DNA from: an uncultured Fibrobacteraceae bacterium
GTDB taxonomy: Bacteria; Krumholzibacteriota; Krumholzibacteriia; LZORAL124-64-63
DNA: 64,000 bases
Assembly (NCBI GenBank): GCA_964461255.1
Contig: CAYWTR010000015.1
Location: 6,983-70,982, forward strand
Direction of reading: 5' to 3'
Made by a program: the position numbers and the translations under genes. The notes beneath the pieces were generated by a model. The model worked only from the letters and a program-made list of their open reading frames with translations. It was not told where the DNA came from and made no database searches. Within the stretch, counting starts at the first letter, position 1, and the number at the start of each line of letters is the position of its first letter. This document shows positions 1 to 64,000 of the stretch, in pieces.

Positions 1-76
1 TCATCCTCTCCATGCCCGCCCTCCGTGGTCTCACACCGCCCAGCGTGCCGACTTCCCAATGGCCGCCGCCCCGCCC

Positions 77-1519
77 TTAGATAACGGCATTGAAAACGTC
101 CTCCGCCAACCGTTCGCGCGGTGATTTGCCGCCAGGGATCACAAGCGCTTTCAGCAGAAGATCGTGCAAACCCATCACCCTGCAGGGAAGCTTGTAGAAC
201 TCAACCAGCTCTTTGAGTTGTTTCTTGCAGTTCGCGCAAGGCGCGATAACGATCTCGGCGCCAGTGCGCTGGATCTGCTCTGCCTTGACCTTGCCCCCGA
301 CCTGCATTCTGAAGTCATGGATTTCATCCACGGACACCAGGCCGCCGCCGCCGCCGCAGCAATAGTTGCGCTCGCCGCCTGGCTCCATATCAACGAAATC
401 GCGGACGAATGCGCGCAGGATCTCGCGCGGTTGCTCGACAATCCAGCCCGAGCGCGCAATGTTGCAGGGATCATGATACGTCACCCGCTGGGAGACAATC
501 GTGGGATCAAGTTGGATCTTGCCTCGCTGCAGGCAATCCAGCGTGTATTCCATGAAATTGATGACGGGATAGGCACGGCGCCCGCCGAATACCGGCACAA
601 ATTGGTGGGCGGCGCGCGAGGCATGACCGCACTCGCCGATTAGGACACCGCGTCCACGCAGACGTGCGACCTCGTCCAATAGTTGCTGAACGATACGCTC
701 AAGGTGCCAATCGCTATAGAATAGCCCATAGTTGATCCCATCATAGTTGCAGGTGCCGATGGTCCAACGTTCCCAGTCCCCCGCCGCATATAGCACGGCG
801 GCGTTGCCCATCAGGGTATCGGGCTCCATCAGGTAATCGCTCACGGCGCAGAAGAAGACATAATCGCGATCCTCGCGATCGACGGGGAAATCCAGCTCGA
901 CTCCAAGCTGCTCCGTCATTTCCTCCGCCAGGAAAGAAAGAGTGTTCAACATCGCCTTCTTGGGGATCTTAGACGTGTTGTGCGTCTCTCCCTCGAGCTG
1001 TTCTCGCACGCTGACCTGCAGGGCTTTGGGCACGATGCCGATGAGACTCAACACGTAACGGCCCAGCCGTGTCATGAGACCGTGGTCAACGCCCAGGGGG
1101 CATTCCAGTGTGCAGCGCCGGCAAGCCGTACAGCGATATAGCACGTCCGCCAGCTCATCCACCAGCTCCTCGGTCAGCTCGAAGCCGCGGCTGAACCGCG
1201 ATGCAAGCCAACCGCCAAGCGTGAAATAGCGTCGATAGATCTCGAGGAGTATGTTTGAGCGATAGCAGGGAATGTCGCGCGGTGACCCGGTTGTCATGTA
1301 GATCGGGCACGTCACGGCGCAGCGGTTACATTTGGCGCTGGTGTTACTATAGGAATCAAGCAAGGCACGGTAATCGGTGAATTCCAGCACGACGGCAAAC
1401 GCTTCCAGAAACCGCTCAACGCGCGGTCTTAGGGGTGCATTCTCCACGTAGTATGGAAACGAGCGACCGATATCAGGAGCGGCGTGCTGAACGGTCGATT
1501 CCATCGTCTTTGCTTCCAT
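77..1519 (-). CDS. Fe-S oxidoreductase, HdrD/GlpC-like (two 4Fe-4S ferredoxin motifs plus CCG-type Cys-rich domains)
   Basis: Two CxxCxxCxxxCP motifs (CNRCAVTCP, CTACRRCTLECP). C-terminal Cys-rich CCG-like segments (HDPCN, NYCCGGGGG, PCANC). Start re-assigned to MEAKTMESTV at 1519, since the longer ORF to 1612 only adds a non-conserved leader. Confidence 0.65.
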   Translation of the reverse strand: MEAKTMESTVQHAAPDIGRSFPYYVENAPLRPRVERFLEAFAVVLEFTDYRALLDSYSNTSAKCNRCAVTCPIYMTTGSPRDIPCYRSNILLEIYRRYFTLGGWLASRFSRGFELTEELVDELADVLYRCTACRRCTLECPLGVDHGLMTRLGRYVLSLIGIVPKALQVSVREQLEGETHNTSKIPKKAMLNTLSFLAEEMTEQLGVELDFPVDREDRDYVFFCAVSDYLMEPDTLMGNAAVLYAAGDWERWTIGTCNYDGINYGLFYSDWHLERIVQQLLDEVARLRGRGVLIGECGHASRAAHQFVPVFGGRRAYPVINFMEYTLDCLQRGKIQLDPTIVSQRVTYHDPCNIARSGWIVEQPREILRAFVRDFVDMEPGGERNYCCGGGGGLVSVDEIHDFRMQVGGKVKAEQIQRTGAEIVIAPCANCKKQLKELVEFYKLPCRVMGLHDLLLKALVIPGGKSPRERLAEDVFNAVI

Positions 1520-1793
1520 GATGTCGACACACCTCCGGGGCCGTTTGCAAGACAAGACGACAATGGCAAGGAGCGTACCCGCCGCCAAGGCAGGGCGAGC
1601 GCGCAGCCCCAACGGCCTCGAAACTGGGTGGCGTAACCGCGGGCTGAATGGCGCATGAGTCGCCAGGTTCGCCGTCTAATCACGGTCGCGGCAAGGAAGA
1701 GGCGCTGTGCCTGGAGAGCCCCGGCGCGGCGCAGGAGATCTTCCGTCAGCAGTCGGGCGCAACGGTTTGAGCGTTGCGTCGGTTGCATCGTCG

Positions 1794-1823
1794 TGTCGCA
1801 TGCGACATCGACTGCGACATCGC
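1794..1823. promoter_or_regulatory. Candidate enhancer/UAS: 14-bp perfect palindrome TGTCGCATGCGACA followed by direct repeats TGCGACATCG(A/C)
   Basis: Perfect palindrome read directly, about 200 bp upstream of the sigma-54 promoter at 2006. A TGT-N8-ACA architecture resembles bEBP upstream activator sites. Confidence 0.3.
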
Positions 1824-2003
1824 GCGACGTATCCGGCTTCTCCTACACCAGCCCTTTGGCGCAGCCGCGGCGGCCCGCCGGCGGCGTCAGGTGATGAAAC
1901 ACGCCCGCGATATCTCCGGCAACAGAGGAATAGTCGGCATCTGCCAGCGGTCTCGGATAAGCATCGAGCGGTGAAGGGGTGGCGGCAGCACGGAGAGGAT
2001 GCC

Positions 2004-2022
2004 CTTGGCACGCCCATTGCGA
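2004..2022 (+). promoter_or_regulatory. sigma-54 (RpoN) promoter, TGGCACG-N4-TTGC
   Basis: cccTTGGCACGcccaTTGCg is an exact match to the -24/-12 consensus with correct GG/GC spacing. It lies about 25 nt upstream of the 2047 start codon, which has a GAGGTG RBS, and a sigma-54 activator gene sits 1.7 kb downstream. Confidence 0.6.
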
Positions 2023-2046
2023 TGAAACGGGCAAAGCGAGGTGCAC

Positions 2047-3081
2047 ATGCGCTACGCGATCCCAGTTCTATCCCGCCGAGTATCGCCTCGCTGCACGATC
2101 GCCGAGACCGTCCTGGTTGTCGAGGCGCGCGCGGGCGAGGTTATCAACAGCCAGCGGCTGAATGCTCCGGGACGCACTTGGATGGAGCTGTTTTCGACCC
2201 TCGCAACCGAGCGCATCGATGTTCTCGTGTGCGGCGGCATATCGCGGGAGGCGAGACAGGCTCTCCGCGCGCGAAACATCACGGTGGTCGACAACGTGGC
2301 GGCCACAATCGACAGCGTGATAGGCGCGATTGCGACGGGAGAACTAAGGCCCGGCTACGGCTTTGATAGCGATGGGCGCGACGGCGGGGATCCGGACATC
2401 GTGCCTGCCGGCGTGTCCTTCCATCGCGATGCTGGCGCTCGTGATCGGGGCGCCGCTGCCGGATCCCGACCTCCGGAGTCGGGAGCGCCGGACTGCCTTG
2501 CCTGCGCCGACAGGGTGTGCCTGCTCGGAGATCCATGCCCATCGTTCGCACGCCGTGGTGGTGCCGGTCCCCATGGCAACACCCGCCGCATCCTGGAAGC
2601 GACCCACGATATCGCCTGCGAGGATGAGCGCGTCTTGTGCCGGCTGTCCGAGCTGATCTACTTCGGCCTGGAAATGGGATACCGCCGCATCGGCGTCGCT
2701 TTTTGCTGGGACCTTCTGGAGGCGACCCGGATTCTGGTTGGGGTCATGCGGCGCTTCTTCGATGTCGTGCCCATTGGCTGCAAGATCAACCGCCCCGCCG
2801 CCCCGGCCCCGGGCCGCAACTTTATGGGAACCGAATCGCCGCTGCCGTCGCGCTACATCCCCTGCAATCCTCGCGGGCAAGCGCTGGCGCTGGCGCGGGC
2901 TGGCAGCGAACTCAATGTCGCCGTCGGTCTGTGCATGGGAGCCGACTGTTTGTTCGCGCAGGCCAGTCGCGCGCCCGTAAGCACGCTGTTCGTCAAAGAT
3001 CGCTCCTTTGCAAAACAACCCCATCGGGGCATTGTACAGCGATCACTACTTAAAGGAAGCGCTGCGAGCGTCCGCGGCTGA
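2047..3081 (+). CDS. NifX/NifB-like Fe-Mo cluster-binding domain (DUF134) fused to a C-terminal Cys-rich domain (DUF1847-like)
   Basis: N-terminus (IAETVLVVEARAGEVIN...LVCGGISREARQALRARNITVV) matches the PF02579-type fold. The C-terminal half carries DCLACADRVCLLGDPC and further conserved Cys residues. The gene is driven by the sigma-54 promoter. ATG at 2047 is preferred over GTG at 2041. Confidence 0.55.
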   Translation: MRYAIPVLSRRVSPRCTIAETVLVVEARAGEVINSQRLNAPGRTWMELFSTLATERIDVLVCGGISREARQALRARNITVVDNVAATIDSVIGAIATGELRPGYGFDSDGRDGGDPDIVPAGVSFHRDAGARDRGAAAGSRPPESGAPDCLACADRVCLLGDPCPSFARRGGAGPHGNTRRILEATHDIACEDERVLCRLSELIYFGLEMGYRRIGVAFCWDLLEATRILVGVMRRFFDVVPIGCKINRPAAPAPGRNFMGTESPLPSRYIPCNPRGQALALARAGSELNVAVGLCMGADCLFAQASRAPVSTLFVKDRSFAKQPHRGIVQRSLLKGSAASVRG

Positions 3082-3150
3082 GCGCGCCTGGCGTCTGACC
3101 AACTGCTCAACGCTCGTGTCCGCGGCATCTTCGCCAAAGGAGGCATTGCC

Positions 3151-3682
3151 ATGACGGTCACTCGCATTAGCGCCGTGGGTTTTTGTGCACACTATTCACC
3201 CGCAGGCGATTTGGCCTTTGACTTCGCGTTGCGCCTTTCGCGCGATCATGGCTTTCAACTCAACGTGTTTCACTTTCTCGTTGATCCCTACGCGCGCACT
3301 GAGGCTCTGACCCGTTTCTACAGCGGCCGCGAATTGGCCGATCTGGCCTATGAGCGCGAACGAGAACTGCGCCTTTACTACGACGAACGCGCGGGAGACT
3401 ATCTTGAGATCGGCTTTCGGCTGTGCTACGACGATAGCTGGCGCGAGCTGCATCGCTGCCTGGCCGGTCCACGAGTTCCAGCTGCTGGTGCTCGCGAAAC
3501 CAGCTGCCGACAGTGTGTTTTGCCGCAAACCGATTGAGATCTTCGCCGATAGCTTCGTCTGCCCGGTGGTGCTGGTCGGGCCCGACGACGCCGGCCATTA
3601 CCGACTCAACAGCAGCGCCTCCTTGCTAGCCGATCAGTTGGATCTGCCGGCGGAACGGTGGCAGCGTATCGAAACCGCCTAG
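3151..3682 (+). pseudogene. Universal stress protein (UspA family) with an apparent +1 frameshift near 3465-3480
   Basis: Frame 1 (3151-3537) gives a Usp N-terminus (ISAVGFCAHYSPAGDLAFDFALRLSRDHGFQLNVFHF). Frame 2 (to 3682) gives the Usp C-terminus (HEFQLLVLAKPAADSVFCRKPIEIFADSFVCPVVLVGP). The junction lies at HRCLAGP / VHEFQ. This is either a genuine frameshift or an indel error. Confidence 0.45.
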
Positions 3683-3813
3683 CGCGCGGGAGGCAGCGAT
3701 TGGGCGCGACCATTTCAGAGCCCCTGAGGACAGATTGTCACGCTGCCGCTCGCGCTGGTTGCGCTATCCGCTCCCCAGCCTATTTTGGGGACAGGAAAGA
3801 GCGGATTGATGCC

Positions 3814-5118
3814 ATGCCCGAGAAGTTGAGTCAGATTATCTTCAACAGCATCAGCGATGGTGTGTTCACGGTCGACCGTGACTGCATCATCACCTCGTTC
3901 AACCACGCCGCGGAACGCATCACCGGCTTCAGCGCTGCCGAGGCTGTCGGCAAGCACTGCTTCGATGTGTTCCGCACCGACATCTGCCACAAGCAGTGTG
4001 CACTGAAGGACACGCTGCACACGGCCGCTCCCGTCGAGAACACGCGCGTCACGATTATAACCCGCGATGAACGCGAGGTGCCGATCCGTGTTACAACTAC
4101 GCTGCTGCGAGACGACAACGGCCAGGTTATCGGCGCGGTGGAATTCTTCCGAGACATTTCCGAACTCGAGCACCTGCGGGAAAGCCTCGATCGCAAGCGC
4201 GGTCTGGAAGACATTGTCAGTGTCAACCGGCAGATGCAGCAGCTTATCGCACTGCTGCCTGACATCGCCGAATCCGAATGCAACGTGCTGCTGGAAGGAC
4301 CCAGTGGCTGCGGCAAGGAGCTGGTGGCGCAGACCATCCACAATTTGAGCCCCAGACGCTATGGCCCCTACATAAGGATCAACTGCGCCGCACTGCCGGC
4401 ACCCCTGCTCGAATCCGAGCTTTTCGGCTACGAAAAGGGGGCCTTTACGGACGCCAAGCGCAACAAACCGGGCCAGTTCAGCCTTGCCAATGGCGGCACG
4501 CTGCTGCTCGACGAGATCGCCGAGATGGCTGTCTCTCTGCAGGTCAAGCTTCTGCGCGTTCTGAACAACGGCGAGTATCAGCCCTTGGGCTCGGCGAAAT
4601 CCATGCGCACCGATGCGCGCATCGTCGCGGCCACCAACGCCGATCTCCAGCAGGAGGTCAGCGCCGGCCGGTTCCGCGAGGATCTCTACTATCGCATCAA
4701 CGTCGTCAACCTCAAGATCCCGCCTCTTGACCAACGCCCCGAGGACATTCCGCTGCTGGTCAACCACTTTCTCGGCCTCTTCCGCGCGCCCCGCGCCAAG
4801 AACATCACTCAGGTATCAAGTGAGGCGATGGCGGCCCTGCGGCGGTACCGCTATCCAGGTAATATTCGGGAACTGGAAAACGCCATCGAGCATGCCTTCG
4901 TTATGTGCCATGGCGAGCGCATCGAGCTGGAGCATTTGCCGGCGCATCTTGTTTCCCTGGCCGAGACGGTGAACGGCATCACGGCTCATCCGCAATGCGA
5001 GCGCGATGTCATCCTGGAAGCGCTGCAAAGGCATAAAGGCAATCGCGCCGCCACAGCCGCGGAGCTGGGCATCCACCGCAGCACTCTTTGGCGCAAGATC
5101 AGGTCGCTGAAGGTCTGA
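3814..5118 (+). CDS. sigma-54-dependent transcriptional activator (PAS sensor, AAA+ sigma-54 interaction domain, Fis-type HTH)
   Basis: Walker A GPSGCGKE, sigma-54 activator box ESELFGYEKGAFTDA (GAFTDA variant of GAFTGA), GGTLLLDEI, C-terminal HTH AAELGIHRSTLWRKI. The N-terminal PAS carries a C-x8-C-x3-C cysteine motif. An RBS (aggaaagag) precedes the ATG at 3814. Confidence 0.85.
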   Translation: MPEKLSQIIFNSISDGVFTVDRDCIITSFNHAAERITGFSAAEAVGKHCFDVFRTDICHKQCALKDTLHTAAPVENTRVTIITRDEREVPIRVTTTLLRDDNGQVIGAVEFFRDISELEHLRESLDRKRGLEDIVSVNRQMQQLIALLPDIAESECNVLLEGPSGCGKELVAQTIHNLSPRRYGPYIRINCAALPAPLLESELFGYEKGAFTDAKRNKPGQFSLANGGTLLLDEIAEMAVSLQVKLLRVLNNGEYQPLGSAKSMRTDARIVAATNADLQQEVSAGRFREDLYYRINVVNLKIPPLDQRPEDIPLLVNHFLGLFRAPRAKNITQVSSEAMAALRRYRYPGNIRELENAIEHAFVMCHGERIELEHLPAHLVSLAETVNGITAHPQCERDVILEALQRHKGNRAATAAELGIHRSTLWRKIRSLKV

Positions 5119-5149
5119 GTGTTTCACGAGCCGTTGGCTGCCCCACGGA

Positions 5150-6523
5150 CTACTCCGCCAAGAGCGCGGCCACTTCCATGCCGCCACTCGCATCGCAGCC
5201 CAGATCGAGCGTCGGCGCGTCCGCCCCGCGCAGTGCGCGGCCGTCGGCGTGGTGCGTCACGCGCACCAGCGGGCGCTCGATGTCTGCGCCGGCGGCGATC
5301 ACCAGGGCCTGCTCGCCGGTAGACATGCGGACGCTGCTGCCCGGGGGATACAGGCCCAGGGCGCGCACGAAGGCCGCCAGCAGATCGGGCGCGAAGGCGC
5401 CCTCGTCGGCGAGCATGATCTCGTACGCGCGGCGCGGAGCCAGCGCGCGCTTGTAGGGCCGGACGGCGGTGAGCGCCTCGTACACATCGCAGATGTGGAG
5501 CAGCGCCGTCAAGCGGCCGGGCGCGGCCCAGGTCGGACGGGCGGGATACCCGCCGCCGTCGTGCCGCCAGTGATGGCCCAGCGCGGCGGCGACGGCGGGC
5601 ATCCCGGCGGCGCGGTTCTGGAGCAAGAGGCGCGCGCCCAGCGCGGCGTGCTCCTCGATCGCGCGCCGCTGCTCGGCATTCAGCCCGTCCGGTTTGTACA
5701 GGATCTCCTCCGGGATGCACGCCTTGCCGACGTCGTGCAGCAGGCCGGCCTCGCCCAGATGGTGAAGCTGCGGCGGCGGCAGCCCCCAGCGATGGCCGAC
5801 CAGCACGGCGATCGTCGCCACGCGCACGGAGTGGCCGATCAGGTAGCTGTCGTGGTCGGGATAACGGACGAGCCGCATCAGGTCGAGACAGCCGCCGTCC
5901 TCGACCCGAGACAGCTTCTCGCTCAGCGACCTCACCGCCTCAACGTCCAGCTGGTCGCCGGCGGCGGCCTGTCCGTGGACGGCTTCGACGGTGTGGAACA
6001 ACGACTGGTACAGCTGGATCACGGCCTCCAGATGGCGGGCGCTGTCTTCGTCCTCCCGCGACGCCGCGCCGGAGGCGGCGCTCGGGCAGATGGAGTCGGC
6101 CTCAGCGCAAACCACCGCCAGCTCGATGAGGCGTACGCCGCGGGCCCGCAGCAGGCGGCGCGCTTCCTCTAGGTCGCTGGCCGGCTCGGCGAGCTCGGCC
6201 GACAGTGAGTACAGCTCGGACAGTTCCCGCGGCTCGGCGCCGTGGTGGAAGAGGAAACCGCCGCAACGCAGCTGTTCGGCGAGGGCCACGACCTTGCCGC
6301 CGGCGATCGTCGAACCGATCAGATAGTTCCCATCGTGAACCAGCTTACCGTCGACCACCCCCAGCAGGAAAGACTCCTTGCCCGCCTCGCGCAGCACGCC
6401 GTCCAGCTGGGCGGCGAAGCGTTCGCACAGCGCCGCGACCTTGGGATGATCGCGGAAGTACATCTTGCGCTGGCCGAGGCCGCTGCTCAGCAGGATCACC
6501 AGCTGGTCGTAGCGCGCGTTCAT
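5150..6523 (-). CDS. HD-GYP domain protein (putative c-di-GMP phosphodiesterase) with N-terminal sensory region
   Basis: HD motif (LLHDVGK) and HHWRHDGGGYP signature. The start overlaps the upstream ORF stop (ATGA). Confidence 0.8.
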   Translation of the reverse strand: MNARYDQLVILLSSGLGQRKMYFRDHPKVAALCERFAAQLDGVLREAGKESFLLGVVDGKLVHDGNYLIGSTIAGGKVVALAEQLRCGGFLFHHGAEPRELSELYSLSAELAEPASDLEEARRLLRARGVRLIELAVVCAEADSICPSAASGAASREDEDSARHLEAVIQLYQSLFHTVEAVHGQAAAGDQLDVEAVRSLSEKLSRVEDGGCLDLMRLVRYPDHDSYLIGHSVRVATIAVLVGHRWGLPPPQLHHLGEAGLLHDVGKACIPEEILYKPDGLNAEQRRAIEEHAALGARLLLQNRAAGMPAVAAALGHHWRHDGGGYPARPTWAAPGRLTALLHICDVYEALTAVRPYKRALAPRRAYEIMLADEGAFAPDLLAAFVRALGLYPPGSSVRMSTGEQALVIAAGADIERPLVRVTHHADGRALRGADAPTLDLGCDASGGMEVAALLAE

Positions 6524-8547
6524 GACGCGTCACCTCGCTGTCCGGCGCCTCCCTCGAGGGCGGGCGACGGGGCGGGGTGTTGCAGCCGAAGCAGCGCCTC
6601 GCCCGCCGCCAGCCGGCAGCGCGCCGGCCAGGCCGGCCAGACCAGCAGCCGCCGCCCGCTCTGGATTGCGCGCAGCACGTGGACGGCGGCGCCCCCGCCC
6701 AGCAGGCCCAGCGCCGCAATCGCGTCGGCCGCAGCCGCCTCGCCCCGGCGCGACGGCGGCAGCATGCTCAACGCCTCCGACAGCAACCGACCCCACAGCG
6801 CGCGCGTTTCGGCGGAGGGAGCCGCGGCGCCGGCATCTCCCAACACGCGGGCCAGCAACGGACGGTGGCGCGGCTGGTAATCGCCCAACAAGGCCAGCGT
6901 GCGTCCGGGCAGCCAGACCGGCGGCCGCTGGCGCAGGCCTTCCCAGAGCGCGGCGCCGATCGCCAACCCCTGCGCGGACCACAGCAGGAGCGCGCAGAGA
7001 GGCGCCAGGCCGGGAGGCGGCGCGTGCAGCCAGCGCAGGGAGAGCTTGCCTTCCCGCAGCGACGCCAGTCCCTCCAGCCGCGGCAGGGCGCGGCGCATGG
7101 CGTCTTCGTCTAGGGACGCGGCCGCCTGGTGCAGCGCCTCGCGCACCGCCGGCTCTTCGTGTTCGAGGCCCGCGAGGATCTCGTTGACGATGTGCGGCCA
7201 CAGCGCGGCCAGCGCCTCGCCCGCCAGGCCGCGGGCCGCGTCGCGCAACAGGCTGCCGGGCGCAGACGGGCTTCCGGCGCGCAGGGCCCCGCACACGGCG
7301 TCCAGCAGGGGGTCCAGCAGAGCGAGCGGAACGCGCGCGGCCAGATCGCCCAACGCGGTCGCCAGCAGCGCGTGCTCGGCCGGTTGCAGCGGGGGGGCGA
7401 CGTTTTCCCGCAACCTGTTCAAGACCTCGGCCGACAGCGCGGGCGGCGGCGCGGCGGTCGCGATCTGCAGCAGAACGGCGAGGGTTTCGCGGCGGTCGGC
7501 CGGCGCGGGCGCGCCGCTGTCCCCTTCCGCCGCCTCGTCCAACCGCCGGTTCAGCTCATCCACGGTCCACTCGCAGGCTTCTGCTTCGCGCGTGTGCTTG
7601 ATCGGCGGCGCGGCATGCCGGCTTCCCCGCGCCTGCCTGGCCGCCTGGCGGAAGGCGTCGAGCATCAACGCGACCATGTCGCCGTCGCCAGGCTGAACCA
7701 GAGCCAGCTGCGCCTGCGCCAAGGCCCCCGCCAGATCGGCCGCGGTCGCCGTCGCCGGCACGGTCTGCAGGAGCGCGTGGCGGAGAGCCTGGGCGGCGAG
7801 CGCGAAGACGTCGTCGAACGAGCGGACGCCGGCGGCTTGTCCCCCTTGCTGCTGGGCGGACCCCTGCTCCATCTGCCCGGCCAGCTTCGCCGTCAGCGTC
7901 TCAAGCAGCTGCTCGCAGGCCGCCCGTGCGCCAGCGTCGAGATCGTCCCGCTCGAGCGCGCCCAACGCCGCGTCGGCCGCCGCCCTGATCCTTGCGCCGA
8001 GGAAGGCGACATCGCCCCCGGCCAGCGCCAGCTTGAATTCCCGCCGTGTGGTCCTGATCGCCGGGCCCAGGTCGTCGAGCTGGATACGGTGAAATCCCTG
8101 GACGGTGTCCGCCTCGAGCTTGTGGCGTTGCATCGTGGTCACGAACCGATGCAGATCCTCGGGTGTGACGCCGGCGTCGAACTCCAGGCGGGCGACGCCG
8201 AGGCGATCGAGCAACTCGTGCAGGCGCACCGCGCCGCGTTGCGATGAATCGAGCCGTTGTCCGCCGATGACCAGGAAGCCGCGGCCGACGTCGATCCCGA
8301 GCGTCGTTCCACCGTCCAGGGCCTGCTGCAGCTCGCGCGTGAACGCGGCGGCGACCTCGGCGACCAGCGTATGCCCGGCGGGATAGTAGGTGGCGATGGT
8401 GAACAGGCGGTCGAGTGCGCCGAGGAGTCCGGCATGCTGCCGTGGTGGGCTGCGGGGTGGAACCGTGGCAACGTTCATGACGGCGCCCTGGCCTTCGCGG
8501 AGCACGGATCGGGCTCGCGTCCGGCGATCTTGATCGATCGTTTGCAA
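6520..8547 (-). CDS. Hypothetical Ala/Leu-rich protein, translationally coupled to the HD-GYP gene
   Basis: Long ORF on the same strand whose stop overlaps the HD-GYP start. No recognisable motif. Start is uncertain: TTG at 8547 or ATG (MNVATV) at about 8478. Confidence 0.45.
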   Translation of the reverse strand: MQTIDQDRRTRARSVLREGQGAVMNVATVPPRSPPRQHAGLLGALDRLFTIATYYPAGHTLVAEVAAAFTRELQQALDGGTTLGIDVGRGFLVIGGQRLDSSQRGAVRLHELLDRLGVARLEFDAGVTPEDLHRFVTTMQRHKLEADTVQGFHRIQLDDLGPAIRTTRREFKLALAGGDVAFLGARIRAAADAALGALERDDLDAGARAACEQLLETLTAKLAGQMEQGSAQQQGGQAAGVRSFDDVFALAAQALRHALLQTVPATATAADLAGALAQAQLALVQPGDGDMVALMLDAFRQAARQARGSRHAAPPIKHTREAEACEWTVDELNRRLDEAAEGDSGAPAPADRRETLAVLLQIATAAPPPALSAEVLNRLRENVAPPLQPAEHALLATALGDLAARVPLALLDPLLDAVCGALRAGSPSAPGSLLRDAARGLAGEALAALWPHIVNEILAGLEHEEPAVREALHQAAASLDEDAMRRALPRLEGLASLREGKLSLRWLHAPPPGLAPLCALLLWSAQGLAIGAALWEGLRQRPPVWLPGRTLALLGDYQPRHRPLLARVLGDAGAAAPSAETRALWGRLLSEALSMLPPSRRGEAAAADAIAALGLLGGGAAVHVLRAIQSGRRLLVWPAWPARCRLAAGEALLRLQHPAPSPALEGGAGQRGDAS

Positions 8548-8703
8548 TTCTGGTTGTCGGCGGTATTCCGGGCGGCCTTAGCCCGAATTGCGTCCGTCGG
8601 CCACAGGGCAATCGGGCAGAGGACGACTGCATCCTCGGACGCCATCTGCTATGATGGCTCGTGATCACGATTCTCGATACTCGACCTCAACCGGGGGGAT
8701 GCC

Positions 8704-9189
8704 ATGGCCGGCAGGAACATCGACCTGCGCGTGAAGGAATTGATGGCCCGCGACGTGGTCTGCGTGCACCCGGAGGATCCGCTGCGCGAGGCGCTCGCGC
8801 TGATGTTCGAGAACCGGGTCTCGGCCGTGCCGGTGGTCGACAAACGTGAACGGTGCAAGGGGATCCTGTCCACAACCGACCTGGTGGGCCTGCTGTTCGG
8901 CCGCCAGGCCGAGCCGGCCGGCGGCGAAGAACCGGCGGACCTGGCGGATTTCCCCGCCGATCTGGCCGAGGCCGGACGGCCCGGCTCCCGCCTGGGCGAT
9001 CGGCTGGTCGGCGAGGTCATGACGCGCAGCGTCATCACCGTCTCCCTGGAAGACACTGTCCTGGCCGCCGCCCGCGAGATGGCCCGCAACCGCGTCCATC
9101 GGCTGGTCGTCATCGATCCCCAGCAGCGGGTTATCGGCATCCTCTCGACCATGGACCTGATAGAAGCCTTCGCGGCGGAGACGCCCTAG
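8704..9189 (+). CDS. CBS domain pair protein
   Basis: Two CBS-like segments (VMARDVVCVHPEDPLREALALMFENRVSAVPVVD and VMTRSVITVSLEDTVLAAAREMARNRVHRLVVID). GGGGAT RBS-like sequence before the ATG. Confidence 0.8.
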   Translation: MAGRNIDLRVKELMARDVVCVHPEDPLREALALMFENRVSAVPVVDKRERCKGILSTTDLVGLLFGRQAEPAGGEEPADLADFPADLAEAGRPGSRLGDRLVGEVMTRSVITVSLEDTVLAAAREMARNRVHRLVVIDPQQRVIGILSTMDLIEAFAAETP

Positions 9190-9232
9190 CCCCGCCGCCG
9201 AACGGTCCGCCCGCAGCCGCAAGGAGGGCCTG

Positions 9233-11338
9233 GTGTCAAGCCGCCTGTTCCACCCGCGAAGGCCGCGCGCGCGCTACTTGGCTGCCGCGGCGGCGTTGCT
9301 CGCGCTGGCCGGCGCGCTGCCGGCGGCCGCGCAGCTCGAGCGCGACCGCCCCCAGCCCCCGGGAGCGCCCGAGCCTCCCACCGTCCACGCCCGCCTGGCT
9401 CGCGCCGGCGCCGCCGCCGATCATCCCGGCGCCGGCCACCTCATCGTGCTCGACCACGCCGTCAACCACGTCGAGCCCAGCGGCGTCACCTACATCGACC
9501 ATTACCAGCTGCTGAAGATCCTGACCCCGGCGGGGGCGGTGCAGCGCTCGGCGCTGGTGTGGCCCTACGATCCGCGCAGCAGCCACGTGGAGATCGCCGA
9601 GGTCAACCTGGTGCGAGACGGACGGCGGCTGCCGGTCGATCTGGCGGCGCTCAAGGATCTGCCGGCGCCGCAGGCCGCCATCTACTGGGCGGATCGCATC
9701 AAGACGCTGCAGCTGCCGCGGTTGCGGGCCGGCGACGGCGTCGAGATCGTGGCGATGCGCAAGGGCTACAACTACGCCCTGCTGCGCGACGGCGGGGACG
9801 AGGCGCCCCGCCTGGCGGGCGCCCGCGAGCGCATCCGCGGCGCCGGCGACGAGGACGACCGTTACATCCCCCCCATGGCCGGCGAGTACTTCGACATCGT
9901 GGTGATGCAGGCCGACGTGCCCATCGTCGAGAAGCGGTACGAGCTGGTGCTGCCGGCGGACAAGCGTCTGATCAGCCAGGTCTACAACGGCCCGCTCTAC
10001 GCGCGCACGGACTACGACGCGCAGGCCACGCGCTACAGCTGGTGGATCGAGAACGTCCCCGCGAGGCCGCGCGAGCCGCGCCAGCCGGGCGAGCAGGACA
10101 TCTGCCCCAAGGTGGTGATGACCACGGCTCCCAGCTGGGAGGCGAAGTCGCGCTGGTTCCTGGACGTCAACCGCAACCAGTTCGAGATCACCGGCGACAT
10201 CCGCGCGCACGTCGCGAGCGTGCTGGCGGAGGCCGGGCTGACCCAGCGCAGCGATCCCCTGCAGGTCGCCAAGGCGCTGAACCACTGGGTGGCGCAGAAC
10301 ATCCGTTACAGCGGCCAGACGATGGGCGAGGGCGAAGGCTTCACGCTGCATCCGTCGCACATGTTGTTCGAGTACCGCAGCGGCGTCTGCAAGGACATCG
10401 CCTCGATGAGCGTGACCCTGCTGCGCGCGGCGGGACTGGCCGCCTATCCCGCGATGACCATGGCCGGCAGCCGCATCGAGGACATCCCGGCCGACCAGTT
10501 CAACCATTGCGTGGTCGCCTGGGAGCAGGCGCCCGGCGAGTTCGTGATGCTCGACCCCACCTGGGTGCCTTTCACCAACGACATCTGGTCGAAGCTGGAG
10601 ACCGAGCAGCAGTACGTGATCGGTCACCCGCAGGGGATGGCGCTGCAGGAGATCCGCTACAGCCCGCCGGAGGAATCGCCGCTGGCGGTGCGGCACACGG
10701 CCGAGCTGCGGCCGGACGGAACGCTGTCCGGCAGGCTGCGCCTGGAGGGGCGGGGAGCCCTGGACGGACGTTTGCGCAGCCTGGTGGCGGGGCAGTCGCG
10801 GCGCGGTCTGACGCCGGCGCTGGCGGCCCTGCTGGCGCAGGCCAGCCCCCGCGCGGTCGTGCAGACGGTCGCGCACCGCGCGCCGGACGATTTCACGGGC
10901 GACATGTGGCTGGAGATCGCCTACGAGGCGCCCGGGCACGCCCTGGAGGTCGGCGACGGACTGGAGTTCAAGCCGATGGCGGCCGCGCTGCTGAAGGACC
11001 ATCCCTCGCTCTTCCGCGCCGGCGCGAGCGACTGGCCGGCCGAGCGCCGCACGGACCTGCTGCTGTACCACACCCAACGCCTGGAGCTTGTCGAGGAGAT
11101 CCGCCTGCCCGCCGGCTACCGGCTGGCCAGCGCGCCGCTGCCGGCCGGCGTCGACGAGACCTACGCCGCCTTCAGCGCCGAAGCGGAGCTGCGTGGTCGG
11201 ACGCTGCGCCTGCAGGCGCGCACCGATATCCGGCGCCGCCAGATCCCGCCGGACGGTTACGCCGGCTTCCGGAAGACGGTCGCCGCGCTCGACGATTTCG
11301 CCGCGACCGTCATCCGCGTGAGCAAGGGAGGTTCATGA
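9233..11338 (+). CDS. Secreted DUF3857-like plus transglutaminase-like cysteine protease domain protein
   Basis: Signal peptide, then transglutaminase core with Cys/His/Asp context (YRSGVCKDIASMSVTLLRAAGLAAYPAMT ... FNHCVVAWE ... VMLDPTW). Confidence 0.65.
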   Translation: MSSRLFHPRRPRARYLAAAAALLALAGALPAAAQLERDRPQPPGAPEPPTVHARLARAGAAADHPGAGHLIVLDHAVNHVEPSGVTYIDHYQLLKILTPAGAVQRSALVWPYDPRSSHVEIAEVNLVRDGRRLPVDLAALKDLPAPQAAIYWADRIKTLQLPRLRAGDGVEIVAMRKGYNYALLRDGGDEAPRLAGARERIRGAGDEDDRYIPPMAGEYFDIVVMQADVPIVEKRYELVLPADKRLISQVYNGPLYARTDYDAQATRYSWWIENVPARPREPRQPGEQDICPKVVMTTAPSWEAKSRWFLDVNRNQFEITGDIRAHVASVLAEAGLTQRSDPLQVAKALNHWVAQNIRYSGQTMGEGEGFTLHPSHMLFEYRSGVCKDIASMSVTLLRAAGLAAYPAMTMAGSRIEDIPADQFNHCVVAWEQAPGEFVMLDPTWVPFTNDIWSKLETEQQYVIGHPQGMALQEIRYSPPEESPLAVRHTAELRPDGTLSGRLRLEGRGALDGRLRSLVAGQSRRGLTPALAALLAQASPRAVVQTVAHRAPDDFTGDMWLEIAYEAPGHALEVGDGLEFKPMAAALLKDHPSLFRAGASDWPAERRTDLLLYHTQRLELVEEIRLPAGYRLASAPLPAGVDETYAAFSAEAELRGRTLRLQARTDIRRRQIPPDGYAGFRKTVAALDDFAATVIRVSKGGS

Positions 11339-13245
11339 TGGGCCGGCTGTCGCTGCCGCTGCTGGCGCTGGGTCTGCTGGCGCACGCGCCGGTCGCTCGC
11401 GCCGCGGCCGACTACCCCGCCGCCGATCCGCGCCCCCTGCTGGAGGAGGCGAGCGCCGCCTGGGACCTGTCGCAACAGGACGCCGTGCTGCTGCGCGAAG
11501 AAGCGCGCCACGTCCAGCTCGCGGACGGGCGGTGGCGCGAGGAGCGCCGCCGCGTGGTCTGGATCCGCACGCACTGGGCGCTGGGCGTTTTCGCCGATCT
11601 GCGGCTGCCTTGGGACAGCGCGCGGCAGACCTTCACGGTCGGCGCGCTGCGCGTCTGGCGCGACGGGCGCTGGATCGAGGGGCGGCCGACCGCCGTGGTC
11701 GAGACCACCCCCTTCGCCCTGCGCGACGCGCCCGATTACGCCTCCGTGCGCGAGACGATGCTGCTGCACGACGGCATCGAGCTGCCCTGCGTTTTGGAAT
11801 GCGCTTACGCGCTGGAGGACCTGGCGCCGCCGCGCGGCGGCCGTGAGGGGCTGTGGGCCTTCCGCCATGTCGTCCCCGCGCTGGAGAGCCGCCTGACCAT
11901 CGAGACGCCGGCCGGCGCGCCGTTGCGCGCGCTGCCGGCCGGCGGCGCCCCGGCGGCCAGGCCGGAGCCCGCCGGCGGCGAGCCGGGCCGCACGGTTCTG
12001 ACGTTCGCCATGCGCCGCACGGAGGCGGCGCCGCTGTTCGCGGCCGACCCGCCCGAAGCCGACCTGCCGCGCGTGGCCTGGTCCAGCTTCGCGGACTGGC
12101 CGGCGCTGGGCCAGGCCGTGGCCGCCGGCCTGGACGGCGGCGATGAACTGGACGCGGCGCTGGTCGACAGCCTGGAGGCGCTGCGCGTGGGCGGGCCGCC
12201 CATCGCGGAACTGGCCGGTCGCGTCGCCGCCTTCGTCGCCCGGGCGCACCGCCATGTCCACTATCCGGCGCGGGTGCTGCCGCCGGCCGCGCGGCCGGTG
12301 GCGCGCATCCACGACACCGCCTACGGCGGCGATCTCGACCTGGCGGCGCTGGCGGCGGCGCTGTTGCGGCGTGCCGGCTGCCGGGTATGGCCGGCCCTGG
12401 TGGGCCGGGGGCACGGTTCCATCGACGGCGAGCCGCCCTCGCTGGCGCTGCTGCGCGCACCAGGCCTTTGGCTGGAGGCCGACGGCCTGGCGGCCTACTG
12501 GGACGCCGCCACCGGACACCTGCACCACGGCGGCGGCTTCCTCAGCGGGCGGACCCTGTGGCGGATAGGGCTCGACGAGCGGCCGGCCGTCTGGCCGCCC
12601 GGCGGCGACGGCGGCGGCCGCCTCGACCTGAGCGTCCTGCTGCGTTGGGACGCCGCCGCGAAGCGCTGGACCGGCAGCGGCTACCTGGAGGCGGCGGGCG
12701 CGTGCAGCCCCTACGACCAGATGGCGGGCCCGGGCGGCGCGGCGCAGGCGGAGCTGGACCGCATGATCAGCGGCGTGCTGGCGGGCATGGCCACCCAGTC
12801 CTATGGCCCTCGTGCCTTCGCACCCACAGCTGTCGGCCTGCATTTCGATCTGCGCCCAGCAGCCGCCGCGCGCGACACTCTGGGCCGCCTGCCATTGGCG
12901 ATCGGCGCTCCCGCCGGCGGACCGCTGTCGCTCGTGCCCGGCGACTGGAAGCTGCATCTGCCCGCGCGCGAGGCTGCGGCACGGCTGCCCGGTCCGCTGG
13001 CCCAGACCATCAAGATCGACGTCGATCTGGGCGGGCTCGAGAGCGTCCGCCTGCCGGCGCCGGTCCAGATCAGCAACGCGGCGGGAAGCTTCCGGCTCGA
13101 GGCCGCGCGCGCGGGCGAGCGGCTCTCGATCACCCGCGCGCTGCGGCTGGACCGGGCGCGCTACGAGCCGGCGGACTGGCCGGCATTGCGCGCGCTGCTG
13201 CTGGCGGAAAGCGGCTCCGCCGGCCGCCTGGTCCTGCTGCGGTAG
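11335..13245 (+). CDS. Secreted DUF3858-like protein, partner of the transglutaminase-like gene
   Basis: Start ATGATGG overlaps the upstream stop (ATGA coupling). Signal peptide MMGRLSLPLLALGLLAHAPVARA. The pairing is typical of DUF3857/DUF3858 operons. Confidence 0.5.
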   Translation: MMGRLSLPLLALGLLAHAPVARAAADYPAADPRPLLEEASAAWDLSQQDAVLLREEARHVQLADGRWREERRRVVWIRTHWALGVFADLRLPWDSARQTFTVGALRVWRDGRWIEGRPTAVVETTPFALRDAPDYASVRETMLLHDGIELPCVLECAYALEDLAPPRGGREGLWAFRHVVPALESRLTIETPAGAPLRALPAGGAPAARPEPAGGEPGRTVLTFAMRRTEAAPLFAADPPEADLPRVAWSSFADWPALGQAVAAGLDGGDELDAALVDSLEALRVGGPPIAELAGRVAAFVARAHRHVHYPARVLPPAARPVARIHDTAYGGDLDLAALAAALLRRAGCRVWPALVGRGHGSIDGEPPSLALLRAPGLWLEADGLAAYWDAATGHLHHGGGFLSGRTLWRIGLDERPAVWPPGGDGGGRLDLSVLLRWDAAAKRWTGSGYLEAAGACSPYDQMAGPGGAAQAELDRMISGVLAGMATQSYGPRAFAPTAVGLHFDLRPAAAARDTLGRLPLAIGAPAGGPLSLVPGDWKLHLPAREAAARLPGPLAQTIKIDVDLGGLESVRLPAPVQISNAAGSFRLEAARAGERLSITRALRLDRARYEPADWPALRALLLAESGSAGRLVLLR

Positions 13246-13263
13246 GCGGACCGCCGTGCCGCG

Positions 13264-13602
13264 CTAGTGGTCGCAGACGTTCTCGCCCTGGCGCAGCGTG
13301 CCCGCCAGGTAATCGGCCACAAGCCGCTCGGGCGCTTCGGCCGGGGCGCCCACCATGACCTCGATGCCCTGCGCCGCGAAGAGCTCGCGCGCTCGCTGCC
13401 CCATCCCGCCGGCGATGATCACGCTCGCCCCCTGCTGCGCCAGCCAGGGCGGCAACAGACCAGGCTGATGCGGCGGGGCGGGAATGTCCTCGCGCGCGAG
13501 CACGCGCTGCGCGGCGGGATCGACATCGAGCAGGGCGAAGCTGGCGCAGTGGCCGAAATGCAAGGCCAGCTTGCCGTCGGCGAGCGGGATGGCGATGCGC
13601 AT
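13264..13602 (-). CDS. NifX/NifB-like Fe-Mo cluster-binding family protein (DUF134)
   Basis: MRIAIPLADGKLALHFGHCASFALLD ... VIIAGGMGQRARELFAAQGIEVMVG. RBS caaggagaacggacagATG. Confidence 0.75.
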   Translation of the reverse strand: MRIAIPLADGKLALHFGHCASFALLDVDPAAQRVLAREDIPAPPHQPGLLPPWLAQQGASVIIAGGMGQRARELFAAQGIEVMVGAPAEAPERLVADYLAGTLRQGENVCDH

Positions 13603-13659
13603 CTGTCCGTTCTCCTTGATTGATGTGATCCTGCGGCCGCCGCGGCGGCCGGACGCGGG

Positions 13660-14559
13660 TCACGCCGCCGCCGCGCCGTCCACCAGGGACAACACGCGAC
13701 GCCAGACCCGGCGAATGTCCTCCGCGGAGGGGGTCTCGATCTCGACGACGGCGCGCGCCGCCAGTTGCGCGCGGGTCACACCCGCGTCGTAACGGATTCG
13801 CCCGACCGGCACCGCGCCCGCCGCCAGCGCCCGCGCCTCGATGCGCTCACTCAAGGCGGGCGAAAGATCCCACTTGTTGACGCAGACCGCCGCGGGCAGC
13901 CCGAAATGGCGCGCCAGCGACAGCACGCGCGCCAGGTCGTGATCGCCGGCAACCGTCGGCTCGGTCACGACCACCACCAGCGAGGCGCCCGTGACCGAGG
14001 CGATGACCGGGCAGCCGATTCCCGGCGGCCCGTCCACGAGCACGAGCCCGCGCTGCTGCGCCTCCGCCAACCGCCGCGCCTCCCGCCGCACAGTCGACAC
14101 CAGTTTGCCCGAGTTCTCGGCGGCGATCCCAAGGCGCGCGTGCACCATGGGACCGCTGCGCGTGTCGGAGACCATCCATTCCCCGCAAAGGCGCTCGGGG
14201 AAATCGATGGCCTGCGCCGGGCAGAGCCGCACGCAGAGACCACAGCCCTCGCAGGCGATGGGATCGACGGCGAAGATGGGCGCGCCCTGCTCGCCGGCCG
14301 CGACGCGCATGGCGTCGAATCGGCAGTGCGCCAGGCAGTCGCCACAGCCGGTGCAATCAGCCGGTCGGATGATCGCCTCGCGGCCGCTGTGGAAAGGCCG
14401 GCGCGCGCGCAGGTGCGGCTCCAGCACCAGATGCAGGTCGGCCGCGTCGACGTCGCAGTCGGCGACGACCGCATCCCCGCTGAGAATGGCGAACGAAGCG
14501 GTCAGGCTGGTCTTGCCCGTGCCGCCCTTGCCGCTGATGACCACGATCTCGCGCATCAC
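13660..14559 (-). CDS. MinD/ParA-superfamily P-loop ATPase with inserted 2x[4Fe-4S] ferredoxin domain (COG1149-type)
   Basis: Walker A GKGGTGKTS. Two Cys clusters, CTGCGDCLAHC and CEGCGLCVRLCP, inserted into the ATPase fold. Confidence 0.8.
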   Translation of the reverse strand: MMREIVVISGKGGTGKTSLTASFAILSGDAVVADCDVDAADLHLVLEPHLRARRPFHSGREAIIRPADCTGCGDCLAHCRFDAMRVAAGEQGAPIFAVDPIACEGCGLCVRLCPAQAIDFPERLCGEWMVSDTRSGPMVHARLGIAAENSGKLVSTVRREARRLAEAQQRGLVLVDGPPGIGCPVIASVTGASLVVVVTEPTVAGDHDLARVLSLARHFGLPAAVCVNKWDLSPALSERIEARALAAGAVPVGRIRYDAGVTRAQLAARAVVEIETPSAEDIRRVWRRVLSLVDGAAAA

Positions 14560-15395
14560 GCCTCCCGCGGCGTCATGACAAGCTCGCCCAGGCGCGCAAA
14601 CAGCGGCCGGTAGGCCGGCAGCGCGTCGATCAGCAACGCTCCCTCCGCGTACGCCTCGGCGATGCGCCGGTCATCGGGAATCTCGAGCAGGATCGGTATC
14701 CCCTGCTGCGCGCACCATTCCTGGACACGCCGGTCGCCGGCGCCGGCCCGGTTGATCACCACGCCGTGCGGCAGTTCCAGCTCGCGCGCCAGCGCCGCCG
14801 CCAGGGTCAGGTCGTGCAAGCCGAAGGGCGTCGGCTCGGTCACCAGCAGCAAGTAGTCCGCGCCGCGCACCGCCGCGATCACCGGGCACGATGTCCCCGG
14901 CGGCGCGTCGATCAACGCCGGCAGATCATCTCGCCCTCGCTGTCTCACAGCTCTGATCAGCGGCGGAGCCGCGGGCACCCCGACGTCGAGCCTTCCCTGG
15001 ATCAGCGTGATCGGTCCCGCCGTCAGGGTCTCCACGACACCGATGCGCCGGCCCGTTTCGCTGATGGCGCGTTGAGGACAGACCAGGGCGCAGCCGCCGC
15101 AGCCGTGGCAGAGCTCGGCGAAGACAAGCGGCTCCGTCCCGAACGAGACGATGGCGTGGTACTGGCAGAAGCGGCTGCACTCGCCGCAGCCGTCGCAGCG
15201 AGCCGCATCGACCACCGGGACGGGCAGCGTCACCTCGACGCTGTCGCGGCATGTTCCCGCCAGGAACAGGTGCGCGTTGGGCGCCTCGACATCGCAATCC
15301 AGCAGCTGCACCGGTTCTCCCAGAGCCTTGGCCAGGTTCACCGCGACCGTGGTCTTGCCGGTGCCGCCCTTGCCCGAAGCCACGGCGACGATCAT
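14556..15395 (-). CDS. MinD/ParA-superfamily P-loop ATPase with inserted 2x[4Fe-4S] ferredoxin domain (second copy)
   Basis: Walker A GKGGTGKTT. Cys clusters CDGCGECSRFC and CHGCGGCALVCP. Start at MIVAVASGKGG (15395) overlaps the upstream stop (ATGA). The stop overlaps the downstream paralog start. Confidence 0.8.
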   Translation of the reverse strand: MIVAVASGKGGTGKTTVAVNLAKALGEPVQLLDCDVEAPNAHLFLAGTCRDSVEVTLPVPVVDAARCDGCGECSRFCQYHAIVSFGTEPLVFAELCHGCGGCALVCPQRAISETGRRIGVVETLTAGPITLIQGRLDVGVPAAPPLIRAVRQRGRDDLPALIDAPPGTSCPVIAAVRGADYLLLVTEPTPFGLHDLTLAAALARELELPHGVVINRAGAGDRRVQEWCAQQGIPILLEIPDDRRIAEAYAEGALLIDALPAYRPLFARLGELVMTPREA

Positions 15396-15754
15396 GCCCA
15401 GTGGCCTTCCACGTCCGCGTCGCTCGCCGGCGCCAGCTCCCCGGCGCGGAAGCGCTCCACGGCCGCCGCCACGGTCGGCGCTTCCGTGTTGTGGATGGAG
15501 ATGCCAGCGGCCTGCAGCACCCGAAACGCCTTCGGCCCGCAATGCCCCGTCACCAGCGCCCTTGCCCCGCTGCGCGCGATGGTCTCGGCCGCCTGCACCC
15601 CCGCGCCTGAGGCGGCCGCCAGGTTCTGCGCGTTGTCGATCACCTGGAATTCATCGGCGTCCAGATCGTAGACGATGAAGCATGCCGCCCGGCCGAAACG
15701 GGGATCCAGCGGCGCGTCCAGCGCCCCGGCCGTCGCTGTCAGCGCGATCTTCAC
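15392..15754 (-). CDS. NifX/NifB-like Fe-Mo cluster-binding family protein (DUF134)
   Basis: VKIALTATAGALDAPLDPRFGRAACFIVYD ... LVTGHCGPKAFRVLQAAGISI ... ERFRAGEL. GTG start preceded by GGAAGGAG with 6-nt spacing. Confidence 0.75.
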   Translation of the reverse strand: MKIALTATAGALDAPLDPRFGRAACFIVYDLDADEFQVIDNAQNLAAASGAGVQAAETIARSGARALVTGHCGPKAFRVLQAAGISIHNTEAPTVAAAVERFRAGELAPASDADVEGHWA

Positions 15755-15851
15755 TCTGCGCTCCTTCCGTAGCGCCGGCGCCGGGCGGCGGTCTCGCCGC
15801 ATCGCCCCCGACGCGGACCGCCCGCCGCGGCGCCGGCCTGCCCAGACGTAC

Positions 15852-16217
15852 TCACGCGCCCGTGTTGTCCGACGCGAGCTCCTGCAGCCGTTTCTCGACC
15901 GCCGCCAGTTGCGCTTTCAGGTCTCCGGCCAGCTGGCGCAGACCCTGCAGCTCCCGGCCGGCATCAAGCGGCGCCCACGGCGCGGGCGCGAAGCCCGCCC
16001 CCGTGGGCAGCCAGCCCGGCTGCCCGGTCGCCCAGGCCCGGTTGCGCCAACCGCGCCCCGCGCCGAAGCCCGGACCGTCGCCCCAGGCGCCGCGCGCGAA
16101 GCGGCGGCCCGGCCAGCCGCTCGCGTACCCGGGCCAGGCGCCGCCGCCGCAGTACCCGGCGCCGCGCCCTGTCATCGGTCCCTGACCCCAGGGTCCCGTC
16201 CTGTCTCCTCCCGGCAT
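15852..16217 (-). CDS. DUF5320-like small protein: Gly/Trp/Pro-rich N-terminal repeats plus C-terminal coiled coil
   Basis: MPGGDRTGPWGQGPMTGRGAGYCGGGAWPGY ... then LQGLRQLAGDLKAQLAAVEKRLQELA. AAGGAGG RBS, 7 nt before the ATG at 16217. Confidence 0.55.
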   Translation of the reverse strand: MPGGDRTGPWGQGPMTGRGAGYCGGGAWPGYASGWPGRRFARGAWGDGPGFGAGRGWRNRAWATGQPGWLPTGAGFAPAPWAPLDAGRELQGLRQLAGDLKAQLAAVEKRLQELASDNTGA

Positions 16218-16262
16218 GGTCATGCCTCCTTTCACATCGCGCCTCTCCACCGCCGCGCAGCA

Positions 16263-16913
16263 TCAGCCATCCCGGCGCATGGCGATCCCGCACTGCGGGC
16301 AGCGCTGCTGCGCGCAGGGGACGCCCCGCGCATGCGGCTCCCGGCGCCCGCACTGCGGGCAGACACAGCTGCCGCCGGGACCGCCCGCCTGCGGCCCTCC
16401 CATGCGACCGCGGCCGCCGCCTCCCGCGCCGCCGCCACGTCCTCCTCCGGCACCGCCGCCTCTTGCGCCGCCGCCACGTCCTCCGCCGGCACCGCCGCCG
16501 CCACCGCCGCCGCCGCCGCCACCACGTCCCATGCCTCTCATCGCCCTGTTCCTTCCCAGGCCGCGCCCGCGTCCGGCGCCGCAGCATCCCGGCATCGCGA
16601 AGCGCTCGCCTTCCAGGCGCGCTTCCAGCCACGCCCGCACGATCTCCTCCATCTCCCCGGCCACGAACGGAATCACCTTGATGCCGTAAGACTCGATCAG
16701 CTCCTGCAGGGGCCGCGAGATCGCGCCGCACACCAGCACCTGCGCGCCGCGCTCGGCCAGCCTGAGGGCCCTGGCGGCCGGCGGTTCGAGCGGCAGCATC
16801 TCGTCCGCCGTGCCGACGATGCGCCCCCCCTCCGCTTCCACCACCCGCATCCGTCGCGCGACGTCGAAGACCGGCGCCAACCTGTCGTTCCAGATCGCGA
16901 AAGCCGCCTTCAT
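16263..16913 (-). CDS. DUF134-like domain fused to a Gly/Arg-rich low-complexity region and a C-terminal CxxC...CxxC zinc ribbon
   Basis: N-terminal about 105 aa NifX-like (AFAIWNDRLAPVFDVARRMRVVEAEG...QVLVCGAISRPLQELIESYGIKVIP). Then GGGRGGGA x4. Then CVCPQCGRREPHARGVPCAQQRCPQCG. Confidence 0.65.
   Translation of the reverse strand: MKAAFAIWNDRLAPVFDVARRMRVVEAEGGRIVGTADEMLPLEPPAARALRLAERGAQVLVCGAISRPLQELIESYGIKVIPFVAGEMEEIVRAWLEARLEGERFAMPGCCGAGRGRGLGRNRAMRGMGRGGGGGGGGGGGAGGGRGGGARGGGAGGGRGGGAGGGGRGRMGGPQAGGPGGSCVCPQCGRREPHARGVPCAQQRCPQCGIAMRRDG
16373..16586. repeat. Imperfect about 39-bp tandem repeats (GC-only codons) encoding the GGGRGGGA low-complexity tract
   Basis: ccgccgccacgtcctcc(t/g)ccggcaccgccgcc... 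is repeated 2.5 times within the coding sequence. Confidence 0.6.
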
Positions 16914-16960
16914 GCGGGCGCTCCTCTCTGCGGGCTGGGGGAAAGATCCAGCATGGATCG

Positions 16961-16999
16961 CGCCGCCGGCACCGCGGTTCGTTCATTGACACAACGTGT
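16961..16999. promoter_or_regulatory. AT-rich island with consensus TTGACA and TATAAT hexamers and an ACAC-N3-GTGT inverted repeat. It lies upstream of the minus-strand NifX-like/ATPase cluster, just downstream of the sigma-54 activator gene
   Basis: ttgacacaacgtgtttatttataattgattatgatgaca sits in an otherwise about 70% GC context. The hexamer spacing is only 13 nt, so this may be a DNA-bending or binding site rather than a promoter. Confidence 0.3.
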
Positions 17000-17098
17000 T
17001 TATTTATAATTGATTATGATGACAGCCGGCGCAGGCCGGCCGGATTTACAGTCGCGTTATTGCTACGATATGTGTTCCAAAGGGTCGCGGATATGAGA

Positions 17099-18484
<1,386 letters not shown>

Positions 18485-18510
18485 GGCGCGGCCGTCGCGG
18501 CCGCCTCCTC

Positions 18511-19506
18511 CTAGAACTGCTTGGGCGCCTCGGGCTTGTTGGCCACGATCTTCTCGATCTCCTCCAGCACGGGCGCGGTCAACCGCGGCAGCACGCGCAG
18601 GGCGTCCAGGTTCTCGCGCAGCTGCTCTAGCCGCGACGCGCCCAGGATGACGGTGCTGACGCGCGGGTTGACCAGGCACCAGGCGATGGCCAGCTGCGCC
18701 AGCGTGCAGCCCAGCTCGGCCGCCACCGGTTCCAGCGCGGCGGCGGTGCGGATCCGCGCGCGGCCCTTGTCCGACAGCACATGCTCGCGCAGCCATTCGT
18801 AGCCGGGCAGGGTCAGGCGCGAACCGGCGGGGACACCGTCCTTGTACTTGCCCGTGAGAATTCCGGCGGCCAGCGGCGACCAGGTTGTCAACCCCAGGCC
18901 GGCCCCCTCGCAAAGCGGCAGGTATTCCCGCTCGACCCGCTCGCGATGCAGCAGGTGATACTGCGGCTGTTCCATCGCCGGCGGCGTCAGGCCGTACTGC
19001 CGCGCTGCGCCATGGGCCTCCTGGATCTGCTGCGCGCTCCACTCCGACGTCCCCCAGTACAGCACCTTGCCCTGCCGCACCAGCTCGTCCATCGCCCGCA
19101 CCGTCTCCTCGATCGGCGTGCTCAGGTCGGGGCGATGGCAGAAGTACAGATCGAGATAATCCAGCTGCAGCCGCCTCAGCGCGGCGTCGCATGCCTCGCG
19201 CACGTGCTTGCGGTGCAGGCCGCGCTGCGTGGGCCGCTGGCCGCCCCAGTACACCTTGCTGGACACGCAGTAGGTGTCCCGGCCCCACCCCAGCCGCGCG
19301 AGCGCGCGGCCCATGATCAGCTCGCTCTGGCCGTCGGCGTAGACCTCGGCGTTGTCGAAGAAATTGACGCCGGCGTCGTAGGCCGTCTTCATGCAGGCGG
19401 CCGCGCCCTCGTCGTCCAGCTGCGCGTGGAAGGTGACCCACGAGCCGAACGACAGGGCGCCCAGCTTCAGGCCGCTGCGCCCCAGGTTGCGGTAGGGCAT
19501 CTCCAT
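18511..19506 (-). CDS. Aldo/keto reductase, Kv-beta-subunit-like family
   Basis: MEMPYRNLGRSGLKLGALSFGSWVTF ... typical AKR N-terminus and (alpha/beta)8 motifs. The 27-nt gap to the downstream regulator suggests co-transcription. Confidence 0.8.
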   Translation of the reverse strand: MEMPYRNLGRSGLKLGALSFGSWVTFHAQLDDEGAAACMKTAYDAGVNFFDNAEVYADGQSELIMGRALARLGWGRDTYCVSSKVYWGGQRPTQRGLHRKHVREACDAALRRLQLDYLDLYFCHRPDLSTPIEETVRAMDELVRQGKVLYWGTSEWSAQQIQEAHGAARQYGLTPPAMEQPQYHLLHRERVEREYLPLCEGAGLGLTTWSPLAAGILTGKYKDGVPAGSRLTLPGYEWLREHVLSDKGRARIRTAAALEPVAAELGCTLAQLAIAWCLVNPRVSTVILGASRLEQLRENLDALRVLPRLTAPVLEEIEKIVANKPEAPKQF

Positions 19507-19520
19507 GCCGGCGGCTCCGT

Positions 19521-22500
19521 TCATTTCACGAGCGTCATGCGCCGCTGGCGCAGCTCGTCGCCCGCCTGCAGCCGGTACAGATAGATCCCGCTGGCCACCC
19601 GGGCGCCGCCGTCGTCGCGGCCGTCCCACTGCGCGGAGTGCGCGCCGGCTGCCTGGGGACCGTCGAGCAACGTGCGCACCAGGCGTCCGCGCAGATCGTA
19701 GACGCGCAGGCTCACGGGCCCGTCGCGCGGCACCGTGTAGGCGATCGTGGTCGCCGGGTTGAAGGGGTTGGGGGCGTTCTGCGCCAGCGACAGCGCGCGC
19801 GCCGGCGGTCCGTCCGCGACGTCGGTCGGGCTGCCCACCTGGATCTCCAGGTTGTCGATGGCCCAACCCCAGCCGTTGACGGCGGCGTCGGCGTACAACC
19901 GGAAGCGCAGCAGGATCGTCTCGCGCCAGGCGAAAACATCGTGCAGGTCGAACTCATGCCGGCGCAGCAGCGAGCTGCTGCCGGGCGTGCCGCTGTTGAA
20001 GGCGCTCTCCCAGGCGGGATCGCGGCGGCTGTCGTAGCCGTCCGCCAGCGGCAGCCACGTCACGCCGTCGCGGCTGCCCTCGACGATCACGTAGTCCCAG
20101 AAGGCGTTGTCGCCGAAGACGGTGCCGGGGTCGCCCGGCTCGACCAGCACGACCTCGTCGAAGGCCACGAAGGCGTTGGCCTGCGCCACCTGGATCGGCA
20201 CGGTGAGCATGCAGATCAGGGTGGCGTTGTTGGGGTAGTTGTGCGTGGAGTGGATGGCCCCGCCAGTGAAACCGGGGTAGCCGCCGACGGTGAAGCCGTT
20301 GCCCACGAAATCGCCGCCGCCCTGTTCAAAGCTGTTGGCGTAGGCGAACACCGGCGCCTGGAACGGGTAGACGGCGATCGCGCGCGTGACCGAATCATAG
20401 GTCAGCCCGCCGCGGTGCGCCCGTGCGAACACGCTGCGCGTGCCGGCGCTGGCCACCGGCGCCTGCACCAGGGCGGGATCCTGGAAGCCGTTGGCCGGGA
20501 GCGTGGCCAGCGGCGCGCCGTCGACGTACACCACGGTCGAGTCGTACTCCGAGCGCAGGTTCAGCTCGATGCTGAGCATCCCGTCGGGTCCCTGGTAGAG
20601 ACGGTCGATCAGCGGCTTGAACGTCTTGCCCGCCACCAGCGAGGGGCGCTTGACGCTCCAGATCCCCTGGCCGTGGGTGCCCAGCACGACCTCGTCCTCG
20701 ACCTCGGTCATCGCCCAGATCGACACGCGGGGCAGCCCGTTGGCGGCCAGCGACCAGGTGGCGCCGCCGTCGAGCGACTCGACCAGGCCGATCTCGGTGC
20801 CGGCCCAGAGCTGGTCGGGGTTGTCCGAGAAGACCTGCAGGTCGTAGACCGCCACGTCGGGGAAGCCGTTGGTGCTCGCGCCGCCGCCCGCGAAGCCGGT
20901 CAGATCGGTCCAGGTCTGGCCCAGGTCCTTGGTGCGCAGGATCTTGGGCCGCTGGGCGAAGCTGAACAGCACGTAAGCGGTCTGCGGCTCGGTCGGATGC
21001 GTCGCCAGGCCCGAGATGCCGCCCATCGTCACGTCGGTGTAGTTGGGCACGGCCGTGAAGCCCAGGCCGCCGTTGGTCGAGACGTGGATGCGGGCGCTGC
21101 CGTCCATGCGCGAGCCGGCCCAGACGACGTTGGGGTCGGCGCGCGAGATCTTGATGTCGAGGAAGCTGCTGATCGACCCCCAGGTGGCCTGCGGAATGGC
21201 GGTCAACGACCAGCTGCCGCCGAAGTCCGTCGACCGCCACACGCCGCTGCGGCCCACGGCGAACAGCAGGTTCGGAGATGCGTTGGTCTTGGCGATCTTG
21301 GTGATGAAGGGCGCGTTGGCGGAGCCGGTGTCGGTCAGGCCGCTGGTCGCGCTGACCCAGGTCGCGCCGCCGTCGAGCGACCGCCGCAGGCCGTTGTACT
21401 GGAAGCCGCCGATCATGCGCAGCGGGTCGTCGAAGTGCCACGAGGTCTCGTAGCCGTCGCCGCCGATGGCGAAGGTCCACGGGGTCAGACGATCGGGCGC
21501 GATCGGCGAGAACCAGGTGCCGTTGTCCTGCATGCCGCCGAAGTAGGCGCTGGCGCCGGGCCGCTTGTCCACGCCGTAGAACTGGGTGGTGGTCATGCCA
21601 TCGATCGGCGCGCTCCAGTTGGCGGCCATGCCGCCCGAAAGCCCCACGCCTCCATCGTTGGTGTTGAGCAGCCGCCACGCGCCGCCGCCATCCTGCAGGA
21701 CGACCAGGCCGTGATGGTCAACGTGCACCGGCCCGGTGCTCAGCCGCGCCGTGACTCGGCTGGTGCCGCTGAGCGTGATCTGCCACAGGTAGATGCCGCC
21801 CACGTACACGATGTTCACATCCGTGGGATGGCAGACGATGGTGTTGTCGTACCATCCCTGCGCGCCCAGCCAGTTGGGCTCGGTCCCGGATTCGAAGGTC
21901 TCGGACCAGCTGGCGCCGCCGTTGGTCGAGATCCACAGCTCCGAATGGCTGGCGCCCTCGGCCGACGCGTACAGGCGGTTGGAGTTGACCGGCGAAACCG
22001 CCAGCTCGAACCGCCCCGTGAAATCGGTGATGCCGTTGTTGATCCAGCTCCAGCTGTCGCCCGCGTTGGTCGACTTCAGGATGCCCGCCTCGTCGACGGT
22101 GGCGTAGAGCACGTTGAAATTGGTGGGATCGGCCACCAGCTGCTGCAGCTTCTTGACCCGCCCGAAGGTGCCGATGTCGGTGACCGCCAGCACCTCGGTC
22201 CAGTTCAGGCCGCCGTCGATCGACTTGAAGATGCTCGAGCGCGGCAGCACCGACTCCTTGTACCGCCCCACGGTGGTGGCGGCCAGGACGATGTCCTCGT
22301 CGGCGGGGTCGACCAGCAGGCGCGCCACGTTGTTGAAGGCAGGGTTGTCGATCGTCGCCGGCAGGTGCGTCCAGGTCTGTCCGCGGTCGGTGGTCTTGAG
22401 GATGCCGTTGCCGTTGATGGTGTCGATGTTGTAGAAGCTCTCGCCGGTGCCGGCGTAGATCACATCCGGGTTGCTCGCCGCCATGGCCAGCGACTGGACC

Positions 22501-23048
22501 GACAGCACCGGGAAATCGGGGGTCAGCTCGACCCAGGTGGCGCCGGCGTCGGCGGTCTTCCACACGCCGCCGCCTGCGGTCCCGATGTACCAGGTGCCGT
22601 TGGTCGGATCGCCGGGGTCGACCACGATGGCGCGCGCGCGGCCCGCCACGTTGCCCGGACCGCGCTTCTCCCACGCCAGCGCCGTCGCCGGCGCCTTGGC
22701 CAGCCGCCGCGCCTCCGCCAGCTCGCGCACGCGGTAGCCGGCCTCGTATTCGGCCTCGCGCCGGTCGGCGGGGATGCGCATCTCGTTCAGGATGCGGGCG
22801 AACTGGTCGGGTTCTTCGAACGCGGGCCGGCCGGAGCGCCAGCGCTCCAGGCGGGCCAGGCGCCTTTCGGCCTTGAACCGTTCCGAGGAGCCGGGCTGGG
22901 CATGATCGCGCACGCGCTCCAACCGAGCCATTTCCCCGGCGACGGGATCGGCCGGGGTTTTAAGACCAGGGCCGAGCTGCACGGCCAGCAGAACACCCAA
23001 TACCAGGCCGGCGGCGGCCAGCCATCCGAATCTGAACTTGTTTCGCAT
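19521..23048 (-). CDS. Secreted BNR/Asp-box repeat beta-propeller protein (sortilin/VPS10- or GH74-like) with T9SS-type C-terminal sorting domain
   Basis: Signal peptide MRNKFRFGWLAAAGLVLGVLLA. Multiple SxDxGxTW repeats (TADAGATWVEL, SIDGGLNWTEV, STNAGDSWSWI, STNGGASWSET, SLDGGATW). C-terminus has NPFNPATTIAY...GIYLYRL...RRMTLVK. Confidence 0.7.
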   Translation of the reverse strand: MRNKFRFGWLAAAGLVLGVLLAVQLGPGLKTPADPVAGEMARLERVRDHAQPGSSERFKAERRLARLERWRSGRPAFEEPDQFARILNEMRIPADRREAEYEAGYRVRELAEARRLAKAPATALAWEKRGPGNVAGRARAIVVDPGDPTNGTWYIGTAGGGVWKTADAGATWVELTPDFPVLSVQSLAMAASNPDVIYAGTGESFYNIDTINGNGILKTTDRGQTWTHLPATIDNPAFNNVARLLVDPADEDIVLAATTVGRYKESVLPRSSIFKSIDGGLNWTEVLAVTDIGTFGRVKKLQQLVADPTNFNVLYATVDEAGILKSTNAGDSWSWINNGITDFTGRFELAVSPVNSNRLYASAEGASHSELWISTNGGASWSETFESGTEPNWLGAQGWYDNTIVCHPTDVNIVYVGGIYLWQITLSGTSRVTARLSTGPVHVDHHGLVVLQDGGGAWRLLNTNDGGVGLSGGMAANWSAPIDGMTTTQFYGVDKRPGASAYFGGMQDNGTWFSPIAPDRLTPWTFAIGGDGYETSWHFDDPLRMIGGFQYNGLRRSLDGGATWVSATSGLTDTGSANAPFITKIAKTNASPNLLFAVGRSGVWRSTDFGGSWSLTAIPQATWGSISSFLDIKISRADPNVVWAGSRMDGSARIHVSTNGGLGFTAVPNYTDVTMGGISGLATHPTEPQTAYVLFSFAQRPKILRTKDLGQTWTDLTGFAGGGASTNGFPDVAVYDLQVFSDNPDQLWAGTEIGLVESLDGGATWSLAANGLPRVSIWAMTEVEDEVVLGTHGQGIWSVKRPSLVAGKTFKPLIDRLYQGPDGMLSIELNLRSEYDSTVVYVDGAPLATLPANGFQDPALVQAPVASAGTRSVFARAHRGGLTYDSVTRAIAVYPFQAPVFAYANSFEQGGGDFVGNGFTVGGYPGFTGGAIHSTHNYPNNATLICMLTVPIQVAQANAFVAFDEVVLVEPGDPGTVFGDNAFWDYVIVEGSRDGVTWLPLADGYDSRRDPAWESAFNSGTPGSSSLLRRHEFDLHDVFAWRETILLRFRLYADAAVNGWGWAIDNLEIQVGSPTDVADGPPARALSLAQNAPNPFNPATTIAYTVPRDGPVSLRVYDLRGRLVRTLLDGPQAAGAHSAQWDGRDDGGARVASGIYLYRLQAGDELRQRRMTLVK

Positions 23049-23502
23049 GGAGCATCCCCAAGGTTGGCGGCGGAACGGGGTAGAGTTGGGCCCGGCGATG
23101 GTCTTGACGGCCACCGCCGGCGGCTCCAACGCACGGGCCTCACATCATTATAAATGAGCGCGGGCATGGCCGGCAACAGGCCGTGCTCAACAATTCTGCC
23201 ATAATATCAAATGCGGGCGGCCGCGAGCCCAGCGCGCCGGCTATGAGGATCTCGATGGACCGGAGCCGAAGCGGCGCCAGCCTGTTTGCTATCTGGTTCC
23301 TGCACGCTCGCTCGCGCATTGTCCCCGCCCGCCTGCTCCCAACACGTGCCTGCACAGGGCATCGCTCTGCCACACATGGCTCTGCCGCGTCTTGACACCG
23401 CCTCCCAACTGGGCGATGCTTTGATCGGTTTCCGCACAAAGAAAGCGCCCGGCAGGCATCGTGACGCCGTCCTGCCCGGAACACCTGTCGAAGGAGGCGG
23501 AC

Positions 23503-24888
23503 GTGATCCCTCCCAGGAATTCGTTTCAGGTCCTGATGGCGCTTCTTCTGACCGCGCTCGCCCTGCTCGGCTCGGGCTGCAGCGGTCGGGATCCCGCCGG
23601 CCTGGACATGGCGCGCGCGCCGATCGATCCGGTGGTCTTCGACGACGCCTACGGGCCTGACGTCTATTTCCAGGCCTTTGCGGGCACGGATCCCTATGCG
23701 GTGAGCTTCGATTCGGTCTTCGCGCGCGGCGGCGCGAAGTCGCTCAAGATCGCGGTTCCCCCGGAGGGTTCGAACCTGGGCGGCTATGCCGGCGGGGTGC
23801 TGACGTCGGTGGGCTGCCGCGACATCGCCGATTTCAACGCGCTCACGTTCTACGCGCGCTCCAGCATCCCGTCCGCGCTGGACGTCGTCGGCTTCGGCAA
23901 CGACAACACGGGCCGCTCGCTGCACGAGGCCGGCCGCGGGCAAGTGCCCTTGACGACCGCCTGGTCGTTCGTCGTCGTGCCCATCCCCTCGCCTGCGAAG
24001 CTGATTTGCGAGCGCGGGCTGTTCACCTTCGCCGAAGGCCGCGAAACCGGCCGTCCCGAGGGCCACCATGTGTGGATCGACGACATCCGCTACGCCAGGA
24101 TCGAGAGCATCACCAACCCGCGCCCCGTCATGCCGACCGTGCGCAAGCAGTACTTCATCGGCGCGAGCGTCAACCTGTCGGGCACGGCCACGACGTTCAA
24201 CGTTTCCGGTGCCGATGTCGTGGTCAATCACGACCCGGGCTACTTCGACTTCCGCTCCTCTGACCCGTCGGTCGCCATCGTGCAGAGGGGGGCGGTCAGG
24301 GTCGTCGGCGCGGGCGAGGCGGTGATCTCGGCCACGCTGGATGGGATCGACGTCGCCGGCGCGGCGACCGTGAGCGGATTCACCCCGCCGTCCGCGCCCG
24401 CTCCGCGGCCCACCGTGGCCGCCGCCGATGCCATCTCGCTGTTCAGCGACGTCTACCGCGACGTCACGGTCGACAGCTTCAATCCCCGCTGGCAGTACTC
24501 GACGACCGAGGACGCCCGCTACTGGGTCGACGGCGATGAAACCATCATGTACTCGTTCCTCAACTTCGTGGGCATCGACTTCCGCGCCCACACCCTCGAC
24601 GTCAGGGAGATGACGCACTTCCATCTGGATGTCTTCGCCCCCGTGGGGACCAATTTCCGGGTCAAGCTCGTGGCCTTCAACACCGTCAACGGCTACATCA
24701 CCGCGCAATCGGAGCTGACCTTCGACGCGGCCACCACGCCCGCCTTCGCGGCGGGCGCCTGGTCGTCCCTGGAGATCCCCATGGCGGATTTTCAGTTCAC
24801 CGTCCCTCTGGACCACGTCGGCCAGGTCGTGCTCAGCACCAGCGACGCCCAGCTCGTGCTGGTGGACAACCTGTACTGGCACCGGTAG
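23503..24888 (+). CDS. Lipoprotein with Big_2-like Ig domain; first gene of the beta-glucan locus
   Basis: GTG start with AAGGAGG RBS. Lipobox LLGSGCSG. Big_2-like segment (VAIVQRGAVRVVGAGEAVISATLDGID). Confidence 0.5.
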   Translation: MIPPRNSFQVLMALLLTALALLGSGCSGRDPAGLDMARAPIDPVVFDDAYGPDVYFQAFAGTDPYAVSFDSVFARGGAKSLKIAVPPEGSNLGGYAGGVLTSVGCRDIADFNALTFYARSSIPSALDVVGFGNDNTGRSLHEAGRGQVPLTTAWSFVVVPIPSPAKLICERGLFTFAEGRETGRPEGHHVWIDDIRYARIESITNPRPVMPTVRKQYFIGASVNLSGTATTFNVSGADVVVNHDPGYFDFRSSDPSVAIVQRGAVRVVGAGEAVISATLDGIDVAGAATVSGFTPPSAPAPRPTVAAADAISLFSDVYRDVTVDSFNPRWQYSTTEDARYWVDGDETIMYSFLNFVGIDFRAHTLDVREMTHFHLDVFAPVGTNFRVKLVAFNTVNGYITAQSELTFDAATTPAFAAGAWSSLEIPMADFQFTVPLDHVGQVVLSTSDAQLVLVDNLYWHR

Positions 24889-24934
24889 GATGCCGCATTC
24901 GGCGCAGCGCCGTCATCGCGAGGGAACGGATGGG

Positions 24935-26206
24935 ATGAACAACGGCAACCTGCATTGGAAAGGGCTGCGGCGCACCGATCCGGACCGCCCCCGGCCCCTG
25001 GCGGACGCGGTCCTGCGCCTGATCTGGCAGCAGAGACAGATCTCCCGCGCCGACATCGCGCGGCTGGCCGGCCTGTCGCGCTCCACCGTGTCCGAGATCG
25101 TCAGCGAGATCCTTCCGCTGGGCGTCGTCGTCGAGGTCGGCGAGGGCCCGTCCCAGGGCGGCCGCCGCCCCATCGTGCTCGAGTTCCGGGACGACGCCTG
25201 CGTCGTCCTCGGCGTCGAGATGGGCGCCACGCACGTGGTGGTCGTCATGACCGACCTGCGCGGCCGCGTCCTCGCCTGGGAATCCCGGGATCATCCGGTC
25301 CGCGTCGATCCCCACGGCACGCGCCGGCTCGTGGAGGAGATCTGCCGCCGGTGCCTGGCCTCGCCGGAGGCGCAGGGCCGCCCTCTGGTCGGCATGGGCG
25401 TCGCCGTGCCCAGCCCGTTGCACCCCTCCCAGCCCGACCGGCTGTCCGAGATCGTGCTGCCCGCGTGGCAAGGGCGGCTCGGTTTCGGGGAGCTGTCCGA
25501 GCGGCTGGGCGCGCCCTTGATGGTCGACAATGACGCCAATCTGGGGGCCCTGGCCGAGCAGTGGTGGGGCGCGGGGCGTGGCGTCGACGACCTCGCCTAC
25601 ATCAAGGTCGCCACCGGCATCGGCTCCGGACACGTGATCGGGGGCGAGATCTACCGTGGCGCCACCGGCACCGCCGGGGAAATCGGGCACATCTCGATCG
25701 ATCCCCAGGGCAGGCGGTGCATCTGCGGCTTGCAGGGGTGCCTGGTCACGCTGGTGGGCGCGCAGGCGCTCGTCGAGCGCGCCCGCGAGCTCGGCTCCGA
25801 GTTCCCGAGCAGTCCCCTGGCCGGCCGGGAGAACACGATACGCGATCTCGAGGACGCGGCCCTGGCCGGCGACCCTCTGGCGCTGCGGGTGGCCAAGGAG
25901 GCGGCGGAACACCTGGGGCGGGCCGTCGCCGGCCTGATGAACCTGATGAACCCCAGACTGGTGATCGTGGGCGGCGACCTCGGCCGGCTCGGCGACATCC
26001 TGATCGAACCTCTGCGCGAGACCGTCCGCAACCGCACGCTGGTCAGCTCTCTCGCGGCCGCGCAGATCCAGACCAGCGAGCTGGGACCGCTGGCGGTGGC
26101 CATCGGCGCCGCCACCCTGGTGCTGAAGGCGGCGCTCGAGGACTCCAGCCTGTTCCCCCTCGTCGCCTGCGAGGGCCGCGGCGCCCGGCCCAGCCCCGTC
26201 GCATGA
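24935..26206 (+). CDS. ROK-family transcriptional regulator (NagC/XylR-like)
   Basis: N-terminal HTH (ISRADIARLAGLSRSTVSEIVSEIL). ROK sugar-kinase-like fold with DNDANLGALAE and Cys motif CICGLQGCL. Confidence 0.8.
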   Translation: MNNGNLHWKGLRRTDPDRPRPLADAVLRLIWQQRQISRADIARLAGLSRSTVSEIVSEILPLGVVVEVGEGPSQGGRRPIVLEFRDDACVVLGVEMGATHVVVVMTDLRGRVLAWESRDHPVRVDPHGTRRLVEEICRRCLASPEAQGRPLVGMGVAVPSPLHPSQPDRLSEIVLPAWQGRLGFGELSERLGAPLMVDNDANLGALAEQWWGAGRGVDDLAYIKVATGIGSGHVIGGEIYRGATGTAGEIGHISIDPQGRRCICGLQGCLVTLVGAQALVERARELGSEFPSSPLAGRENTIRDLEDAALAGDPLALRVAKEAAEHLGRAVAGLMNLMNPRLVIVGGDLGRLGDILIEPLRETVRNRTLVSSLAAAQIQTSELGPLAVAIGAATLVLKAALEDSSLFPLVACEGRGARPSPVA

Positions 26207-27012
26207 GGCTGGTGCGCGCCGGGATCGCTGTTCTCCTGCTCTGCGTCGGGATGGCGGGCTGCGGCGAGGACGGGCAGCCGGGGGCTTACGGCTTGACCTG
26301 GCAGGATGATTTCGAGGGGCCGGCGGGCCACCCGCCCGATCCCGCGAAGTGGCGGTTCGATATCGGCACGGACTGGGGCAACGGCCAGCTGGAGTACGAC
26401 ACCGATCGTCCCCAGAACGTGAGCCTGGACGGCGCCGGCTGCCTCGCCATCACGGCGCGCGCCGAGGACTTCGGGGGGCGGTCCTACACGTCGGGCCGCA
26501 TCAAGACCGAGGGACTGTTCGCGCAGACCCGGGGACGCTTCGAGGCTCGCATCAAGCTGCCGACCGGGCGAGGTCTCTGGCCCGCCTTCTGGCTGCTCGG
26601 CGCCGACTTCGGCGCCGTCGGCTGGCCCGAGTGCGGCGAGATCGACATCATGGAGTACCGCGGGCAGGATCCCCGGACCATCCACGGCAGCCTGCACGGG
26701 CCGGGGTACTCCGGCGGCGCGGCCATCACCGGCCAGCACACCCTGGCGCAGGGCGGCTTCAACCTCGGCTTCCACACCTTCGCCGTGGAGTGGACCGAGG
26801 CCGCCATCACCTGGTTCGTCGACGGCTACGTTTACCAGACGGTGCGCCCGGCCGACCTGCCGGCCGGCGCGCGGTGGGTCTTCGATCGCCCGTTCTTCAT
26901 CCTGCTCAACCTGGCCGTGGGGGGACGGTGGGTCGGACCACCCGATCAGACCACGGCCCTTCCGCAGACCATGCTCGTCGACTGGGTCCGCGTTTACGGC
27001 GAGCTGCCTTGA
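26203..27012 (+). CDS. Glycoside hydrolase family 16 (laminarinase/beta-1,3-glucanase type), lipoprotein
   Basis: Catalytic motif GEIDIMEY (ExDxxE). Lipobox LLLCVGMAGCG. The start overlaps the ROK stop (ATGA). Confidence 0.8.
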   Translation: MRLVRAGIAVLLLCVGMAGCGEDGQPGAYGLTWQDDFEGPAGHPPDPAKWRFDIGTDWGNGQLEYDTDRPQNVSLDGAGCLAITARAEDFGGRSYTSGRIKTEGLFAQTRGRFEARIKLPTGRGLWPAFWLLGADFGAVGWPECGEIDIMEYRGQDPRTIHGSLHGPGYSGGAAITGQHTLAQGGFNLGFHTFAVEWTEAAITWFVDGYVYQTVRPADLPAGARWVFDRPFFILLNLAVGGRWVGPPDQTTALPQTMLVDWVRVYGELP

Positions 27013-27064
27013 GCGCGGACCCGACCGCAGGAGCCGGGTCCTCGCGCGCGGCGGCCCAGCGTCG

Positions 27065-30000
27065 TCAGATGGCCAGGTGCAGGTAGGTCCTGATCTCCCA
27101 TTCCCGCCCCTCGGGCAGACCCTCCGGATACAGCTCACCTTCGGCGGGCGCGGGCACGCCAGGCGGCCGGTACCGATTGGAGTGCCTGTCCAGTGTGCGG
27201 TAGGCGAAGCGGACGCCGACGCGCGTCTGCGGTAGGTCGAACCAGCGGGGCCTGCCCAAGGTGTAGGACACGTCGGCCATGGCCTGCAAGGGGTACGTCA
27301 GATTGAAATCGCGATGGTAATCGTAGGGGCCGTAGTCGTTGAACTTCAGGAAACCGGCCACGGCCACCGCGGGCCAGACGATGCGGCTGTCCCAGCCGAA
27401 ACGGCGGACCAGGCGCGTGTCGGCGCCGTTGGGCTCGGCCGTGCCCAGATAGAGGTGGCTGATCATGCGCGCTCGGTCGGTCAGCCGGTTGACCACGCGC
27501 CACTTCATCTCCCACAGGTCGCGAGCCGGGGTGCCGCCCGGGAAGGGGTACACCTGCCCTTCCGCGGAGATGAAAAGGCCCGCGTCGGCGGTGGTCTTGT
27601 GGCGCATGAACTTGAGGTCCGCGCTGAAGGCCAGACGGGCGTCCTCGCGGACGTCGCTGTCCCAGGCCCACATCCACGTGGCTGGCGTCGGATCATAGGT
27701 CACCATGATCTCGGCCGCTGTGGTCTCGCGATTGCCGCGCACCGCGAACGGATCGTCCAGGATGTTGCGCGGCCGGCCGGCCGTGCCCTCCAGCAGCTCG
27801 GGGCGGGGCATGGGCCCGACGATCGGTTTCTGCCACAGGACATTGGGTCCGACCTGCCAGTTGCCCAGCGTGACGGCCACGCCGCTCAGGGCGTTGACCT
27901 GGTTGCCCGATCCGCTGTCCTTCAGCTCCCAGCCGGTGAAGGTGGGAATGGCGGTCGGGCCGGCCTCGGCCACAAGGCCCATGTAGGCGCCCTGTCCGTA
28001 CCAGTTCCACCGCCCCGCTTGCCAGGTCAGCTTGCCCCGGAAGCCGAACGTGTCCTCGTCCTTGATCACATCCTGGCGGACGTCGGCGGGCGACAGCGGG
28101 ATCTCGGCCTTGAGGCGGTCTTCGTCTACCAGTTGGAAAGTCTCGCCGACGCGCGGACGTCCCGACCACAGCACGCCCCCCTCGAACCCGAACGGCCCCA
28201 GCGGCGCCTGCATCTGCAGCGACGCCTTGCGGGTCGACCGCACCGGGATCGCCACGGAACTGCTGAACCGGGTCTGCTGGGCGAAATCCTCCTGGAACAT
28301 GCCCGTCCAGTCGATGCCGCGCCAGGACCGGCTGTACTTGAGGAAGAGCGCGGGATTGGCCCCCCACCAGAGCTGGGGGCCTATGGCGACCTTCAGGCCG
28401 TGCAAGGCCTTCTTGCCGGCCATCTCGAAGCCCACCGGCGCCTCGCCGTTGTAGATGTCGACGTTCTCGCCGTAGTAGGCGTCGCGATAGAGCCCGAAGA
28501 AATCCCCCTCGTACTGCCAGTGCAGGTGGCCGGCGCGGTAGAACCCCTCGAGGTTGAACCAGTGGTCGTTCCAGGAAATCGACGACTGGTACACCTTCAC
28601 CCGCTCCAGCGACTCGATCTCGATGGGGTCGCCGTCGCTCCCCTCGGCCAGGCGCGGGCGGCCCCGGTTCTCGTAGAAGATCTCGTCCAGCGGATTGCGG
28701 GGCACGTGGCCCAGCACGTTCACGGAAAGCCGCGCGATGACGGCTTCGCTGGGCTTGGCCTCGAAATCGGCGTAGAACGACTGTCCGTGATCGAATCCTC
28801 GGTACGAGGGGAAGCCGGCCTGCGGCGTCTCCGCGGGCGGCGTGCTGATGTTCTTGCCGCCCGTGCTGTAGGTCTCGTACTCGAGCCGCAGCCCGGCCAA
28901 CCGCACCTTGCTCAGCGTTTCCGTCCTCAGACTGGCGGCGTCGCCGCGGGCCGCGAGCACGCCGCTCATCGGCGTGATGCGGTCGAAGTGCGCGCGGATA
29001 GCGTCGATGCCGGTGCCCGCGCCGTAAGGATCCAGGAGGAACGCCTCGCGCAGGGCGTAGTAGGCGGCGCGAGGGTAGACATGATAGAGGCCGCGGGAAT
29101 CGGAGAATCCCTTGGCGGTGATGCCCCACCACTCCTCGTTCATGTTGTTCTGGCCCTCGACGTAGTCCTCGGGATAGCCGGCGTTGGGCCACGAGGCGTT
29201 GGTGTCGTGGATGTCGAGGCGGCTCTCCTGTCCGAACTTCCACCACCCGTCGCTCCACTGGAAGATCAGGCCGCCGATCGCGTTGCCCACCCGGCCCTTG
29301 CCGGCCGATTGCTCGTAGATCTCGCGCCACTGGCCGATCAGGTAGCGCGCCTGCGTCGCCTGGTCCTCCTGCATGGTCCGGGCGTTGAACGCGTCCGCGC
29401 CGAACTCGGTGAACATCACGGGCACGCCGAGCTTGTCGTGCACGACCTGGAACAGGTCGCGCGCCGAGATGCCGCGGTAGACGTTCGTTCCGAACACATC
29501 CAGACCCGCGCACTCCTCGGCGATCAGATCGATGTACTGCACGTCGCCGTTGGCGATGGCCACCGGCCGGCGGGAATCGCGCTGTTTGATCTCGGCGATG
29601 ATCTCGCCGAAGAGCGAATAGAGGAATCGCGCCCGCGCCGCGTCGCGCTCGCCCTCGGGCAGCGCCTCGATCTCGAACGACTTCCAGGACAGGCCGTAGT
29701 TGTTCTCGTTGCCCAGCAGCCACATCAACACGCCCGGCGTGTCCCGGTAGCGCTCGACCACCTCCACCAGTTCGGCCCTGAGCAACCGCCGCACGCGGGG
29801 ATCGCTGTAGTCGGTCAGGGGGTGCCAGATCCCATCGATCGTCAGCCCGTAGCGGCCCACGAAGTGGTTGATCACCGAGTGGATGCCATAGCGGCGGTAG
29901 ATGTACTCCACCCAGCGCGGCGGCACGTCCGCGCCCTGGCGGATCGTGTTGACGCCCAGGGTCCTGAGCAGCGACATGTCCCGGTCGAGAGCATCCTTGA

Positions 30001-30259
30001 CGACGTCGTCCGGTTGCGCCCACAGGCTGTAGGTGTAGTTCTGCCCGATCGGCATGTAGTCCCAGTTCATGCCCAGGACCATGAAATCGCGGCCGTCCAC
30101 TTGCAGGCGCGACCCGCTCGCATCGGTCACCACCTCGATTCTCTGCCGCTCGCCTCCCTCCTGGGCCCGGGCCCCGATCGGCAGCGAGACCAGGAGCAGG
30201 ACCCACGCGAGGGTGGCCCAACCACCGTGCCGACGGCTGACATCACGCTTCGTGCACAC
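27065..30259 (-). CDS. Secreted clan GH-A (GH2-like TIM barrel) glycoside hydrolase fused to a large Trp-rich C-terminal beta-domain
   Basis: VLMWLLGNENNYG (acid/base NE) and VMFTEFGAD (nucleophile) resemble GH2 beta-glucuronidase motifs. GTG start at 30259 has an AAGGAG RBS and is followed by a signal peptide. Confidence 0.55.
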   Translation of the reverse strand: MCTKRDVSRRHGGWATLAWVLLLVSLPIGARAQEGGERQRIEVVTDASGSRLQVDGRDFMVLGMNWDYMPIGQNYTYSLWAQPDDVVKDALDRDMSLLRTLGVNTIRQGADVPPRWVEYIYRRYGIHSVINHFVGRYGLTIDGIWHPLTDYSDPRVRRLLRAELVEVVERYRDTPGVLMWLLGNENNYGLSWKSFEIEALPEGERDAARARFLYSLFGEIIAEIKQRDSRRPVAIANGDVQYIDLIAEECAGLDVFGTNVYRGISARDLFQVVHDKLGVPVMFTEFGADAFNARTMQEDQATQARYLIGQWREIYEQSAGKGRVGNAIGGLIFQWSDGWWKFGQESRLDIHDTNASWPNAGYPEDYVEGQNNMNEEWWGITAKGFSDSRGLYHVYPRAAYYALREAFLLDPYGAGTGIDAIRAHFDRITPMSGVLAARGDAASLRTETLSKVRLAGLRLEYETYSTGGKNISTPPAETPQAGFPSYRGFDHGQSFYADFEAKPSEAVIARLSVNVLGHVPRNPLDEIFYENRGRPRLAEGSDGDPIEIESLERVKVYQSSISWNDHWFNLEGFYRAGHLHWQYEGDFFGLYRDAYYGENVDIYNGEAPVGFEMAGKKALHGLKVAIGPQLWWGANPALFLKYSRSWRGIDWTGMFQEDFAQQTRFSSSVAIPVRSTRKASLQMQAPLGPFGFEGGVLWSGRPRVGETFQLVDEDRLKAEIPLSPADVRQDVIKDEDTFGFRGKLTWQAGRWNWYGQGAYMGLVAEAGPTAIPTFTGWELKDSGSGNQVNALSGVAVTLGNWQVGPNVLWQKPIVGPMPRPELLEGTAGRPRNILDDPFAVRGNRETTAAEIMVTYDPTPATWMWAWDSDVREDARLAFSADLKFMRHKTTADAGLFISAEGQVYPFPGGTPARDLWEMKWRVVNRLTDRARMISHLYLGTAEPNGADTRLVRRFGWDSRIVWPAVAVAGFLKFNDYGPYDYHRDFNLTYPLQAMADVSYTLGRPRWFDLPQTRVGVRFAYRTLDRHSNRYRPPGVPAPAEGELYPEGLPEGREWEIRTYLHLAI

Positions 30260-31646
30260 GGGATTCTCCTTGGCTGATCGGAATGGAGCCGTCCGCGACG
30301 GCGTTGGCGAGCGCGACTCCGCGATACCAGGACGCGCTGTCCCGGGCAAGGCGTTTCTGGCTCCGGGGGTCGACCGCGAAGAGGCCGAACTTCATGCCGA
30401 AGCCGAAGCCCCATTCGAAATTGTCCATCAGCGTCCAGACAAAGTAGCCCGCCAGGGGAACTCCTTGCTCGATGGCGCGGTGCGCGGCCAGCAAGTGTTC
30501 GCGCAGGTAGGACACGCGCCGCCGATCGGCGCTGCGGCCCGACGCGTCGACCGGGTCGTCGTAGGCGGCGCCGTTCTCCGTGACGTAGACCTTGCGCGGG
30601 CCGTAATCGCGCTGGATCCGCAGGAGGCTCTCGCACAGCCCGTCCGGGTACACCTCCCAATCCATGTCCGTGATCCGCGCCGAGTCCGCCGGCGGCACGG
30701 ACAGCGGCCGCCCGTCCGGCCCCTCGCGCATCACCGCGCGGCTGTAATAGTTGACTCCCAGGAAATCCAGGGGCCTGGAGATGGCGGCCAGATCGCCGTC
30801 ACGCACGAAGGGCAGCTCGGGCCCAACGAGGTGGCCCAGGGCGACCCGGTCGGCGATCGCGTCCGCGGGATAGACGCCCCGGAAGATCGGATCGAGATAC
30901 CAGCGATTGAACGAGCCGTCGAACCAGCGGGCGGCGTCCCGGTCCGCCTCGCTGTCGCTGGCCGGATGCGCCGGGCAATGGATCAGCACGAGGCCGACCT
31001 CTGCCCCTGGCGATGTGTCGCGCAAGACGGCGGCCGCCCCCGCGTGCGACAGCAGGAGATGGTGGCCGACGCGGAGGGCCTCGGCGGGGTCGGTGTGCCC
31101 GGGCGCGTGGCGCCCTTCCTCGTGGCCGAGGGTCGCGACGCACCAGGGTTCGTTGTGGGTCACCCAGCGGCGGATCCGATCGCCGAGCCGCCGCCCGACA
31201 ACCGCCGCGTAGTCCGCAAAGGCTTCGACCGTGTCGCGCTGTGCCCACCCCCCGCGATCCTGCAGAGCCTGCGGGAGATCCCAGTGATAGAGCGTGGGGA
31301 ATGGTTCGATGCCCGCCTGGAGCAGGCCGTCAACCAGGGCGTCGTAGAAGTCGAGGCCGGCGGGGTTCGCCCTGCCGCGCCCCTCGGGCAGGATCCGCGG
31401 CCAGGCGATCGAGAAGCGGTACCCTCCCAGGCCAAGTCCCTCGATGAGCGCGACGTCCTCGCGCCAGCGATGATAGTGGTCGCAAGCGATCTCGGGGGTC
31501 GACCCGTCGGCGACATGCCCGCGACCCGCTGCGAAGGAGTCCCAGATCGATGCCCCCCGGCCTCCCGCCCGGCAGCCGCCCTCGATCTGCTGGGCCGAGG
31601 TGGCCACACCCCAGACGAAACCCTCAGGGAATTCCCGGCGGGGCAT
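30243..31646 (-). CDS. Glycoside hydrolase family 1 beta-glucosidase
   Basis: THNEPW (acid/base) and YVTENG (nucleophile). N-terminus FPEGFVWGVATSAQQIEG. Confidence 0.85.
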   Translation of the reverse strand: MPRREFPEGFVWGVATSAQQIEGGCRAGGRGASIWDSFAAGRGHVADGSTPEIACDHYHRWREDVALIEGLGLGGYRFSIAWPRILPEGRGRANPAGLDFYDALVDGLLQAGIEPFPTLYHWDLPQALQDRGGWAQRDTVEAFADYAAVVGRRLGDRIRRWVTHNEPWCVATLGHEEGRHAPGHTDPAEALRVGHHLLLSHAGAAAVLRDTSPGAEVGLVLIHCPAHPASDSEADRDAARWFDGSFNRWYLDPIFRGVYPADAIADRVALGHLVGPELPFVRDGDLAAISRPLDFLGVNYYSRAVMREGPDGRPLSVPPADSARITDMDWEVYPDGLCESLLRIQRDYGPRKVYVTENGAAYDDPVDASGRSADRRRVSYLREHLLAAHRAIEQGVPLAGYFVWTLMDNFEWGFGFGMKFGLFAVDPRSQKRLARDSASWYRGVALANAVADGSIPISQGESRVHEA

Positions 31647-31735
31647 TTCCAGCGCCTCCCCTGGAACGGTGGTCTGCGCAACCGCCGACCGGCGGCGGAG
31701 AACCGGGAACATCGCTCGCGGCCAGAAAAAAGTCT

Positions 31736-31764
31736 TTGTTCGGACTCCGAACATAGTGTATGAT
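31736..31764 (+). promoter_or_regulatory. sigma-70-type promoter (TTGTTC-N17-TATGAT) overlapped by the perfect palindrome GTTCGGACTCCGAAC (31738-31752)
   Basis: Hexamers and 17-nt spacer read directly. The 7-1-7 palindrome covers the -35/spacer, the classic repressor-operator position. The promoter drives the 31882 gene. Confidence 0.45.
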
Positions 31765-31881
31765 ACTGGTGGCTCTGTCAAGACACGATTCACGGGCATC
31801 GCACAGAGAAGATGCGACGCCGCAAGCCGGTGCAGGGAGTTCCGATGGCAGGGTGACGGCCTGCCAAGAGAGGTGGTTGAG

Positions 31882-32856
31882 ATGCAAACCAAGGCCGCTG
31901 CTGTTCTGGCGGTTGTCGTGCTGATCGGCATGACGCCAGCGATGGGTTCGGCCCTCGCGCCCTACAGCCAGGATTTCGAGGGGCTGGCTCTGCCGTCGCC
32001 CGGCGGACTGCTCGGCGACGGCTGGCTTGTGTACGGCAACGTCTTCAGCCCGGGCGGGACGTACCTGTACGGATACGGTCCTTTCCCGGCGCCCAACGAC
32101 GGCGCCGCGTTCTGCGCCATCGCCGCCGACGAGGGAGGGGCAGAACAGGGCGCTCACCAGCTGTCCGTCTACAGCGATTACAACAACGGCGATCACGCCG
32201 CCGGCAATCTGATCGAGGCCAACGTCTTCCAGGAGCAGACGATCCTGCCCGCAGATGTCGGCAACGTCTGGATCTTCGAGTTCCAGGCCAAGCTCGGCAA
32301 CCTGGTCGCCCCCTCGACCGCCGCGGCCTTCATCAAGACGCTCGATCCCGGCGCCGGTTACGCCATGACCAATTTCATCACCGCGGACATGACGGCCATT
32401 CCCACGACCTGGTCGGGCTACTCCTTGTCGATCACGATCGATTCGAGCCTGGCGGGTCAGATCCTGCAGTTCGGATTCATGAACACGGCGACGCTCTACG
32501 TATCGTCAGGCGTCTTCTACGACAACGTGAACTTCCGCCTGAGCACGGCGACCGACGTGCCCGGGGGCGACGCCGCGCGCGGCGCGATGCTGCGCCAGAA
32601 CTATCCGAACCCGTTCAACCCGTCGACACGGATCGACTTCGCGTTGGAGAGCGCGGGGCCCGTCGAGCTGTCCGTCTTCGACGCCGGCGGCCGCAGGGTC
32701 GCCACTCTGCTGCAGCGCAACCTCGCGGCCGGCGAGCACCATGCTGTCTGGAACGGGCGGACGGACGGCGGCCGGCCCGCACCCGCGGGCCAGTACTACT
32801 ACCTCCTGGAGACGGCGACGACGCGCATCTCCCGGGGCATGGTGCTGGTGAAGTAG
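31882..32856 (+). CDS. Secreted protein of unknown function with T9SS-type C-terminal sorting domain (paralog of 38219-38926)
   Basis: Signal peptide MQTKAAAVLAVVVLIGMTPAMGSALA. Core LAPYSQDFEGLALPSPGGLLGDGWLVYGNVF... C-terminus NYPNPFNPSTRIDFAL...GQYYYLL...SRGMVLVK. Confidence 0.6.
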   Translation: MQTKAAAVLAVVVLIGMTPAMGSALAPYSQDFEGLALPSPGGLLGDGWLVYGNVFSPGGTYLYGYGPFPAPNDGAAFCAIAADEGGAEQGAHQLSVYSDYNNGDHAAGNLIEANVFQEQTILPADVGNVWIFEFQAKLGNLVAPSTAAAFIKTLDPGAGYAMTNFITADMTAIPTTWSGYSLSITIDSSLAGQILQFGFMNTATLYVSSGVFYDNVNFRLSTATDVPGGDAARGAMLRQNYPNPFNPSTRIDFALESAGPVELSVFDAGGRRVATLLQRNLAAGEHHAVWNGRTDGGRPAPAGQYYYLLETATTRISRGMVLVK

Positions 32857-32958
32857 CCGGCGCCGACACGGGGGGCCGACGGCCTCGGCCCCCCCCATCG
32901 TCCACGCCGAGAAGCGAGACGTTCATGAGACCCCGCACTCCACTCCGGACGGCAACAG

Positions 32959-35900
32959 ATGGAGGGTAGGCCGGCACCATCGCCGCTGCCGGCGCCGCTC
33001 GGCGCCGCGCCCGCATCCCCGGCGGGCGGTCTCGTCGACTTCGAGGGGGAGCCTTACTACCGGATTTCTGCCTATCAGCGGCTGGCTCCCTTCCTGGTGT
33101 GCCTGGCAAGCGACACCGATCTCTGGATGTTCGTCTCCTCCCGGGGCGGGCTCACGGCCGGCAGGGTCGACCCCGATGGCAGCCTCTTCCCCTACGAGAC
33201 CGTCGATCGGCTGCACGATGCCCACCACCACACCGGACCGGTGAGCGTGATCCGATTCGAGCGCGGCGCGAGCGCGCCCGCGACGTGGGAACCATTCTCC
33301 GAGACGGCGGCGCAGCATCCCGCCAGCGAACGGAACCTCCTCAAGAACGTCGCCGGCAATCGCCTCGTGTTCGAGGAGACCCGCCACGACCTCAAGCTCT
33401 GCTTCCGGTACTCCTGGGCCGCCTGCGACGCGTTCGGGTGGGTGCGGACAGCGGTTCTGGAGAATCGCGGCCCCTGTCCCGTCCACATCTCCCTGCTGGA
33501 CGGCCTGCGGAACGTGCTGCCCCATGGCGCGCCGCTCGCCCTGTACCAGCAGGCGTCCAACCTGGTCGACGCCTACAAGAAGGCGGAGGCGGATCCGGAG
33601 ACCGGGCTGGGCATATTCTCGCTGACGGCCGGGATCACCGACCGGGCGGAGGCGCTGGAGTGCCTCACCGCCAACGTCGCCTGGTGCTGCGGCCTTGAGC
33701 GGTTCCGGGTGCACCTGTCGCTCGCCTGCCTGGCCGACTTCCGGCAAGGGCGGATCGTCGCGGGCCAGCACGCCCTCAATGGGGCCAGGGGGAATTACCT
33801 GGTGAGCTCGCGGCTGGACCTGGACCCCGGCGAGAGCGCGCGCTGGCATCTGGTCTGCGACGCGGGCAGGGACCACGTCCAGATCGCCGCCCTGCGCCGG
33901 CGATTGATCGCGCAGGAGGACCTGCCCGCGCGGATCGACGCCGGCCTGCGGCAGGCCGCCGAGAATCTCCGGCGCTGCGTCGGCAGCGCCGATGGCATTC
34001 AGCTCTCGGGCCGTCCCGAGACCTGGAGCCATCATTTCGCGAACGTCCTCTTCAACAACATGCGCGGCGGCATCTTCTGGCGGAACCACGAGGTTCCGGT
34101 GGGCGACTTCGCCGATTTCCTCCGCACGCGCAACGCCGCCGTTGCCGCGCGGCAGGAGCGGCTGCTCGGCGAGCTGCCCGCCGTGATCGCGTCGCCCCGG
34201 CTGCGCGCCATCGCCTCCGGCAGCGGCGACGCCGACTTCGCGCGGCTGGCCCACGAATACCTCCCGCTTTACTTCGGCCGCCGTCACGGCGATCCCAGCC
34301 GGCCCTGGAACCGCTTCGCGATCCGCGTGCGCGCTCGCGACGGCGCACAGAAGCTGCACTACGAGGGCAACTGGCGGGACATCTTCCAGAACTGGGAGGC
34401 CCTCTGCGCCTCGTACCCTTGCTTTCTGCCCAACGTCGTCGCCAAGTTCGTCAACGCCTCGACGGTGGACGGCTTCAACCCGTACCACATCTCCCGCGAC
34501 GGCATCGCCTGGGAGACCGTCTCGCCGGACGACCCCTGGAGCAACATCGGGTACTGGGGCGACCACCAGATCATCTACCTGCTGAAGCTGCTCGAGGCGT
34601 TGGATCGCTACGACCCGGCGGCGCTGGACCGGATGCTCGCCGCGGAGATCTTCTGCTACGCCGACGTGCCGTACCGGATCCGACCGTACGCGGCGATCCT
34701 GCAGAACCCGCGAGCCACCATCGAGTACGACGCCGCGCGCGCCGCGCGCGTCGCCAGGCGGGTCGCGCAGCTGGGCGCCGACGGCAAGCTCCTCGGCGGC
34801 GCGGACGGAACGATCCACCACGTCAATCTGCTGGAAAAGCTGCTCGTGCCGGCCCTGTCCAAACTGTCGAACCTGATCCCCGGCGCCGGCATCTGGATGA
34901 ACACCCAGCGGCCGGAGTGGAACGACGCGAACAACGCGCTCGGCGGGGGCGGCGTGTCGGTGGTCACGCTCTGCTACTTGCGCCGCTACCTGGCCTTCCT
35001 CGCCGTCCGGCTGCAGGCCGCCGGCGATGCGTCGCTGCCCCTGTCCAGCGAGGTGGCCGACTGGTTCGCCGGGGTCGAGGCGGCGCTGGAGCGCGAGCGG
35101 GGAGCGTTGCGCGCCGGCGTCTACGACCCGCGCGACCGCAAGAGGCTGATGGATCTGCTGGGCGGCGCTTTCGATGCGTACCGGGAAGCGGTGTACGCGC
35201 GCGGCTTCTCGGGGCGGAAGCTCCTGCCGGTCGCGCGGGTGGTGCGACTGTGCCGCACGGGGCTGGCGCACCTGGACCACGCGATCGGCGCCAACCAGCG
35301 CGACGATGGCCTCTACCATGGCTACAACCTGCTGGAGATATCCGCGGACGGCAGCCGGGCCGGCCTGGGTCGCCTGCCGCTGATGCTCGAGGGGCAGGTG
35401 GCCGCCCTCAGCTCGGGAGCGCTCACGGCCGAGCAGTCGCTGGCTGTCCTGGAGCGTCTCTTCGCCAGCGCGCTCTACCGGCCCGATCAACGCTCCTTCT
35501 TGCTCTACCCCGAGCGGTCGCTGCCGGGCTTCCTGGCCAAGAACGTCGTGCCGGACGAGCCCGCCGCCGCTATCCCCCTGCTGCGAGACATGTTGGCGGC
35601 GGGGGATTCGACCGTGCTGGCGCGTGACATCGACGGCGTGATCCGCTTCGCCGGGCATCTGCGAAACGCCCGCGATCTCGCGGTCCTGCTGGAAGACCTC
35701 GAGCGGCGATCAGAATGGTCGGCCGCCGTCGCGCGGGACCGCGGCGCCGTGCTCGATCTGTTCGAGCAAGTCTTCCGCCACAGGTCCTACACCGGGCGCT
35801 CCGGCGTGATGCACGCCTACGAAGGCCTCGGTTGTATCTACTGGCACATGGTCGCGAAGCTGCTGCTCGCGGCTCAGGAGGCCGCGCTGCGCGCCGAGCG

Positions 35901-36450
35901 GGAGGGCGCGCCCGCCTCGGTCCGCGACGGCCTGAAGGCCGTCTACTTCCGGATCCGCGCCGGTCTGGGCCACGAAAAGACGGTGGCCGAGTACGGCGCC
36001 TTCCCCACCGACCCCCACTCGCACACGCCGCCCGGAGGCGGGGCGCAGCAGCCGGGCATGACCGGGCAGGTGAAGGAAGAGATTCTCACCCGCCTGGGCG
36101 AGCTCGGGGTCTGCGTCGAGAGCGGAACGCTGCGGCTGAGGCCCTGCCTCTTGCGTGAGGACGAGCTGCTCGAGCGGCCCGCCGAGTTCCGGTATTACGA
36201 TGTCGGTGGCCACGCGCGGGCGCTCGCTCTGCCCAGCGGCAGCCTGGCCTTCACCTTCTGCCAGGTGCCGGTGGTCTACGCGCGCGCCGCCGCAGCGGCA
36301 AGCATGAAGATCGTCCGTGCCGACGGGAGCGAAGAGGAACGCCCCGGCGACACGCTCGACGCCCGCTGGAGCGCGGAGCTGTTCGCGCGCAGCGGGGCGA
36401 TCGATCGCATCGAGGTCAAGGTCTCGCCGCACGGCATCGACCCCGTCTAG
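32959..36450 (+). CDS. Large cytoplasmic GH94-like glycoside phosphorylase candidate, possibly a beta-glucan phosphorylase of GH94/GH149/GH161 type
   Basis: 1163 aa with no signal peptide. RPEWNDANNALGG resembles the GH94 general-acid GDWND motif. NWRDIFQNWEAL is typical of (alpha/alpha)6-barrel phosphorylases. Size fits GH149/GH161. Confidence 0.45.
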   Translation: MEGRPAPSPLPAPLGAAPASPAGGLVDFEGEPYYRISAYQRLAPFLVCLASDTDLWMFVSSRGGLTAGRVDPDGSLFPYETVDRLHDAHHHTGPVSVIRFERGASAPATWEPFSETAAQHPASERNLLKNVAGNRLVFEETRHDLKLCFRYSWAACDAFGWVRTAVLENRGPCPVHISLLDGLRNVLPHGAPLALYQQASNLVDAYKKAEADPETGLGIFSLTAGITDRAEALECLTANVAWCCGLERFRVHLSLACLADFRQGRIVAGQHALNGARGNYLVSSRLDLDPGESARWHLVCDAGRDHVQIAALRRRLIAQEDLPARIDAGLRQAAENLRRCVGSADGIQLSGRPETWSHHFANVLFNNMRGGIFWRNHEVPVGDFADFLRTRNAAVAARQERLLGELPAVIASPRLRAIASGSGDADFARLAHEYLPLYFGRRHGDPSRPWNRFAIRVRARDGAQKLHYEGNWRDIFQNWEALCASYPCFLPNVVAKFVNASTVDGFNPYHISRDGIAWETVSPDDPWSNIGYWGDHQIIYLLKLLEALDRYDPAALDRMLAAEIFCYADVPYRIRPYAAILQNPRATIEYDAARAARVARRVAQLGADGKLLGGADGTIHHVNLLEKLLVPALSKLSNLIPGAGIWMNTQRPEWNDANNALGGGGVSVVTLCYLRRYLAFLAVRLQAAGDASLPLSSEVADWFAGVEAALERERGALRAGVYDPRDRKRLMDLLGGAFDAYREAVYARGFSGRKLLPVARVVRLCRTGLAHLDHAIGANQRDDGLYHGYNLLEISADGSRAGLGRLPLMLEGQVAALSSGALTAEQSLAVLERLFASALYRPDQRSFLLYPERSLPGFLAKNVVPDEPAAAIPLLRDMLAAGDSTVLARDIDGVIRFAGHLRNARDLAVLLEDLERRSEWSAAVARDRGAVLDLFEQVFRHRSYTGRSGVMHAYEGLGCIYWHMVAKLLLAAQEAALRAEREGAPASVRDGLKAVYFRIRAGLGHEKTVAEYGAFPTDPHSHTPPGGGAQQPGMTGQVKEEILTRLGELGVCVESGTLRLRPCLLREDELLERPAEFRYYDVGGHARALALPSGSLAFTFCQVPVVYARAAAAASMKIVRADGSEEERPGDTLDARWSAELFARSGAIDRIEVKVSPHGIDPV

Positions 36451-36500
36451 CCGGCGAGCGCCCCTGGTTCGAAACACCGCCAGTCGCACAGGAGTCGATC

Positions 36501-38111
36501 ATGAAGCCGATATCCCTCCCGCCGGCGGCCGCTCTCGCCCTGGCCTTCCTCGCTCTGAGCAGCGCAGAGGCCCCGGGGCAATGCATCCTCGCCAATCCCA
36601 GCTTCGAAATCGTCGGTTCGGGAGGAACCGTTTTCGGCGGCTGGTCTCAGTTCGGAGCCATCGGCGCGGTCACGACGGCCGTCCACGGGGCCAGAGCGGC
36701 GCGCGTCAGCGGTCCGAACCAGGGCGGTTGGGATGTCTCGGGTTACTGGCAGCCGCTGGACTGCGTCCCTGGGGAGCGGTGGGCGGTCACGGGCCACGTG
36801 CGCCATCCCGGGAGCAAGCCTCTGACAGGCCAGTGCATCGCCCTGGTCAACCTCGAGTGGCGCGATGCCGGCGGCAACTTGATCAGCTACGATTCCCACA
36901 CCGTCGCCGACGCCTCCACGCCGACGGACACGTACCTGGATTTCTCGTTCGTGAGCGCCGCGGCGCCCGCGGGGACCGTCAAGACGCGGCTCCTGCTCGG
37001 CGTCCTGCAGAGCCCGGCCGATCCGTCGCCTGATGTGCACTTCGACCAGATCACATGCCACAGCACGACGCCGCCGACCATCGACGACATACAGTGGATG
37101 GATTTCCCCGGGGGCACCACTCTCGTCTTCGGCGGCAGGACCTGGCGCGTCAAGGGCCCCGGCTACTACGGTCCCGGCGGCAACCTGTTCAGCAACGCCG
37201 CCAGCAGCGTCTGGGTCGACGCGAGCGCCCGGTTGCACCTGACGCTCAAGAGGATCGGCGGTTCGTGGTACAGCACCGAGGTGGTCGTCGAGCAGCCGCT
37301 GGGCTACGGAGACTACATCGTGACCACCGTCGGCCGACTGGACCAGCTCGATCCCCAGGCGGTGCTGGGCCTGTTCCTGTGGCAGTATGGCGATTGCTGG
37401 GACGAAGGCTACCTGTGGTGGAACGCCTTCAACGAGGTCGATATCGAATACAGCCGCTGGGGCAACCCTGCCGCGGACATCGGGCAGTTCGTCGCCCAGC
37501 CCTATGATTACCCGGGCAACATCCGGCGCTTCGCCGCCACCTTCGGGGACGACGAATTGACCAGCCACGCCATGCGTTGGCTGCCCGATCGCGTCGAGTA
37601 CCGCGTCTGGCGCGGCGGGCCCGGCGACGAATCGCCGGCGACCACGGTCAGCGCCTGGACCTACGCCGGCCCGCACATCCCACGCCCCGAGCAGCCCCGA
37701 CTGCACCTGAACCTGTGGAAGCTCGGCGGCACGCCGGCCGCGGACCAGGAAGTGATCTTCCAGAACTTCACCTTCGTTCCGGAGGGTCTGACCGCCGTGG
37801 CGGCGCAGCAGAGCCCCGCCTCTCCCGCGACCCCGGCCGGCCGTCTGCACCCGGCGGCGCCGAATCCGTTCAATCCCTCGACCACGGCCCGCTTCGATCT
37901 GATCCGCGGCGGCCGCTTTCGGCTTGCGGTCTACGACTTGGGGGGAGGCATCGTGCGGACTCTCGCCAGCGGCGACCTGCCCGCCGGCAGCCATTCGGCC
38001 AGGTGGGACGGGCGGGACGACCATGGCCGCCCTCTGCCCTCGGGAGTGTACATCCTGCGGTTGCAAGGCAGCGATTTCAGCGACAGCCGGCCGGTCGTGC
38101 TGACGAAGTGA
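36501..38111 (+). CDS. Secreted CBM4/9-like plus GH16-like (concanavalin-type) beta-glucanase with T9SS-type C-terminal sorting domain
   Basis: Signal peptide. N-terminal ANPSFE...GWSQ CBM-like module. NEVDIEYSRWG (ExDxE). C-terminus NPFNPSTTARFDL...GVYILRL...RPVVLTK. Confidence 0.55.
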   Translation: MKPISLPPAAALALAFLALSSAEAPGQCILANPSFEIVGSGGTVFGGWSQFGAIGAVTTAVHGARAARVSGPNQGGWDVSGYWQPLDCVPGERWAVTGHVRHPGSKPLTGQCIALVNLEWRDAGGNLISYDSHTVADASTPTDTYLDFSFVSAAAPAGTVKTRLLLGVLQSPADPSPDVHFDQITCHSTTPPTIDDIQWMDFPGGTTLVFGGRTWRVKGPGYYGPGGNLFSNAASSVWVDASARLHLTLKRIGGSWYSTEVVVEQPLGYGDYIVTTVGRLDQLDPQAVLGLFLWQYGDCWDEGYLWWNAFNEVDIEYSRWGNPAADIGQFVAQPYDYPGNIRRFAATFGDDELTSHAMRWLPDRVEYRVWRGGPGDESPATTVSAWTYAGPHIPRPEQPRLHLNLWKLGGTPAADQEVIFQNFTFVPEGLTAVAAQQSPASPATPAGRLHPAAPNPFNPSTTARFDLIRGGRFRLAVYDLGGGIVRTLASGDLPAGSHSARWDGRDDHGRPLPSGVYILRLQGSDFSDSRPVVLTK

Positions 38112-38218
38112 GCCGACGGCCGGTCGCCCCAGGCGCGCCGGCCGCCGCGTGCACGAGCCGATATAGGGAAGGGCCGCCTCCCTGACGGAAGACGGCCCTT
38201 GATTTGGGTCACTCCATA

Positions 38219-38926
38219 TCAGCGGAACAGCGACTTCACGCCGCCCCAGGAGCTTTCCTCGCTCGGCACCGGTGTGCCGGTGTAGAACTGCACGTCGTCG
38301 TAGAAGACGCCCGACGGCTCGTACAGCCGCGCGTGGCTGACGAATCCGAATTGCAGGATCTGGCCCACGAGGCCAGCGTCGATCGTGATCGTCAACGTGT
38401 GCGCCGACCAGGTCGTGGGGATGGTCGTCATGTCGGCGGTGATGTAGTTGGTCATGGCGTAGCCGGCGCCGGGATCCAGGGTCTTGATGAAGGCCGCGGC
38501 GGTCGTGCTCCCGGCCAGGTTGCCGAGCTTGGCCTGGAAGCTGTAGGTCCAGGTCTCGCCGACATCTTCAGCGGTGACGATTTGCTCCTGGAAGACGTTG
38601 GACTCGATGATGCCGTCGGCGTGGTTGCCGTTGTTGTAATCGCTGTAGACGGACAGGCATTGCCCGCCGATGCCTTCGCCGGCGACGATCGCGCAGAACG
38701 CGGCGCCATCGTTGGGGGCCGGGAACGGGCCGTAGCCGTACCACCAACCCCAGTCGTACCCGAAGACGTTGCCGTACACCAGCCAGCCGTCGCCGAGCAA
38801 CCCGCCCGGCGATGGCAGAGGCAGGCTCTCGAAGTCCTGCCCATAGGGCGCCAGCGCCTGGCTCGCCGCGGGCAGCAGGCAGACCAGCATGGCGGCCCCG
38901 AGGATGGAAGCGGTTCGTGCACGCAT
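38219..38926 (-). CDS. Secreted paralog of the 31882 protein, ending in the short SWGGVKSLFR tail instead of a T9SS domain
   Basis: Signal peptide MRARTASILGAAMLVCLLPAASQALA. The core is about 65% identical to 31882-32856. C-terminus ...TGTPVPSEESSWGGVKSLFR. Confidence 0.6.
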   Translation of the reverse strand: MRARTASILGAAMLVCLLPAASQALAPYGQDFESLPLPSPGGLLGDGWLVYGNVFGYDWGWWYGYGPFPAPNDGAAFCAIVAGEGIGGQCLSVYSDYNNGNHADGIIESNVFQEQIVTAEDVGETWTYSFQAKLGNLAGSTTAAAFIKTLDPGAGYAMTNYITADMTTIPTTWSAHTLTITIDAGLVGQILQFGFVSHARLYEPSGVFYDDVQFYTGTPVPSEESSWGGVKSLFR

Positions 38927-39039
38927 CTCTCGACCTTTCTGCGAGGGGTTCCCGCTTGCTCTCGGAACGCCCGAAACGATCGCGGTCCGGTTGGCAAGTC
39001 GCTCCAAAGTTGATTCTCTGTCGTATATCATAGACTATG

Positions 39040-39099
39040 TTCGGTCACCGAATCAAGTCAAAAATGCCGCTTGACCGGATTCGGATCCGGAGATACTTT
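39040..39099. promoter_or_regulatory. Divergent control region with nested inverted repeats: TTCGGTCACCGAA (39040-39052) and CCGAATCAAGTCAA/TTGACCGGATTCGG (39048-39084), overlapping a TTGACC-N17-TACTTT promoter
   Basis: Palindromes read directly. They share the TTCGG-N3-CCGAA half-site arrangement with the operator at 31738-31752. Confidence 0.4.
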
Positions 39100-39174
39100 G
39101 TTCGGGTTTCGTACAAAGAAATTCTCCTCAGCGGGCGATCCTCCGAACCTGGAGGCGGCAAACGAGATGGCACG

Positions 39175-40665
39175 GTGAGCGCCGCCGCGCAGTCCATCAC
39201 GGCCCCCGAGGACCGCATCAAGCTGACCCACAAGCTCGCCTACGGGGCGGGAGCGTTCGTCAACAATCTGCTGGCCGCCGCCAGCGGCGGCATGATGATC
39301 GTCCTGAACCTCGGGCTGGGACTCAACCCGGCTACCGTGGGCCTGCTCGGCGCGCTGCCGCGTTTGACCGACGCGATCACCGACCCCCTCATGGGTTTCA
39401 TTTCCGACCAGACCCGCAGCAAGTGGGGACGACGGCGACCGTACATCTTCGGCGGCGCCATCGCCGCGGGGTTGATCTTCGCGCTGCTGTGGCAGCTCCC
39501 CCGCGGCCAGAGCGAGACCTTCTATTTCGTCTACTTCCTCGTCGGCTCGATTCTCTTCTATGCGGGCTACACGGTCTTCGCCACGCCGTGGGTGGCGCTG
39601 GGCTACGAGCTGACGCCCGACTACAACGAGCGCACGCGCTTGATGGGCGCCCAGAACTTCATCGGTCAGCTTGCCTATGTCGCCTCTCCCTGGTTCCTCT
39701 GGATCATGACCTACGAGGGGTTCTTCCCCGATCAGGTGGCGGGGGCGGCGGCACTGGCGATCGTCGTCGCGCTGGTGGCCGCCGGTCTGGGGATCGTGCC
39801 GGCGATCTTCCTGCGCGAACGCATGCAAAACATCGCCGCGGCCGGAGTGGCGGCCGCCAAGCAGCGCGCGACGACGAGGGACAGTGGTGGCCTTGCCCGC
39901 AACATCAAGGCATTCAGCCGGGGCTTCGGCGTCACGCTCTCCTCCGGCCCCTTCCTCAAGCTCTGTCTGGCGACTTTCCTCGTTTTCAATGGCTTCATGC
40001 TCATATCATCGTTCCAGTACTATGTGATCATCTACTACGTGTGCGGCGGCGTGCAGGTCACCGGCGCCAAGTACGCTGGATACGCGGGGACGGTGGGAGG
40101 CCTCAGCACCTTCGCCGTCGTCGCGTTCGTCGCCTGGCTCGCCACGCGGATCGGCAAGCGTCGCGCCTTCTTCTTCTCCACCGGGGTGTCCATCGTCGGC
40201 TACGCGCTCAAGTGGATCTGCTACAACCCGTCCTACCCGTTGCTGTCCGTCCTGCCGGCGCCTCTGCTGGCTTTCAGCCTGGGCGGTCTGTTCACGCTCA
40301 TGCCGTCAATGGTCGCCGACGTCGTGGACACGGACGAACTCAAGACCCACCAGCGCCGCGAGGGGATGTTCGGGTCGATCTTCTGGTTCATGGTGAAGCT
40401 CGGTATGTCCGCCGCCCTGGCCGGCGGCGGCTATCTGCTCAACGCGACCGGCTTCGACGTGGCGCTGGGAGGGGAGCAGTCCGGCCGGACGATCATGCTG
40501 ATGCGGCTCTGCGACGCGGGCATTCCCATCCTGACCTCGATCATCGCCATCTGGGCGGTGGCGACCTTCCCCATCACCGAAAAGAGAGCCAATGAGGTCC
40601 GCAGGGAGCTGGAGCGCCGCCGGGGCAGGCCAGAGGCCGCGCTGGCATCACCAGCCGAGCCCTAG
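39175..40665 (+). CDS. MFS transporter, glycoside-pentoside-hexuronide (GPH):cation symporter family
   Basis: GPH signature DQTRSKWGRRRPYIFGG and 12 predicted TM segments. Start is uncertain: GTG at 39175 was chosen, while the ORF opens at 39037 inside the regulatory palindromes. Confidence 0.7.
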   Translation: MSAAAQSITAPEDRIKLTHKLAYGAGAFVNNLLAAASGGMMIVLNLGLGLNPATVGLLGALPRLTDAITDPLMGFISDQTRSKWGRRRPYIFGGAIAAGLIFALLWQLPRGQSETFYFVYFLVGSILFYAGYTVFATPWVALGYELTPDYNERTRLMGAQNFIGQLAYVASPWFLWIMTYEGFFPDQVAGAAALAIVVALVAAGLGIVPAIFLRERMQNIAAAGVAAAKQRATTRDSGGLARNIKAFSRGFGVTLSSGPFLKLCLATFLVFNGFMLISSFQYYVIIYYVCGGVQVTGAKYAGYAGTVGGLSTFAVVAFVAWLATRIGKRRAFFFSTGVSIVGYALKWICYNPSYPLLSVLPAPLLAFSLGGLFTLMPSMVADVVDTDELKTHQRREGMFGSIFWFMVKLGMSAALAGGGYLLNATGFDVALGGEQSGRTIMLMRLCDAGIPILTSIIAIWAVATFPITEKRANEVRRELERRRGRPEAALASPAEP

Positions 40666-40699
40666 AGCGGTCGGGACCCAGCGCCGCAGCGTCCCGGCG

Positions 40700-41746
40700 A
40701 TGCCGCGCCTCCGGCGCGTCGCGCCGGCGGCCGCCCTGCTCGCCCTCACCTGCCTGGCGGCGGGCTGCGCGGGCGGGCGAGACAGCCCCTCTTCCTCCCC
40801 GGAGGCCGCCATGGTCATCCGCCCTTTCCACGCCGGCAGCGCGGAACGCTGGCTCGGCAACGCCATCTGTTACGGCCCCCACCGCGACGGCCAGCACCCG
40901 GGCGGCCCCGCCCCCTCCGCCGCGCAGGTGCGCGAGGATCTGCGCTTGATGTCGCCCCGCTGGAGCCTGCTGCGCCTCTACGGATCGGCCGAGGTCGCCC
41001 CGACCGTCCTGTCGGTGATCCGTGCGGACAGCCTGGACATGAAGGTGATGCTCGGGGCGTGGATCGCCGTCGAGGAGGAACGCGACGATCGCGGCGCCGT
41101 CGTGGCGAGACATCCCGAAGAGGCCACCGCCAATCGGCGGGAGGTCGACGCCGCGATTCTTCTGGCGAACGACTATGCCGACATCGTGGTCGCCGTCTGC
41201 GTGGGCAACGAAACCCAGGTCTCCTGGTCGCCCCATCGCAGCCCGCTCGCTGTCCTGATCGGGCATCTGCGGCGCGTGCGGGCGGGCGTGTCGGTGCCGG
41301 TCACATCGGCCGACGACTTCCAGTACTGGCTCCTACCCGAAAGCCGAGCGCTGGCCCGCGAGGTCGACTTCATCACGCTCCACGCCCATCCCATGTGGAA
41401 CGGCCGGCAACTGGCGGAGGCACTGCCCTGGCTGCAGGACCAGGTCGCCGCCGTGCAGGCCGTCCACCCCGGGGCGACCATGGTGCTCGGCGAAACGGGC
41501 TGGGCGACCTCCGTCTCCGCGGCGGGCGAGCAGGCGGCGCTGATCAAGGGACGCCCGGGAGAGGCGGAGCAGGAGATCTACTATCGCGCCGTCGTCTCCT
41601 GGATCGAGGCGGTGCGGCTGACCTGCTTCTTCTTCGAAGCCTTCGACGAGAACTGGAAGGGCGGCCCGGATCCGGCGGAGGTCGAGAAGCACTGGGGCCT
41701 GTTTCGCGCCGATCGCTCGCCGAAGCTCGCTCTGTTGCCGCGTTAG
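40700..41746 (+). CDS. Glycoside hydrolase family 17-like beta-1,3-glucanase/transglycosylase, lipoprotein
   Basis: Lipobox LTCLAAGCAG. Catalytic motifs VGNE (proton donor) and GETGWAT (nucleophile), characteristic of GH17. Confidence 0.65.
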   Translation: MPRLRRVAPAAALLALTCLAAGCAGGRDSPSSSPEAAMVIRPFHAGSAERWLGNAICYGPHRDGQHPGGPAPSAAQVREDLRLMSPRWSLLRLYGSAEVAPTVLSVIRADSLDMKVMLGAWIAVEEERDDRGAVVARHPEEATANRREVDAAILLANDYADIVVAVCVGNETQVSWSPHRSPLAVLIGHLRRVRAGVSVPVTSADDFQYWLLPESRALAREVDFITLHAHPMWNGRQLAEALPWLQDQVAAVQAVHPGATMVLGETGWATSVSAAGEQAALIKGRPGEAEQEIYYRAVVSWIEAVRLTCFFFEAFDENWKGGPDPAEVEKHWGLFRADRSPKLALLPR

Positions 41747-41781
41747 CCGCGCGGGAGGTGGAGCGACCTTCCCCCCGCGCC

Positions 41782-44487
41782 CTACCCCGGCATCGCCCTC
41801 TCGCACCGCACGAGCCCGCCGCCGGGGTCGATGTCGATCATGAACCCGCGCCGCCGGAAGACCGCGATCATGCGCTCGTTGTCGGTCGTGGTCTCGGCCA
41901 CGACCCGGCGCAATCCCCACCCAGCGGCGATCTCCAGGCAGGCGTCGGTGAGCGCGCCGCCCAGGCCGCGGCCCTGCCAGGCGTCGGTGACCAGCACCGC
42001 GTACTCGACCGTCTCGTGCCCCGGGTCGGCGACCAGGCGCCCGACGCCTACCAGCCGCGGGCCGTCAGGCAGGGGCGACTCCGCCACCATCGCCAGCTCG
42101 CGGTCGTAGTCGATGAAGCAGTAGCGCGACGCCACCGAGTGCTCGTTCCAGACGAAGAAATGGCGGAAGCGCGAGTAGAGGGTCTCGCGCGAGCAGCTGC
42201 CCAGCATCTCCAGCCACAACGGCTCGTCCTCGGGGCGGATGGGGCGCAGCCGCAGCAGCGCACCGTCGGGCAACACCGCCTCGCGCGCCAATTCCTCGGG
42301 GTACGGCCGCAGCGCCAGGTGCGGGTAGGGGGGCGCGGGCGGACCGCCGTGAGCGGGCGGCAGCAGCTGGCGATCCACCGCCACGCGGGCGTCGAGCGCC
42401 AGCACGCCGGACGGGGTCGCCAGCAGCGGATTGATGTCCAGCTCGCGAATCGCGGGCAGGTCGGCCACAAGGTAGGACAAACGCATCAGGGCCTCGAGCA
42501 GGCGGTCCAGGTCGACCGGCGGGCGACCCCGATGGCCGCGCAGCAGCGGCCAGGAACGCAGCGATTCCAGCATCCGTCGCGCCAGCCGTTCGTTCAGCGG
42601 GGGCAGGCCGAGCGCTCGATCGCGCAGCACCTCGGCGGCCGTGCCGCCCAGACCCGCCATGATGATCGCGCCGAAGGTGGGATCGCGCTTGGCGCCCAGG
42701 ATCAGCTCGACGCCGTCGCGCGTGTCGGCCTGCGCCTGCACCGTCACGCCCAGCAGCCGGGCCTGCGGCCGCAGGCGCGCCGCCTCGGCGGTCAGGCGCG
42801 CGAAGGCGCCGTGCACCGACGCGGCGTCGCGCAGGTCGAGCGCCACGCCGCCCACGTCGCTCTTGTGGGAGATGTCGGGCGAGTGGATCTTCAGCACCAC
42901 CGGATACCCGATCGCCGCCGCCGCATCCGCCGCCGCGTCGGCCGTGGGGGCCGCGACCGGCCTTGCGACCGGGATGCCGTAGGCAGCCAGCAGCTCCTTG
43001 GCCGCCGCCTCGTCCAGCATGTCGCCGGCGGCCGGCAGCACGGCCGCGAAACGGCGCCGCAGCTCGGCGCGGTCGGCGGTGAACGCGACCGGGATGTCGC
43101 GGGGGGTCTCGTACAGGATCTCCAGGTTGCGGCCATAGTCCACCAGGGTCATGAAGGCCCTGACGGCCTGCTCGGGGGTGCCGTAGACCGCGACGCCCGC
43201 CTCGGCCAGCAGGCGCGCCCCCTCGCGCACGCTGGCCCCGCCCACCCAGGCCGCCAGCACCGGTTTGCGCGACGACGACGCCAGCTCGCCGATCGCCTTG
43301 GCCGTGCCGGTGGGGTTGGTCATCGCCTGGGGCGTCAGGATCACCAGCGCCGCGTCCACGGCCGGATCGGCCAGCACGATCTCGGCGGCCCGGGCGAAGC
43401 GTTTCGCGCGGGCGTCGCCCAGCACATCGACCGGGTTGCCGCGCGACCACATCGGGGGCAGCTGCTCGTCCAGACGCGCCACAGTCGCCGGCGCCAGCTC
43501 GGCCAGCTCGCCGCCGCAGGCGATCAGCGCGTCGACCGCCATCACGCCGGGCCCGCCGGCGTTGGTGACGATGCCCAGCCGGCGGCCGGCGGGCAGGCGG
43601 TGGCGGCCGACCAGCTCGGCCACGTCGAAGATCTCACCGATCTCGTGGACGCGCACGATGCCGGCGCGCGAGAAGGCCGCGTCGTGCACGGCGTCCTCGG
43701 CCGCCAGCGCTCCCGTGTGCGAGGCGGCTGCCCGCGCCGACTCCGCGAAGCGCCCCGCCTTGTAGGCGACGATCGGCTTGCGGCGGGCGAAGGCGCGCGT
43801 GGCGGTCATGAACTTGCGCGCGTCGCCGATCGATTCGACGTACATCAGGATCGACTCGGTCCGCTCGTCCTCGCCGAAGTAGTCGACCAGATCGCCGAAA
43901 TCGACGTCGAGCATGTTGCCGACCGACACGAAGTACGAGAAGCCGATGTTGCGGGCCAGCGCCCAATCGAGCACCGAGCTGCAGAGCGCGCCCGACTGCG
44001 AGATGAACGCCACGCCGCCCGGTCTGGGCATGCCGGCCGCGAAGCTGGCGTTCAGGCCGCGTCCGGGGGCGATCACCCCCAGGCAATTGGGGCCGAGGAT
44101 CCGCATGCCGTCGAAGCGCCGTTGCTCCTGGCGCAGGCGCGCCTCGAGGGCGCGCCCCTCGTCGCCGGCCTCGCCGAAGCCGGCCGAGATGATGACCAGA
44201 CCCAGGATCCCCGCCTCGCCGCAGCCGCGCACCCACTCCGGGCCCTGCGCCGCCGGCGCGCAGATCACCGCCAGGTCGGGCGTGCGCGGGAGCTCGCGCA
44301 GATCGCCATAGCAGGGGATCCCCATCACCGCCTCGAAGTCGCGGTTGACGGGATAGACGACGCCGGCGAAGCCTCCCCCCACCAGATTGCGCAGCACGGT
44401 GCCGCCGACGCTGTTGGGATTGGCGCTCACCCCGCACAGGGCTATGCGCTGCGGCTTGAAGATGCGGTCGAGGCTGAGGATGGCCAT
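41782..44487 (-). CDS. Pat-like bifunctional protein: NDP-forming acyl-CoA synthetase domains fused to C-terminal GNAT acetyltransferase
   Basis: CoA-binding/succinyl-CoA-synthetase-like and ATP-grasp segments, plus a C-terminal GNAT (VLVTDAWQGRGLGGAL). The architecture matches protein lysine acetyltransferase Pat and ADP-forming acetyl-CoA synthetase. Confidence 0.7.
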   Translation of the reverse strand: MAILSLDRIFKPQRIALCGVSANPNSVGGTVLRNLVGGGFAGVVYPVNRDFEAVMGIPCYGDLRELPRTPDLAVICAPAAQGPEWVRGCGEAGILGLVIISAGFGEAGDEGRALEARLRQEQRRFDGMRILGPNCLGVIAPGRGLNASFAAGMPRPGGVAFISQSGALCSSVLDWALARNIGFSYFVSVGNMLDVDFGDLVDYFGEDERTESILMYVESIGDARKFMTATRAFARRKPIVAYKAGRFAESARAAASHTGALAAEDAVHDAAFSRAGIVRVHEIGEIFDVAELVGRHRLPAGRRLGIVTNAGGPGVMAVDALIACGGELAELAPATVARLDEQLPPMWSRGNPVDVLGDARAKRFARAAEIVLADPAVDAALVILTPQAMTNPTGTAKAIGELASSSRKPVLAAWVGGASVREGARLLAEAGVAVYGTPEQAVRAFMTLVDYGRNLEILYETPRDIPVAFTADRAELRRRFAAVLPAAGDMLDEAAAKELLAAYGIPVARPVAAPTADAAADAAAAIGYPVVLKIHSPDISHKSDVGGVALDLRDAASVHGAFARLTAEAARLRPQARLLGVTVQAQADTRDGVELILGAKRDPTFGAIIMAGLGGTAAEVLRDRALGLPPLNERLARRMLESLRSWPLLRGHRGRPPVDLDRLLEALMRLSYLVADLPAIRELDINPLLATPSGVLALDARVAVDRQLLPPAHGGPPAPPYPHLALRPYPEELAREAVLPDGALLRLRPIRPEDEPLWLEMLGSCSRETLYSRFRHFFVWNEHSVASRYCFIDYDRELAMVAESPLPDGPRLVGVGRLVADPGHETVEYAVLVTDAWQGRGLGGALTDACLEIAAGWGLRRVVAETTTDNERMIAVFRRRGFMIDIDPGGGLVRCERAMPG

Positions 44488-44670
44488 CGGCGGCTCCGGC
44501 TCCGGGACAGGAAGAGGCGGCGTGGCTCGCCAAAGATGCACGCCCCGCCGCCTTCGCGCCAACCCGGCGGATCCGCGGCCGGCCGGCGCTTGACGCGGAC
44601 CGGGGTTGAGCCGATAAAGAACCGAAGGGCGCCGCGCGCGTCGGCCCCGCTCGTTACGGAAAGGAGTATC

Positions 44671-45834
44671 GTGAAGTGCCTCGGTTGTTGGCCCGGCGTC
44701 CTGCGAAACGCCGCGCCGCGCCCGCGCCGCGCCATGACCCGGGCCGCGCCGGCGTTCCTGATTCTGGTCCTGGCGTCAGGCGCGACCGCCGCCCGGCTCG
44801 GCGACGCCGGCATCGACCCGGGCTCGCTGGAGCGCTTCGCCCGGCTGGCGCTCGATTGCGTGGAACGCGAGTACCCCAGCAAGATCGCCCACGTCATGCA
44901 GAGCGACGCCGACGTGGCGCCGCCGCGCGAGCTCACGCCCGTCTTCTACGGTTGCTTCGACTGGCATTCCGCCGTGCACGGCCACTGGCTGCTGGCCCGC
45001 CTGGCGCGGCTGCATCCCGGCGCGCCGCTGGCGGCTGAGGCGCGCGCCGCGTTGGCACGCAGCCTCGCGCCCGACCGCATCGCGCGCGAACTCGCTTATC
45101 TGCGGGGCGAGGGACGGACCACGTTCGAGAGGCCCTACGGGCTGGCCTGGCTGCTGCAGCTGGCCGCCGAGCTGCGCGAATGGGATGACCCGCAGGCGCG
45201 GCGCTGGGCCGGCGCCCTGGCGCCGTTGGAGCGCGAGGCCGCGGCGCGCTTCGCATCGTGGCTGCCGCGGCTGCGCTACCCGATCCGCGGCGGCGAGCAC
45301 GATCAGACCGCGTTCGCGCTGGGACTGGTTCTGGACTGGGCGCGCACGGCGGGGGACGACACGCTGGCGGCGCTGGTCGCGCGCAAGGCGCTGGCCTTCC
45401 ACGCCGGCGACCGCGGCGCGAATCTGGCCTTCGAACCCTCAGGCCAGGATTTCCTTTCCCCCATCCTGGGCGAAGCCGACCTGATGCGGCGGGTGCTGCC
45501 GCCCGGCGAGTTCGCGGTCTGGCTGCGCGCGTTCCTGCCCGCCCTGCCGGAAGGGGAGGACGCCTCGTGGCTGCCAGTCGCCGAGGTGACCGACCGCGCC
45601 GACGGCAAACTGGCGCATCTGGACGGCCTGAACCTGAGCCGGGCCTGGATGCTCGACGGCATCGCGGCCGGCCTGCCGCCAGGCGACGCGCGCCTGCCCG
45701 CGCTGCGCGCCGCCGCCGCCGCCCACCGCCGGGCCGGTCTGCAAGCCGTGACCGGCGAGCACTATGAAGGGGGACACTGGCTGGGCAGCTTCGCCGTCTA
45801 CCTGACGACCGGCCGCGGGCTGCCCTCGCCATAA
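44671..45834 (+). CDS. DUF2891-like protein (conserved GCFDWHSAVHGHW motif), probably secreted
   Basis: GTG start 4 nt after GGAAAGGAG, in frame with MTRAAPAF. Hydrophobic N-terminus. This is the only credible part of a 1591-aa antisense ORF. Confidence 0.45.
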   Translation: MKCLGCWPGVLRNAAPRPRRAMTRAAPAFLILVLASGATAARLGDAGIDPGSLERFARLALDCVEREYPSKIAHVMQSDADVAPPRELTPVFYGCFDWHSAVHGHWLLARLARLHPGAPLAAEARAALARSLAPDRIARELAYLRGEGRTTFERPYGLAWLLQLAAELREWDDPQARRWAGALAPLEREAAARFASWLPRLRYPIRGGEHDQTAFALGLVLDWARTAGDDTLAALVARKALAFHAGDRGANLAFEPSGQDFLSPILGEADLMRRVLPPGEFAVWLRAFLPALPEGEDASWLPVAEVTDRADGKLAHLDGLNLSRAWMLDGIAAGLPPGDARLPALRAAAAAHRRAGLQAVTGEHYEGGHWLGSFAVYLTTGRGLPSP

Positions 45835-45863
45835 GGACCGGAGCCGGAACGCGGGCGCGCCCC

Positions 45864-49054
<3,191 letters not shown>

Positions 49055-49058
<4 letters not shown>

Positions 49059-50209
49059 CGCGAGTCGCCGCCCGCCGGCTCGCCGCCTGCCGCCGTCCCT
49101 TCCGGCGGCCCGCCGCCGGCAGGCCCGCCGTCGGTGACGCGCACGAGCGCGCCCGGCCGCAGGTTCAGGTGGCCGGACCTGACCACCCGCGCGCCCGCGT
49201 CGAGGCCGCCGGTGATCTCTATCCAACCCTCGGCCGTCATGCCGGTCGCTACGGCTCGCCGGCTGACGGTATCGGCGTCGACCACGTAGACGAACGGGCC
49301 GGCGTCGCCGACGCCGACGGCCGACACCGGGACGGCCAGAGCGCCGCGGCGGCTGTCCAGCGTGAATTCGACGCGAGCCAGGAAACCGGGGCGCGGCTCG
49401 ACGCCCGCCGGCGCGGGATCCAGAGCCACCTCCACCGGCACCAGGCGGCTGGTGGGGTCGGCGCTGGGGAAGATCCGCCGTATCCGCCCCGTCAGCCTGG
49501 CGTCGGGATAGGCGTCGAGCCGGACGCCCACCTGCCGCCCGGACCCGAGCTGCACCACGTCGAGCTCCGAAACCTGCACGCGCACGACCAGCAGGGCGTC
49601 CTCGGCGATCTCGAACAGGGGAGCGTTGACCGCGACCGCCGCGCCCCGCTCGGCCCGTTTGGCCGTGACCACCCCCGACGCGGGGGCCGTGATGCGGCTG
49701 AACGCCACGCGCGTGCGCCACAGCTCCGCGTCGGCCCGGGCGATCCCGAAGGCGCTGCGCAGCAGATCGAGCTCAGATTCCGAAACCAGATCCTCGGCTT
49801 GCAGCCGCTCGGCGCGCTGGAACGCGGCCGCAGCGTTGGCGAGCGCCGCCTCGGCGCGCGCCAGCTGGGCCAGGGCCTCGCGCGCGTCCAGCTCGGCCAG
49901 GAGCTGGCCGGCGCGCACCCTGCTGCCCTCCTCGACCAGCACGCTCTCCAGCGTGCCCGCCAGCTGGGCGCTGACCGGCACGGCGCGGATCGGCTCGAGC
50001 GGGCCGGTCACCGTCACCGTCCGGACCAGATCGCGCGGCCGCGCCGCCACGGCGGCGACGGGGACCGCCTGACCCGCGCGGCCGCGCGAGCCTGCGCCTG
50101 CGCCGGCGCCGGCCGCCGCGCCGCCGTCCCGCGAGCAGCCGGCGGCAAGAGCGATCGCCAGCAGCCATCCTGTCCAACCAGCGTGCGCCAGCGCGCGCCT
50201 CATCCGCAT
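49055..50209 (-). CDS. RND efflux membrane fusion protein (periplasmic adaptor), lipoprotein
   Basis: Lipobox LAIALAAGCS. Coiled-coil hairpin and beta-barrel segments typical of the HlyD/AcrA family. Confidence 0.75.
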
Positions 50210-50353
50210 CGATCTTCTCCCGCTCGCGGCCGCGGGCCCCTCCCGGCAGCATGATCTGTATGATAGCGCCGCGGCGCCCGAAGGCGAAAAGCAAAACAGA
50301 GAAAAGGCCGCCTCCCCTCAGGGGAGGCGGCCGGGAGAGTGGTCAAGCCACGG

Positions 50354-51352
50354 TTAGCGGTACATGGACTTGGTGCTGCCCCAGCTGTTGACCTCGGTCG
50401 GCACCGGCGCGTTGACGATCATGTGGTAGGTGCCGCAGACGTCAAGGCCGTAGGCGTCGACGATCAGGTACAGCGTGACCGGCCCCTCGCCCTCGTTGGT
50501 CCAGGAGACGGTCTCGGTGGCACCGCCGCAGCAATTATCCGAGCCGTCCACGCAGGTGCCCGGAATGTCCGCGCAGTCGGTCACCAGGTAGAGCGACATG
50601 TCGACCGTGCCGCTCTGCGAGGCGGAGAAGGTCTCGCCCGGCCCGATCGTGATCTTGTAGACCACGTCCTTGCCCGCCGCCGGGTAGCCGGTGCAGCTCG
50701 GCGTGCCCGGCGTGTAGGTGTTGTTGGCTTCGCAGGTGTTGACATCCCACTCGACCAGCCCTTGCTCCTGCAGATCGATGGCGCCGTCGCAGGTGTCGTT
50801 GACCGGCGGCGGCGGGGGCGGTTCGCCCTCGGTGATCGTCAGGTTGAAGGACGGGATGCACGTGGGCGAGGGCCAGGTGTCCACCATGATGTAGTAGCTG
50901 CCCGGCTCGAGCGTCAGGCCCAGGATCTCGCGCGGCAGTCCGGACGATCCGGTGCGGATGGCGATGCAGCTCGCATCCAGCGGACACGCATCGTCGATGG
51001 CGATGCCGGTCCACGTCGTGCCCAGCGGGTCCATGACGATGTCGACGATCGTCGTCGTGGTGATGTCCAGCCGGTAGATGATGTCCTCGCCGCCGTCATA
51101 GTAGCCGAGGCAGGTGTCGAAGTAGTTGTTGCCCCGCCCGCAGGTCGTCTGGCCCAGGTCGCTGAACGGCAGGCTGCTGATGACGATCGGGCTCGTGCAG
51201 TCGTCCCCTTCCGCCCGCGAGCCTTCGGCGGCCGGCGGCACGATGACCGTCGGGCCATGCTTGGCATCAGGCTTTTCGGCGTAGGCGGCCGCGGCCAGCC
51301 CCAGGACGAGCAGCGGAAGCAGCGGGGTGACGAGCATTCTGGCTGTCTTCAT
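50354..51352 (-). CDS. Secreted tandem PPC-like (pre-peptidase C-terminal-type) domain protein ending in SWGSTKSMYR
   Basis: Signal peptide MKTARMLVTPLLPLLVLGLAAAAYA. Two repeats with the DxxYxxxI ... GxYYIxVD pattern. Confidence 0.5.
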   Translation of the reverse strand: MKTARMLVTPLLPLLVLGLAAAAYAEKPDAKHGPTVIVPPAAEGSRAEGDDCTSPIVISSLPFSDLGQTTCGRGNNYFDTCLGYYDGGEDIIYRLDITTTTIVDIVMDPLGTTWTGIAIDDACPLDASCIAIRTGSSGLPREILGLTLEPGSYYIMVDTWPSPTCIPSFNLTITEGEPPPPPPVNDTCDGAIDLQEQGLVEWDVNTCEANNTYTPGTPSCTGYPAAGKDVVYKITIGPGETFSASQSGTVDMSLYLVTDCADIPGTCVDGSDNCCGGATETVSWTNEGEGPVTLYLIVDAYGLDVCGTYHMIVNAPVPTEVNSWGSTKSMYR

Positions 51353-51690
51353 GGTGCGTTCCCTTCTCTGCGGTGATGGTGCGATGCTGCCCTGCGAATC
51401 GCCCGCCAGGCGATCCCGGCAAGCCAGCGCGGTAGCGATGCTCACTATGGCTGGGTCCGACCTCCTTACTCCACGCATTGTCATCGTGGAGACAAGAACA
51501 ACGAAGGCGCGCAACGACGGCCGCGGCCGCGCTGTCGCACGTATCCAGGCGGGGAACTCAATCATAGCACATGCCGCTGCGAGATTCGCCCCCAAAGCGC
51601 ACGGCCGGTCCGATATCCCATGGACCCGCTAGGGGCGTTGCCGCGACCGGCCGTCCCCTTCCTCTTCCGGCAGCCGGTGGCCGCGGCAAG

Positions 51691-51728
51691 GCACGGCCCC
51701 CTCTGCGCCGTGGCAGAGGGGGCCGTTG
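51691..51728 (-). terminator. Strong GC hairpin (14-bp perfect stem ACGGCCCCCTCTGC/GCAGAGGGGGCCGT, 6-nt loop) just downstream of the 51756 gene end
   Basis: Inverted repeat read directly. There is no U-tract, which is common in high-GC genomes. Confidence 0.4.
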
Positions 51729-51755
51729 CGCTCGTCGAGCTGTCCGATTCCGCTC

Positions 51756-52727
51756 CTACCGGAACGTGCTCTTGACCTGGCCCCAGCTCGAAGGCGTCCC
51801 CGAAACCGGCGCGTCGATGGTGACCAGGGAGGTCCCGCAGCCGCCGGCCGCGTAGCCGTCGATGACCAGGTAGTACACGCCGTCCGCCTCCGCCACGTAG
51901 GTGAACGTCTCGGGGTCGTCCCCGCCCGCCACGCACGAGTTCATGTCGGAGCAGTCGGTCAGCAGATAGATCGCCGCGTCGTAGTTCTCGCCCGTCAGCG
52001 TCACGGCGATGGTCTGCCCGGCGTTGAGGTAGATGCTCCAGACCGCGTCATCGCCGTTGGCCTGGCTGTAGCCGGTGCAGCCGTTGGTCGGGCTGTAGTT
52101 GTTACCACCGCCGCAGGTGTTGACCTGGAATTCCTGCAGGCTCTGATCCTGCAGATCGATCGCGGTCGCGCAGGTGGGATTCGGGTAGGGCACTCCCGCG
52201 GTGATGGTCAGGTTGAAGGCCGGAATGCAGGCGGGCGCCGGCCAGGTGTCGACCATGATGTAGTAGCTGCCCGGAGCGAGCTCCAGGCCCAGGATCTGCC
52301 GCGGCGCGGAGGACGAACCCGTGCGCACGGCGAGGCAGCCGGAGAGCGCCAGCGGGCATTCATCGTCGATCGCGAGGCCGGTCCAGGTCGTGCCCAGCGG
52401 ATCCATGACGATGTCGACGGCCGTCGGCGCGGCGATGTCCAGGCGATAGATGATGTCCTCGCCGCCGTCATAGGAGCCCAGGCAGGTATCGAAGTAATTG
52501 TTGCCCCGCCCGCAGGTGGTCTGGCCCAGATCGCTGAAAGGCAAGCTGTTGATGATGATCGGATTCGTGCAATCGTCCCCGACTGCCCGCGAACCCTCCT
52601 CGGCCGGCGTGACGATGACCGTCGGGCCGTGGTCGGCTTCGGGCTTCTCGGCGGCGTACGCGGCCGCGGCCAGTCCCAAGACGAGCAACGGAAGCAGCGG
52701 CACGATGGATATTCTGGCTGTCCTCAT
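51756..52727 (-). CDS. Secreted tandem PPC-like domain protein ending in SWGQVKSTFR (tandem paralog of 50354-51352)
   Basis: Signal peptide MRTARISIVPLLPLLVLGLAAAAYA. About 75% identity to the downstream paralog in the first domain. The duplication includes the 5-prime leader. Confidence 0.5.
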   Translation of the reverse strand: MRTARISIVPLLPLLVLGLAAAAYAAEKPEADHGPTVIVTPAEEGSRAVGDDCTNPIIINSLPFSDLGQTTCGRGNNYFDTCLGSYDGGEDIIYRLDIAAPTAVDIVMDPLGTTWTGLAIDDECPLALSGCLAVRTGSSSAPRQILGLELAPGSYYIMVDTWPAPACIPAFNLTITAGVPYPNPTCATAIDLQDQSLQEFQVNTCGGGNNYSPTNGCTGYSQANGDDAVWSIYLNAGQTIAVTLTGENYDAAIYLLTDCSDMNSCVAGGDDPETFTYVAEADGVYYLVIDGYAAGGCGTSLVTIDAPVSGTPSSWGQVKSTFR

Positions 52728-53004
52728 GGCGTTGTCCCCTTTTCTGCGATGATGTCATGCCGGGCGCCCGGCGCGCAGCGCCGGACTCTCGCTTCAACGC
52801 AATGCACTGGCACGCAATACCAATACTGCCTGGTCTCGGGCGACCTCCTTCCGTGCGGTACGTCCGCGCTGCACGAACAAAGAACACGCTGGGCGGCGAC
52901 CCCCTCGGTTCGCCGCCGCGTTCGCTTCAGACGGTGATGGGGAAGATTGTACCACACCGGCGGCGAAAAGTCGCGCCTGAACGCAGGCGTCGGCATCCGG
53001 CCGG

Positions 53005-55911
53005 TCAATGGTCCCGCACGGCCGCGACCTGACTGCTGGTGGGGCGTCCGGCCGCGATAAACCCGCACCAATTGGCAGGATGCGCGTCCCTGCCGGCCGC
53101 GCGGCGCGCGACGAGGCTGGCCAGGGAAGCCCTCCTGGCGGCGGACGCGGTGTCCAGGCCTTCCTCCAGCAGCGTTCTGTAGAAGGCCGTCATCCACGCC
53201 AGCGCGCAGTCGTCCGGGACCGGCCACAGGCTCATGACGACCGCTGCCGCCCCCGCGATCTGGAAGGAGCGTCGCAACCCCAGGACCCCTTCTCCACCGG
53301 TCGCCACCCCCAGGCCGCTCTCGCACGCCGACAACACCACCAGGTCCACCCCGGTCAGATCCAGCGACACCACCTCCTCGGCCGTCAGAAGCCCGTCGTC
53401 CGGAGTCCCGTCTGTCGCGGCGGGTGCCGCATAGGCCGGCAGGCCACGATTGGCTCCCGCCAGCGCCAGCCCGCACATCGCCAGCGGGTTGTCCGGGACC
53501 GGCGCTTCGCGGGCGGAGAGCAGGGCGGTCTCCAGCCCGGCGGCGGCGGCGCAAGCCTCATCCCAGAAGAAGCCGTGCGTCGCCAGATGCAGAACGGTCT
53601 TGTCCGGCGCCGCCCCCGCGAACGCGGTCTCGGTGGCCTCGGATCCCAGGAGCAGGGTCGCCGTCCCGCGTGCGCCCGGAACCGTGGACCACATGCGGGC
53701 GATGACCGACGCCTCCTGTCCGCTTCCCGGCAACGGCGAGAAGGGTGAGCCGATCACGCCGTCGCAGGGGCCTCGCCGTCTGTCCTCCCGCGCAGAATCG
53801 GGAACCGGTCCATCGGCAAGCGGCTGGGCGTCGTAATCCGGCTCTCCCAGGACGAGCAGGCCGCCGGCGCCAGGCCTGCCGTCGCCGGGGCGGCCGCCAT
53901 CGCCGCGGCGGGCCGCGCCGTCTCCCGCCATCAGTTCTCGCTCCCCTGTCAAGTAGGTCAGCGGCGGCGCCGTTTCGATCAGATAGCGCATCGGCGATCC
54001 GCGGGCCGGCAGCGCCTCGAAGCCGACCAGGCCCAGGGCACCATCGGGCACCACGAAGACATGGCGCGCGCCCTCCAGACCTGCGGCCAGCGGATCCCAG
54101 ATCCTCGCCCGCAGCGCCTCGCCCGCCCGGCGGCTTCTCGACTCCCGACGCGCGGACTCGCCCAGCCGAGCGGGAGGTCGATAGAGCTCGCGGCGCCAGT
54201 TCGCGACCAGCGTGTCGATCTGCGCGGCCGCGCCCAGGACGAGCAGCGTCATATCCTTCCCGGCGTGTCGACCCAGGAGAAACGCGGCATAGGCCGGCTC
54301 GGACCCGCCATCCTCGCCTTGCCGCCAGAACCGCACATAGGACAGCAGCGCTGCACCGGCGGGCAGCGCCTCCGCCGGCCGCGCGGGGGGCGGCGCGCTC
54401 TCGCCCTCCTCCACCCGCTCGGCCAGCGACCTTTCCAGCGCGTCGCGCTTGCGGCGCAGCGAGACCAGCCTCGCCTGGTAGTCCTCCAGCGACCGGGCGC
54501 CCGACCCGCCGAGGATCGATTCCGCCAGCTCCTTCCGGCAGGCGGCCAGGCGATTGATCAGCTCGCCCTCGCGCCCTAGCCCGCGCACGCGCCGCTGGCG
54601 CGCGGCCATCTCTTCCAGCACGATCGCGCGAGAGATGCGCAGCGCGTCCCAGGCAGCGGCGGCGTCCCGGGGGCGGCCGGTTGCGGCCGCGATGGTCAAG
54701 GCCACGTCCAGGCCCGCCGGGCGCACGGCGCCATAGCGCAGCGCCTCGCGCTGGGACAGTCCGCGCGCCATCGCGCGCAGGTGGCGGCAGCCGATCTGCT
54801 CGACCCGCAGGGCGGTCGCCAACGCGCCGGCGCTGTCGCCCGCCGCCAGTTGGGCGCGCGCCTGGGCGTGCAGGGCCGCGGCCAGCTCCGGATGCCCCGG
54901 CCCGTGCACCCATTCCCGCAATCGAACGGCCTGGAGGCAATGCGCGACCGCAGCCCGCGCGTCGCCCCGCCGCAGCGCCGTCTCGGCCAAGGTCAGCAGC
55001 GGAATGGCCAGTTCCCAGTGCTGCTCGCCCTGAGCCGCCCGCCAGGTCGACAGCGAGGCCTGCCCGGCGGCTTCCGCGTCCTCCGTGCGACCAAGCTCCA
55101 GCAGGCAGCGCGCCACGCTGCTGTGCGACGCTGCGACCTCACGGTGAATCTCGCCCAGCGCCGCCCGACGCTTGTCGCGCGCCGCCTCCAGCAGCGGCAG
55201 CGCCCCGCGCGCGTCTCCGCGCGCCAGCGCGAGGTTGGCCAGGTTGTCCAGCGTGGCGATCGTCTCCGGATGCTTCGCCCCGAGCTGACGCTCGCGGATG
55301 GACAAGGCTCTGGCGTACGAGAGGCGCGCCTCTTCGAAATCACCCAGCTCGTGCAGCAACATGCCGATCTTGTTGGCGGTCTTGCCGACCTCGTGATGCC
55401 CGGCGCCCAGCGCCCGTTCCTGCAGCGCGAGCTTGCGCGCGAAGAGCCGCCGCGCGGCGGTCAGATCCCCGCGGTCCTGCAGCACCGAGGCCAGCTCATC
55501 CAGGGCACGCCCGGTGTCCAGGTGGTCGCCCCCCAGCTCGCGTTCGATGATGGCCAACGACCGCAGCGCCAGCGCCTCCGTTTCCGGTTCGGCCGAGCGT
55601 CCCCGGAGCCGCAGAACCGCGATCATGTGCATCTGCGCAGAGGCGGCGGCGAGCGATCCCTCCCCCTGCTCGCGCTGGGCGCGGGCCAGAACCTCCCAGC
55701 CGGCGGCCTCCGCCTCCTCCAGACGTCCCTGGACCTGCAGCGAGAGCATCCGCTCCAGGCCCGGCAGCAGCGGCAGAGAGGTCGGAACGGGTGCGATGTC
55801 GGCCGCGCGCGTTGCGGCCGCGGCCAGGACGATGAGCAGCGCGGCCGGCAGCAGGATCGCCGCGCCCGGCCTTCGGCATGCCACTGGCGCGGCCCGATCG
55901 CGTCTTGGCAT
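53005..55911 (-). CDS. Exported TPR-repeat plus CHAT-domain protein (caspase-like His/Cys dyad)
   Basis: N-terminal signal/TM (MPRRDRAAPVACRRPGAAILLPAALLIVLAAAATRA). More than 8 TPR units. C-terminal CHAT domain with LHLATHGFF and LVVLSACESG. Confidence 0.7.
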   Translation of the reverse strand: MPRRDRAAPVACRRPGAAILLPAALLIVLAAAATRAADIAPVPTSLPLLPGLERMLSLQVQGRLEEAEAAGWEVLARAQREQGEGSLAAASAQMHMIAVLRLRGRSAEPETEALALRSLAIIERELGGDHLDTGRALDELASVLQDRGDLTAARRLFARKLALQERALGAGHHEVGKTANKIGMLLHELGDFEEARLSYARALSIRERQLGAKHPETIATLDNLANLALARGDARGALPLLEAARDKRRAALGEIHREVAASHSSVARCLLELGRTEDAEAAGQASLSTWRAAQGEQHWELAIPLLTLAETALRRGDARAAVAHCLQAVRLREWVHGPGHPELAAALHAQARAQLAAGDSAGALATALRVEQIGCRHLRAMARGLSQREALRYGAVRPAGLDVALTIAAATGRPRDAAAAWDALRISRAIVLEEMAARQRRVRGLGREGELINRLAACRKELAESILGGSGARSLEDYQARLVSLRRKRDALERSLAERVEEGESAPPPARPAEALPAGAALLSYVRFWRQGEDGGSEPAYAAFLLGRHAGKDMTLLVLGAAAQIDTLVANWRRELYRPPARLGESARRESRSRRAGEALRARIWDPLAAGLEGARHVFVVPDGALGLVGFEALPARGSPMRYLIETAPPLTYLTGERELMAGDGAARRGDGGRPGDGRPGAGGLLVLGEPDYDAQPLADGPVPDSAREDRRRGPCDGVIGSPFSPLPGSGQEASVIARMWSTVPGARGTATLLLGSEATETAFAGAAPDKTVLHLATHGFFWDEACAAAAGLETALLSAREAPVPDNPLAMCGLALAGANRGLPAYAAPAATDGTPDDGLLTAEEVVSLDLTGVDLVVLSACESGLGVATGGEGVLGLRRSFQIAGAAAVVMSLWPVPDDCALAWMTAFYRTLLEEGLDTASAARRASLASLVARRAAGRDAHPANWCGFIAAGRPTSSQVAAVRDH

Positions 55912-56180
55912 CACAGATTGTGATACCAAGGTGAGAACCGCCCGCGACCTGCCTGCATCCCCGGCGGTCACGCCCGCGCCAACGCCGCGGCCGGCGACAA
56001 CCAGGGGCAGCGGCAAGCCAGCAGGGATATCGCGCCATGGCCGCAGCGAGAGGGGCCGCGCGGCCGCGCGCGCGCGCCGGCGAGGCCGCTCGCGCGGGCG
56101 CCGACGGCGCCGTCCGCCCCCGCGACCAGATGGCCGCGGGGGCGGCGACAACCGGCCGGCCTCGCGCCCGCCGGGAGATG

Positions 56181-58148
56181 TCAACGGACCAGCATGATCT
56201 TCTTGGCGTCCAGCTTGCCGTCCGCTTCGAGCTGAGCCAAATAGGCGCCCGAGGCGACGGGGCGGCCGGTCTGATCCAGGCCGTTCCAGTCGACCGCGTG
56301 CTCGCCTGCCGTGAACGCGCCTTCCGCCAGCGTCGCGATCAGCCGCCCGGAAAGGTCGCGCACGACCAGCTGCGCATCTTGCGGGCGGGCCACCGTGAAC
56401 ACGATCCGCGTCTGCGGGTTGAAAGGATTCGGGTGCGCTCCCACCACGCGCGTCAGCAGCGCGGGAGCCGGCACCTCGGCCGTCTGGCTGCTCAGCAGGG
56501 TCCAATCCCCGCCGGCGGCCTGCAGATAGAGCGCGTAGGTGACGGTGGCGCCCGGTTCGGCCTGCGCATCCACCGCCTGGAAGCTGCCCGCGCCGACCTG
56601 CTGGTAAGGCACTTCCCAGCTCGCATCGCCTTGGCTGGCCAACAGCCGGAACACCGGCGCGGCCGCTTCGTCGCCCACGCGCCACGTGATGACGACGCCG
56701 TTCGCGTTGGGCGCTAGGTGGAAGACCGCCAGGTAGTTCGACACCGCGGTGGGGACGATCAGGACGAAGGCCCCCTCGACGACCACGCGCTGCGGATCCT
56801 CGAGTTCGGCCAGATCGCCGTCGCTCAGACCCGCCTGCTCCCGCGCCGCGAGGCTCGCCGGCGGCGCCTGCGGCTCGCGCACGAACGCCGCTCCCGAGGG
56901 GATGTCGACGTTGGCCGTGAAGTAGACGCGCGTGTAGGCGTCGCCGCCGCGATCGCCCAGGGCCAGCGACGCGATGCCGGTGATGTCGGTGATGACGGCG
57001 CCGGCGTCCGGCACCAGGTCGCCGTCGATGTCGACCTCCTGCCCGACCTTGAGCAGGGGCTGGTCGTTGACGAAGAGCGTCTTGGCGGTGCCCGTCGCGG
57101 TCACGACCGGCCAGACGTAGGCGATGTCGCCGTCGGCGTTCATGTAGGCCATGGTGATCCCGCCGGTGACGACGGCGCCGCCGATGTCCATCCCCTCGCG
57201 GTACAGGATCACACCGTCCTTGCAGATGAACTCGTCGATGGCCGTGGACGCGCTGGTGTCGCCGGTGAACATGTAGCTGCCCGATTCCGTGATGCCGGTG
57301 TAGTCGAAGTTCTGCCAGTTCTCGCCCGGCAGGCCGCCGATGGCCTCAGGCACCGGCCGGCCCTCGCCGACGATCGAACCTCCGGCGAAGATGCCCGCTC
57401 CGTCGATCACGATGTAGTTGTTCAGCGAGCTTGTTTCGGTGGTCTCGACCTTGCCTATGTAGTGCGTCCCCAGCGGTGAGAATCGATAGTCGAAGGCGAT
57501 GGTATTGGCGGTCGAAAGCGGCGCCGGGATGTTCGGCAGCGTCATGCCCCCGATCAGCAGCGGCGTGGCGCTGTAACCGTAGAACAGGCCGCGGTTGGAG
57601 GTCGAGCCGGTCTGCGTCGTGCGCACGCCGCCGACGAAGTACGGAATGCCGTCCGCGGTGATGCCGGGCCGGCTGCCGAACGACCACCACAGGCCCGGCG
57701 CGTGCGGATAGACCTCCTGCTCGTTCATGATGGAGACGTCGTTGACCCAGACGCCGTCGAGGCTGGTGGCGCCGCTGTCAAGGTTGGTGGAGAGAGGGCT
57801 GTACGCGGTCAGACCGGCGTCGCTGAAGCCGTAGAACGACTCCCAGGAAGCCTGCGCGTACGACCCGTACGTTCCCTCGGTCCAGAGCACGGCGCCCGGC
57901 CCGCCCGTGGGGCTGCCCCACGAGCGGCTCAGCGTGACGATGCCATCCGAGGTGTCGACCCGGAACGCGTAGCCGCCGGCATGGTTGGCGGCGCCGCCGT
58001 GGATGGAGCTGACGTTGTGGCCGGGCGGCGCGCCGGGCAGCTGATCGCCGTCCTTGAACATCAAGGTCGCGATCTGCCCCTGGCACGGCACGGATGAGGC
58101 GGCGACCAGCAAGGCCGCCGCGGCGAAGAGCATGAACCTCCCGCGCAT
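56181..58148 (-). CDS. Secreted protein of unknown function with T9SS-type C-terminal sorting domain
   Basis: Signal peptide MRGRFMLFAAAALLVAASSVPCQGQ with an AAGGGGG RBS. C-terminus HPNPFNPQTRIVFTV...GAYLAQL...KKIMLVR. Confidence 0.55.
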   Translation of the reverse strand: MRGRFMLFAAAALLVAASSVPCQGQIATLMFKDGDQLPGAPPGHNVSSIHGGAANHAGGYAFRVDTSDGIVTLSRSWGSPTGGPGAVLWTEGTYGSYAQASWESFYGFSDAGLTAYSPLSTNLDSGATSLDGVWVNDVSIMNEQEVYPHAPGLWWSFGSRPGITADGIPYFVGGVRTTQTGSTSNRGLFYGYSATPLLIGGMTLPNIPAPLSTANTIAFDYRFSPLGTHYIGKVETTETSSLNNYIVIDGAGIFAGGSIVGEGRPVPEAIGGLPGENWQNFDYTGITESGSYMFTGDTSASTAIDEFICKDGVILYREGMDIGGAVVTGGITMAYMNADGDIAYVWPVVTATGTAKTLFVNDQPLLKVGQEVDIDGDLVPDAGAVITDITGIASLALGDRGGDAYTRVYFTANVDIPSGAAFVREPQAPPASLAAREQAGLSDGDLAELEDPQRVVVEGAFVLIVPTAVSNYLAVFHLAPNANGVVITWRVGDEAAAPVFRLLASQGDASWEVPYQQVGAGSFQAVDAQAEPGATVTYALYLQAAGGDWTLLSSQTAEVPAPALLTRVVGAHPNPFNPQTRIVFTVARPQDAQLVVRDLSGRLIATLAEGAFTAGEHAVDWNGLDQTGRPVASGAYLAQLEADGKLDAKKIMLVR

Positions 58149-58330
58149 CACGATCCCCCTTTGGTTGTGGCGTGGCGATGTGGTGGGACGTCCAGCCCCG
58201 CAGCAGACGGTGAGCGCCGCCAAGGGCCGGATCCCGGGCATTATAGCACCTCCGTCGGCGGGATTGTAGAGGGATGGCCTGGGGACGGAGGGATCCTGCG
58301 GTGCCGGGGCAGCCCAGGCGTCGGCGCAGC

Positions 58331-59776
58331 TTATCCCCCGCCGAACACCCATGCGGCGAGCAGCATGACCGCCGCGTTGATCAGCAGCAGCATCAATAGG
58401 TTGAGCCACACTCCCGCCGTCGCCATTTGCGGTATCGTCAGGCGGCCGGCGCCGAAGACGATGGCGTTGGGCGGGGTTGCCACCGGCATCATGAAGGCGC
58501 AGCTGGCGGCCAGGGCGACGGGCACGGCCAGCAACACCGGGTCGACGCCCATCGCGACGGCGACGGCCCCCATGATGGGCAGGAAGACGGCCGCGGTGGC
58601 CGTGTTGCTGGTCAGCTCGGTGAGCAGCAGCACCACGGCCGTGGCCGCGGCGGTGGCGCCCAGCAAGGGCAACGCGCTCAGCGCCGTCAATGAGCCCGCG
58701 ATCCAGTCGGCCAGCCCCGAGGCGCTGATGGCCTGCGCCAGCGACAGGCCGCCGCCGAACAGAATCAGCACCGACCACGGCACTTCTTCGGCCTCCGCCC
58801 AGCGCAGCGCCGGCCGCAGGCCGCCGCGCTCGATTGGAATCAGAAACATCAGCAGGGCGCCGGCGATGGCGATGCCTGCGTCGCTCAACCCCGGCAGCGC
58901 CCGCTCCAGCAGCGGCCGCGCGATCCAGCACGCCGCGGTCAAGCCCGTGATGGCGCCGACGGTCCACTCCGCCCGCGAGGCGGGTCCCAGCGCCGCCGCC
59001 GCCCCCTGCAGCGCCTCGCGGCCGCCGGCGATCTCGCCTTCCGGCAGGGGATGCAGCCGGCGCACCAGAATCAGCCACGCCAGCGGCAGCGCGGCCGCGA
59101 CCAACGGCACGCCGACCAGCATCCATTGCGCGAAGCCGATCTCGCGTCCGTAGGTCTCGGACATGAAACCGGCCAGCAGGGCGTTGGGCGGGGTGCCGAT
59201 CAGCGTGCCCAGGCCGCCGATGTTCGCCGCGTACGCCAGGCCAAGCAACAACGCCGGCGCCAGGCGCCGGGCGATCTGCGGCTCCTGTCTTTCCGTCAGC
59301 TCGATGACCGACAGGGCCAGCGGATACATCATCACGACCGTGGCCGTGTTGCTCACCCACATGCTGATCAACGCCGTGGCGACCATCACCCCGCCGACGA
59401 TGCTGGCCGGCCGCGCCCCCACCAGCTTCAGAACAGCGAGCGCCGCCCGCCGGTGCAGTCCGCACGCGGCCAGCGCCCGGGCGATGAGGAATCCGCCCAG
59501 GAACAGGAAGATGATGGGGTTCGCGTACGGCGCCGCGCTGGCCGCGATCGGCTGGACGCCCAGCAGGGGGAAGAGCACCAGCGGCAGCAACGCCGTCGCC
59601 GGGATGGGGATGGCCTCGGTGACCCACCAGACAGCCATCAGCGCGCCTACGGCCGCCGCGCGCGCGGCGGCGGGCGCCATGCCTTGCGCCGGCGGCAGCA
59701 GCAGCAATGCGCAGAACAGCACCGGCCCGAGCGCCAGCCCGACGCGCCTGCGCATACCTGAGCCGCCGCTGGCCAT
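58331..59776 (-). CDS. DASS/SLC13-family divalent anion:Na+ symporter (citrate/sulfate/dicarboxylate type)
   Basis: SNTAT signature (LTSNTATAAVFLPI) and its symmetric counterpart (VSNTATVVMMYP). Multi-TM protein. Start is MASGGSG (59776) or MRRRV (59755). Confidence 0.75.
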   Translation of the reverse strand: MASGGSGMRRRVGLALGPVLFCALLLLPPAQGMAPAAARAAAVGALMAVWWVTEAIPIPATALLPLVLFPLLGVQPIAASAAPYANPIIFLFLGGFLIARALAACGLHRRAALAVLKLVGARPASIVGGVMVATALISMWVSNTATVVMMYPLALSVIELTERQEPQIARRLAPALLLGLAYAANIGGLGTLIGTPPNALLAGFMSETYGREIGFAQWMLVGVPLVAAALPLAWLILVRRLHPLPEGEIAGGREALQGAAAALGPASRAEWTVGAITGLTAACWIARPLLERALPGLSDAGIAIAGALLMFLIPIERGGLRPALRWAEAEEVPWSVLILFGGGLSLAQAISASGLADWIAGSLTALSALPLLGATAAATAVVLLLTELTSNTATAAVFLPIMGAVAVAMGVDPVLLAVPVALAASCAFMMPVATPPNAIVFGAGRLTIPQMATAGVWLNLLMLLLINAAVMLLAAWVFGGG

Positions 59777-59976
59777 GAACCGTGAAACCTCCGCGGCGCG
59801 ACGGTCGATTGTCCTGGCCCCGATCAGCTCCAGCCGATCATCGACGGCGCATCGGCGCGGCCGCCAGATTGCCATTGACGCGCCCGCCTGCCGATGGCCT
59901 GCTGGCGGCGGGGACGCAGACCCAGATCCCCCCTCCCCTATTGGGCCCGGGACATCGTGTACGAGAGGAGAGCGCA

Positions 59977-60669
59977 ATGTCGACAACGAAAAAGGCCGTG
60001 GCGGAATTCATCGGCACGTTCTGGCTTGTGCTCGGCGGTTGCGGAACGGCGGTGCTGGCCGGCGATCACGTCGGCTGGCTCGGCGTTTCCCTGGCCTTCG
60101 GCCTGACCGTGGTGACGATGGCCTACGCCATCGGCCACATCTCGGGCTGCCATCTGAATCCCGCGGTCTCGATCGGCCTGGTCGCCGGTGGTCGCATGCC
60201 GGCAAAGGATCTGCCCGCCTACATCATCGCGCAGGTTCTGGGAGGGATTGCGGCCGCACTGGTGCTCATGATCATGCTGCAGGGCGCGGAGCTGTGGGAC
60301 GCCGCGCGGCAGGCGGGATTCGCCGCCAACGGCTACGCGGAGCACTCGCCGAAGGGATTCGGGCTGGGAGCGGCCTTGCTGGCCGAGCTGGTGCTGACCT
60401 TCATCTTCCTGATCGTGATCCACGGGGCCACGGACCAGCGCGCCCCCGCCGGCTTGGCCGGCCTGGCGATCGGTCTGACCCTGGCCCTGATCCACCTGAT
60501 CTCGATCCCGGTCACGAACACCTCGGTCAACCCCGCGCGCTCGACCAGCCAGGCGCTGTTCGTGGGCGGGTGGGCGATGTCGCAGCTGTGGTTGTTCTGG
60601 ATCGCCCCGATCGCCGGCGCCGTTCTCGGCGGCTTGGTGTACAAGGCGCTGGGCAGGAAGCCTGCCTAG
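59977..60669 (+). CDS. aqpZ: Aquaporin Z (MIP family water channel)
   Basis: Two NPA boxes (HLNPAVS, SVNPARS). Ar/R context typical of AqpZ. GAGGAG RBS before the ATG. Confidence 0.9.
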
Positions 60670-60792
60670 GTTGCGCGGTCAAACAAGCAGCCGCCGCAAC
60701 GTCGCCCGGCCGGCGATCGCTGCGGCGGCTTCCTCATCTCAGGCCGCCGATTTCGGCGGTGTTGCGTCTCGCGACCCTCGCGCGAGGTCCGC

Positions 60793-62082
60793 TCAGTCTA
60801 GCTTGTTCAGCTCGGTGCGGCGGTTCTGCGCGCGCCCCGCGTCGGTATCGTTGGGCGCGATCGGCTTGTCGGGGCCGTAGCCTTTGGCAATGAGCTGCCC
60901 CGCGGGCACGCCCTTGCCCACCAGGAAGTCGCGCACAGCGTCGGCGCGCTCCTGCGACAGCTTGAGGTTCATAGCGCGCCGACCGGTGCTGTCGGTGTGG
61001 CCCGCCACCTCGATCTTGAGTTCCGGATACGCCAGCAGGCTGACGGCCACCCGGTCGAGCACCTCGCGCGACTCCTCCGTCAATTCCGCCTTGCCCACCG
61101 CGAAGTTGACCCCTTCGAGAATCAGGGTCGTCTTCTCCTCCTCGAAGAGCTGCGGGCAGCCCTGCTTGTCGACCTTGGTGCCCGCCGGCGTGCCGGGGCA
61201 CTTGTCCAGGTGGTCGGGCACACCGTCGCCGTCGCTGTCGAGCGGGCAACCGTGCGCATCGACCTTCACGCCCGCCGGCGTGCCGGGGCACTTGTCCAGG
61301 TGGTCGGGCACGCCGTCGCCGTCGCTGTCGAGCGGGCAACCGTGCGCATCGACCTTCACGCCCGCCGGCGTGCCGGGGCACTTGTCCAGGTGGTCGGGCA
61401 CGCCGTCGCCGTCGCTGTCGAGCGGGCAGCCGCGCGCGTCGACGCTCACGCCCGCGGGCGTGTCGGGGCACTCGTCCAGATGGTCGAACACGCCGTCGCC
61501 GTCGCTGTCGAAGTAGCGCGGTCCCGCTCCCAGCATGTAGCTGATTCCAAACTGGACGCCGTAGTCCAGGTGGTTGTCCTTCTCCACGAAGTCGGTGTCC
61601 GCGTACCAGTCGACCGTGCCTTCGAGACGGAACGAGATCTTCTCGTTGGGCCGGTAGCGCAAGCCCAGCAGCGCGCCCGCGCCGTCGCCCGAAGCGTCGG
61701 CGTCGCCGCCGTACTGGGTGTGCGTGTAGCCGGCGCCCAGGAGCAGCCGCGTCTGCTCACCGTAAGGCAGACTGAAGAGCAAGCGGGCATGGATCGGCAG
61801 GACGTTGACCTTCTGCTCGCTGCCGTTGACGGGACGCCCGTCCGTGCGCGTCAGCGAGATGTCTCCCTCCAGGGATACATTGCGCGTGAAGAAATACCCC
61901 ACGCGCGCGCCCGCTCCGGCCCAGTCGTCCAGCCCCAGCGGAGGATCGAAGACCGAGATGCGACCGAACGCGCCAATCTCCAGGACACCGCTATCCTGGG
62001 CCGAAACGGGGAACGACGTCATGGCCACCGCTGCCGCCATGACCACACAGCTGCGCCAGGACCACATCTTGAGCCTGCTCAT
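60793..62082 (-). CDS. OmpA-family outer membrane protein with four thrombospondin type-3 (TSP3) calcium-binding repeats
   Basis: N-terminal beta-rich domain. DSDGDGVPDHLDKCPGTPAG x3 plus a variant. C-terminal OmpA domain (EVAGHTDSTGRRAMNLKLSQERADAV). Confidence 0.8.
   Translation of the reverse strand: MSRLKMWSWRSCVVMAAAVAMTSFPVSAQDSGVLEIGAFGRISVFDPPLGLDDWAGAGARVGYFFTRNVSLEGDISLTRTDGRPVNGSEQKVNVLPIHARLLFSLPYGEQTRLLLGAGYTHTQYGGDADASGDGAGALLGLRYRPNEKISFRLEGTVDWYADTDFVEKDNHLDYGVQFGISYMLGAGPRYFDSDGDGVFDHLDECPDTPAGVSVDARGCPLDSDGDGVPDHLDKCPGTPAGVKVDAHGCPLDSDGDGVPDHLDKCPGTPAGVKVDAHGCPLDSDGDGVPDHLDKCPGTPAGTKVDKQGCPQLFEEEKTTLILEGVNFAVGKAELTEESREVLDRVAVSLLAYPELKIEVAGHTDSTGRRAMNLKLSQERADAVRDFLVGKGVPAGQLIAKGYGPDKPIAPNDTDAGRAQNRRTELNKLD
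61171..61530. repeat. 90-bp tandem DNA repeat, 3 near-identical units plus 1 degenerate, encoding the TSP3 repeats
   Basis: cttgtccaggtggtcgggcac recurs with an exact 90-nt period (61201, 61291, 61381). Units differ by a single nucleotide. Confidence 0.7.
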
Positions 62083-62192
62083 GGCCGACCTCCCTTTGCT
62101 CCCACCCGCGAGGGGTGACGTGCGCCGCGCCCGGGACGGCGGTTCGCCAATGGCGCGCGACTTGCGCCGTCCGCTCCGCGCTCCTAGCCGGT

Positions 62193-62221
62193 ATCATAGG
62201 AATCTTGAATACGTTTTCCAA
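62193..62221 (-). promoter_or_regulatory. sigma-70-type promoter TTGGAA-N17-TATGAT for the OmpA/TSP3 gene
   Basis: Read on the minus strand inside the only AT-rich stretch of the intergenic region. It leaves a 5-prime UTR of about 100 nt. Confidence 0.4.
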
Positions 62222-62281
62222 TTAATTTTTGAGCGCGAAGGATGAGGGCGCTGGACCTCGGCGCGAAGGCCATGAACGGCA

Positions 62282-62315
62282 AGAGGCCCCCGCGATCCGC
62301 GCCGCGGGGGCCTCT
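62282..62315 (-). terminator. Intrinsic-terminator-like hairpin (13-bp perfect stem AGAGGCCCCCGCG/CGCGGGGGCCTCT, 8-nt loop) after the 62357 gene end
   Basis: Inverted repeat read directly. On the minus strand it is followed by a moderately U-rich CUUGCCGUU. Confidence 0.45.
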
Positions 62316-62356
62316 TGTACGATGGATCCGGTTGTCGGGCCTTGACCCGGCCGCCG

Positions 62357-64000
62357 CTATTTCACGAGCATCATCTTGCGGGTCAGCGATCGTCCTTCGG
62401 TTTCGAGGCGGTACAGGTACATGCCCGACGGCATGCGCTCGCCGGTGTCGCTGGCGCCGTCCCAGACCACGCTGTGCCGGCCGGGCGCGTACGACTGGTC
62501 GGTCAGCGTGCGGACCTTGCGGCCGGCCAGGTCGTACACCGCGATCGCCACCGGGCCCTCGCGCTCGACCGTGAACAGGATCGTGGTCGACGGGTTGAAC
62601 GGGTTGGGCCGGTTCTGGCCCAGGTCCAGCGGCATGGGCGGCTGGTTCTCGGCCACCGGCGTCGTGTAGTACATCATCTGCGCCGCGTCCGTGTTGGCCT
62701 GCAGATCGGCCAGGTTCTCGCCCATCACCAGCGCGAACACGAACTTGACCTCCTGCCCCGGCGCGATGTCGAACCCGCCGGCCGAGGTCAGCGCCGACCA
62801 GTCGTCCGCCGAGGGCGTCGTGGCCAGCGACATCAGGTTGCGAAGGTGCCGCGCCTTGATGCCGTCGTCGATGGACGCCTCCGGGTAGACATAGGTCGGG
62901 TTGCTGATCAGCGTCAGGTTCTTGTGCGTGTGCGGGTAGAGCAGGGCGATGCCGGCGTAGGGTCCGCTGGTCGTCTCGTACATGTAGGTCAGGTGCCGCG
63001 CCGGATCGGTGGCGCCCCAGTTGGCACCGGCGTTGCCGATGTCCCAGTCGACGAAGACGCCGCCGTGGTAGTCGGTCACGGTGGTGACGCCGTCGTTGCG
63101 CACCGTGTAGCTGAGGATGATGAAGTCGTCGTAGCCCGGATCGGCCCAGGCGTAGCTGTGCTGGGTCACGACGATGTTCCTGGGCGAGGCGTGGCCGCTG
63201 TCGTTGAAGATGGCCAGGAACTCCTGGTCGGCCGCGCCCGGCGTCAGCACCTGCACCCGTCCGTTGGGCGAGGTGACGGTCTGCCATTCGTAGGTCTCTA
63301 CGGTCGTGCCGGCGCCCAGACCGCTGTAGTCGCGGTTGCAGATGTAGGCCTGGCCGTTGCCTCCCCAGAAGGAGCCGACGAACAGCACGCTGCCCTCGTC
63401 CCGCCAGCCGAAGCCCGTGCCGGCCGCCTGCGTGTCGTCCATGTAGCCGATGCTGCCCTGGTCGGTGACCGTCCCCTGCACCTCGCCCACCGCGTGCTGG
63501 CGATGGTCGGGCAGGCCGACGGCCAGCTTGCGGTCGAAGGTGACCTGGTAGCCGGTGTCTGCCGTCACCGTCAGCAACATGGTGAAAACGTAGCCCTGCG
63601 GCGCGCCGGGCGCGATCTGCAGCGTGAAGACGTTGCCGGCGTTGCTGCCCGTGCCCCCGCCCAAGGGGATATCCGGGAAGGTGCCGGCGGCGTCGATCAC
63701 GGACACGTGCGGGTTGGCGGCGACCGCCAGACCTCCCACCACGTTGACCGCGTCGAGCACCAGGCTGTTGTTGGTCAGCTCGAAGATGATGTCGACGGTC
63801 TCGCCGGGATCGAGCACCCCGTCGCTGTTGGTGTCGTTGGCGATCAGACCGGTGGGCACGAGGTGCGGCCGCTGCGCCGCCGGCGTGGCGTTGATCGCCG
63901 CCAGCGCGTCCAGCTGCCCCGAACCGAAGGTGTTGTCCTTGCCGGGCGTGCCGAGCGGCACGGCGGTCTGCTCCAGGATCGAGTCGATCCCGGCCGGCGA
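62357..64000 (-). CDS. C-terminal part of a large secreted protein (possibly subtilase-like; catalytic region outside the window) with T9SS-type C-terminal sorting domain
   Basis: The ORF is open to the window edge. FGSGQLDALAAI resembles the end of an S8 domain. C-terminus NRPNPFNPSTTILFTV...GMYLYRL...RKMMLVK. Confidence 0.45.
   Translation of the reverse strand, partial: SPAGIDSILEQTAVPLGTPGKDNTFGSGQLDALAAINATPAAQRPHLVPTGLIANDTNSDGVLDPGETVDIIFELTNNSLVLDAVNVVGGLAVAANPHVSVIDAAGTFPDIPLGGGTGSNAGNVFTLQIAPGAPQGYVFTMLLTVTADTGYQVTFDRKLAVGLPDHRQHAVGEVQGTVTDQGSIGYMDDTQAAGTGFGWRDEGSVLFVGSFWGGNGQAYICNRDYSGLGAGTTVETYEWQTVTSPNGRVQVLTPGAADQEFLAIFNDSGHASPRNIVVTQHSYAWADPGYDDFIILSYTVRNDGVTTVTDYHGGVFVDWDIGNAGANWGATDPARHLTYMYETTSGPYAGIALLYPHTHKNLTLISNPTYVYPEASIDDGIKARHLRNLMSLATTPSADDWSALTSAGGFDIAPGQEVKFVFALVMGENLADLQANTDAAQMMYYTTPVAENQPPMPLDLGQNRPNPFNPSTTILFTVEREGPVAIAVYDLAGRKVRTLTDQSYAPGRHSVVWDGASDTGERMPSGMYLYRLETEGRSLTRKMMLVK

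What the first reader, a model, noticed from the sequence alone, without database searches (positions are those of the whole stretch)
15852..16217. DUF5320-like Gly/Trp/Pro-rich coiled-coil mini-protein inside the metallocluster cluster
This 121-aa protein has GPWGQGPMTGRGAGYCGGG and further G-W/P-G repeats, followed by an amphipathic coiled coil (LQGLRQLAGDLKAQLAAVEKRLQELA). It has a perfect AAGGAGG RBS and sits adjacent to the Gly/Arg-rich protein. The family is uncharacterised, and the aromatic-Gly repeats suggest a scaffold or oligomerising adaptor.
Basis: partly seen in the sequence, partly recalled or inferred. Interest (0 to 1): 0.55.

Follow-up and report, generated by a model that had tools for sequence, protein, structure and literature searches.

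The report
DUF5320 mini-protein in orange-protein operon
This is a real gene for a typical member of the large, still uncharacterised DUF5320 family. It sits in a gene cluster that matches the anaerobe-specific "orange protein" metal-cluster system of Desulfovibrio, so the gene is ordinary, but its invariant N-terminal peptide is a useful lead to what the family does.

Summary
A 121-aa ORF on the minus strand (15852-16217) has an AAGGAGG ribosome-binding site 7 nt upstream. It matches Pfam DUF5320 end to end at 83.7 bits (cutoff 27).

The family is large: 7,358 clusters at 50% identity. Members are almost always stand-alone proteins of 105-135 aa. Each has three parts:
- An almost invariant N-terminal peptide, MPGGDxTGPxGxGPMTGRGAGYCxG, with Cys23 kept in 99% of members.
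- A variable Gly/Arg/aromatic stretch.
- A C-terminal helix of about 30 residues with a strict heptad core.

AlphaFold is confident only about the helix.

The surrounding operon is an orp (orange protein complex) cluster. It holds an OrpR-type regulator (53% identical to a Desulfovibrio vulgaris-like OrpR), an Orp7-like protein, an ORP/Orp8 homologue, two MinD-like Fe-S ATPases and an MrpORP C-domain protein. The same linkage appears in most of 80 genomes from many anaerobic phyla.

DUF5320 is neither Orp7 nor, by profile, Orp5. However, Orp5, a pulled-down subunit of the ORP complex, starts with the same 11 residues (MPYGDGTGPFG).

My best reading is inferred, not shown. The protein is a coiled-coil accessory subunit that docks on the ORP machinery, or ligates a cluster there, through its N-terminal Cys-bearing peptide. 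It is a new member of a known kind, of modest interest.

The parts
15852..16217 (-). DUF5320 gene (121 aa plus stop)
   Evidence: Pfam PF17253, E 2.2e-23, 83.7 bits, profile positions 1-99 of 99. The same 121-aa gene is recorded in identical contigs L001 and L002. 309 homologues were found and 7,358 representative clusters.
16225..16231 (-). Shine-Dalgarno AAGGAGG, 7 nt before the ATG
   Evidence: Read directly from the sequence.
16128..16217 (-). Residues 1-30: near-invariant N-terminal peptide MPGGDRTGPWGQGPMTGRGAGYCGGGAWPG
   Evidence: In 267 relatives, M1 P2 G4 D5 T7 G8 P9 G11 G13 T16 G17 R18 G21 C23 G25 P29 G30 are each at least 93% conserved, and C23 is 99%. AlphaFold pLDDT is 40-52, so this part is not folded on its own. 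The first 11 residues are shared with Desulfovibrio Orp5.
15963..16127 (-). Residues 31-85: Gly/Arg/aromatic low-complexity stretch with a conserved GRGWRNxxxATGxPGW island (residues 54-69)
   Evidence: G54 R55 G56 R58 A63 are 88-97% conserved. The rest is variable. AlphaFold confidence is low; it predicts a short helix at about 57-64.
15858..15962 (-). Residues 86-120: amphipathic heptad helix, a candidate parallel coiled coil
   Evidence: AlphaFold helix 86-119, pLDDT 90-93. Core columns 93/100/104/107/111/114 are at least 96% hydrophobic and the periodicity peak is at 3.5-3.6 residues. R110 (g position) and E115 (e' position) are conserved.
16263..16913 (-). Upstream operon gene: Orp7-like Nitro_FeMo-Co domain fused to a poly-Gly/Arg linker and a CxCPxCG...CxxxxCPxCG module
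   Evidence: PF02579, E 6e-9. BLASTP E 5e-9 to the D. vulgaris-like Orp7 of L089, and both domains end in MPGC. The same fusion occurs in L011, L012, L017, L027 and L041. The Cys module occurs in 42 of 80 DUF5320 loci.
15392..15754 (-). Downstream operon gene: orange protein (ORP/Orp8) homologue
   Evidence: Its best solved relative is D. gigas ORP, 2WFB, E 1.7e-24. It is 45% identical to the D. vulgaris-like Orp8.
14556..15395 (-). MinD/CbiA-type ATPase with an inserted 2x[4Fe-4S] ferredoxin domain (Orp3/Orp4-like)
   Evidence: Pfam CbiA, ParA and Fer4 families. Gene call of 279 aa.
13660..14559 (-). Second MinD/CbiA-type Fe-S ATPase (Orp3/Orp4-like)
   Evidence: Pfam CbiA and Fer4 families. 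It overlaps the previous gene by 4 bp.
13264..13602 (-). Stand-alone Nitro_FeMo-Co protein equivalent to the C-terminal domain of MrpORP (Orp9)
   Evidence: NCBIfam MrpORP, E 3.2e-36, model positions 265-365 only.
17099..18484 (-). OrpR-type PAS / sigma-54 enhancer-binding protein (start approximate)
   Evidence: Pfam PAS, Sigma54_activat and HTH_8. It is 53% identical over the full length to the D. vulgaris-like OrpR, E 6e-164.

Best explanation
Identity (shown): this is a translated gene for a canonical DUF5320 protein. It is the third gene of a six- or seven-gene orp-type operon on the minus strand. The gene order is OrpR, then an Orp7-like protein fused to a Cys-ribbon module, then DUF5320, ORP/Orp8, two MinD-like Fe-S ATPases and an MrpORP C-domain protein.

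Mechanism (inferred): the protein is a small accessory subunit of the orange-protein metal-cluster machinery.
- The C-terminal heptad helix zips two or more chains into a parallel coiled coil.
- That holds together two or more copies of a flexible Gly-rich arm.
- The tip of each arm is the invariant peptide MPGGDxTGPxGxGPMTGRGAGYCxG. It folds only when bound.
- The peptide acts as the handle that docks on the ORP core (the Fe-S ATPases and/or the NifX-like carriers). Its single invariant cysteine contributes a thiolate to a bridging Fe-S or Mo/Cu-S cluster, or to a sulfur transfer step.

The same N-terminal handle is carried by other small proteins in these clusters, joined to different C-terminal modules: an Arg/Gly tail, a Cys-rich ribbon, or the low-complexity body of Desulfovibrio Orp5. 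This suggests one docking site served by several interchangeable adaptors.
For: Gene and family:
- Pfam full-length hit.
- 7,358 representative clusters.
- Conserved MPGGD start.

Operon:
- All genes are on one strand with gaps of 45-97 bp or 4-bp overlaps.
- No sigma-70-like promoter or intrinsic terminator was found inside 13000-17300.

The cluster is an orp cluster:
- OrpR 53% identical.
- ORP 45% identical to Orp8, and 2WFB is its best solved relative.
- The Orp7-like domain matches Orp7 at E 5e-9.
- The ATPases match the published Orp3/Orp4 description (PMC6345978).

Linkage is general. In 80 genomes from many anaerobic phyla:
- A Nitro_FeMo-Co ORF lies within 1.5 kb on the same strand in 64.
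- A MinD-Fer4 ATPase lies within 5 kb in 53.
- Of the 41 loci with at least 5 kb of flank on both sides, only 2 have none of the partners.
- Full-length MrpORP equivalogs (514-543 bits, cutoff 450) sit in the same clusters in L016, L021 and L054.

Anatomy:
- AlphaFold is confident only in helix 86-119.
- The heptad core is strict, and the g-e' pair R110/E115 is conserved.
- The N-terminal peptide is at least 93% conserved although predicted to be disordered.
- C23 is 99% conserved, and 178 of 241 short members have exactly one Cys.

Link to the complex:
- The published DvH orp2 promoter figure shows that orp5 starts ATGCCATACGGAGATG, which is MPYGD.
- The D. vulgaris-like contig L089 gives Orp5 = MPYGDGTGPFG....
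- Orp5 is one of the five proteins pulled down as the ORP complex, and its G20 homologue binds [2Fe-2S] (PMC6345978).
- The handle also occurs on other module types in 28 of 80 loci.
Against: - Nothing here shows a physical interaction, metal binding or oligomerisation. All three are inferred from sequence.
- The similarity to Orp5 covers only 11 residues (8 identical; hhalign probability 8%, E 0.004).
- Orp5 itself has no Pfam DUF5320 hit and only two close homologues.
- One Cys per chain cannot hold a cluster alone. At least two chains, or a partner, must supply the other ligands.
- The Cys lies about 60 residues from the coiled coil, so the helix does not position it precisely.
- Canonical Desulfovibrio clusters (L089, L090) lack a DUF5320 protein, so it is not a universal ORP component.
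- The function of the ORP complex itself is unsettled. Both cell division and Fe-S or Mo-Cu cluster handling have been proposed (PMC6345978, PMC4672049).
Confidence: 0.45

Rival explanations
1. Partner or regulator of the MinD/ParA-type ATPases, working like MinE, ParG or McdB. A coiled-coil dimer presents flexible, Arg-bearing N-terminal tails (invariant R18) to the ATPase dimer to stimulate or time ATP hydrolysis. Its Gly/Arg/aromatic stretch might also drive self-association, so that the ORP complex is positioned in the cell. The cysteine would then be secondary.
For: - Two deviant-Walker-A MinD-like ATPases follow in the operon. An ATPase is the immediate downstream neighbour in 12 of 80 loci and lies within 5 kb in 53 of 80.
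- The architecture, a disordered conserved N-terminus plus a coiled coil, resembles the known small partners of ParA/MinD ATPases. That resemblance is from my own knowledge and was not tested here.
- The ORP complex has been proposed to act in septum positioning, and MrpORP is polar in DvH (PMC6345978, PMC4672049).
Against: - No sequence similarity to MinE, ParG or McdB was found. The profile search of solved structures returned only generic coiled coils at E above 0.1.
- This model does not explain the 99% conservation of a single Cys.
- The tightest linkage is to NifX-like proteins rather than to the ATPases: 64 of 80 within 1.5 kb, and they are the commonest flanking genes.
- Orp3/Orp4-type ATPases carry Fe-S domains and co-purify with ORP (PMC6345978), which points to cofactor handling rather than positioning.
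Confidence: 0.2
2. Sulfur-relay or persulfide carrier. The lone invariant Cys23, in a flexible Gly-rich loop, accepts and passes on sulfane sulfur. That sulfur would be needed to build the thiometallate (Mo-S-Cu) or Fe-S clusters carried by ORP and its partners. The coiled coil only sets the stoichiometry.
For: - The single Cys is 99% conserved, and most members have no other Cys.
- The ORP cluster is sulfide-rich, [S2MoS2CuS2MoS2] (PMC6345978).
- The gene is flanked by NifX-like cluster carriers.
Against: - No cysteine desulfurase or rhodanese was seen among the called genes of the loci I inspected.
- No similarity to the known sulfur carriers TusA, ThiS or rhodanese was detected.
- The handle also occurs without the Cys in the ribbon-type proteins.
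Confidence: 0.15
3. RGG-type nucleic-acid-binding or regulatory protein that is unrelated in function to the neighbouring metalloproteins.
For: - The Gly/Arg/aromatic composition resembles RGG boxes: 24% Gly, 9% Arg, 11% aromatic, net charge about +5.
- Some related clusters carry a DUF134 putative DNA-binding protein instead of OrpR.
Against: - The Arg/Gly stretch is the least conserved part. The conserved parts are the N-terminal peptide and the helix.
- The tight, strand-consistent operon linkage to ORP genes across phyla argues for a shared function.
Confidence: 0.07
4. Spurious ORF produced by GC-rich sequence; not a gene.
For: The window is 70% GC, and long shadow ORFs are common. One overlaps this ORF on the opposite strand.
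Against: - Full-length Pfam hit.
- Thousands of homologues from distant phyla with a conserved start and heptad core.
- A canonical ribosome-binding site.
- Conserved synteny.
Confidence: 0.01

Closest known systems
Pfam PF17253 (DUF5320), 'family of unknown function'
   Same: Full-length match well above threshold. Same length class (family median 123 aa). Same invariant N-terminal peptide, GRGWRN island and C-terminal heptad helix.
   Different: Nothing essential differs. This copy is unusually Trp-rich (8 Trp) and Ala-rich, in line with the 70% GC genome. It is only 47-57% identical to most relatives apart from one 98% match.
Orp5 (DVU2105) of the Desulfovibrio vulgaris orange-protein complex, and its G20 homologue Dde_3197, reported to bind [2Fe-2S]
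   Same: A small Gly/Arg-rich low-complexity protein encoded in an orp cluster next to the two Fe-S ATPases. It has the same extreme N-terminus, MPYGDGTGPFG against MPGGDRTGPWG.
   Different: Orp5 has no Pfam DUF5320 hit, no GPMTGRGAGYC continuation in register, no coiled coil, and is 166-182 aa. Similarity beyond 11 residues is not detectable. In the window, the ribbon-type Cys module, which may be the Dde_3197-like part (an inference), is on the neighbouring 216-aa protein and not on DUF5320.
The orp gene cluster (orp5-4-3 / orpR / orp7-8-9) of Desulfovibrio (Fievet 2011; PMC3897727, PMC6345978, PMC8359166)
   Same: OrpR, Orp7-like, Orp8/ORP and Orp3/Orp4-like proteins are all present and homologous.
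   Different: - One co-directional operon instead of two divergent ones.
- Only the C-terminal domain of MrpORP is present.
- The Orp7-like protein is fused to a Cys-ribbon module.
- A DUF5320 gene is inserted between the Orp7-like and Orp8 genes. The Desulfovibrio clusters lack it.
- No sigma-54 consensus promoter was recognised.
Small partner proteins of ParA/MinD ATPases (McdB, MinE, ParG). This comparison comes from my own knowledge and is analogy only.
   Same: Small size, a disordered functional N-terminus, a coiled-coil oligomerisation element, and a gene next to deviant-Walker-A ATPases.
   Different: No detectable sequence relationship. The invariant Cys and the NifX-like neighbours have no counterpart in those systems.

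Membership tests
Pfam PF17253 DUF5320 | Score at or above the gathering threshold (27 bits) against the family HMM | tested here: met
   83.7 bits, E 2.2e-23.
Pfam PF17253 DUF5320 | The match covers the whole model and the protein is a stand-alone mini-protein | tested here: met
   Profile positions 1-99 of 99, residues 1-114 of 121. Family median length is 123 aa, and no domain fusions were seen among the best 150 representatives.
Pfam PF17253 DUF5320 | Conserved N-terminal MPGGDxTGPxGxGPMTGRGAGYCxG peptide, including the single Cys | tested here: met
   All near-invariant positions are present in the window protein.
Pfam PF17253 DUF5320 | C-terminal heptad (coiled-coil-type) helix | tested here: met
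   L93, L100, L104, V107, L111 and L114 occupy the conserved core columns. AlphaFold helix 86-119 has pLDDT 90-93. Actual oligomerisation was not tested.
orp (orange protein complex) gene cluster | Cognate PAS / sigma-54 enhancer-binding regulator (OrpR) adjacent | tested here: met
   53% identity over 456 aligned residues to the D. vulgaris-like OrpR, E 6e-164.
orp (orange protein complex) gene cluster | Orange protein (Orp8, NifX-like) present | tested here: met
   2WFB (D. gigas ORP) is the best solved relative, E 1.7e-24. 45% identical to the D. vulgaris-like Orp8.
orp (orange protein complex) gene cluster | Two paralogous MinD-like ATPases with two [4Fe-4S] ferredoxin motifs (Orp3/Orp4) | tested here: met
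   Both proteins hit CbiA/ParA and several Fer4 families.
orp (orange protein complex) gene cluster | Two-domain MrpORP (Orp9) present | tested here: not met
   Only a 112-aa protein matching model positions 265-365 is present (125 bits, cutoff 450). I did not look for an Mrp P-loop gene elsewhere in the window. Full MrpORP genes do occur in related DUF5320 clusters.
orp (orange protein complex) gene cluster | Sigma-54-dependent promoter upstream of the operon | tested here: inconclusive
   No TGGCAC-N5-TTGC match with 2 or fewer mismatches in 16914-17098. The intergenic region is an AT-rich island with an AATCAATTATAAA element resembling the DvH orp1 IHF1 site.
orp (orange protein complex) gene cluster | The proteins form a physical complex | not testable with these tools
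   Needs pull-down or co-purification.
Orp5 (DVU2105) family | Detectable full-length homology to Orp5 | tested here: not met
   Only residues 1-11 align (hhalign probability 8%). Orp5 has no PF17253 hit, and its search returned only two close Desulfovibrio relatives.
Orp5 (DVU2105) family | Shared extreme N-terminal motif MPxGD(G/R)TGPxG | tested here: met
   MPGGDRTGPWG against MPYGDGTGPFG. The motif occurs only once in the six-frame translation of the window.
McdB/MinE/ParG-like ATPase partner proteins | Stimulates or regulates a neighbouring ParA/MinD-type ATPase | not testable with these tools
   Only the architectural analogy is available. There is no sequence similarity to solved structures.

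The most novel reading that the evidence does not exclude
The invariant N-terminal peptide MPxGD(G/R)TGPxGxG(P)xTGR..G.C defines a previously unrecognised modular 'handle'. It is shared by DUF5320 proteins, by Orp5, and by the Arg/Gly-tail and Cys-ribbon mini-proteins of orp-type clusters. All of them would dock at one site of the anaerobe-specific ORP machinery and, through Cys23, take part directly in assembling or transferring its Fe-S or Mo-Cu-S clusters. DUF5320 would then be a missing, widespread subunit of the orange-protein system, present in dozens of anaerobic phyla and some archaea.
Probability: 0.3. Interest if true: 0.6.

Novelty: new member of a known kind. Interest (0 to 1): 0.35.

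Why it matters
The gene is a routine member of a catalogued family. That family is large (thousands of clusters), confined to anaerobes and some archaea in the genomes sampled, and has no assigned function or structure. It is tightly linked to the orange-protein complex, whose own role is still debated (Fe-S or Mo-Cu cluster handling versus cell division).

Two findings give specialists a concrete, testable entry point. DUF5320 shares its invariant N-terminal peptide with Orp5, a proven ORP-complex subunit. It also carries a single 99%-conserved cysteine. Mutating or deleting the handle, testing co-purification and looking for a bridging cluster are all feasible.

For annotation, the operon can be relabelled as an orp-type cluster, and the 216-aa neighbour as an Orp7-like/Cys-ribbon fusion.

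Tried and rejected
1. DUF5320 = Orp7 (DVU2107), my first guess from gene order. Rejected. The published promoter figure shows that orp7 starts MIVH. The D. vulgaris-like Orp7 in L089 is a weak Nitro_FeMo-Co protein homologous to the window's 216-aa protein, not to DUF5320.
2. DUF5320 = Orp5 by homology. Not supported beyond 11 residues. A homologue search with Orp5 returned only two close relatives and no bridging sequences.
3. Fievet 2011 (PMC3133258), the primary ORP paper, is not held. A literature search for DUF5320 gave two irrelevant papers. Searches for DVU2107, COG1149 and Orp3/Orp4 added nothing on this protein.
4. Solved-structure search with the family profile: only generic coiled coils at E above 0.1.
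5. Domain fusions as functional clues: the longer family members are mis-called starts or duplications of the N-terminal peptide, not fusions to other domains.
6. AlphaFold with 30 and then 113 sequences: no fold for residues 1-85 in either run. I therefore ran no fold search.
7. Sigma-54 promoter, sigma-70 promoter and terminator scans around the operon: nothing convincing.
8. NCBIfam has no model for this protein.
9. Tandem-repeat search: no DNA repeat in this ORF.
Full report
OBSERVATION

The finding's coordinates hold a 121-codon ORF on the minus strand (15852-16217). It translates to MPGGDRTGPWGQGPMTGRGAGYCGGG...LQGLRQLAGDLKAQLAAVEKRLQELASDNTGA. AAGGAGG lies at 16225-16231 on the minus strand, 7 nt before the ATG.

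A longer reading from a GTG at 16250 is possible on paper. The MPGGD start is invariant in relatives and is the start recorded for the gene in the identical contigs L001 and L002.

Codon-position GC is 0.76/0.70/0.87. The third-position value is like the neighbouring genes. The high second-position value reflects the Gly/Ala/Pro/Arg-rich composition. The 167-aa ORF on the opposite strand is a shadow ORF.

The 'aromatic-Gly repeats' are compositional: 24% Gly, 9% Pro, 9% Arg, 6.6% Trp. They are not periodic, and Tandem Repeats Finder reports nothing in this ORF.

FAMILY

The protein matches Pfam PF17253 (DUF5320) over the whole model at 83.7 bits (cutoff 27), E 2.2e-23. NCBIfam has no model for it.
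- A word-indexed search found 309 homologues, all carrying PF17253. One is 98% identical and the others listed are about 40-57% over most of the length.
- A full HMM scan of 1.84 billion representatives found 7,358 clusters at E up to 1e-3 and 3,571 at E up to 1e-10.
- Members are nearly all stand-alone proteins of 105-135 aa. The longer ones are mis-called starts or carry a second copy of the N-terminal peptide, with no foreign domains.
The 80 loci kept come from Bacillota, Actinomycetota, Planctomycetota, Chloroflexota, Desulfobacterota, Spirochaetota, Atribacterota, Acidobacteriota, Omnitrophota, Zixibacteria and other phyla, plus two archaeal bins.

ANATOMY

Conservation was measured in 267 relatives.

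1. Residues 1-30 are almost invariant. M1, P2, G4, G8, P9, G11, G13, G17, G21 and C23 are 99-100% conserved. D5, T7, T16, R18, G25, P29 and G30 are 93-97%. Of 241 short members, 178 have exactly one cysteine, and it is this one.

2. Residues 31-85 are a variable Gly/Arg/aromatic stretch with one conserved island, G54-R-G-W-R-N...A63-T-G-x-P-G-W69.

3. Residues 86-119 form a helix with a strict heptad core. Columns 93, 100, 104, 107, 111 and 114 are at least 96% L/I/V/M/F. Most of the columns between them are at most about 10% hydrophobic. The periodicity peak is at 3.5-3.6 residues. A conserved Arg at a g position (R110, 92%) and Glu at the following e' position (E115, 62%) fit a parallel coiled coil. 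That last step is inference.

AlphaFold2 with 30 and with 113 aligned sequences is confident only in the helix: pLDDT 87-93 for residues 86-119, against 40-60 elsewhere. A profile search of all PDB sequences gave only generic coiled coils at E above 0.1. So the protein is a conserved but intrinsically unfolded N-terminal arm attached to a short zipper.

CONTEXT IN THE WINDOW

All neighbours are on the minus strand, with short gaps or 4-bp overlaps. No sigma-70-like promoter or intrinsic terminator lies between 13000 and 17300.

| Coordinates (minus strand) | Product | Evidence |
|---|---|---|
| about 17099-18484 | PAS / sigma-54 enhancer-binding protein | |
| 16263-16913 | Nitro_FeMo-Co domain, then poly-Gly/Arg, then CxCPxCG...CPxCG | |
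| 15852-16217 | DUF5320 | |
| 15392-15754 | Nitro_FeMo-Co protein; best solved relative is the D. gigas orange protein 2WFB, E 1.7e-24 | |
| 14556-15395 and 13660-14559 | Two MinD/CbiA ATPases with inserted 2x[4Fe-4S] domains | |
| 13264-13602 | Nitro_FeMo-Co protein matching only the C-terminal domain of NCBIfam MrpORP, E 3e-36 | |

IDENTIFICATION AS AN ORP CLUSTER

In Desulfovibrio vulgaris Hildenborough (DvH), the orp5-orp4-orp3 and orp7-orp8-orp9 operons flank orpR.
- Orp3, Orp4, Orp5, Orp8 and Orp9 were pulled down as one complex.
- Orp3 and Orp4 are the Fe-S ATPases. Orp8 is the Mo-Cu orange protein. Orp9 is MrpORP. Orp5 is homologous to a [2Fe-2S]-binding protein (PMC6345978; PMC8359166).

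I recovered a D. vulgaris-like orp locus (L089) by searching metagenome contigs with the published orp2 promoter sequence. A second Desulfovibrio locus, L090, has the canonical layout.

Against these loci:
- The window's regulator is 53% identical to OrpR over its full length, E 6e-164.
- Its ORP is 45% identical to Orp8.
- Its 216-aa protein is homologous to Orp7 (E 5e-9), and both domains end in MPGC.

The window therefore holds an orp-type cluster arranged as a single operon.

IS THE LINKAGE GENERAL?

Across the 80 genome loci:

| Partner | All 80 loci | 41 loci with at least 5 kb on both sides |
|---|---|---|
| Nitro_FeMo-Co-like ORF within 1.5 kb, same strand | 64 | 35 |
| MinD-Fer4 ATPase within 5 kb | 53 | 33 |
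| Sigma-54 enhancer-binding protein within 5 kb | 29 | 17 |
| None of the three | not counted | 2 |

- The commonest immediate neighbours are an Orp7-like gene upstream (23 loci) and an Orp8-like gene (26) or an ATPase (12) downstream.
- Full-length MrpORP equivalogs (514-543 bits, cutoff 450) close the same clusters in L016, L021 and L054.
- The window's gene order, enhancer-binding protein, NifX-like, DUF5320, NifX-like, ATPase, ATPase, NifX-like, recurs in many phyla.

WHICH ORP PROTEIN IS DUF5320?

It is not Orp7. The published figure shows that orp7 starts MIVH, and L089's Orp7 is a NifX-like protein.

It is not Orp5 by profile either. The D. vulgaris-like Orp5 is 166 aa, Gly/Arg-rich, has two Cys and no coiled coil. 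It has no Pfam hit and only two close homologues.

Orp5 does begin MPYGDGTGPFG, though. That is the same extreme N-terminal motif as DUF5320 (MPGGDRTGPWG), with 8 of 11 residues identical.

The same handle heads other small ORFs in the DUF5320 loci:
- MPGFDGTGP...C[VL]LK types, which score 36-39 bits on PF17253.
- Handle plus Arg/Gly tail, which scores 25.5 bits.
- Handle plus a Cys-ribbon module, for example L064 8073-8345 and L051. Of these, only L064 was scanned against Pfam, and it has no PF17253 hit.

Of the 80 loci, 28 hold two or more handle-bearing ORFs. 42 hold the Cys-ribbon module, either stand-alone or fused to an Orp7-like domain exactly as in the window.

MECHANISM (INFERRED)

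The parts under the strongest constraint are an unfolded N-terminal peptide with one invariant Cys and a zipper. That peptide also heads a proven ORP-complex subunit and several other module types.

The simplest reading is that the peptide is a docking and/or ligand-donating handle for the ORP machinery, and that the zipper supplies two or more copies of it. I put about 0.45 on this.

Rivals:
- A MinE/ParG/McdB-like regulator of the two ATPases (0.2). This is architectural analogy only, and it does not explain the Cys.
- A persulfide carrier through Cys23 (0.15).
- An RGG-type nucleic-acid binder (0.07).
- A spurious ORF (about 0.01, refuted).

No interaction, metal content or oligomeric state was or could be measured here.

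NOVELTY AND SCORE

The gene is a new member of a known, catalogued but functionally blank family, inside a known type of cluster. The link between DUF5320 and the ORP system, and the handle shared with Orp5, do not appear in the literature I could search. They rest on synteny and an 11-residue motif. Interest is 0.35: ordinary as an instance, with a moderately useful lead for people working on anaerobic metal-cluster biogenesis.

Noticed in passing
window 16263-16913 (-): The 216-aa neighbour is a three-part fusion. It has an Orp7-like Nitro_FeMo-Co domain ending in MPGC, a poly-Gly/Arg linker, and a C-terminal CVCPQCG...PC....CPQCG module. The same module is a stand-alone 79-aa protein in L003 (7746-7985). 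It occurs in 42 of 80 DUF5320 loci, and the same fusion recurs in L011, L012, L017, L027 and L041. The module has no Pfam family above threshold (only weak zinc-ribbon hits). It may correspond to the [2Fe-2S]-binding Dde_3197 type, but I could not check that.
   Followed up: partly
window 16414-16514: A 39-bp tandem repeat (2.6 copies, 88% matches) lies inside the Gly/Arg linker of the 216-aa protein and encodes GGGAGGGRGGGAR-type units. It is likely to vary in length between strains.
   Followed up: no
window 13264-13602 (-): The last gene of the operon is a stand-alone 112-aa protein that matches only the C-terminal (Di-Nase) domain of MrpORP (NCBIfam positions 265-365, E 3e-36). The Mrp/NBP35 P-loop domain is absent from the cluster. 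Related clusters (L016, L021, L054) carry the full two-domain MrpORP.
   Followed up: partly
window 16914-17098 (- strand reading): The intergenic region between the OrpR-like gene and the operon is an AT-rich island in a 70% GC genome. It contains AATCAATTATAAATAAA, which resembles the DvH orp1 IHF1 site AATCAGAATAAAA. No sigma-54 (TGGCAC-N5-TTGC) match with 2 or fewer mismatches was found there.
   Followed up: partly
window about 15790-15825 (- strand), between the DUF5320 and ORP genes: An inverted repeat, GGCGGTC...(22 nt)...GACCGCC, lies in the 97-bp gap after the DUF5320 stop codon. No T-run follows it. It might be an mRNA stem-loop that affects relative expression of the upstream and downstream genes.
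   Followed up: no
L089 7270-7770 (+); L090 6001-6549; P0388, P0389: Desulfovibrio vulgaris-like Orp5 is a 166-182-aa, very low-complexity Gly/Arg-rich protein with two Cys (four in the 182-aa P0389). It has no Pfam family and only two detectable homologues in a 5.8-billion-protein database. So it evolves fast apart from its N-terminal MPYGDGTGPFG.
   Followed up: yes
L028 6220-6705, L077 6489-6959, L061 6869-7378; P0002, P0019, P0241: Some DUF5320 genes encode two copies of the N-terminal peptide in one ORF: an MPxFDGTGP...C[VL]LK unit, about 60 residues, then the canonical MPGGD unit. This looks like a fusion of two adjacent handle-bearing genes.
   Followed up: partly
L085 5942-6752 and L086: In the clusters whose ORP is closest to D. 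gigas ORP (75% identity), OrpR is replaced by a DUF134 protein. No DUF5320 is present. A 112-aa (GQGR)n low-complexity protein occupies the slot upstream of ORP.
   Followed up: no
window 9233-13245 (+) and 8704-9189 (+): Directly next to the operon, on the other strand, are two large DUF3857/transglutaminase-core proteins and a CBS-pair protein. The same neighbours appear in the identical contig L001. There is no obvious link to the orp genes.
   Followed up: no

What the first reader, a model, noticed from the sequence alone, without database searches (positions are those of the whole stretch)
23503..41746. Laminarin-type beta-glucan utilisation locus built from T9SS-exported enzymes instead of SusC/D
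The locus holds a lipoprotein, ROK regulator, GH16, GH2-like GH-A enzyme, GH1, a GH94-like phosphorylase, a CBM+GH16-like enzyme, a GPH symporter and GH17 within 18 kb. It is the functional equivalent of a Bacteroidetes laminarin polysaccharide utilisation locus. It has no TonB-dependent transporter pair, and it includes a cytoplasmic phosphorylase for energy-conserving cleavage of imported oligosaccharides. Cellodextrin or mixed-linkage glucan remain alternative substrates.
Basis: partly seen in the sequence, partly recalled or inferred. Interest (0 to 1): 0.6.

Follow-up and report, generated by a model that had tools for sequence, protein, structure and literature searches.

The report
SusC/D-free beta-1,3-glucan utilisation regulon
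A high-GC, uncultured bacterium related to Krumholzibacteria carries a co-regulated gene cluster for eating beta-1,3-glucans such as laminarin that lacks the usual Bacteroidetes SusC/SusD uptake pair and instead has a glucanase predicted to be fused to an outer-membrane barrel.

Summary
The gene cluster is real and its beta-1,3-glucan reading is well supported.

**Enzyme identities**
- The "GH94-like" phosphorylase is a full-length GH149 beta-1,3-glucan phosphorylase.
- The GH16 groups with solved endo-beta-1,3-glucanases. GH17, GH1, the ROK regulator and the GPH symporter are confirmed.
- No SusC/SusD or TonB-dependent receptor is present in the 64 kb.

- "Built from T9SS-exported enzymes" is mostly wrong. 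GH16, GH17 and the 461-aa protein are lipoproteins.
- Only two proteins in the locus carry a FlgD-Ig/T9SS-like C-terminal domain. One of them has a GH16-like fold with an invariant ExDxE.

- The "GH2-like" protein is predicted to be a GH158/GH157-like TIM barrel fused to a roughly 22-24-strand outer-membrane beta-barrel. That barrel family has no Pfam model.
- A 23-bp palindrome sits in every promoter region of the locus. It occurs nowhere else in the window and is conserved in six related MAG loci.

**Comparison with known loci**
- The same core occurs in Bacteroidota laminarin PULs next to SusC/D: barrel-glucanase, lipoprotein, GH16, GH149, GH17, transporter.

**Verdict**
- This is a new variant of a known kind. 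The barrel fusion is the most interesting lead.

The parts
23419..23441 (.). Operator-like palindrome 1 (CTTTGATCGGTTTCCGCACAAAG), about 95 bp upstream of the lipoprotein-ROK-GH16 operon.
   Evidence: An equivalent site lies upstream of the lipoprotein gene in L004.
23503..24888 (+). 461-aa lipoprotein (lipobox LLGSGC). It has an N-terminal domain, a Big_2-like stretch and a C-terminal ~150-aa module that is repeated 1-4 times in Bacteroidota orthologues. Putative surface glycan-binding protein.
   Evidence: No Pfam, NCBIfam or PDB hit. Orthologue follows the barrel-glucanase gene in 23 of the 80 loci fetched (29 including partial matches). Gene call confirmed.
24935..26206 (+). ROK-family transcription regulator with an N-terminal winged helix-turn-helix (423 aa).
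   Evidence: PF00480 at 177 bits, plus HTH hits at aa 40-78. Gene call.
26203..27012 (+). GH16 endo-beta-1,3-glucanase (laminarinase type). Lipoprotein with lipobox GMAGC and catalytic motif EIDIME. Overlaps the ROK stop by 4 nt.
   Evidence: PF00722 at 88.5 bits. Best PDB relatives are 2HYK, 3ATG, 3AZX and 2VY0, at 228-265 bits, all beta-1,3-glucanases or laminarinases. Sequence read.
28913..30259 (-). Signal peptide plus N-terminal GH-A (beta/alpha)8 catalytic domain of the 1064-aa protein (aa 1-449). GH157/GH158-like, with invariant E185 (GNEN) and E285 (TEFG).
27065..28912 (-). C-terminal ~615 residues of the same protein: predicted outer-membrane beta-barrel of about 22-24 strands (includes the stop codon).
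30243..31646 (-). GH1 beta-glucosidase, 467 aa, no signal peptide. First gene of the GH1 to barrel-glucanase operon (17-nt overlap).
   Evidence: PF00232 at 502 bits. Gene call.
31734..31756 (.). Operator-like palindrome 2 (CTTTGTTCGGACTCCGAACATAG), in the divergent GH1 / 324-aa-protein intergenic region.
   Evidence: Conserved at the same place in L001, L002, L004 and L009.
31882..32856 (+). 324-aa secreted protein: unknown ~200-aa domain plus a FlgD_ig / T9SS-like C-terminal domain.
   Evidence: PF13860 at 39 bits. TIGR04183 at 20.7 bits, below the cut-off of 23. No PDB relative by profile search.
32959..36450 (+). GH149 beta-1,3-glucan phosphorylase, 1163 aa. No signal peptide, so cytoplasmic.
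   Evidence: NF058639 at 1436.8 bits against a cut-off of 1150. PDB 6HQ6 at 1045.7 bits over residues 24-1155.
36501..38111 (+). 536-aa secreted protein: N-terminal beta-sandwich (CBM-like), then a GH16-like jelly roll with invariant E312-x-D314-x-E316, then a FlgD_ig C-terminal domain.
   Evidence: AF2 model. Best Foldseek matches are GH16 enzymes, TM 0.55-0.65. hhalign against GH16 gives P 0.003, with the motif in register. Invariant residues. No GH16 Pfam hit.
38219..38926 (-). 235-aa secreted paralogue of the 324-aa protein. It lacks the C-terminal domain and ends in WGGVKSLFR.
39035..39057 (.). Operator-like palindrome 3 (CTATGTTCGGTCACCGAATCAAG).
   Evidence: Conserved in L002 and L004.
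39096..39118 (.). Operator-like palindrome 4 (CTTTGTTCGGGTTTCGTACAAAG).
   Evidence: Conserved in L002 and L004.
39175..40665 (+). GPH/MFS_2 sugar:cation symporter. The likely start is the GTG at 39175, because the longer ORF from 39037 would run across both operators.
   Evidence: PF13347 at 207 bits. TIGR00792 at 171 bits. The start is inferred from the operator positions and the length of homologues.
40700..41746 (+). GH17 beta-1,3-glucanase, lipoprotein (lipobox LAAGC).
   Evidence: PF00332 at 33.7 bits against a cut-off of 28.2. PDB 6FCG, the Formosa endo-laminarinase, at 99 bits. Sequence read.

Best explanation
This is a co-regulated beta-1,3-glucan (laminarin-type) utilisation regulon. 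The host is an uncultured, ~70% GC bacterium of the FCB group whose closest relatives are Krumholzibacteria and Eisenbacteria MAGs.

**Proposed pathway**
1. Cell envelope. A GH16 laminarinase lipoprotein cuts the glucan to oligosaccharides. It is helped by a secreted GH16-like protein with a T9SS-like tail, a putative glycan-binding lipoprotein, and two small secreted proteins of unknown fold.
2. Outer membrane. The oligosaccharides cross through the barrel of a GH158-like glucanase::beta-barrel fusion protein. This step is inferred, with roughly 40% confidence.
3. Periplasm. A GH17 lipoprotein, and possibly the GH158-like domain, trim the oligosaccharides.
4. Inner membrane. A GPH cation symporter imports them.
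5. Cytoplasm. GH149 phosphorolyses them to glucose-1-phosphate, which saves ATP. GH1 hydrolyses the remaining short oligosaccharides.

**Regulation**
The locus-encoded ROK regulator is proposed to bind a 23-bp palindrome, CTTTGTTCGG-N3-CCGAACAAAG, present upstream of all five transcription units.

**What is shown and what is inferred**
- Shown in silico: family identities, export signals, synteny, the operator motif, and the predicted barrel fold.
- Inferred: the cellular location of each step, the channel role of the barrel, which regulator binds the motif, and the inducer.
For: **Family assignments**
- GH149 equivalog above cut-off, with a full-length match to 6HQ6.
- GH16 is closest to solved endo-beta-1,3-glucanases.
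- GH17 matches the Formosa laminarinase 6FCG.
- GH1, ROK and MFS_2 are confirmed.

**The GH-A protein**
- The catalytic domain is closest in fold to GH157/GH158 beta-1,3-glucanases.
- The C-terminal half matches TonB-dependent-transporter and porin barrels.
- The strands are amphipathic.
- Stand-alone homologues have signal peptides and a terminal Phe.
- One stand-alone homologue heads an SBP_bac_5 ABC transporter / LacI / GH16 cluster in a TARA scaffold.

**Synteny**
- The same core order is found in ~25 Bacteroidota loci: barrel-glucanase, lipoprotein, GH16, GH149, GH17, transporter. In Polaribacter it sits downstream of SusD.
- Published laminarin-induced PULs of Formosa and Muricauda contain the same families (PMC6246565, PMC13188888, bioRxiv 10.64898/2026.01.10.698779).
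- The SusC/D-less version is conserved in six MAG loci from 41% to 70% GC.

**Regulation**
- The operator motif has 4 of 4 window hits in locus promoters, against 0.00 expected.
- It is conserved at orthologous positions in L001-L005 and L009.

**Absence of SusC/D**
- No TonB_dep_Rec, Plug or SusD hit in any long coding-like ORF scanned in the window.
Against: - There are no expression, growth or enzyme data for this organism.
- The barrel comes from an AlphaFold model of moderate confidence (mean pLDDT 75, pTM 0.55). Its orientation, pore state and the side of the membrane on which the catalytic domain sits are unknown.
- The same fusion protein also occurs in Bacteroidota PULs that do have SusC/D. 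It is therefore not simply a replacement for them.
- A TonB-dependent transporter could be encoded elsewhere in the genome. Only 64 kb was seen.
- The GH158 relationship is weak at sequence level (profile E 1.7e-3).
- The lipoprotein and the 324/235-aa proteins have no detectable homologue of known function.
- The T9SS assignment of the C-terminal domains is borderline.
Confidence: 0.8

Rival explanations
1. The barrel is not an uptake channel. It is a membrane anchor that displays or holds the GH158-like glucanase at the outer membrane, in the manner of an autotransporter. Oligosaccharides would enter through a general porin or a TonB-dependent transporter encoded elsewhere.
For: - The same fusion sits in Bacteroidota PULs that already have SusC/D.
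- Catalytic-domain-only versions exist next to GH149 in L014, L030, L045, L046, L063 and L078.
- A long helix (aa 430-448) precedes the first strand, as in autotransporter linkers.
- Only 64 kb of the genome was seen.
Against: - A 22-24-strand barrel is far larger than needed for anchoring.
- Stand-alone barrels with no enzyme domain exist. One is the first gene of an ABC-importer / LacI / GH16 cluster.
- No TonB-dependent receptor was found in the 23 kb of the fully syntenic locus L004; the flanks of the other five syntenic loci were not scanned.
Confidence: 0.35
2. The natural substrate is a beta-1,3-glucan other than algal laminarin, for example fungal or oomycete wall glucan, curdlan or callose. 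Many close relatives come from soil or sediment metagenomes.
For: - The nearest loci are from terrestrial and sediment MAG projects, including the MFD isolates.
- GH30_1, the beta-1,6 debranching enzyme typical of marine laminarin PULs (L070; PMC13188888), is absent here. GH1 is present instead.
Against: - The enzyme set cannot distinguish among soluble beta-1,3-glucans.
- The core is orthologous to loci shown to be induced by laminarin in Formosa (PMC6246565).
Confidence: 0.4
3. The locus targets cellodextrins or mixed-linkage (beta-1,3-1,4) glucan rather than beta-1,3-glucan.
For: - GH1 and GPH are not linkage-specific.
- The top NCBIfam hit of the GH16 is the 1,3-1,4-glycanase EglC, far below its cut-off.
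- The 536-aa protein has a lichenase-style ExDxE motif.
Against: - GH149 scores above its equivalog cut-off. Characterised members are beta-1,3-specific (PMC5827456).
- Characterised GH17 enzymes act on beta-1,3-glucans (my own knowledge of the family, not checked here); its solved matches here are an endo-laminarinase and a beta-1,3-glucanosyltransferase.
- The GH16 is closest to solved laminarinases at 228-265 bits.
- There is no GH5, GH9 or GH94.
Confidence: 0.07
4. The genes are merely neighbours and have no common regulation or pathway.
For: The genes lie on both strands in five transcription units.
Against: - A shared 23-bp palindrome lies upstream of every unit and nowhere else in the 64 kb. 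It is conserved across MAGs with 41-70% GC.
- Synteny is conserved across phyla.
Confidence: 0.03

Closest known systems
Laminarin PULs of marine Bacteroidota (Formosa, Polaribacter, Muricauda/Flagellimonas, Christiangramia). Sources: PMC6246565, PMC13188888, bioRxiv 10.64898/2026.01.10.698779.
   Same: - Orthologous core genes at 27-54% identity: barrel-glucanase (annotated GH2 or GH158 there), lipoprotein, GH16, GH149, GH17 and an MFS/GPH transporter.
- The same substrate logic.
   Different: - No SusC/SusD.
- A ROK regulator with its own operator instead of the LuxR-type BguR.
- GH1 instead of GH30_1/GH3.
- Additional secreted proteins with a FlgD_ig-type C-terminal domain.
- The genes are split into five divergent or convergent units.
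GH149 gene-cluster types I-III of Kuhaudomlarp et al. 2018 (PMC5827456).
   Same: GH149 is clustered with a sugar transporter, other glycoside hydrolases and a regulator.
   Different: - Type I uses an ABC transporter with LacI or AraC.
- Type II uses a TonB-dependent receptor.
- Type III is the Bacteroidetes PUL.
- This locus fits none of them: GPH, ROK and the barrel-glucanase fusion, in FCB candidate phyla.
GH158 and GH157 endo-beta-1,3-glucanases (BuGH158 6PAL, GH158(Pro) 9ORO, LaGH157 9FZ9).
   Same: - Best structural matches of the N-terminal TIM barrel.
- A retaining GH-A glutamate pair is conserved.
   Different: - Only 13-22% identity, and borderline by sequence profile.
- The solved chains are 399-527 residues long. 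Here the catalytic domain is followed by a ~615-residue outer-membrane barrel.
TonB-dependent transporters / SusC and sugar porins (FhuA, PfeA, BtuB, AlgE, MOMP).
   Same: Fold similarity of the C-terminal half to 18-22-strand outer-membrane barrels.
   Different: - No Plug or TonB_dep_Rec Pfam hit on this protein.
- None of the six barrel-family members without a GH2_C hit (five of 588-883 aa) matched any Pfam model.
- An enzyme domain is fused at the N-terminus.

Membership tests
Polysaccharide utilisation locus in the strict sense (PULDB definition) | Adjacent susC-like (TonB-dependent) and susD-like gene pair. | tested here: not met
   No TonB_dep_Rec, Plug or SusD Pfam hit in the 27 long coding-like ORFs of the window that were scanned. 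The Polaribacter locus L070 does show SusD upstream of the same core.
Polysaccharide utilisation locus in the strict sense (PULDB definition) | Clustered CAZymes, a transporter and a regulator for one glycan. | tested here: met
   for the families. A shared operator is shown.
GH149 beta-1,3-glucan phosphorylase | Score above the curated equivalog cut-off, and a full-length match to a characterised member. | tested here: met
   NF058639 at 1436.8 bits against 1150. 6HQ6 (Pro_7066) at 1045.7 bits over residues 24-1155.
GH149 beta-1,3-glucan phosphorylase | Phosphorolytic activity on beta-1,3-gluco-oligosaccharides. | not testable with these tools
   Needs a recombinant enzyme assay.
   No Pfam family at E <= 0.01. 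There is only a local E ~1e-10 match over ~170 residues to GH161 and a chain labelled cellobiose phosphorylase.
GH16 (269-aa lipoprotein) | Family HMM above cut-off, an ExDxxE catalytic motif, and nearest characterised relatives active on beta-1,3-glucan. | tested here: met
   PF00722 at 88.5 bits against 22. EIDIME motif. 2HYK, 3ATG, 3AZX and 2VY0 at 228-265 bits.
GH16 (536-aa protein with C-terminal domain) | Family HMM hit. | tested here: not met
   No PF00722 hit. No GH16 hit with a profile against PDB.
GH16 (536-aa protein with C-terminal domain) | Beta-jelly-roll fold with the catalytic Glu-Asp-Glu triad on one strand. | tested here: inconclusive
   Best Foldseek matches are GH16 enzymes, with probability 1.0 and TM 0.55-0.65. 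Invariant E312, D314 and E316 align on the GH16 motif with hhalign P 0.003. Identity is only 12-18%.
GH17 | Family HMM above cut-off, and a match to a characterised laminarinase. | tested here: met
   PF00332 at 33.7 bits against 28.2, a partial match. 6FCG at 99 bits and 4WTP at 53.6 bits.
GH158 (N-terminal domain of the 1064-aa protein) | Significant sequence similarity to GH158 members. | tested here: inconclusive
   Profile against 9ORO gives E 1.7e-3, and against 6PAL E 0.015. Pfam reports only a weak Glyco_hydro_2_C hit (24.4 bits against 21). dbCAN was not available.
GH158 (N-terminal domain of the 1064-aa protein) | GH-A TIM-barrel fold closest to GH158/GH157, with a conserved acid/base and nucleophile Glu. 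| tested here: met
GH2 | N-terminal sugar-binding and Ig-like domains preceding the TIM barrel. | tested here: not met
   Only the TIM-barrel model hits, and weakly. The catalytic domain starts about 40 residues after the signal peptide.
TonB-dependent transporter / SusC | Plug domain, TonB box and TonB_dep_Rec barrel signature. | tested here: not met
   No Pfam hit in the barrel half of this protein or in the six barrel-family members without a GH domain that were scanned. There is fold resemblance only.
Outer-membrane beta-barrel protein (BAM substrate) | Signal peptide, amphipathic antiparallel strands closing a barrel, and a C-terminal hydrophobic or aromatic beta-signal. | tested here: met
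   Signal peptide. About 24 long strands. Dyad hydrophobicity. The protein ends in YLHLAI. Stand-alone homologues end in F or W. All of this rests on a model, not an experiment.
T9SS type A cargo | C-terminal sorting domain scoring above the TIGR04183 or PF18962 cut-off. | tested here: inconclusive
   324-aa protein: TIGR04183 at 20.7 bits, below 23. 536-aa protein: no TIGR04183 hit. Flanking 1202-aa BNR protein: 27.6 bits, above 23. All three pass Pfam FlgD_ig. NCBI names one homologue a 'T9SS type A sorting domain-containing protein'.
T9SS type A cargo | T9SS machinery (PorU/V, SprA, GldK-N) encoded in the genome. | not testable with these tools
   None is in the 64-kb window. The rest of the genome was not available. 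No literature was found.
ROK transcription regulators | ROK sugar-binding domain plus an N-terminal DNA-binding HTH. | tested here: met
   PF00480 at 177 bits. HTH_IclR, HTH_24 and MarR hits at aa 40-78.
GPH cation symporters | Family HMM. | tested here: met
   PF13347 (MFS_2) at 207 bits against 27. TIGR00792 at 171 bits is below its subfamily cut-off of 231.

The most novel reading that the evidence does not exclude
The GH158-like glucanase::beta-barrel fusion, with its partner lipoprotein, is a previously unrecognised, TonB-independent outer-membrane device. It couples cleavage of beta-1,3-glucan to passage of the products through its own barrel.

In FCB lineages without SusC/D it would be the main uptake route. 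In marine Bacteroidota it would work alongside SusC/D in their laminarin PULs, which are induced by laminarin in culture (PMC6246565).
Probability: 0.25. Interest if true: 0.8.

Novelty: new variant of a known kind. Interest (0 to 1): 0.55.

Why it matters
Laminarin and related beta-1,3-glucans are among the largest pools of labile carbon. Their bacterial use is understood almost entirely through the SusC/D paradigm of Bacteroidota.

- This locus shows that the same enzymatic core (GH16, GH17, GH149, GH158-like) has been assembled without SusC/D in uncultured FCB phyla (Krumholzibacteriota, Eisenbacteria, a Fibrobacteraceae MAG). It comes with a different regulator and a recognisable operator.
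- The protein routinely annotated as 'GH2', 'GH158' or 'glycosidase' is predicted to carry a large outer-membrane barrel from a family with no Pfam model. The family has more than 5,500 homologues, and orthologues sit in the Bacteroidota laminarin loci fetched here.
- If the barrel is a channel, it would add a new mode of glycan uptake. Models of laminarin turnover would need to include it.
- The operator motif allows regulon prediction in these uncultured lineages.

Tried and rejected
**Searches that found nothing**
- PDB sequence searches for the lipoprotein (single sequence; profile of its C-terminal module) and for the 324/235-aa domain (profile). Their binding function is inferred from context only.
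- A profile of the 536-aa protein against PDB gave only the FlgD-like tail. The GH16 relationship appeared only by fold and hhalign.
- hhalign gave no relationship between the lipoprotein and the 324-aa family or the CBM-like domain of the 536-aa protein.
- Literature searches for laminarin or T9SS in Eisenbacteria or Krumholzibacteria returned nothing. The GH158 papers do not mention a barrel.

**Naming the source organism**
- Exact look-ups found the proteins on a 98-kb NCBI contig and several Logan assemblies, but without names.

**Contexts of stand-alone barrels**
- L085, L088 and L089 were too short or uninformative.
- L086 looks like a frameshifted fusion rather than a true split gene, because it has no signal peptide and the ORFs overlap. 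I did not use it as Rosetta-stone evidence.
- L090 shows a barrel followed by an unrelated lipoprotein.

**Considered and rejected**
- The flanking 1202-aa BNR/sortilin protein is not part of the locus. It is not conserved next to the locus elsewhere; only its C-terminal domain matches.

Full report
**1. What is there**

The window is ~70% GC, so long spurious ORFs are common. I chose reading frames by third-position GC. I then confirmed them against independent gene calls on identical public contigs. Between 23503 and 41746 there are eleven genes in five transcription units:

- Unit 1 (+): a 461-aa lipoprotein, a ROK regulator (423 aa) and a GH16 (269 aa). ROK and GH16 overlap by 4 nt.
- Unit 2 (-): GH1 (467 aa) and a 1064-aa GH-A protein. 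They overlap by 17 nt.
- Unit 3 (+): a 324-aa secreted protein, a 1163-aa phosphorylase and a 536-aa secreted protein.
- Unit 4 (-): a 235-aa paralogue of the 324-aa protein.
- Unit 5 (+): a GPH symporter and GH17.

Pfam confirms ROK, GH16, GH1, MFS_2 and GH17. It gives a weak Glyco_hydro_2_C hit on the large protein and FlgD_ig domains at the C-termini of the 324- and 536-aa proteins.

**2. Enzyme identities and substrate**

- **Phosphorylase.** It has no Pfam hit. It matches the solved GH149 beta-1,3-oligosaccharide phosphorylase Pro_7066 (6HQ6) over its full length at 1046 bits. It also exceeds the curated cut-off of the NCBIfam equivalog 'GH149 1,3-beta-D-glucan phosphorylase' (1436.8 against 1150). 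It is not GH94 proper.
- **GH16.** It carries the EIDIME motif. Its nearest solved relatives are all endo-beta-1,3-glucanases or laminarinases: 2HYK, 3ATG, 3AZX and 2VY0, at 228-265 bits.
- **GH17.** It matches the Formosa endo-laminarinase 6FCG.

GH149 and GH17 are beta-1,3-specific families as characterised (PMC5827456). The cellodextrin and mixed-linkage alternatives are therefore unlikely. The set cannot tell algal laminarin from other soluble beta-1,3-glucans. The lack of a GH30_1 debranching enzyme, which is present in marine PULs (PMC13188888), and the soil or sediment origin of many relatives leave that open.

**3. Export routes**

Reading the N-termini gives the following:

- The 461-aa protein (LLGSGC), GH16 (GMAGC) and GH17 (LAAGC) have lipoboxes.
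- The 1064-aa, 324-aa, 536-aa and 235-aa proteins have ordinary signal peptides.
- GH1, GH149 and ROK have none.

Only the 324- and 536-aa proteins carry the FlgD_ig-type C-terminal domain. Against the T9SS type A model TIGR04183 the 324-aa protein scores 20.7 bits (cut-off 23), and the 536-aa protein does not appear. The neighbouring 1202-aa BNR protein scores 27.6. NCBI names one homologue a T9SS type A sorting-domain protein. T9SS export is plausible for two proteins but is not established. The claim that the locus is 'built from T9SS-exported enzymes' does not hold.

The 536-aa protein is the one candidate T9SS enzyme:

- Its AlphaFold model (mean pLDDT 76.6) has a middle domain whose best PDB matches are GH16 enzymes (TM 0.55-0.65).
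- hhalign against a GH16 alignment gives P 0.003.
- The invariant E312-V-D314-I-E316 aligns on the GH16 catalytic strand.
- No GH16 HMM detects it. It is a distant GH16-like protein whose activity is untested.

**4. The 'GH2-like' protein is a glucanase fused to an outer-membrane barrel**

The protein has more than 5,500 homologues, mostly unnamed or annotated as 'glycosidase' or hypothetical protein. An AlphaFold model built on 42 homologues (mean pLDDT 75, pTM 0.55) shows two parts. Residues ~40-450 form a (beta/alpha)8 barrel. Residues ~450-1064 form about 24 long antiparallel strands.

- **Catalytic half.**
  - Foldseek puts GH158 first at E ~2e-12.
  - At sequence level the relationship is weak: profile E 1.7e-3 to 9ORO and 9e-6 to a GH2.
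  - The GNEN and TEFG glutamates are invariant.
- **C-terminal half.**
  - It also matches MOMP, PfeA, PirA, BtuB, OprC, FepA and AlgE at E ~1e-8 to 1e-7.
  - Its strands show alternating hydrophobicity. It has no cysteines and ends in YLHLAI.

An exhaustive search with the barrel half alone found only 447 clusters in 1.84 billion representatives. Most are ~1000-1100-aa fusions. Some are 570-660-aa proteins with their own signal peptide and a terminal Phe, namely P0329, P0330 and P0345. Six of ten barrel-family members scanned (588-883 aa) have no Pfam family; the other four showed only Glyco_hydro_2_C, one also CBM_4_9. One stand-alone barrel is the first gene of a cluster in a TARA scaffold that also holds an SBP_bac_5 ABC transporter, LacI and GH16. 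That resembles the type I GH149 clusters (PMC5827456).

Catalytic-domain-only versions also exist next to GH149, in L014, L030, L045, L046, L063 and L078. The two halves are therefore independent modules that are usually fused.

I found no paper describing the barrel. The Muricauda paper calls the orthologue 'GH2'. Recent marine work lists GH158 in the same PULs. The GH158 structure paper does not mention a barrel.

**5. Comparison with other loci**

A scan of species-representative genomes with the GH149 protein returned 80 loci. The best matches (55-61% identity) are from Krumholzibacteriota and Eisenbacteria MAGs (one an unclassified MAG), and a Fibrobacteraceae MAG matches at 50%.

- **Syntenic relatives.** L001, L002, L003, L005, L009 and especially L004 (41% GC) share the gene set. 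No TonB-dependent receptor was found in the 23 kb of L004, which has no unassigned ORF of 180 aa or more; the flanks of the other five loci were not scanned for protein families.
- **Bacteroidota.** About 25 loci have the same core order: barrel-glucanase, lipoprotein, GH16, GH149, GH17, transporter. The barrel protein is 43-51% identical. In Polaribacter L070 this core lies directly downstream of SusD and a PKD protein, and is followed by GH30 and a second GH17.

The window therefore holds the Bacteroidota laminarin core without SusC/D. It has a ROK regulator in place of the LuxR-type BguR, GH1 in place of GH30/GH3, and extra secreted proteins. Because the fusion protein coexists with SusC/D in Bacteroidota, it cannot simply be called their replacement.

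**6. Regulation**

The three divergent or upstream promoter regions share a 23-bp palindrome, CTTTGTTCGG-N3-CCGAACAAAG. With up to three mismatches it occurs four times in the 64 kb, against 0.00 expected. All four sites are in locus promoters:

- 23419, upstream of the lipoprotein-ROK-GH16 unit.
- 31734, between GH1 and the 324-aa gene.
- 39035 and 39096, between the 235-aa gene and GPH.

The motif recurs at the orthologous positions in L001-L005 and L009, including the 41% GC locus. It is absent from all but one (L058, a single 4-mismatch match) of the Bacteroidota loci. This is a phylogenetic footprint of a common operator. The locus-encoded ROK repressor, which has an N-terminal HTH, is the obvious candidate, and it would also autoregulate. 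The operators imply that the GPH start is the GTG at 39175 rather than the ATG at 39037.

**7. Mechanism proposed**

- Envelope: GH16 (lipoprotein) and the GH16-like 536-aa protein cut the polymer. The 461-aa lipoprotein and the 324/235-aa proteins probably bind it, which I infer from context only.
- Outer membrane: oligosaccharides pass through the barrel of the fusion protein. This is inferred, with ~40% confidence.
- Periplasm: the GH17 lipoprotein, and perhaps the GH158-like domain, shorten them.
- Inner membrane: GPH imports them.
- Cytoplasm: GH149 yields glucose-1-phosphate, and GH1 clears laminaribiose.

The main rival for the outer-membrane step is that the barrel only anchors or displays the enzyme, with uptake through a porin or a TonB-dependent transporter encoded elsewhere.

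**8. Verdict**

- Correct: the substrate class, the homology to laminarin PULs, the absence of SusC/D and the energy-conserving phosphorylase.
- Wrong or imprecise: the T9SS emphasis, the GH94 label and the GH2 label.

The locus is a new variant of a known kind. What raises its interest above routine is the predicted glucanase::outer-membrane-barrel fusion, which is widespread and apparently undescribed, together with the conserved operator.

Noticed in passing
window 38219-38926 (-); L004 15187-15897 (-) and 3103-3747 (-); L006 (Planctomycetota homologue): The 235-aa paralogue ends in ...SWGGVKSLFR. Two proteins of the Fibrobacteraceae MAG locus end in ...MGEVKMLFR and ...DWGEVKALFR. The Planctomycetota homologue of the same domain ends in a PEP-CTERM signal, and the 324-aa paralogue ends in a FlgD_ig domain. 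The short W-G-x-V-K-x-L-F-R tail may be an unrecognised C-terminal sorting tag that is interchangeable with these.
   Followed up: partly
window 19521-23048 (-): A 1202-aa secreted protein with Sortilin/BNR (Asp-box) repeats, a sub-threshold match to 'F510_1955 family glycosylhydrolase', and a C-terminal domain above the T9SS type A cut-off. It is divergent from the locus but is not conserved beside it in related loci.
   Followed up: partly
P0375 (1218 aa), P0259 (1351 aa), from the barrel-only search: Variants of the fusion carry extra N-terminal modules. P0375 has CBM_4_9, the GH-A domain and the barrel. This suggests a modular family of barrel-linked glycosidases.
   Followed up: no
L087 (TARA scaffold) 56-8849: A stand-alone barrel homologue (597 aa, with signal peptide and terminal F) is followed by an SBP_bac_5 ABC transporter cassette, LacI and GH16. 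This is an outer-membrane barrel at the head of a proteobacterial-type beta-glucan uptake cluster.
   Followed up: partly
window 41782-44562 (-): A 926-aa fusion of the CoA-binding and ATP-grasp domains of an ADP-forming acyl-CoA synthetase with a C-terminal GNAT acetyltransferase (Pat-like protein acetyltransferase architecture). It lies immediately downstream of the locus on the opposite strand.
   Followed up: no
window 53005-56685 (-) and 51756-52727 (-), 62357-63961 (-): A 1226-aa TPR-CHAT protein, a 323-aa protein with a PPC (pre-peptidase C-terminal) domain, and another 534-aa protein with a FlgD_ig / Por_Secre_tail-like C-terminus. FlgD_ig-type tails are frequent in this genome, with 4 in 64 kb.
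   Followed up: no
window 1-5100: This region has lower GC (60-66%) than the rest of the window. It encodes a Nitro_FeMo-Co/DUF1847 protein and a PAS sigma-54 activator. Further on are two CbiA/ParA-like 4Fe-4S ATPases (13660-15542).
   Followed up: no
window 6520-8547 (-) and 50354-51595 (-): Coding-like ORFs of 675 aa and 413 aa with no Pfam family at E <= 0.01 or 0.001.
   Followed up: no

What the first reader, a model, noticed from the sequence alone, without database searches (positions are those of the whole stretch)
31738..39084. Shared palindromic operator TTCGG-N3-CCGAA upstream of two glucan-locus promoters
GTTCGGACTCCGAAC (31738-31752) overlaps the -35/spacer of a TTGTTC-N17-TATGAT promoter. 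TTCGGTCACCGAA plus the nested 14-bp inverted repeat (39040-39084) overlaps the TTGACC-N17-TACTTT promoter of the GPH transporter. This is a probable regulon operator for the ROK regulator or an unlinked repressor.
Basis: seen in the sequence. Interest (0 to 1): 0.55.

Follow-up and report, generated by a model that had tools for sequence, protein, structure and literature searches.

The report
ROK repressor operators of a beta-glucan locus
The two short palindromes are the cores of a 23-base operator that occurs four times in this beta-1,3-glucan (laminarin) utilisation locus and is conserved across several uncultured phyla; it is most likely bound by the locus's own ROK-family sugar repressor, so it is a well-supported but ordinary kind of gene switch.

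Summary
TTCGG-N3-CCGAA occurs exactly twice in 64 kb, against 0.07 expected. It is the core of a longer 10-3-10 palindrome, CTTTGTTCGG-N3-CCGAACAAAG. That 23-mer has four copies with at most 3 mismatches (0.00 expected); the next-best match has 6. All four lie in the three promoter regions of an 18-kb laminarin locus: lipoprotein-ROK-GH16, GH1-GH2-like, secreted protein-GH149 phosphorylase-secreted protein, a secreted paralog, and GPH transporter-GH17.

The motif recurs beside ROK orthologs in about 70 of 80 genomes (Krumholzibacteriota, Eisenbacteria, Gemmatimonadota, Zixibacteria). A DNA-only metagenome scan returned 120 loci, and 105 carry the same glucan genes beside the site.

The operator sits at a fixed distance from TTGAC -35 boxes and overlaps the -10/start or -35/spacer, which indicates repression. 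Its geometry fits ROK operators: 23 bp, TT/AA at ±5,6, and C/G at ±11 paired with a GGRR linker. The recognition helix co-varies with the motif.

Site 2's strongest promoter points leftward to the secreted paralog.

Binding and the effector are untested. This is a new member of a known kind.

The parts
23419..23441 (.). Operator O-rok, CTTTGATCGGTTTCCGCACAAAG (2 mismatches to consensus). It is the autoregulatory site of the lipoprotein-ROK-GH16 operon.
   Evidence: An orthologous site lies upstream of the lipo475-ROK operon in about 70 loci.
23392..23420 (+). Predicted promoter of the ROK operon: TTGACA (23392-97), N17, GATGCT (23415-20). The operator starts inside the -10 hexamer.
   Evidence: Direct reading. 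The layout cTTGACA-N17-cataCTTTG is conserved in 46 or more loci, and the spacing statistics are.
23503..24888 (+). Uncharacterised lipoprotein (461 aa), the first gene of the ROK operon.
   Evidence: RBS, GTG start and lipobox seen. No Pfam, NCBIfam or PDB hit. It always precedes ROK.
24890..26206 (+). ROK-family regulator with an N-terminal winged HTH and a ROK sugar-binding domain. It is the proposed cognate repressor.
   Evidence: Pfam ROK 8.7e-52 plus HTH hits. Full-length match to the Mlc/NagC-like repressors 1z05, 3bp8 and 1z6r. Helix LSRSTVSE and linker GGRRP are conserved.
26203..27012 (+). GH16 laminarinase-type glycoside hydrolase with a lipoprotein signal. It overlaps the ROK stop codon by 4 nt.
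   Evidence: Pfam Glyco_hydro_16 4.5e-25.
27065..30349 (-). 1094-aa protein with a GH2-type TIM-barrel segment, downstream of GH1 in the leftward operon. The start codon is uncertain.
   Evidence: Pfam Glyco_hydro_2_C at residues 118-329. It is syntenic with GH1 in most loci.
30243..31646 (-). GH1 beta-glucosidase.
   Evidence: Pfam Glyco_hydro_1 9.2e-151.
31734..31756 (.). Operator O-gh1/secA, CTTTGTTCGGACTCCGAACATAG (1 mismatch).
   Evidence: The sequence is nearly invariant in 24 genome loci and dozens of metagenome loci.
31736..31764 (+). Rightward promoter for the secreted protein-GH149 operon: TTGTTC, N17, TATGAT. The -35 and spacer lie inside the operator.
   Evidence: Direct reading. 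A TATGAT-like hexamer starts exactly 2 nt after the operator in 70 sites.
31753..31781 (-). Leftward promoter for GH1: TTGACA (31781-31776), N17, CACTAT (31758-31753). The -10 overlaps the right end of the operator.
   Evidence: A conserved tgtcaag lies 19 nt from the operator in all GH1/secA loci. TTGAC spacing of 19-22 nt is seen in 192 of 233 sites.
31882..32856 (+). Secreted protein (324 aa) with a FlgD_ig / T9SS-type C-terminal domain. It is a paralog of the gene at 38219-38926.
32959..36450 (+). GH149 beta-1,3-glucan phosphorylase.
   Evidence: NCBIfam NF058639 at 1436.8 bits, above the 1150 cut-off. PDB 6hq6 with E=0.
36501..38111 (+). Secreted 536-aa protein with a FlgD_ig tail, last gene of the rightward operon.
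   Evidence: synteny.
38219..38926 (-). Secreted paralog (235 aa) without the C-terminal tail.
   Evidence: shared APY[SG]QDFE..GDGWLVYGNVF sequence. tblastn finds secB-type genes beside the same site type.
39035..39057 (.). Operator O-secB, CTATGTTCGGTCACCGAATCAAG (3 mismatches).
   Evidence: The same non-consensus bases are conserved in L031, L035, L069, L155 and L175.
39027..39056 (-). Leftward promoter of the paralog: TTGATT (39056-51), spacer 18, TATGAT (39032-27).
   Evidence: Promoter scan.
39010..39038 (+). Possible distal rightward promoter: TTGATT (39010-15), N17, GACTAT (39033-38). It has the same 19-nt spacing to the operator as the GH1 promoter.
   Evidence: Direct reading, by analogy with site 1. 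This part is inferred only.
39071..39099 (+). Proximal GPH promoter: TTGACC, N17, TACTTT.
   Evidence: Direct reading. The TTGAC box is 19 nt from the operator, the commonest spacing class.
39096..39118 (.). Operator O-gph, CTTTGTTCGGGTTTCGTACAAAG (2 mismatches).
   Evidence: An identical 23-mer lies upstream of GPH in L155 and L191.
39175..40665 (+). GPH/MFS_2 sugar:cation symporter.
   Evidence: Pfam MFS_2 2.8e-61; TIGR00792 gph.
40700..41746 (+). GH17-like glucan hydrolase with a lipoprotein signal. The start is inferred at Met37 of ORF 40592.
   Evidence: Pfam Glyco_hydro_17 3.9e-08. Homolog alignments start at residue 38.

Best explanation
The palindromes are the cores of four 23-bp operators with consensus CTTTGTTCGG-N3-CCGAACAAAG. 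A dimer of the ROK-family repressor encoded at 24890-26206 most likely binds them.

Each operator is built into a core promoter in one of two ways. In one layout it starts inside the -10 hexamer and covers the transcription start; this is seen at the ROK operon, the GPH transporter and GH1. In the other it spans the -35 and spacer just upstream of a TATGAT -10; this is seen at the two paralogous secreted-protein genes.

Bound ROK would therefore block RNA polymerase at five transcription units. Together these make up a beta-1,3-glucan (laminarin) utilisation locus:
- lipoprotein-ROK-GH16
- GH1-GH2-like
- secreted protein-GH149 phosphorylase-secreted protein
- the secreted paralog
- GPH transporter-GH17

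One operator at 31734-56 serves two back-to-back promoters. A sugar derived from glucan breakdown (glucose or laminaribiose/oligosaccharide) is expected to release the repressor, by analogy with T. maritima BglR.

Shown here: motif, copy number, positions, conservation, promoter phasing, gene content and family-typical geometry. Inferred: that ROK is the binding protein, that it represses, and the identity of the effector.
For: 1. Statistics. Four sites with at most 3 mismatches against 0.00 expected, a clean gap to the next hit at 6 mismatches, and all four intergenic.

2. Independent test in genomes. The window-derived consensus gives 118 hits in 1.24 Mb around 80 ROK orthologs, against 0 in 5 shuffles. 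The hits lie upstream of the lipo475-ROK operon, in GH1/secA divergent regions, upstream of GPH, and in Gemmatimonadota upstream of the GH2-like gene, GH3 and the divergent TonB-receptor/ROK region.

3. Gene-blind test. A metagenome scan with the degenerate 23-mer returned 120 loci, and 105 have the same glucan genes within 1.5 kb. Four of the 15 misses were checked by Pfam: two are hits inside coding regions (uvrC, terminase) and two have no annotatable neighbour.

4. Promoter phasing. In 192 of 233 unique sites a TTGAC box lies 19-22 nt from the operator edge, and 70 have a TATGAT-like box exactly 2 nt beyond the other edge.

5. ROK-typical anatomy. Published ROK operators are 23-bp palindromes (PMC3553997). 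NagC/Mlc operators keep TT/AA at ±5,6 and extend to ±11, and the GGRR linker goes with C/G at ±11 (PMC4288165). Here the consensus has TT/AA at ±5,6. C/G at ±11 holds in 71 and 72 of 73 unique sites. The protein has a GGRRP linker.

6. Co-variation. All motif-bearing orthologs keep the helix LSRSTVSE. Planctomycetota and Polyangia homologs (LSRSSISA, LSPSTVSA) sit beside GH16/GH149 genes but lack the motif.

7. No other regulator gene lies in the locus.
Against: - There is no binding, footprint, TSS or expression data. Promoters are consensus readings, and the tool's strict sigma-70 scan flags only the minus-strand secB promoter.
- Loci were collected by ROK homology, so co-occurrence with ROK is partly by construction. 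The metagenome scan only partly removes this bias, because ROK is part of the same conserved locus.
- Loss of the motif in Planctomycetota and Polyangia could reflect phylogenetic distance rather than helix changes.
- The autoregulatory class deviates from TT/AA at ±5,6 (A6 and T17).
- ROK proteins such as NagC can also activate.
Confidence: 0.8

Rival explanations
1. The 23-bp palindrome is a genuine operator of this glucan regulon, but it is bound by a different transcription factor encoded elsewhere in the genome, not by the linked ROK protein.
For: Only 64 kb of this genome is visible, so an unlinked regulator cannot be excluded. Loci L001-L080 were selected through ROK, so linkage is partly built in.
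Against: - The site precedes the ROK-containing operon in essentially every locus whose upstream DNA is present.
- The 23-bp length, TT/AA at ±5,6 and C/G at ±11 with a GGRR linker are ROK hallmarks.
- The motif disappears where the ROK helix changes although the glucan genes remain.
Confidence: 0.1
2. ROK binds these sites but acts as an activator or dual regulator at some of them, for example at the promoters where the site covers the -35/spacer.
For: NagC is known to be a dual regulator (own knowledge). The TTGTTC -35 inside the operator is weak, so it might need help.
Against: Every site overlaps -35/spacer or -10/start elements rather than lying upstream of -35. That is the classical position for repression. 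The Thermotoga ROK regulators of sugar loci were characterised as sugar-released DNA binders.
Confidence: 0.07
3. The palindromes act as RNA or DNA hairpins (terminator or attenuator) rather than as protein-binding sites.
For: The scan flagged site 1 on the minus strand as terminator-like: a 7-bp stem followed by AAGACTTTTT.
Against: - Among 125 distinct 23-mers, 206 departures from the consensus are one-sided and break pairing, 7 more are one-sided G-T changes, and only 1 change is compensatory.
- The commonest class has A6·A18 and T7·T17 mismatches.
- The other three window sites have no T-run.
- The predicted starts fall inside the palindrome, so it would not be fully transcribed.
- Rfam finds nothing.
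Confidence: 0.02
4. The resemblance of the two sites the reader saw is only the residue of a duplication that produced the two paralogous secreted-protein genes together with their promoters. There is no shared regulator.
For: Sites 1 and 2 are mirror images that share CCGAACATAGTnTATGATA, and each precedes one paralog.
Against: Sites 3 and 4 precede non-paralogous genes. The motif is conserved across phyla while the flanking DNA is not, and it is found beside different glucan genes in Gemmatimonadota.
Confidence: 0.01

Closest known systems
NagC / Mlc operators of Escherichia coli (ROK-family repressors)
   Same: - A 23-bp quasi-palindrome reaching ±11, with TT/AA at ±5,6.
- C/G at ±11 goes with a GGRR linker, as in NagC.
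- The regulator has an N-terminal winged HTH plus a ROK domain and matches the Mlc structures over its full length at about 150 bits.
- The operators overlap core promoters of sugar uptake and catabolism genes.
   Different: - The sequence is different (CTTTGTTCGG half-site).
- The protein scores far below the NagC and Mlc equivalog cut-offs (203 against 650 bits and 174 against 530).
- The targets are beta-1,3-glucan genes, not GlcNAc or PTS-glucose genes.
- The hosts are uncultured FCB-group phyla.
BglR (TM0032) laminarin/beta-glucoside regulon of Thermotoga maritima
   Same: - A ROK repressor encoded within, and autoregulating, a locus with a GH16-type laminarinase, a beta-glucosidase and an oligosaccharide transporter.
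- A 23-bp palindromic operator.
- DNA binding released by glucose and cellobiose in vitro (PMC3553997).
   Different: - The operator sequence is unrelated (AATTTCTTTCTGAGGAAGATAGA).
- BglR uses an ABC transporter and one operon. Here there are a GPH symporter, a GH149 phosphorylase and five transcription units with four operators.
- Orthology was not tested.
XylR (ROK) operators of Bacillus and Thermotoga
   Same: Palindromic ROK operators overlapping promoters, and a NagC-like SsGGRr/k linker.
   Different: They belong to a xylose regulon, and their A/T-rich half-sites differ from CTTTGTTCGG.

Membership tests
ROK-family repressor operator (NagC/Mlc/XylR/BglR type) | A palindromic site about 23 bp long with 10-3-10 geometry reaching ±11 | tested here: met
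   Consensus CTTTGTTCGG-N3-CCGAACAAAG. Positions 1-5 and 18-23 carry the highest information and positions 11-13 carry none.
ROK-family repressor operator (NagC/Mlc/XylR/BglR type) | TT at -6,-5 and AA at +5,+6 around the centre | tested here: met
   The consensus has T6 T7 and A17 A18, and A18 is invariant (73 of 73). T6 holds in 48, T7 in 58 and A17 in 47 of 73 unique sites. The autoregulatory class carries A6 and T17 instead.
ROK-family repressor operator (NagC/Mlc/XylR/BglR type) | C/G at ±11 when the regulator's linker is GGRR (NagC rule) | tested here: met
   C1 in 71 of 73 and G23 in 72 of 73 unique sites. The linker is GGRRP in the window protein and in most orthologs.
ROK-family repressor operator (NagC/Mlc/XylR/BglR type) | A cognate regulator with a winged HTH plus ROK domain, encoded in the regulated locus and preceded by its own site | tested here: met
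   Pfam ROK plus HTH. A site lies upstream of the lipo475-ROK operon in the window and in about 70 loci.
ROK-family repressor operator (NagC/Mlc/XylR/BglR type) | The operator overlaps core promoter elements | tested here: met
   TTGAC lies 19-22 nt from the operator edge in 192 of 233 sites, and a TATGAT-like box lies 2 nt past the other edge in 70. The promoters themselves are predictions.
ROK-family repressor operator (NagC/Mlc/XylR/BglR type) | Direct, sequence-specific binding of the ROK protein, relieved by a sugar effector | not testable with these tools
   This needs EMSA or footprinting with purified protein, with and without glucose, laminaribiose or laminari-oligosaccharides.
NagC or Mlc orthologue | Score above the NCBIfam equivalog cut-off | tested here: not met
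   NagC 203.2 bits against a cut-off of 650; Mlc 174 bits against 530. Same family, not an orthologue.
Intrinsic terminator / RNA hairpin | A stem maintained by compensatory changes and followed by a U-tract | tested here: not met
   206 pair-breaking one-sided changes against 1 compensatory change. A T-run follows only site 1, on the minus strand. No Rfam hit.
beta-1,3-glucan (laminarin) utilisation locus | Presence of beta-1,3-glucan-specific enzymes | tested here: met
   GH149 phosphorylase above the equivalog cut-off and matching PDB 6hq6; GH16, GH17, GH1 and a GPH transporter.

The most novel reading that the evidence does not exclude
The locus, its ROK repressor and an almost unchanged 23-bp operator may form a self-contained, SusC/D-independent 'laminarin island' shared across several FCB-group phyla (Krumholzibacteriota, Eisenbacteria, Gemmatimonadota, Zixibacteria). 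It could be spread or preserved as a unit. Within it, a compact bidirectional promoter-operator cassette, in which one ROK site silences two back-to-back promoters, has been duplicated together with its cargo gene. On this reading the uncharacterised lipoprotein and the GH2-like 1094-aa protein that always accompany the locus would be new components of beta-glucan capture in these uncultured phyla.
Probability: 0.3. Interest if true: 0.5.

Novelty: new member of a known kind. Interest (0 to 1): 0.35.

Why it matters
The result gives a concrete, testable regulatory model for laminarin use in phyla that have no cultured, genetically tractable members. Laminarin is one of the most abundant marine and soil polysaccharides.

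The model comprises a defined operator sequence, four sites, five transcription units and a candidate repressor. The consensus can be used to annotate beta-glucan regulons in MAGs, and it flags two conserved proteins of unknown function as glucan-related.

It also extends the NagC rule (GGRR linker paired with C/G at ±11) to a distant branch of the ROK family. It does not change what is known about how ROK repressors work.

Tried and rejected
- **13-mer with 2 mismatches.** Not enriched (26 found, 35 expected), so the short motif was abandoned in favour of the 23-mer.
- **Pairwise MAFFT of the two upstream regions.** It aligned site 1 to the third site rather than to site 2. This revealed the third site, but the alignment is otherwise uninformative.
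- **Strict sigma-70 scan.** They are kept only because their hexamers are conserved in phase across loci.
- **Alternative shared palindrome in Planctomycetota and Polyangia ROK loci.** Only scattered, inconsistent candidates appeared (L075 9641, L079 8624), so no motif was claimed.
- **Hairpin or terminator reading.** Rejected.
- **Regulon extension from metagenome hits without known neighbours.** Of the four loci examined, L188 lies inside uvrC and L183 inside a phage terminase, so both are chance hits. L159 and L170 have no annotatable neighbour apart from an alpha-amylase-domain ORF about 1.8 kb from the site in L170.
- **Annotation of neighbouring proteins.** Sequence searches of the lipoprotein, the secreted paralog and the GH2-like protein against PDB, Pfam and NCBIfam gave nothing useful.
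- **Literature searches.** Searches for the motif string, for GH149 with ROK, and for Krumholzibacteriota with laminarin found no prior description.
Full report
**1. Observation**

TTCGGNNNCCGAA has exactly two matches in the 64-kb window, against 0.07 expected. Relaxed to two mismatches it is not enriched, with 26 found and 35 expected. The 13-mer is therefore only part of the signal.

Aligning the two upstream regions and reading them directly showed longer symmetry, CTTTGTTCGG-N3-CCGAACAAAG, a 10-3-10 palindrome of 23 bp. A scan with this consensus finds four sites with at most 3 of 20 mismatches:
- 23419-41 (2 mismatches)
- 31734-56 (1 mismatch)
- 39035-57 (3 mismatches)
- 39096-118 (2 mismatches)

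The next-best position in the window has 6 mismatches. The tool's dinucleotide shuffles expect 0.00 such sites. All four are intergenic.

**2. Context**

The window has about 70% G+C. The genes around the sites form a beta-1,3-glucan utilisation locus:
- an uncharacterised lipoprotein (23503-24888)
- a ROK regulator with a winged HTH (24890-26206)
- GH16 (26203-27012)
- on the minus strand, a 1094-aa GH2-like protein and GH1 (27065-31646)
- a secreted FlgD_ig-tailed protein (31882-32856)
- a GH149 beta-1,3-glucan phosphorylase (32959-36450; NCBIfam 1436.8 bits against a cut-off of 1150; PDB 6hq6)
- a secreted 536-aa protein
- a paralog of the secreted protein on the minus strand (38219-38926)
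- a GPH symporter (39175-40665)
- GH17

The four sites occupy the only three promoter-bearing intergenic regions of this 18-kb block. These are upstream of the lipoprotein-ROK-GH16 operon, between divergent GH1 and the secreted protein, and (two sites) between the divergent paralog and GPH.

**3. Independent comparative test**

ROK orthologs were fetched from species-representative genomes: 80 loci at 48-82% identity, from MAGs labelled Krumholzibacteriota, Eisenbacteria, Gemmatimonadota and Zixibacteria, and at about 50% identity from Planctomycetota and Polyangia.

The window-derived 23-mer, with at most 4 mismatches, hits these 1.24 Mb 118 times, against 0 in five shuffles. tblastn mapping of the window's proteins and stacked site contexts show where the hits fall:
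- upstream of the lipoprotein-ROK operon: 46 loci of the plain type, plus loci where GPH or the secreted paralog is divergent from it
- in the GH1/secreted-protein divergent region: 24 loci, with CTTTGTTCGGACTCCGAACATAG nearly invariant
- upstream of GPH
- in Gemmatimonadota, upstream of the GH2-like gene, of a GH3 beta-glucosidase and in the divergent TonB-dependent receptor/ROK region

Three of the four ROK loci above 60% identity that lack a site are truncated just upstream of the lipoprotein gene (L017, L019, L042). In the fourth, L026, ROK has no adjacent lipoprotein gene.

A gene-blind scan of the metagenome collection used CTTTGWTCGGNNNCCGWACAWAG. Of these, 105 have homologs of the window's glucan genes within 1.5 kb of the site. 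Four of the 15 remaining loci were examined by Pfam. Two are chance hits inside coding regions (uvrC, phage terminase) and two have no annotatable neighbour; most of the rest are short contigs.

**4. Anatomy and mechanism**

Across 233 unique sites, 192 have a TTGAC box 19-22 nt from one edge of the operator. Seventy have a TATGAT-like box starting exactly 2 nt past the other edge. This defines two layouts.

*Layout I.* The pattern is cTTGACA-N17-cataCTTTG…, where the operator begins inside the -10 and covers the start site. In the window this applies to three promoters:
- the ROK operon: TTGACA 23392-97, GATGCT 23415-20
- GPH: TTGACC 39071-76, TACTTT 39094-99
- GH1 on the minus strand: TTGACA 31781-76, CACTAT 31758-53

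*Layout II.* The operator spans the -35 and spacer just upstream of TATGAT. This applies to two promoters:
- the secreted protein: TTGTTC 31736-41, TATGAT 31759-64
- its paralog on the minus strand: TTGATT 39056-51, TATGAT 39032-27. This is the only promoter in these regions that the strict scan flags.

Site 1 therefore lies under two back-to-back promoters. Site 2 is its mirror image, duplicated along with the paralog. The conserved departures from perfect symmetry (CTATG, AATCAAG) coincide with promoter hexamers and recur in L031, L035, L069, L155 and L175. Overlap with core elements at every site indicates repression by occlusion. These promoters are consensus readings supported by conservation, not mapped starts.

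**5. Which protein**

Published ROK regulators bind 23-bp palindromes (PMC3553997). NagC/Mlc operators reach ±11 with TT/AA at ±5,6 as the only invariant bases. The NagC linker GGRR goes with C/G at ±11 and the Mlc linker RGRP with A/T (PMC4288165).

Here the consensus has TT/AA at ±5,6. Positions ±11 are C and G in 71 and 72 of 73 unique sites. The linked ROK protein has GGRRP. It aligns over its full length with the Mlc/NagC-like repressors 1z05, 3bp8 and 1z6r, but it is not a NagC or Mlc orthologue because it falls below both equivalog cut-offs.

All motif-bearing orthologs keep the recognition helix LSRSTVSE. Planctomycetota (LSRSSISA) and Polyangia (LSPSTVSA) homologs lack the motif, although the former still sit beside GH16 and GH149 genes. 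No other regulator gene is present in the locus. ROK as the binder is thus a strong inference, not a demonstration.

The effector is inferred from T. maritima BglR, a ROK repressor of a laminarin/beta-glucoside operon released by glucose and cellobiose.

**6. Rivals**

A hairpin or terminator reading was raised by the scan at site 1. It fails for three reasons. Among 125 distinct 23-mers, 206 departures from the consensus are one-sided and break pairing, against one compensatory change. The other sites lack T-runs. Rfam finds nothing.

A pure duplication remnant explains sites 1 and 2 but not sites 3 and 4, and not the cross-phylum conservation. An unlinked regulator and an activating role remain possible at low probability.

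**7. Novelty**

Searches of the paper library for the motif string, for GH149 with ROK, for ROK with laminarin and Gemmatimonadota, and for Krumholzibacteriota with laminarin found no description of this regulon.

It is a new member of a well-known kind, a locally autoregulated ROK sugar regulon. Its notable details are the single operator shared by divergent promoters, the duplicated promoter-operator cassette and the cross-phylum conservation of the motif. Interest is modest at 0.35.

Noticed in passing
window 23503-24888 (+): A 461-aa lipoprotein with no Pfam, NCBIfam or PDB relative is always the first gene of the ROK operon across Krumholzibacteriota, Eisenbacteria and Gemmatimonadota. 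In Gemmatimonadota and Zixibacteria it is followed by one to several shorter copies that match its C-terminal ~150 aa. It may be a glucan-binding surface protein.
   Followed up: partly
window 27065-30349 (-): In this 1094-aa protein only residues ~118-329 match a GH2 TIM barrel. The remaining ~750 aa are unannotated and there is no PDB relative by sequence. It is conserved next to GH1 in nearly all loci and has its own operator in Gemmatimonadota.
   Followed up: partly
window 31882-32856 (+) and 38219-38926 (-): These are paralogous secreted proteins of unknown function with a shared N-terminal ~220 aa. Each sits behind its own copy of the TATGAT promoter/operator module. Only the first carries the FlgD_ig / T9SS-type C-terminal domain.
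   Followed up: partly
window 19521-23129 (-), 31882-32856 (+), 36501-38111 (+): Several secreted proteins end in a FlgD_ig / Por_Secre_tail-like domain (…NPFNP…Y.L.…). This suggests T9SS-type export in this organism.
   Followed up: no
It may simply reflect divergent promoters.
   Followed up: partly
L075 9641-9663; L079 8624-8648: Diverged palindromes lie upstream of the Planctomycetota and Polyangia ROK homologs: CTTCGTTCGGCCACAGAACGAAC and ..TAGTTCGAGTCGTGAACAAAC. They may be the altered operators of these homologs with a changed helix, but no consistent motif was found.
   Followed up: partly
L063 4665-7934 (-) and 10939-13173 (-): In a Gemmatimonadaceae MAG one operator lies between the ROK gene and a divergent TonB-dependent receptor gene, and another lies upstream of a GH3 beta-glucosidase instead of GH1. 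This suggests non-orthologous replacement within the same regulon.
   Followed up: partly
window 41782-44562 (-): A 926-aa protein resembling an ADP-forming acyl-CoA synthetase fused to a C-terminal acetyltransferase-like region lies just downstream of the glucan locus. This rests on reading the translation only. There is no operator nearby.
   Followed up: no
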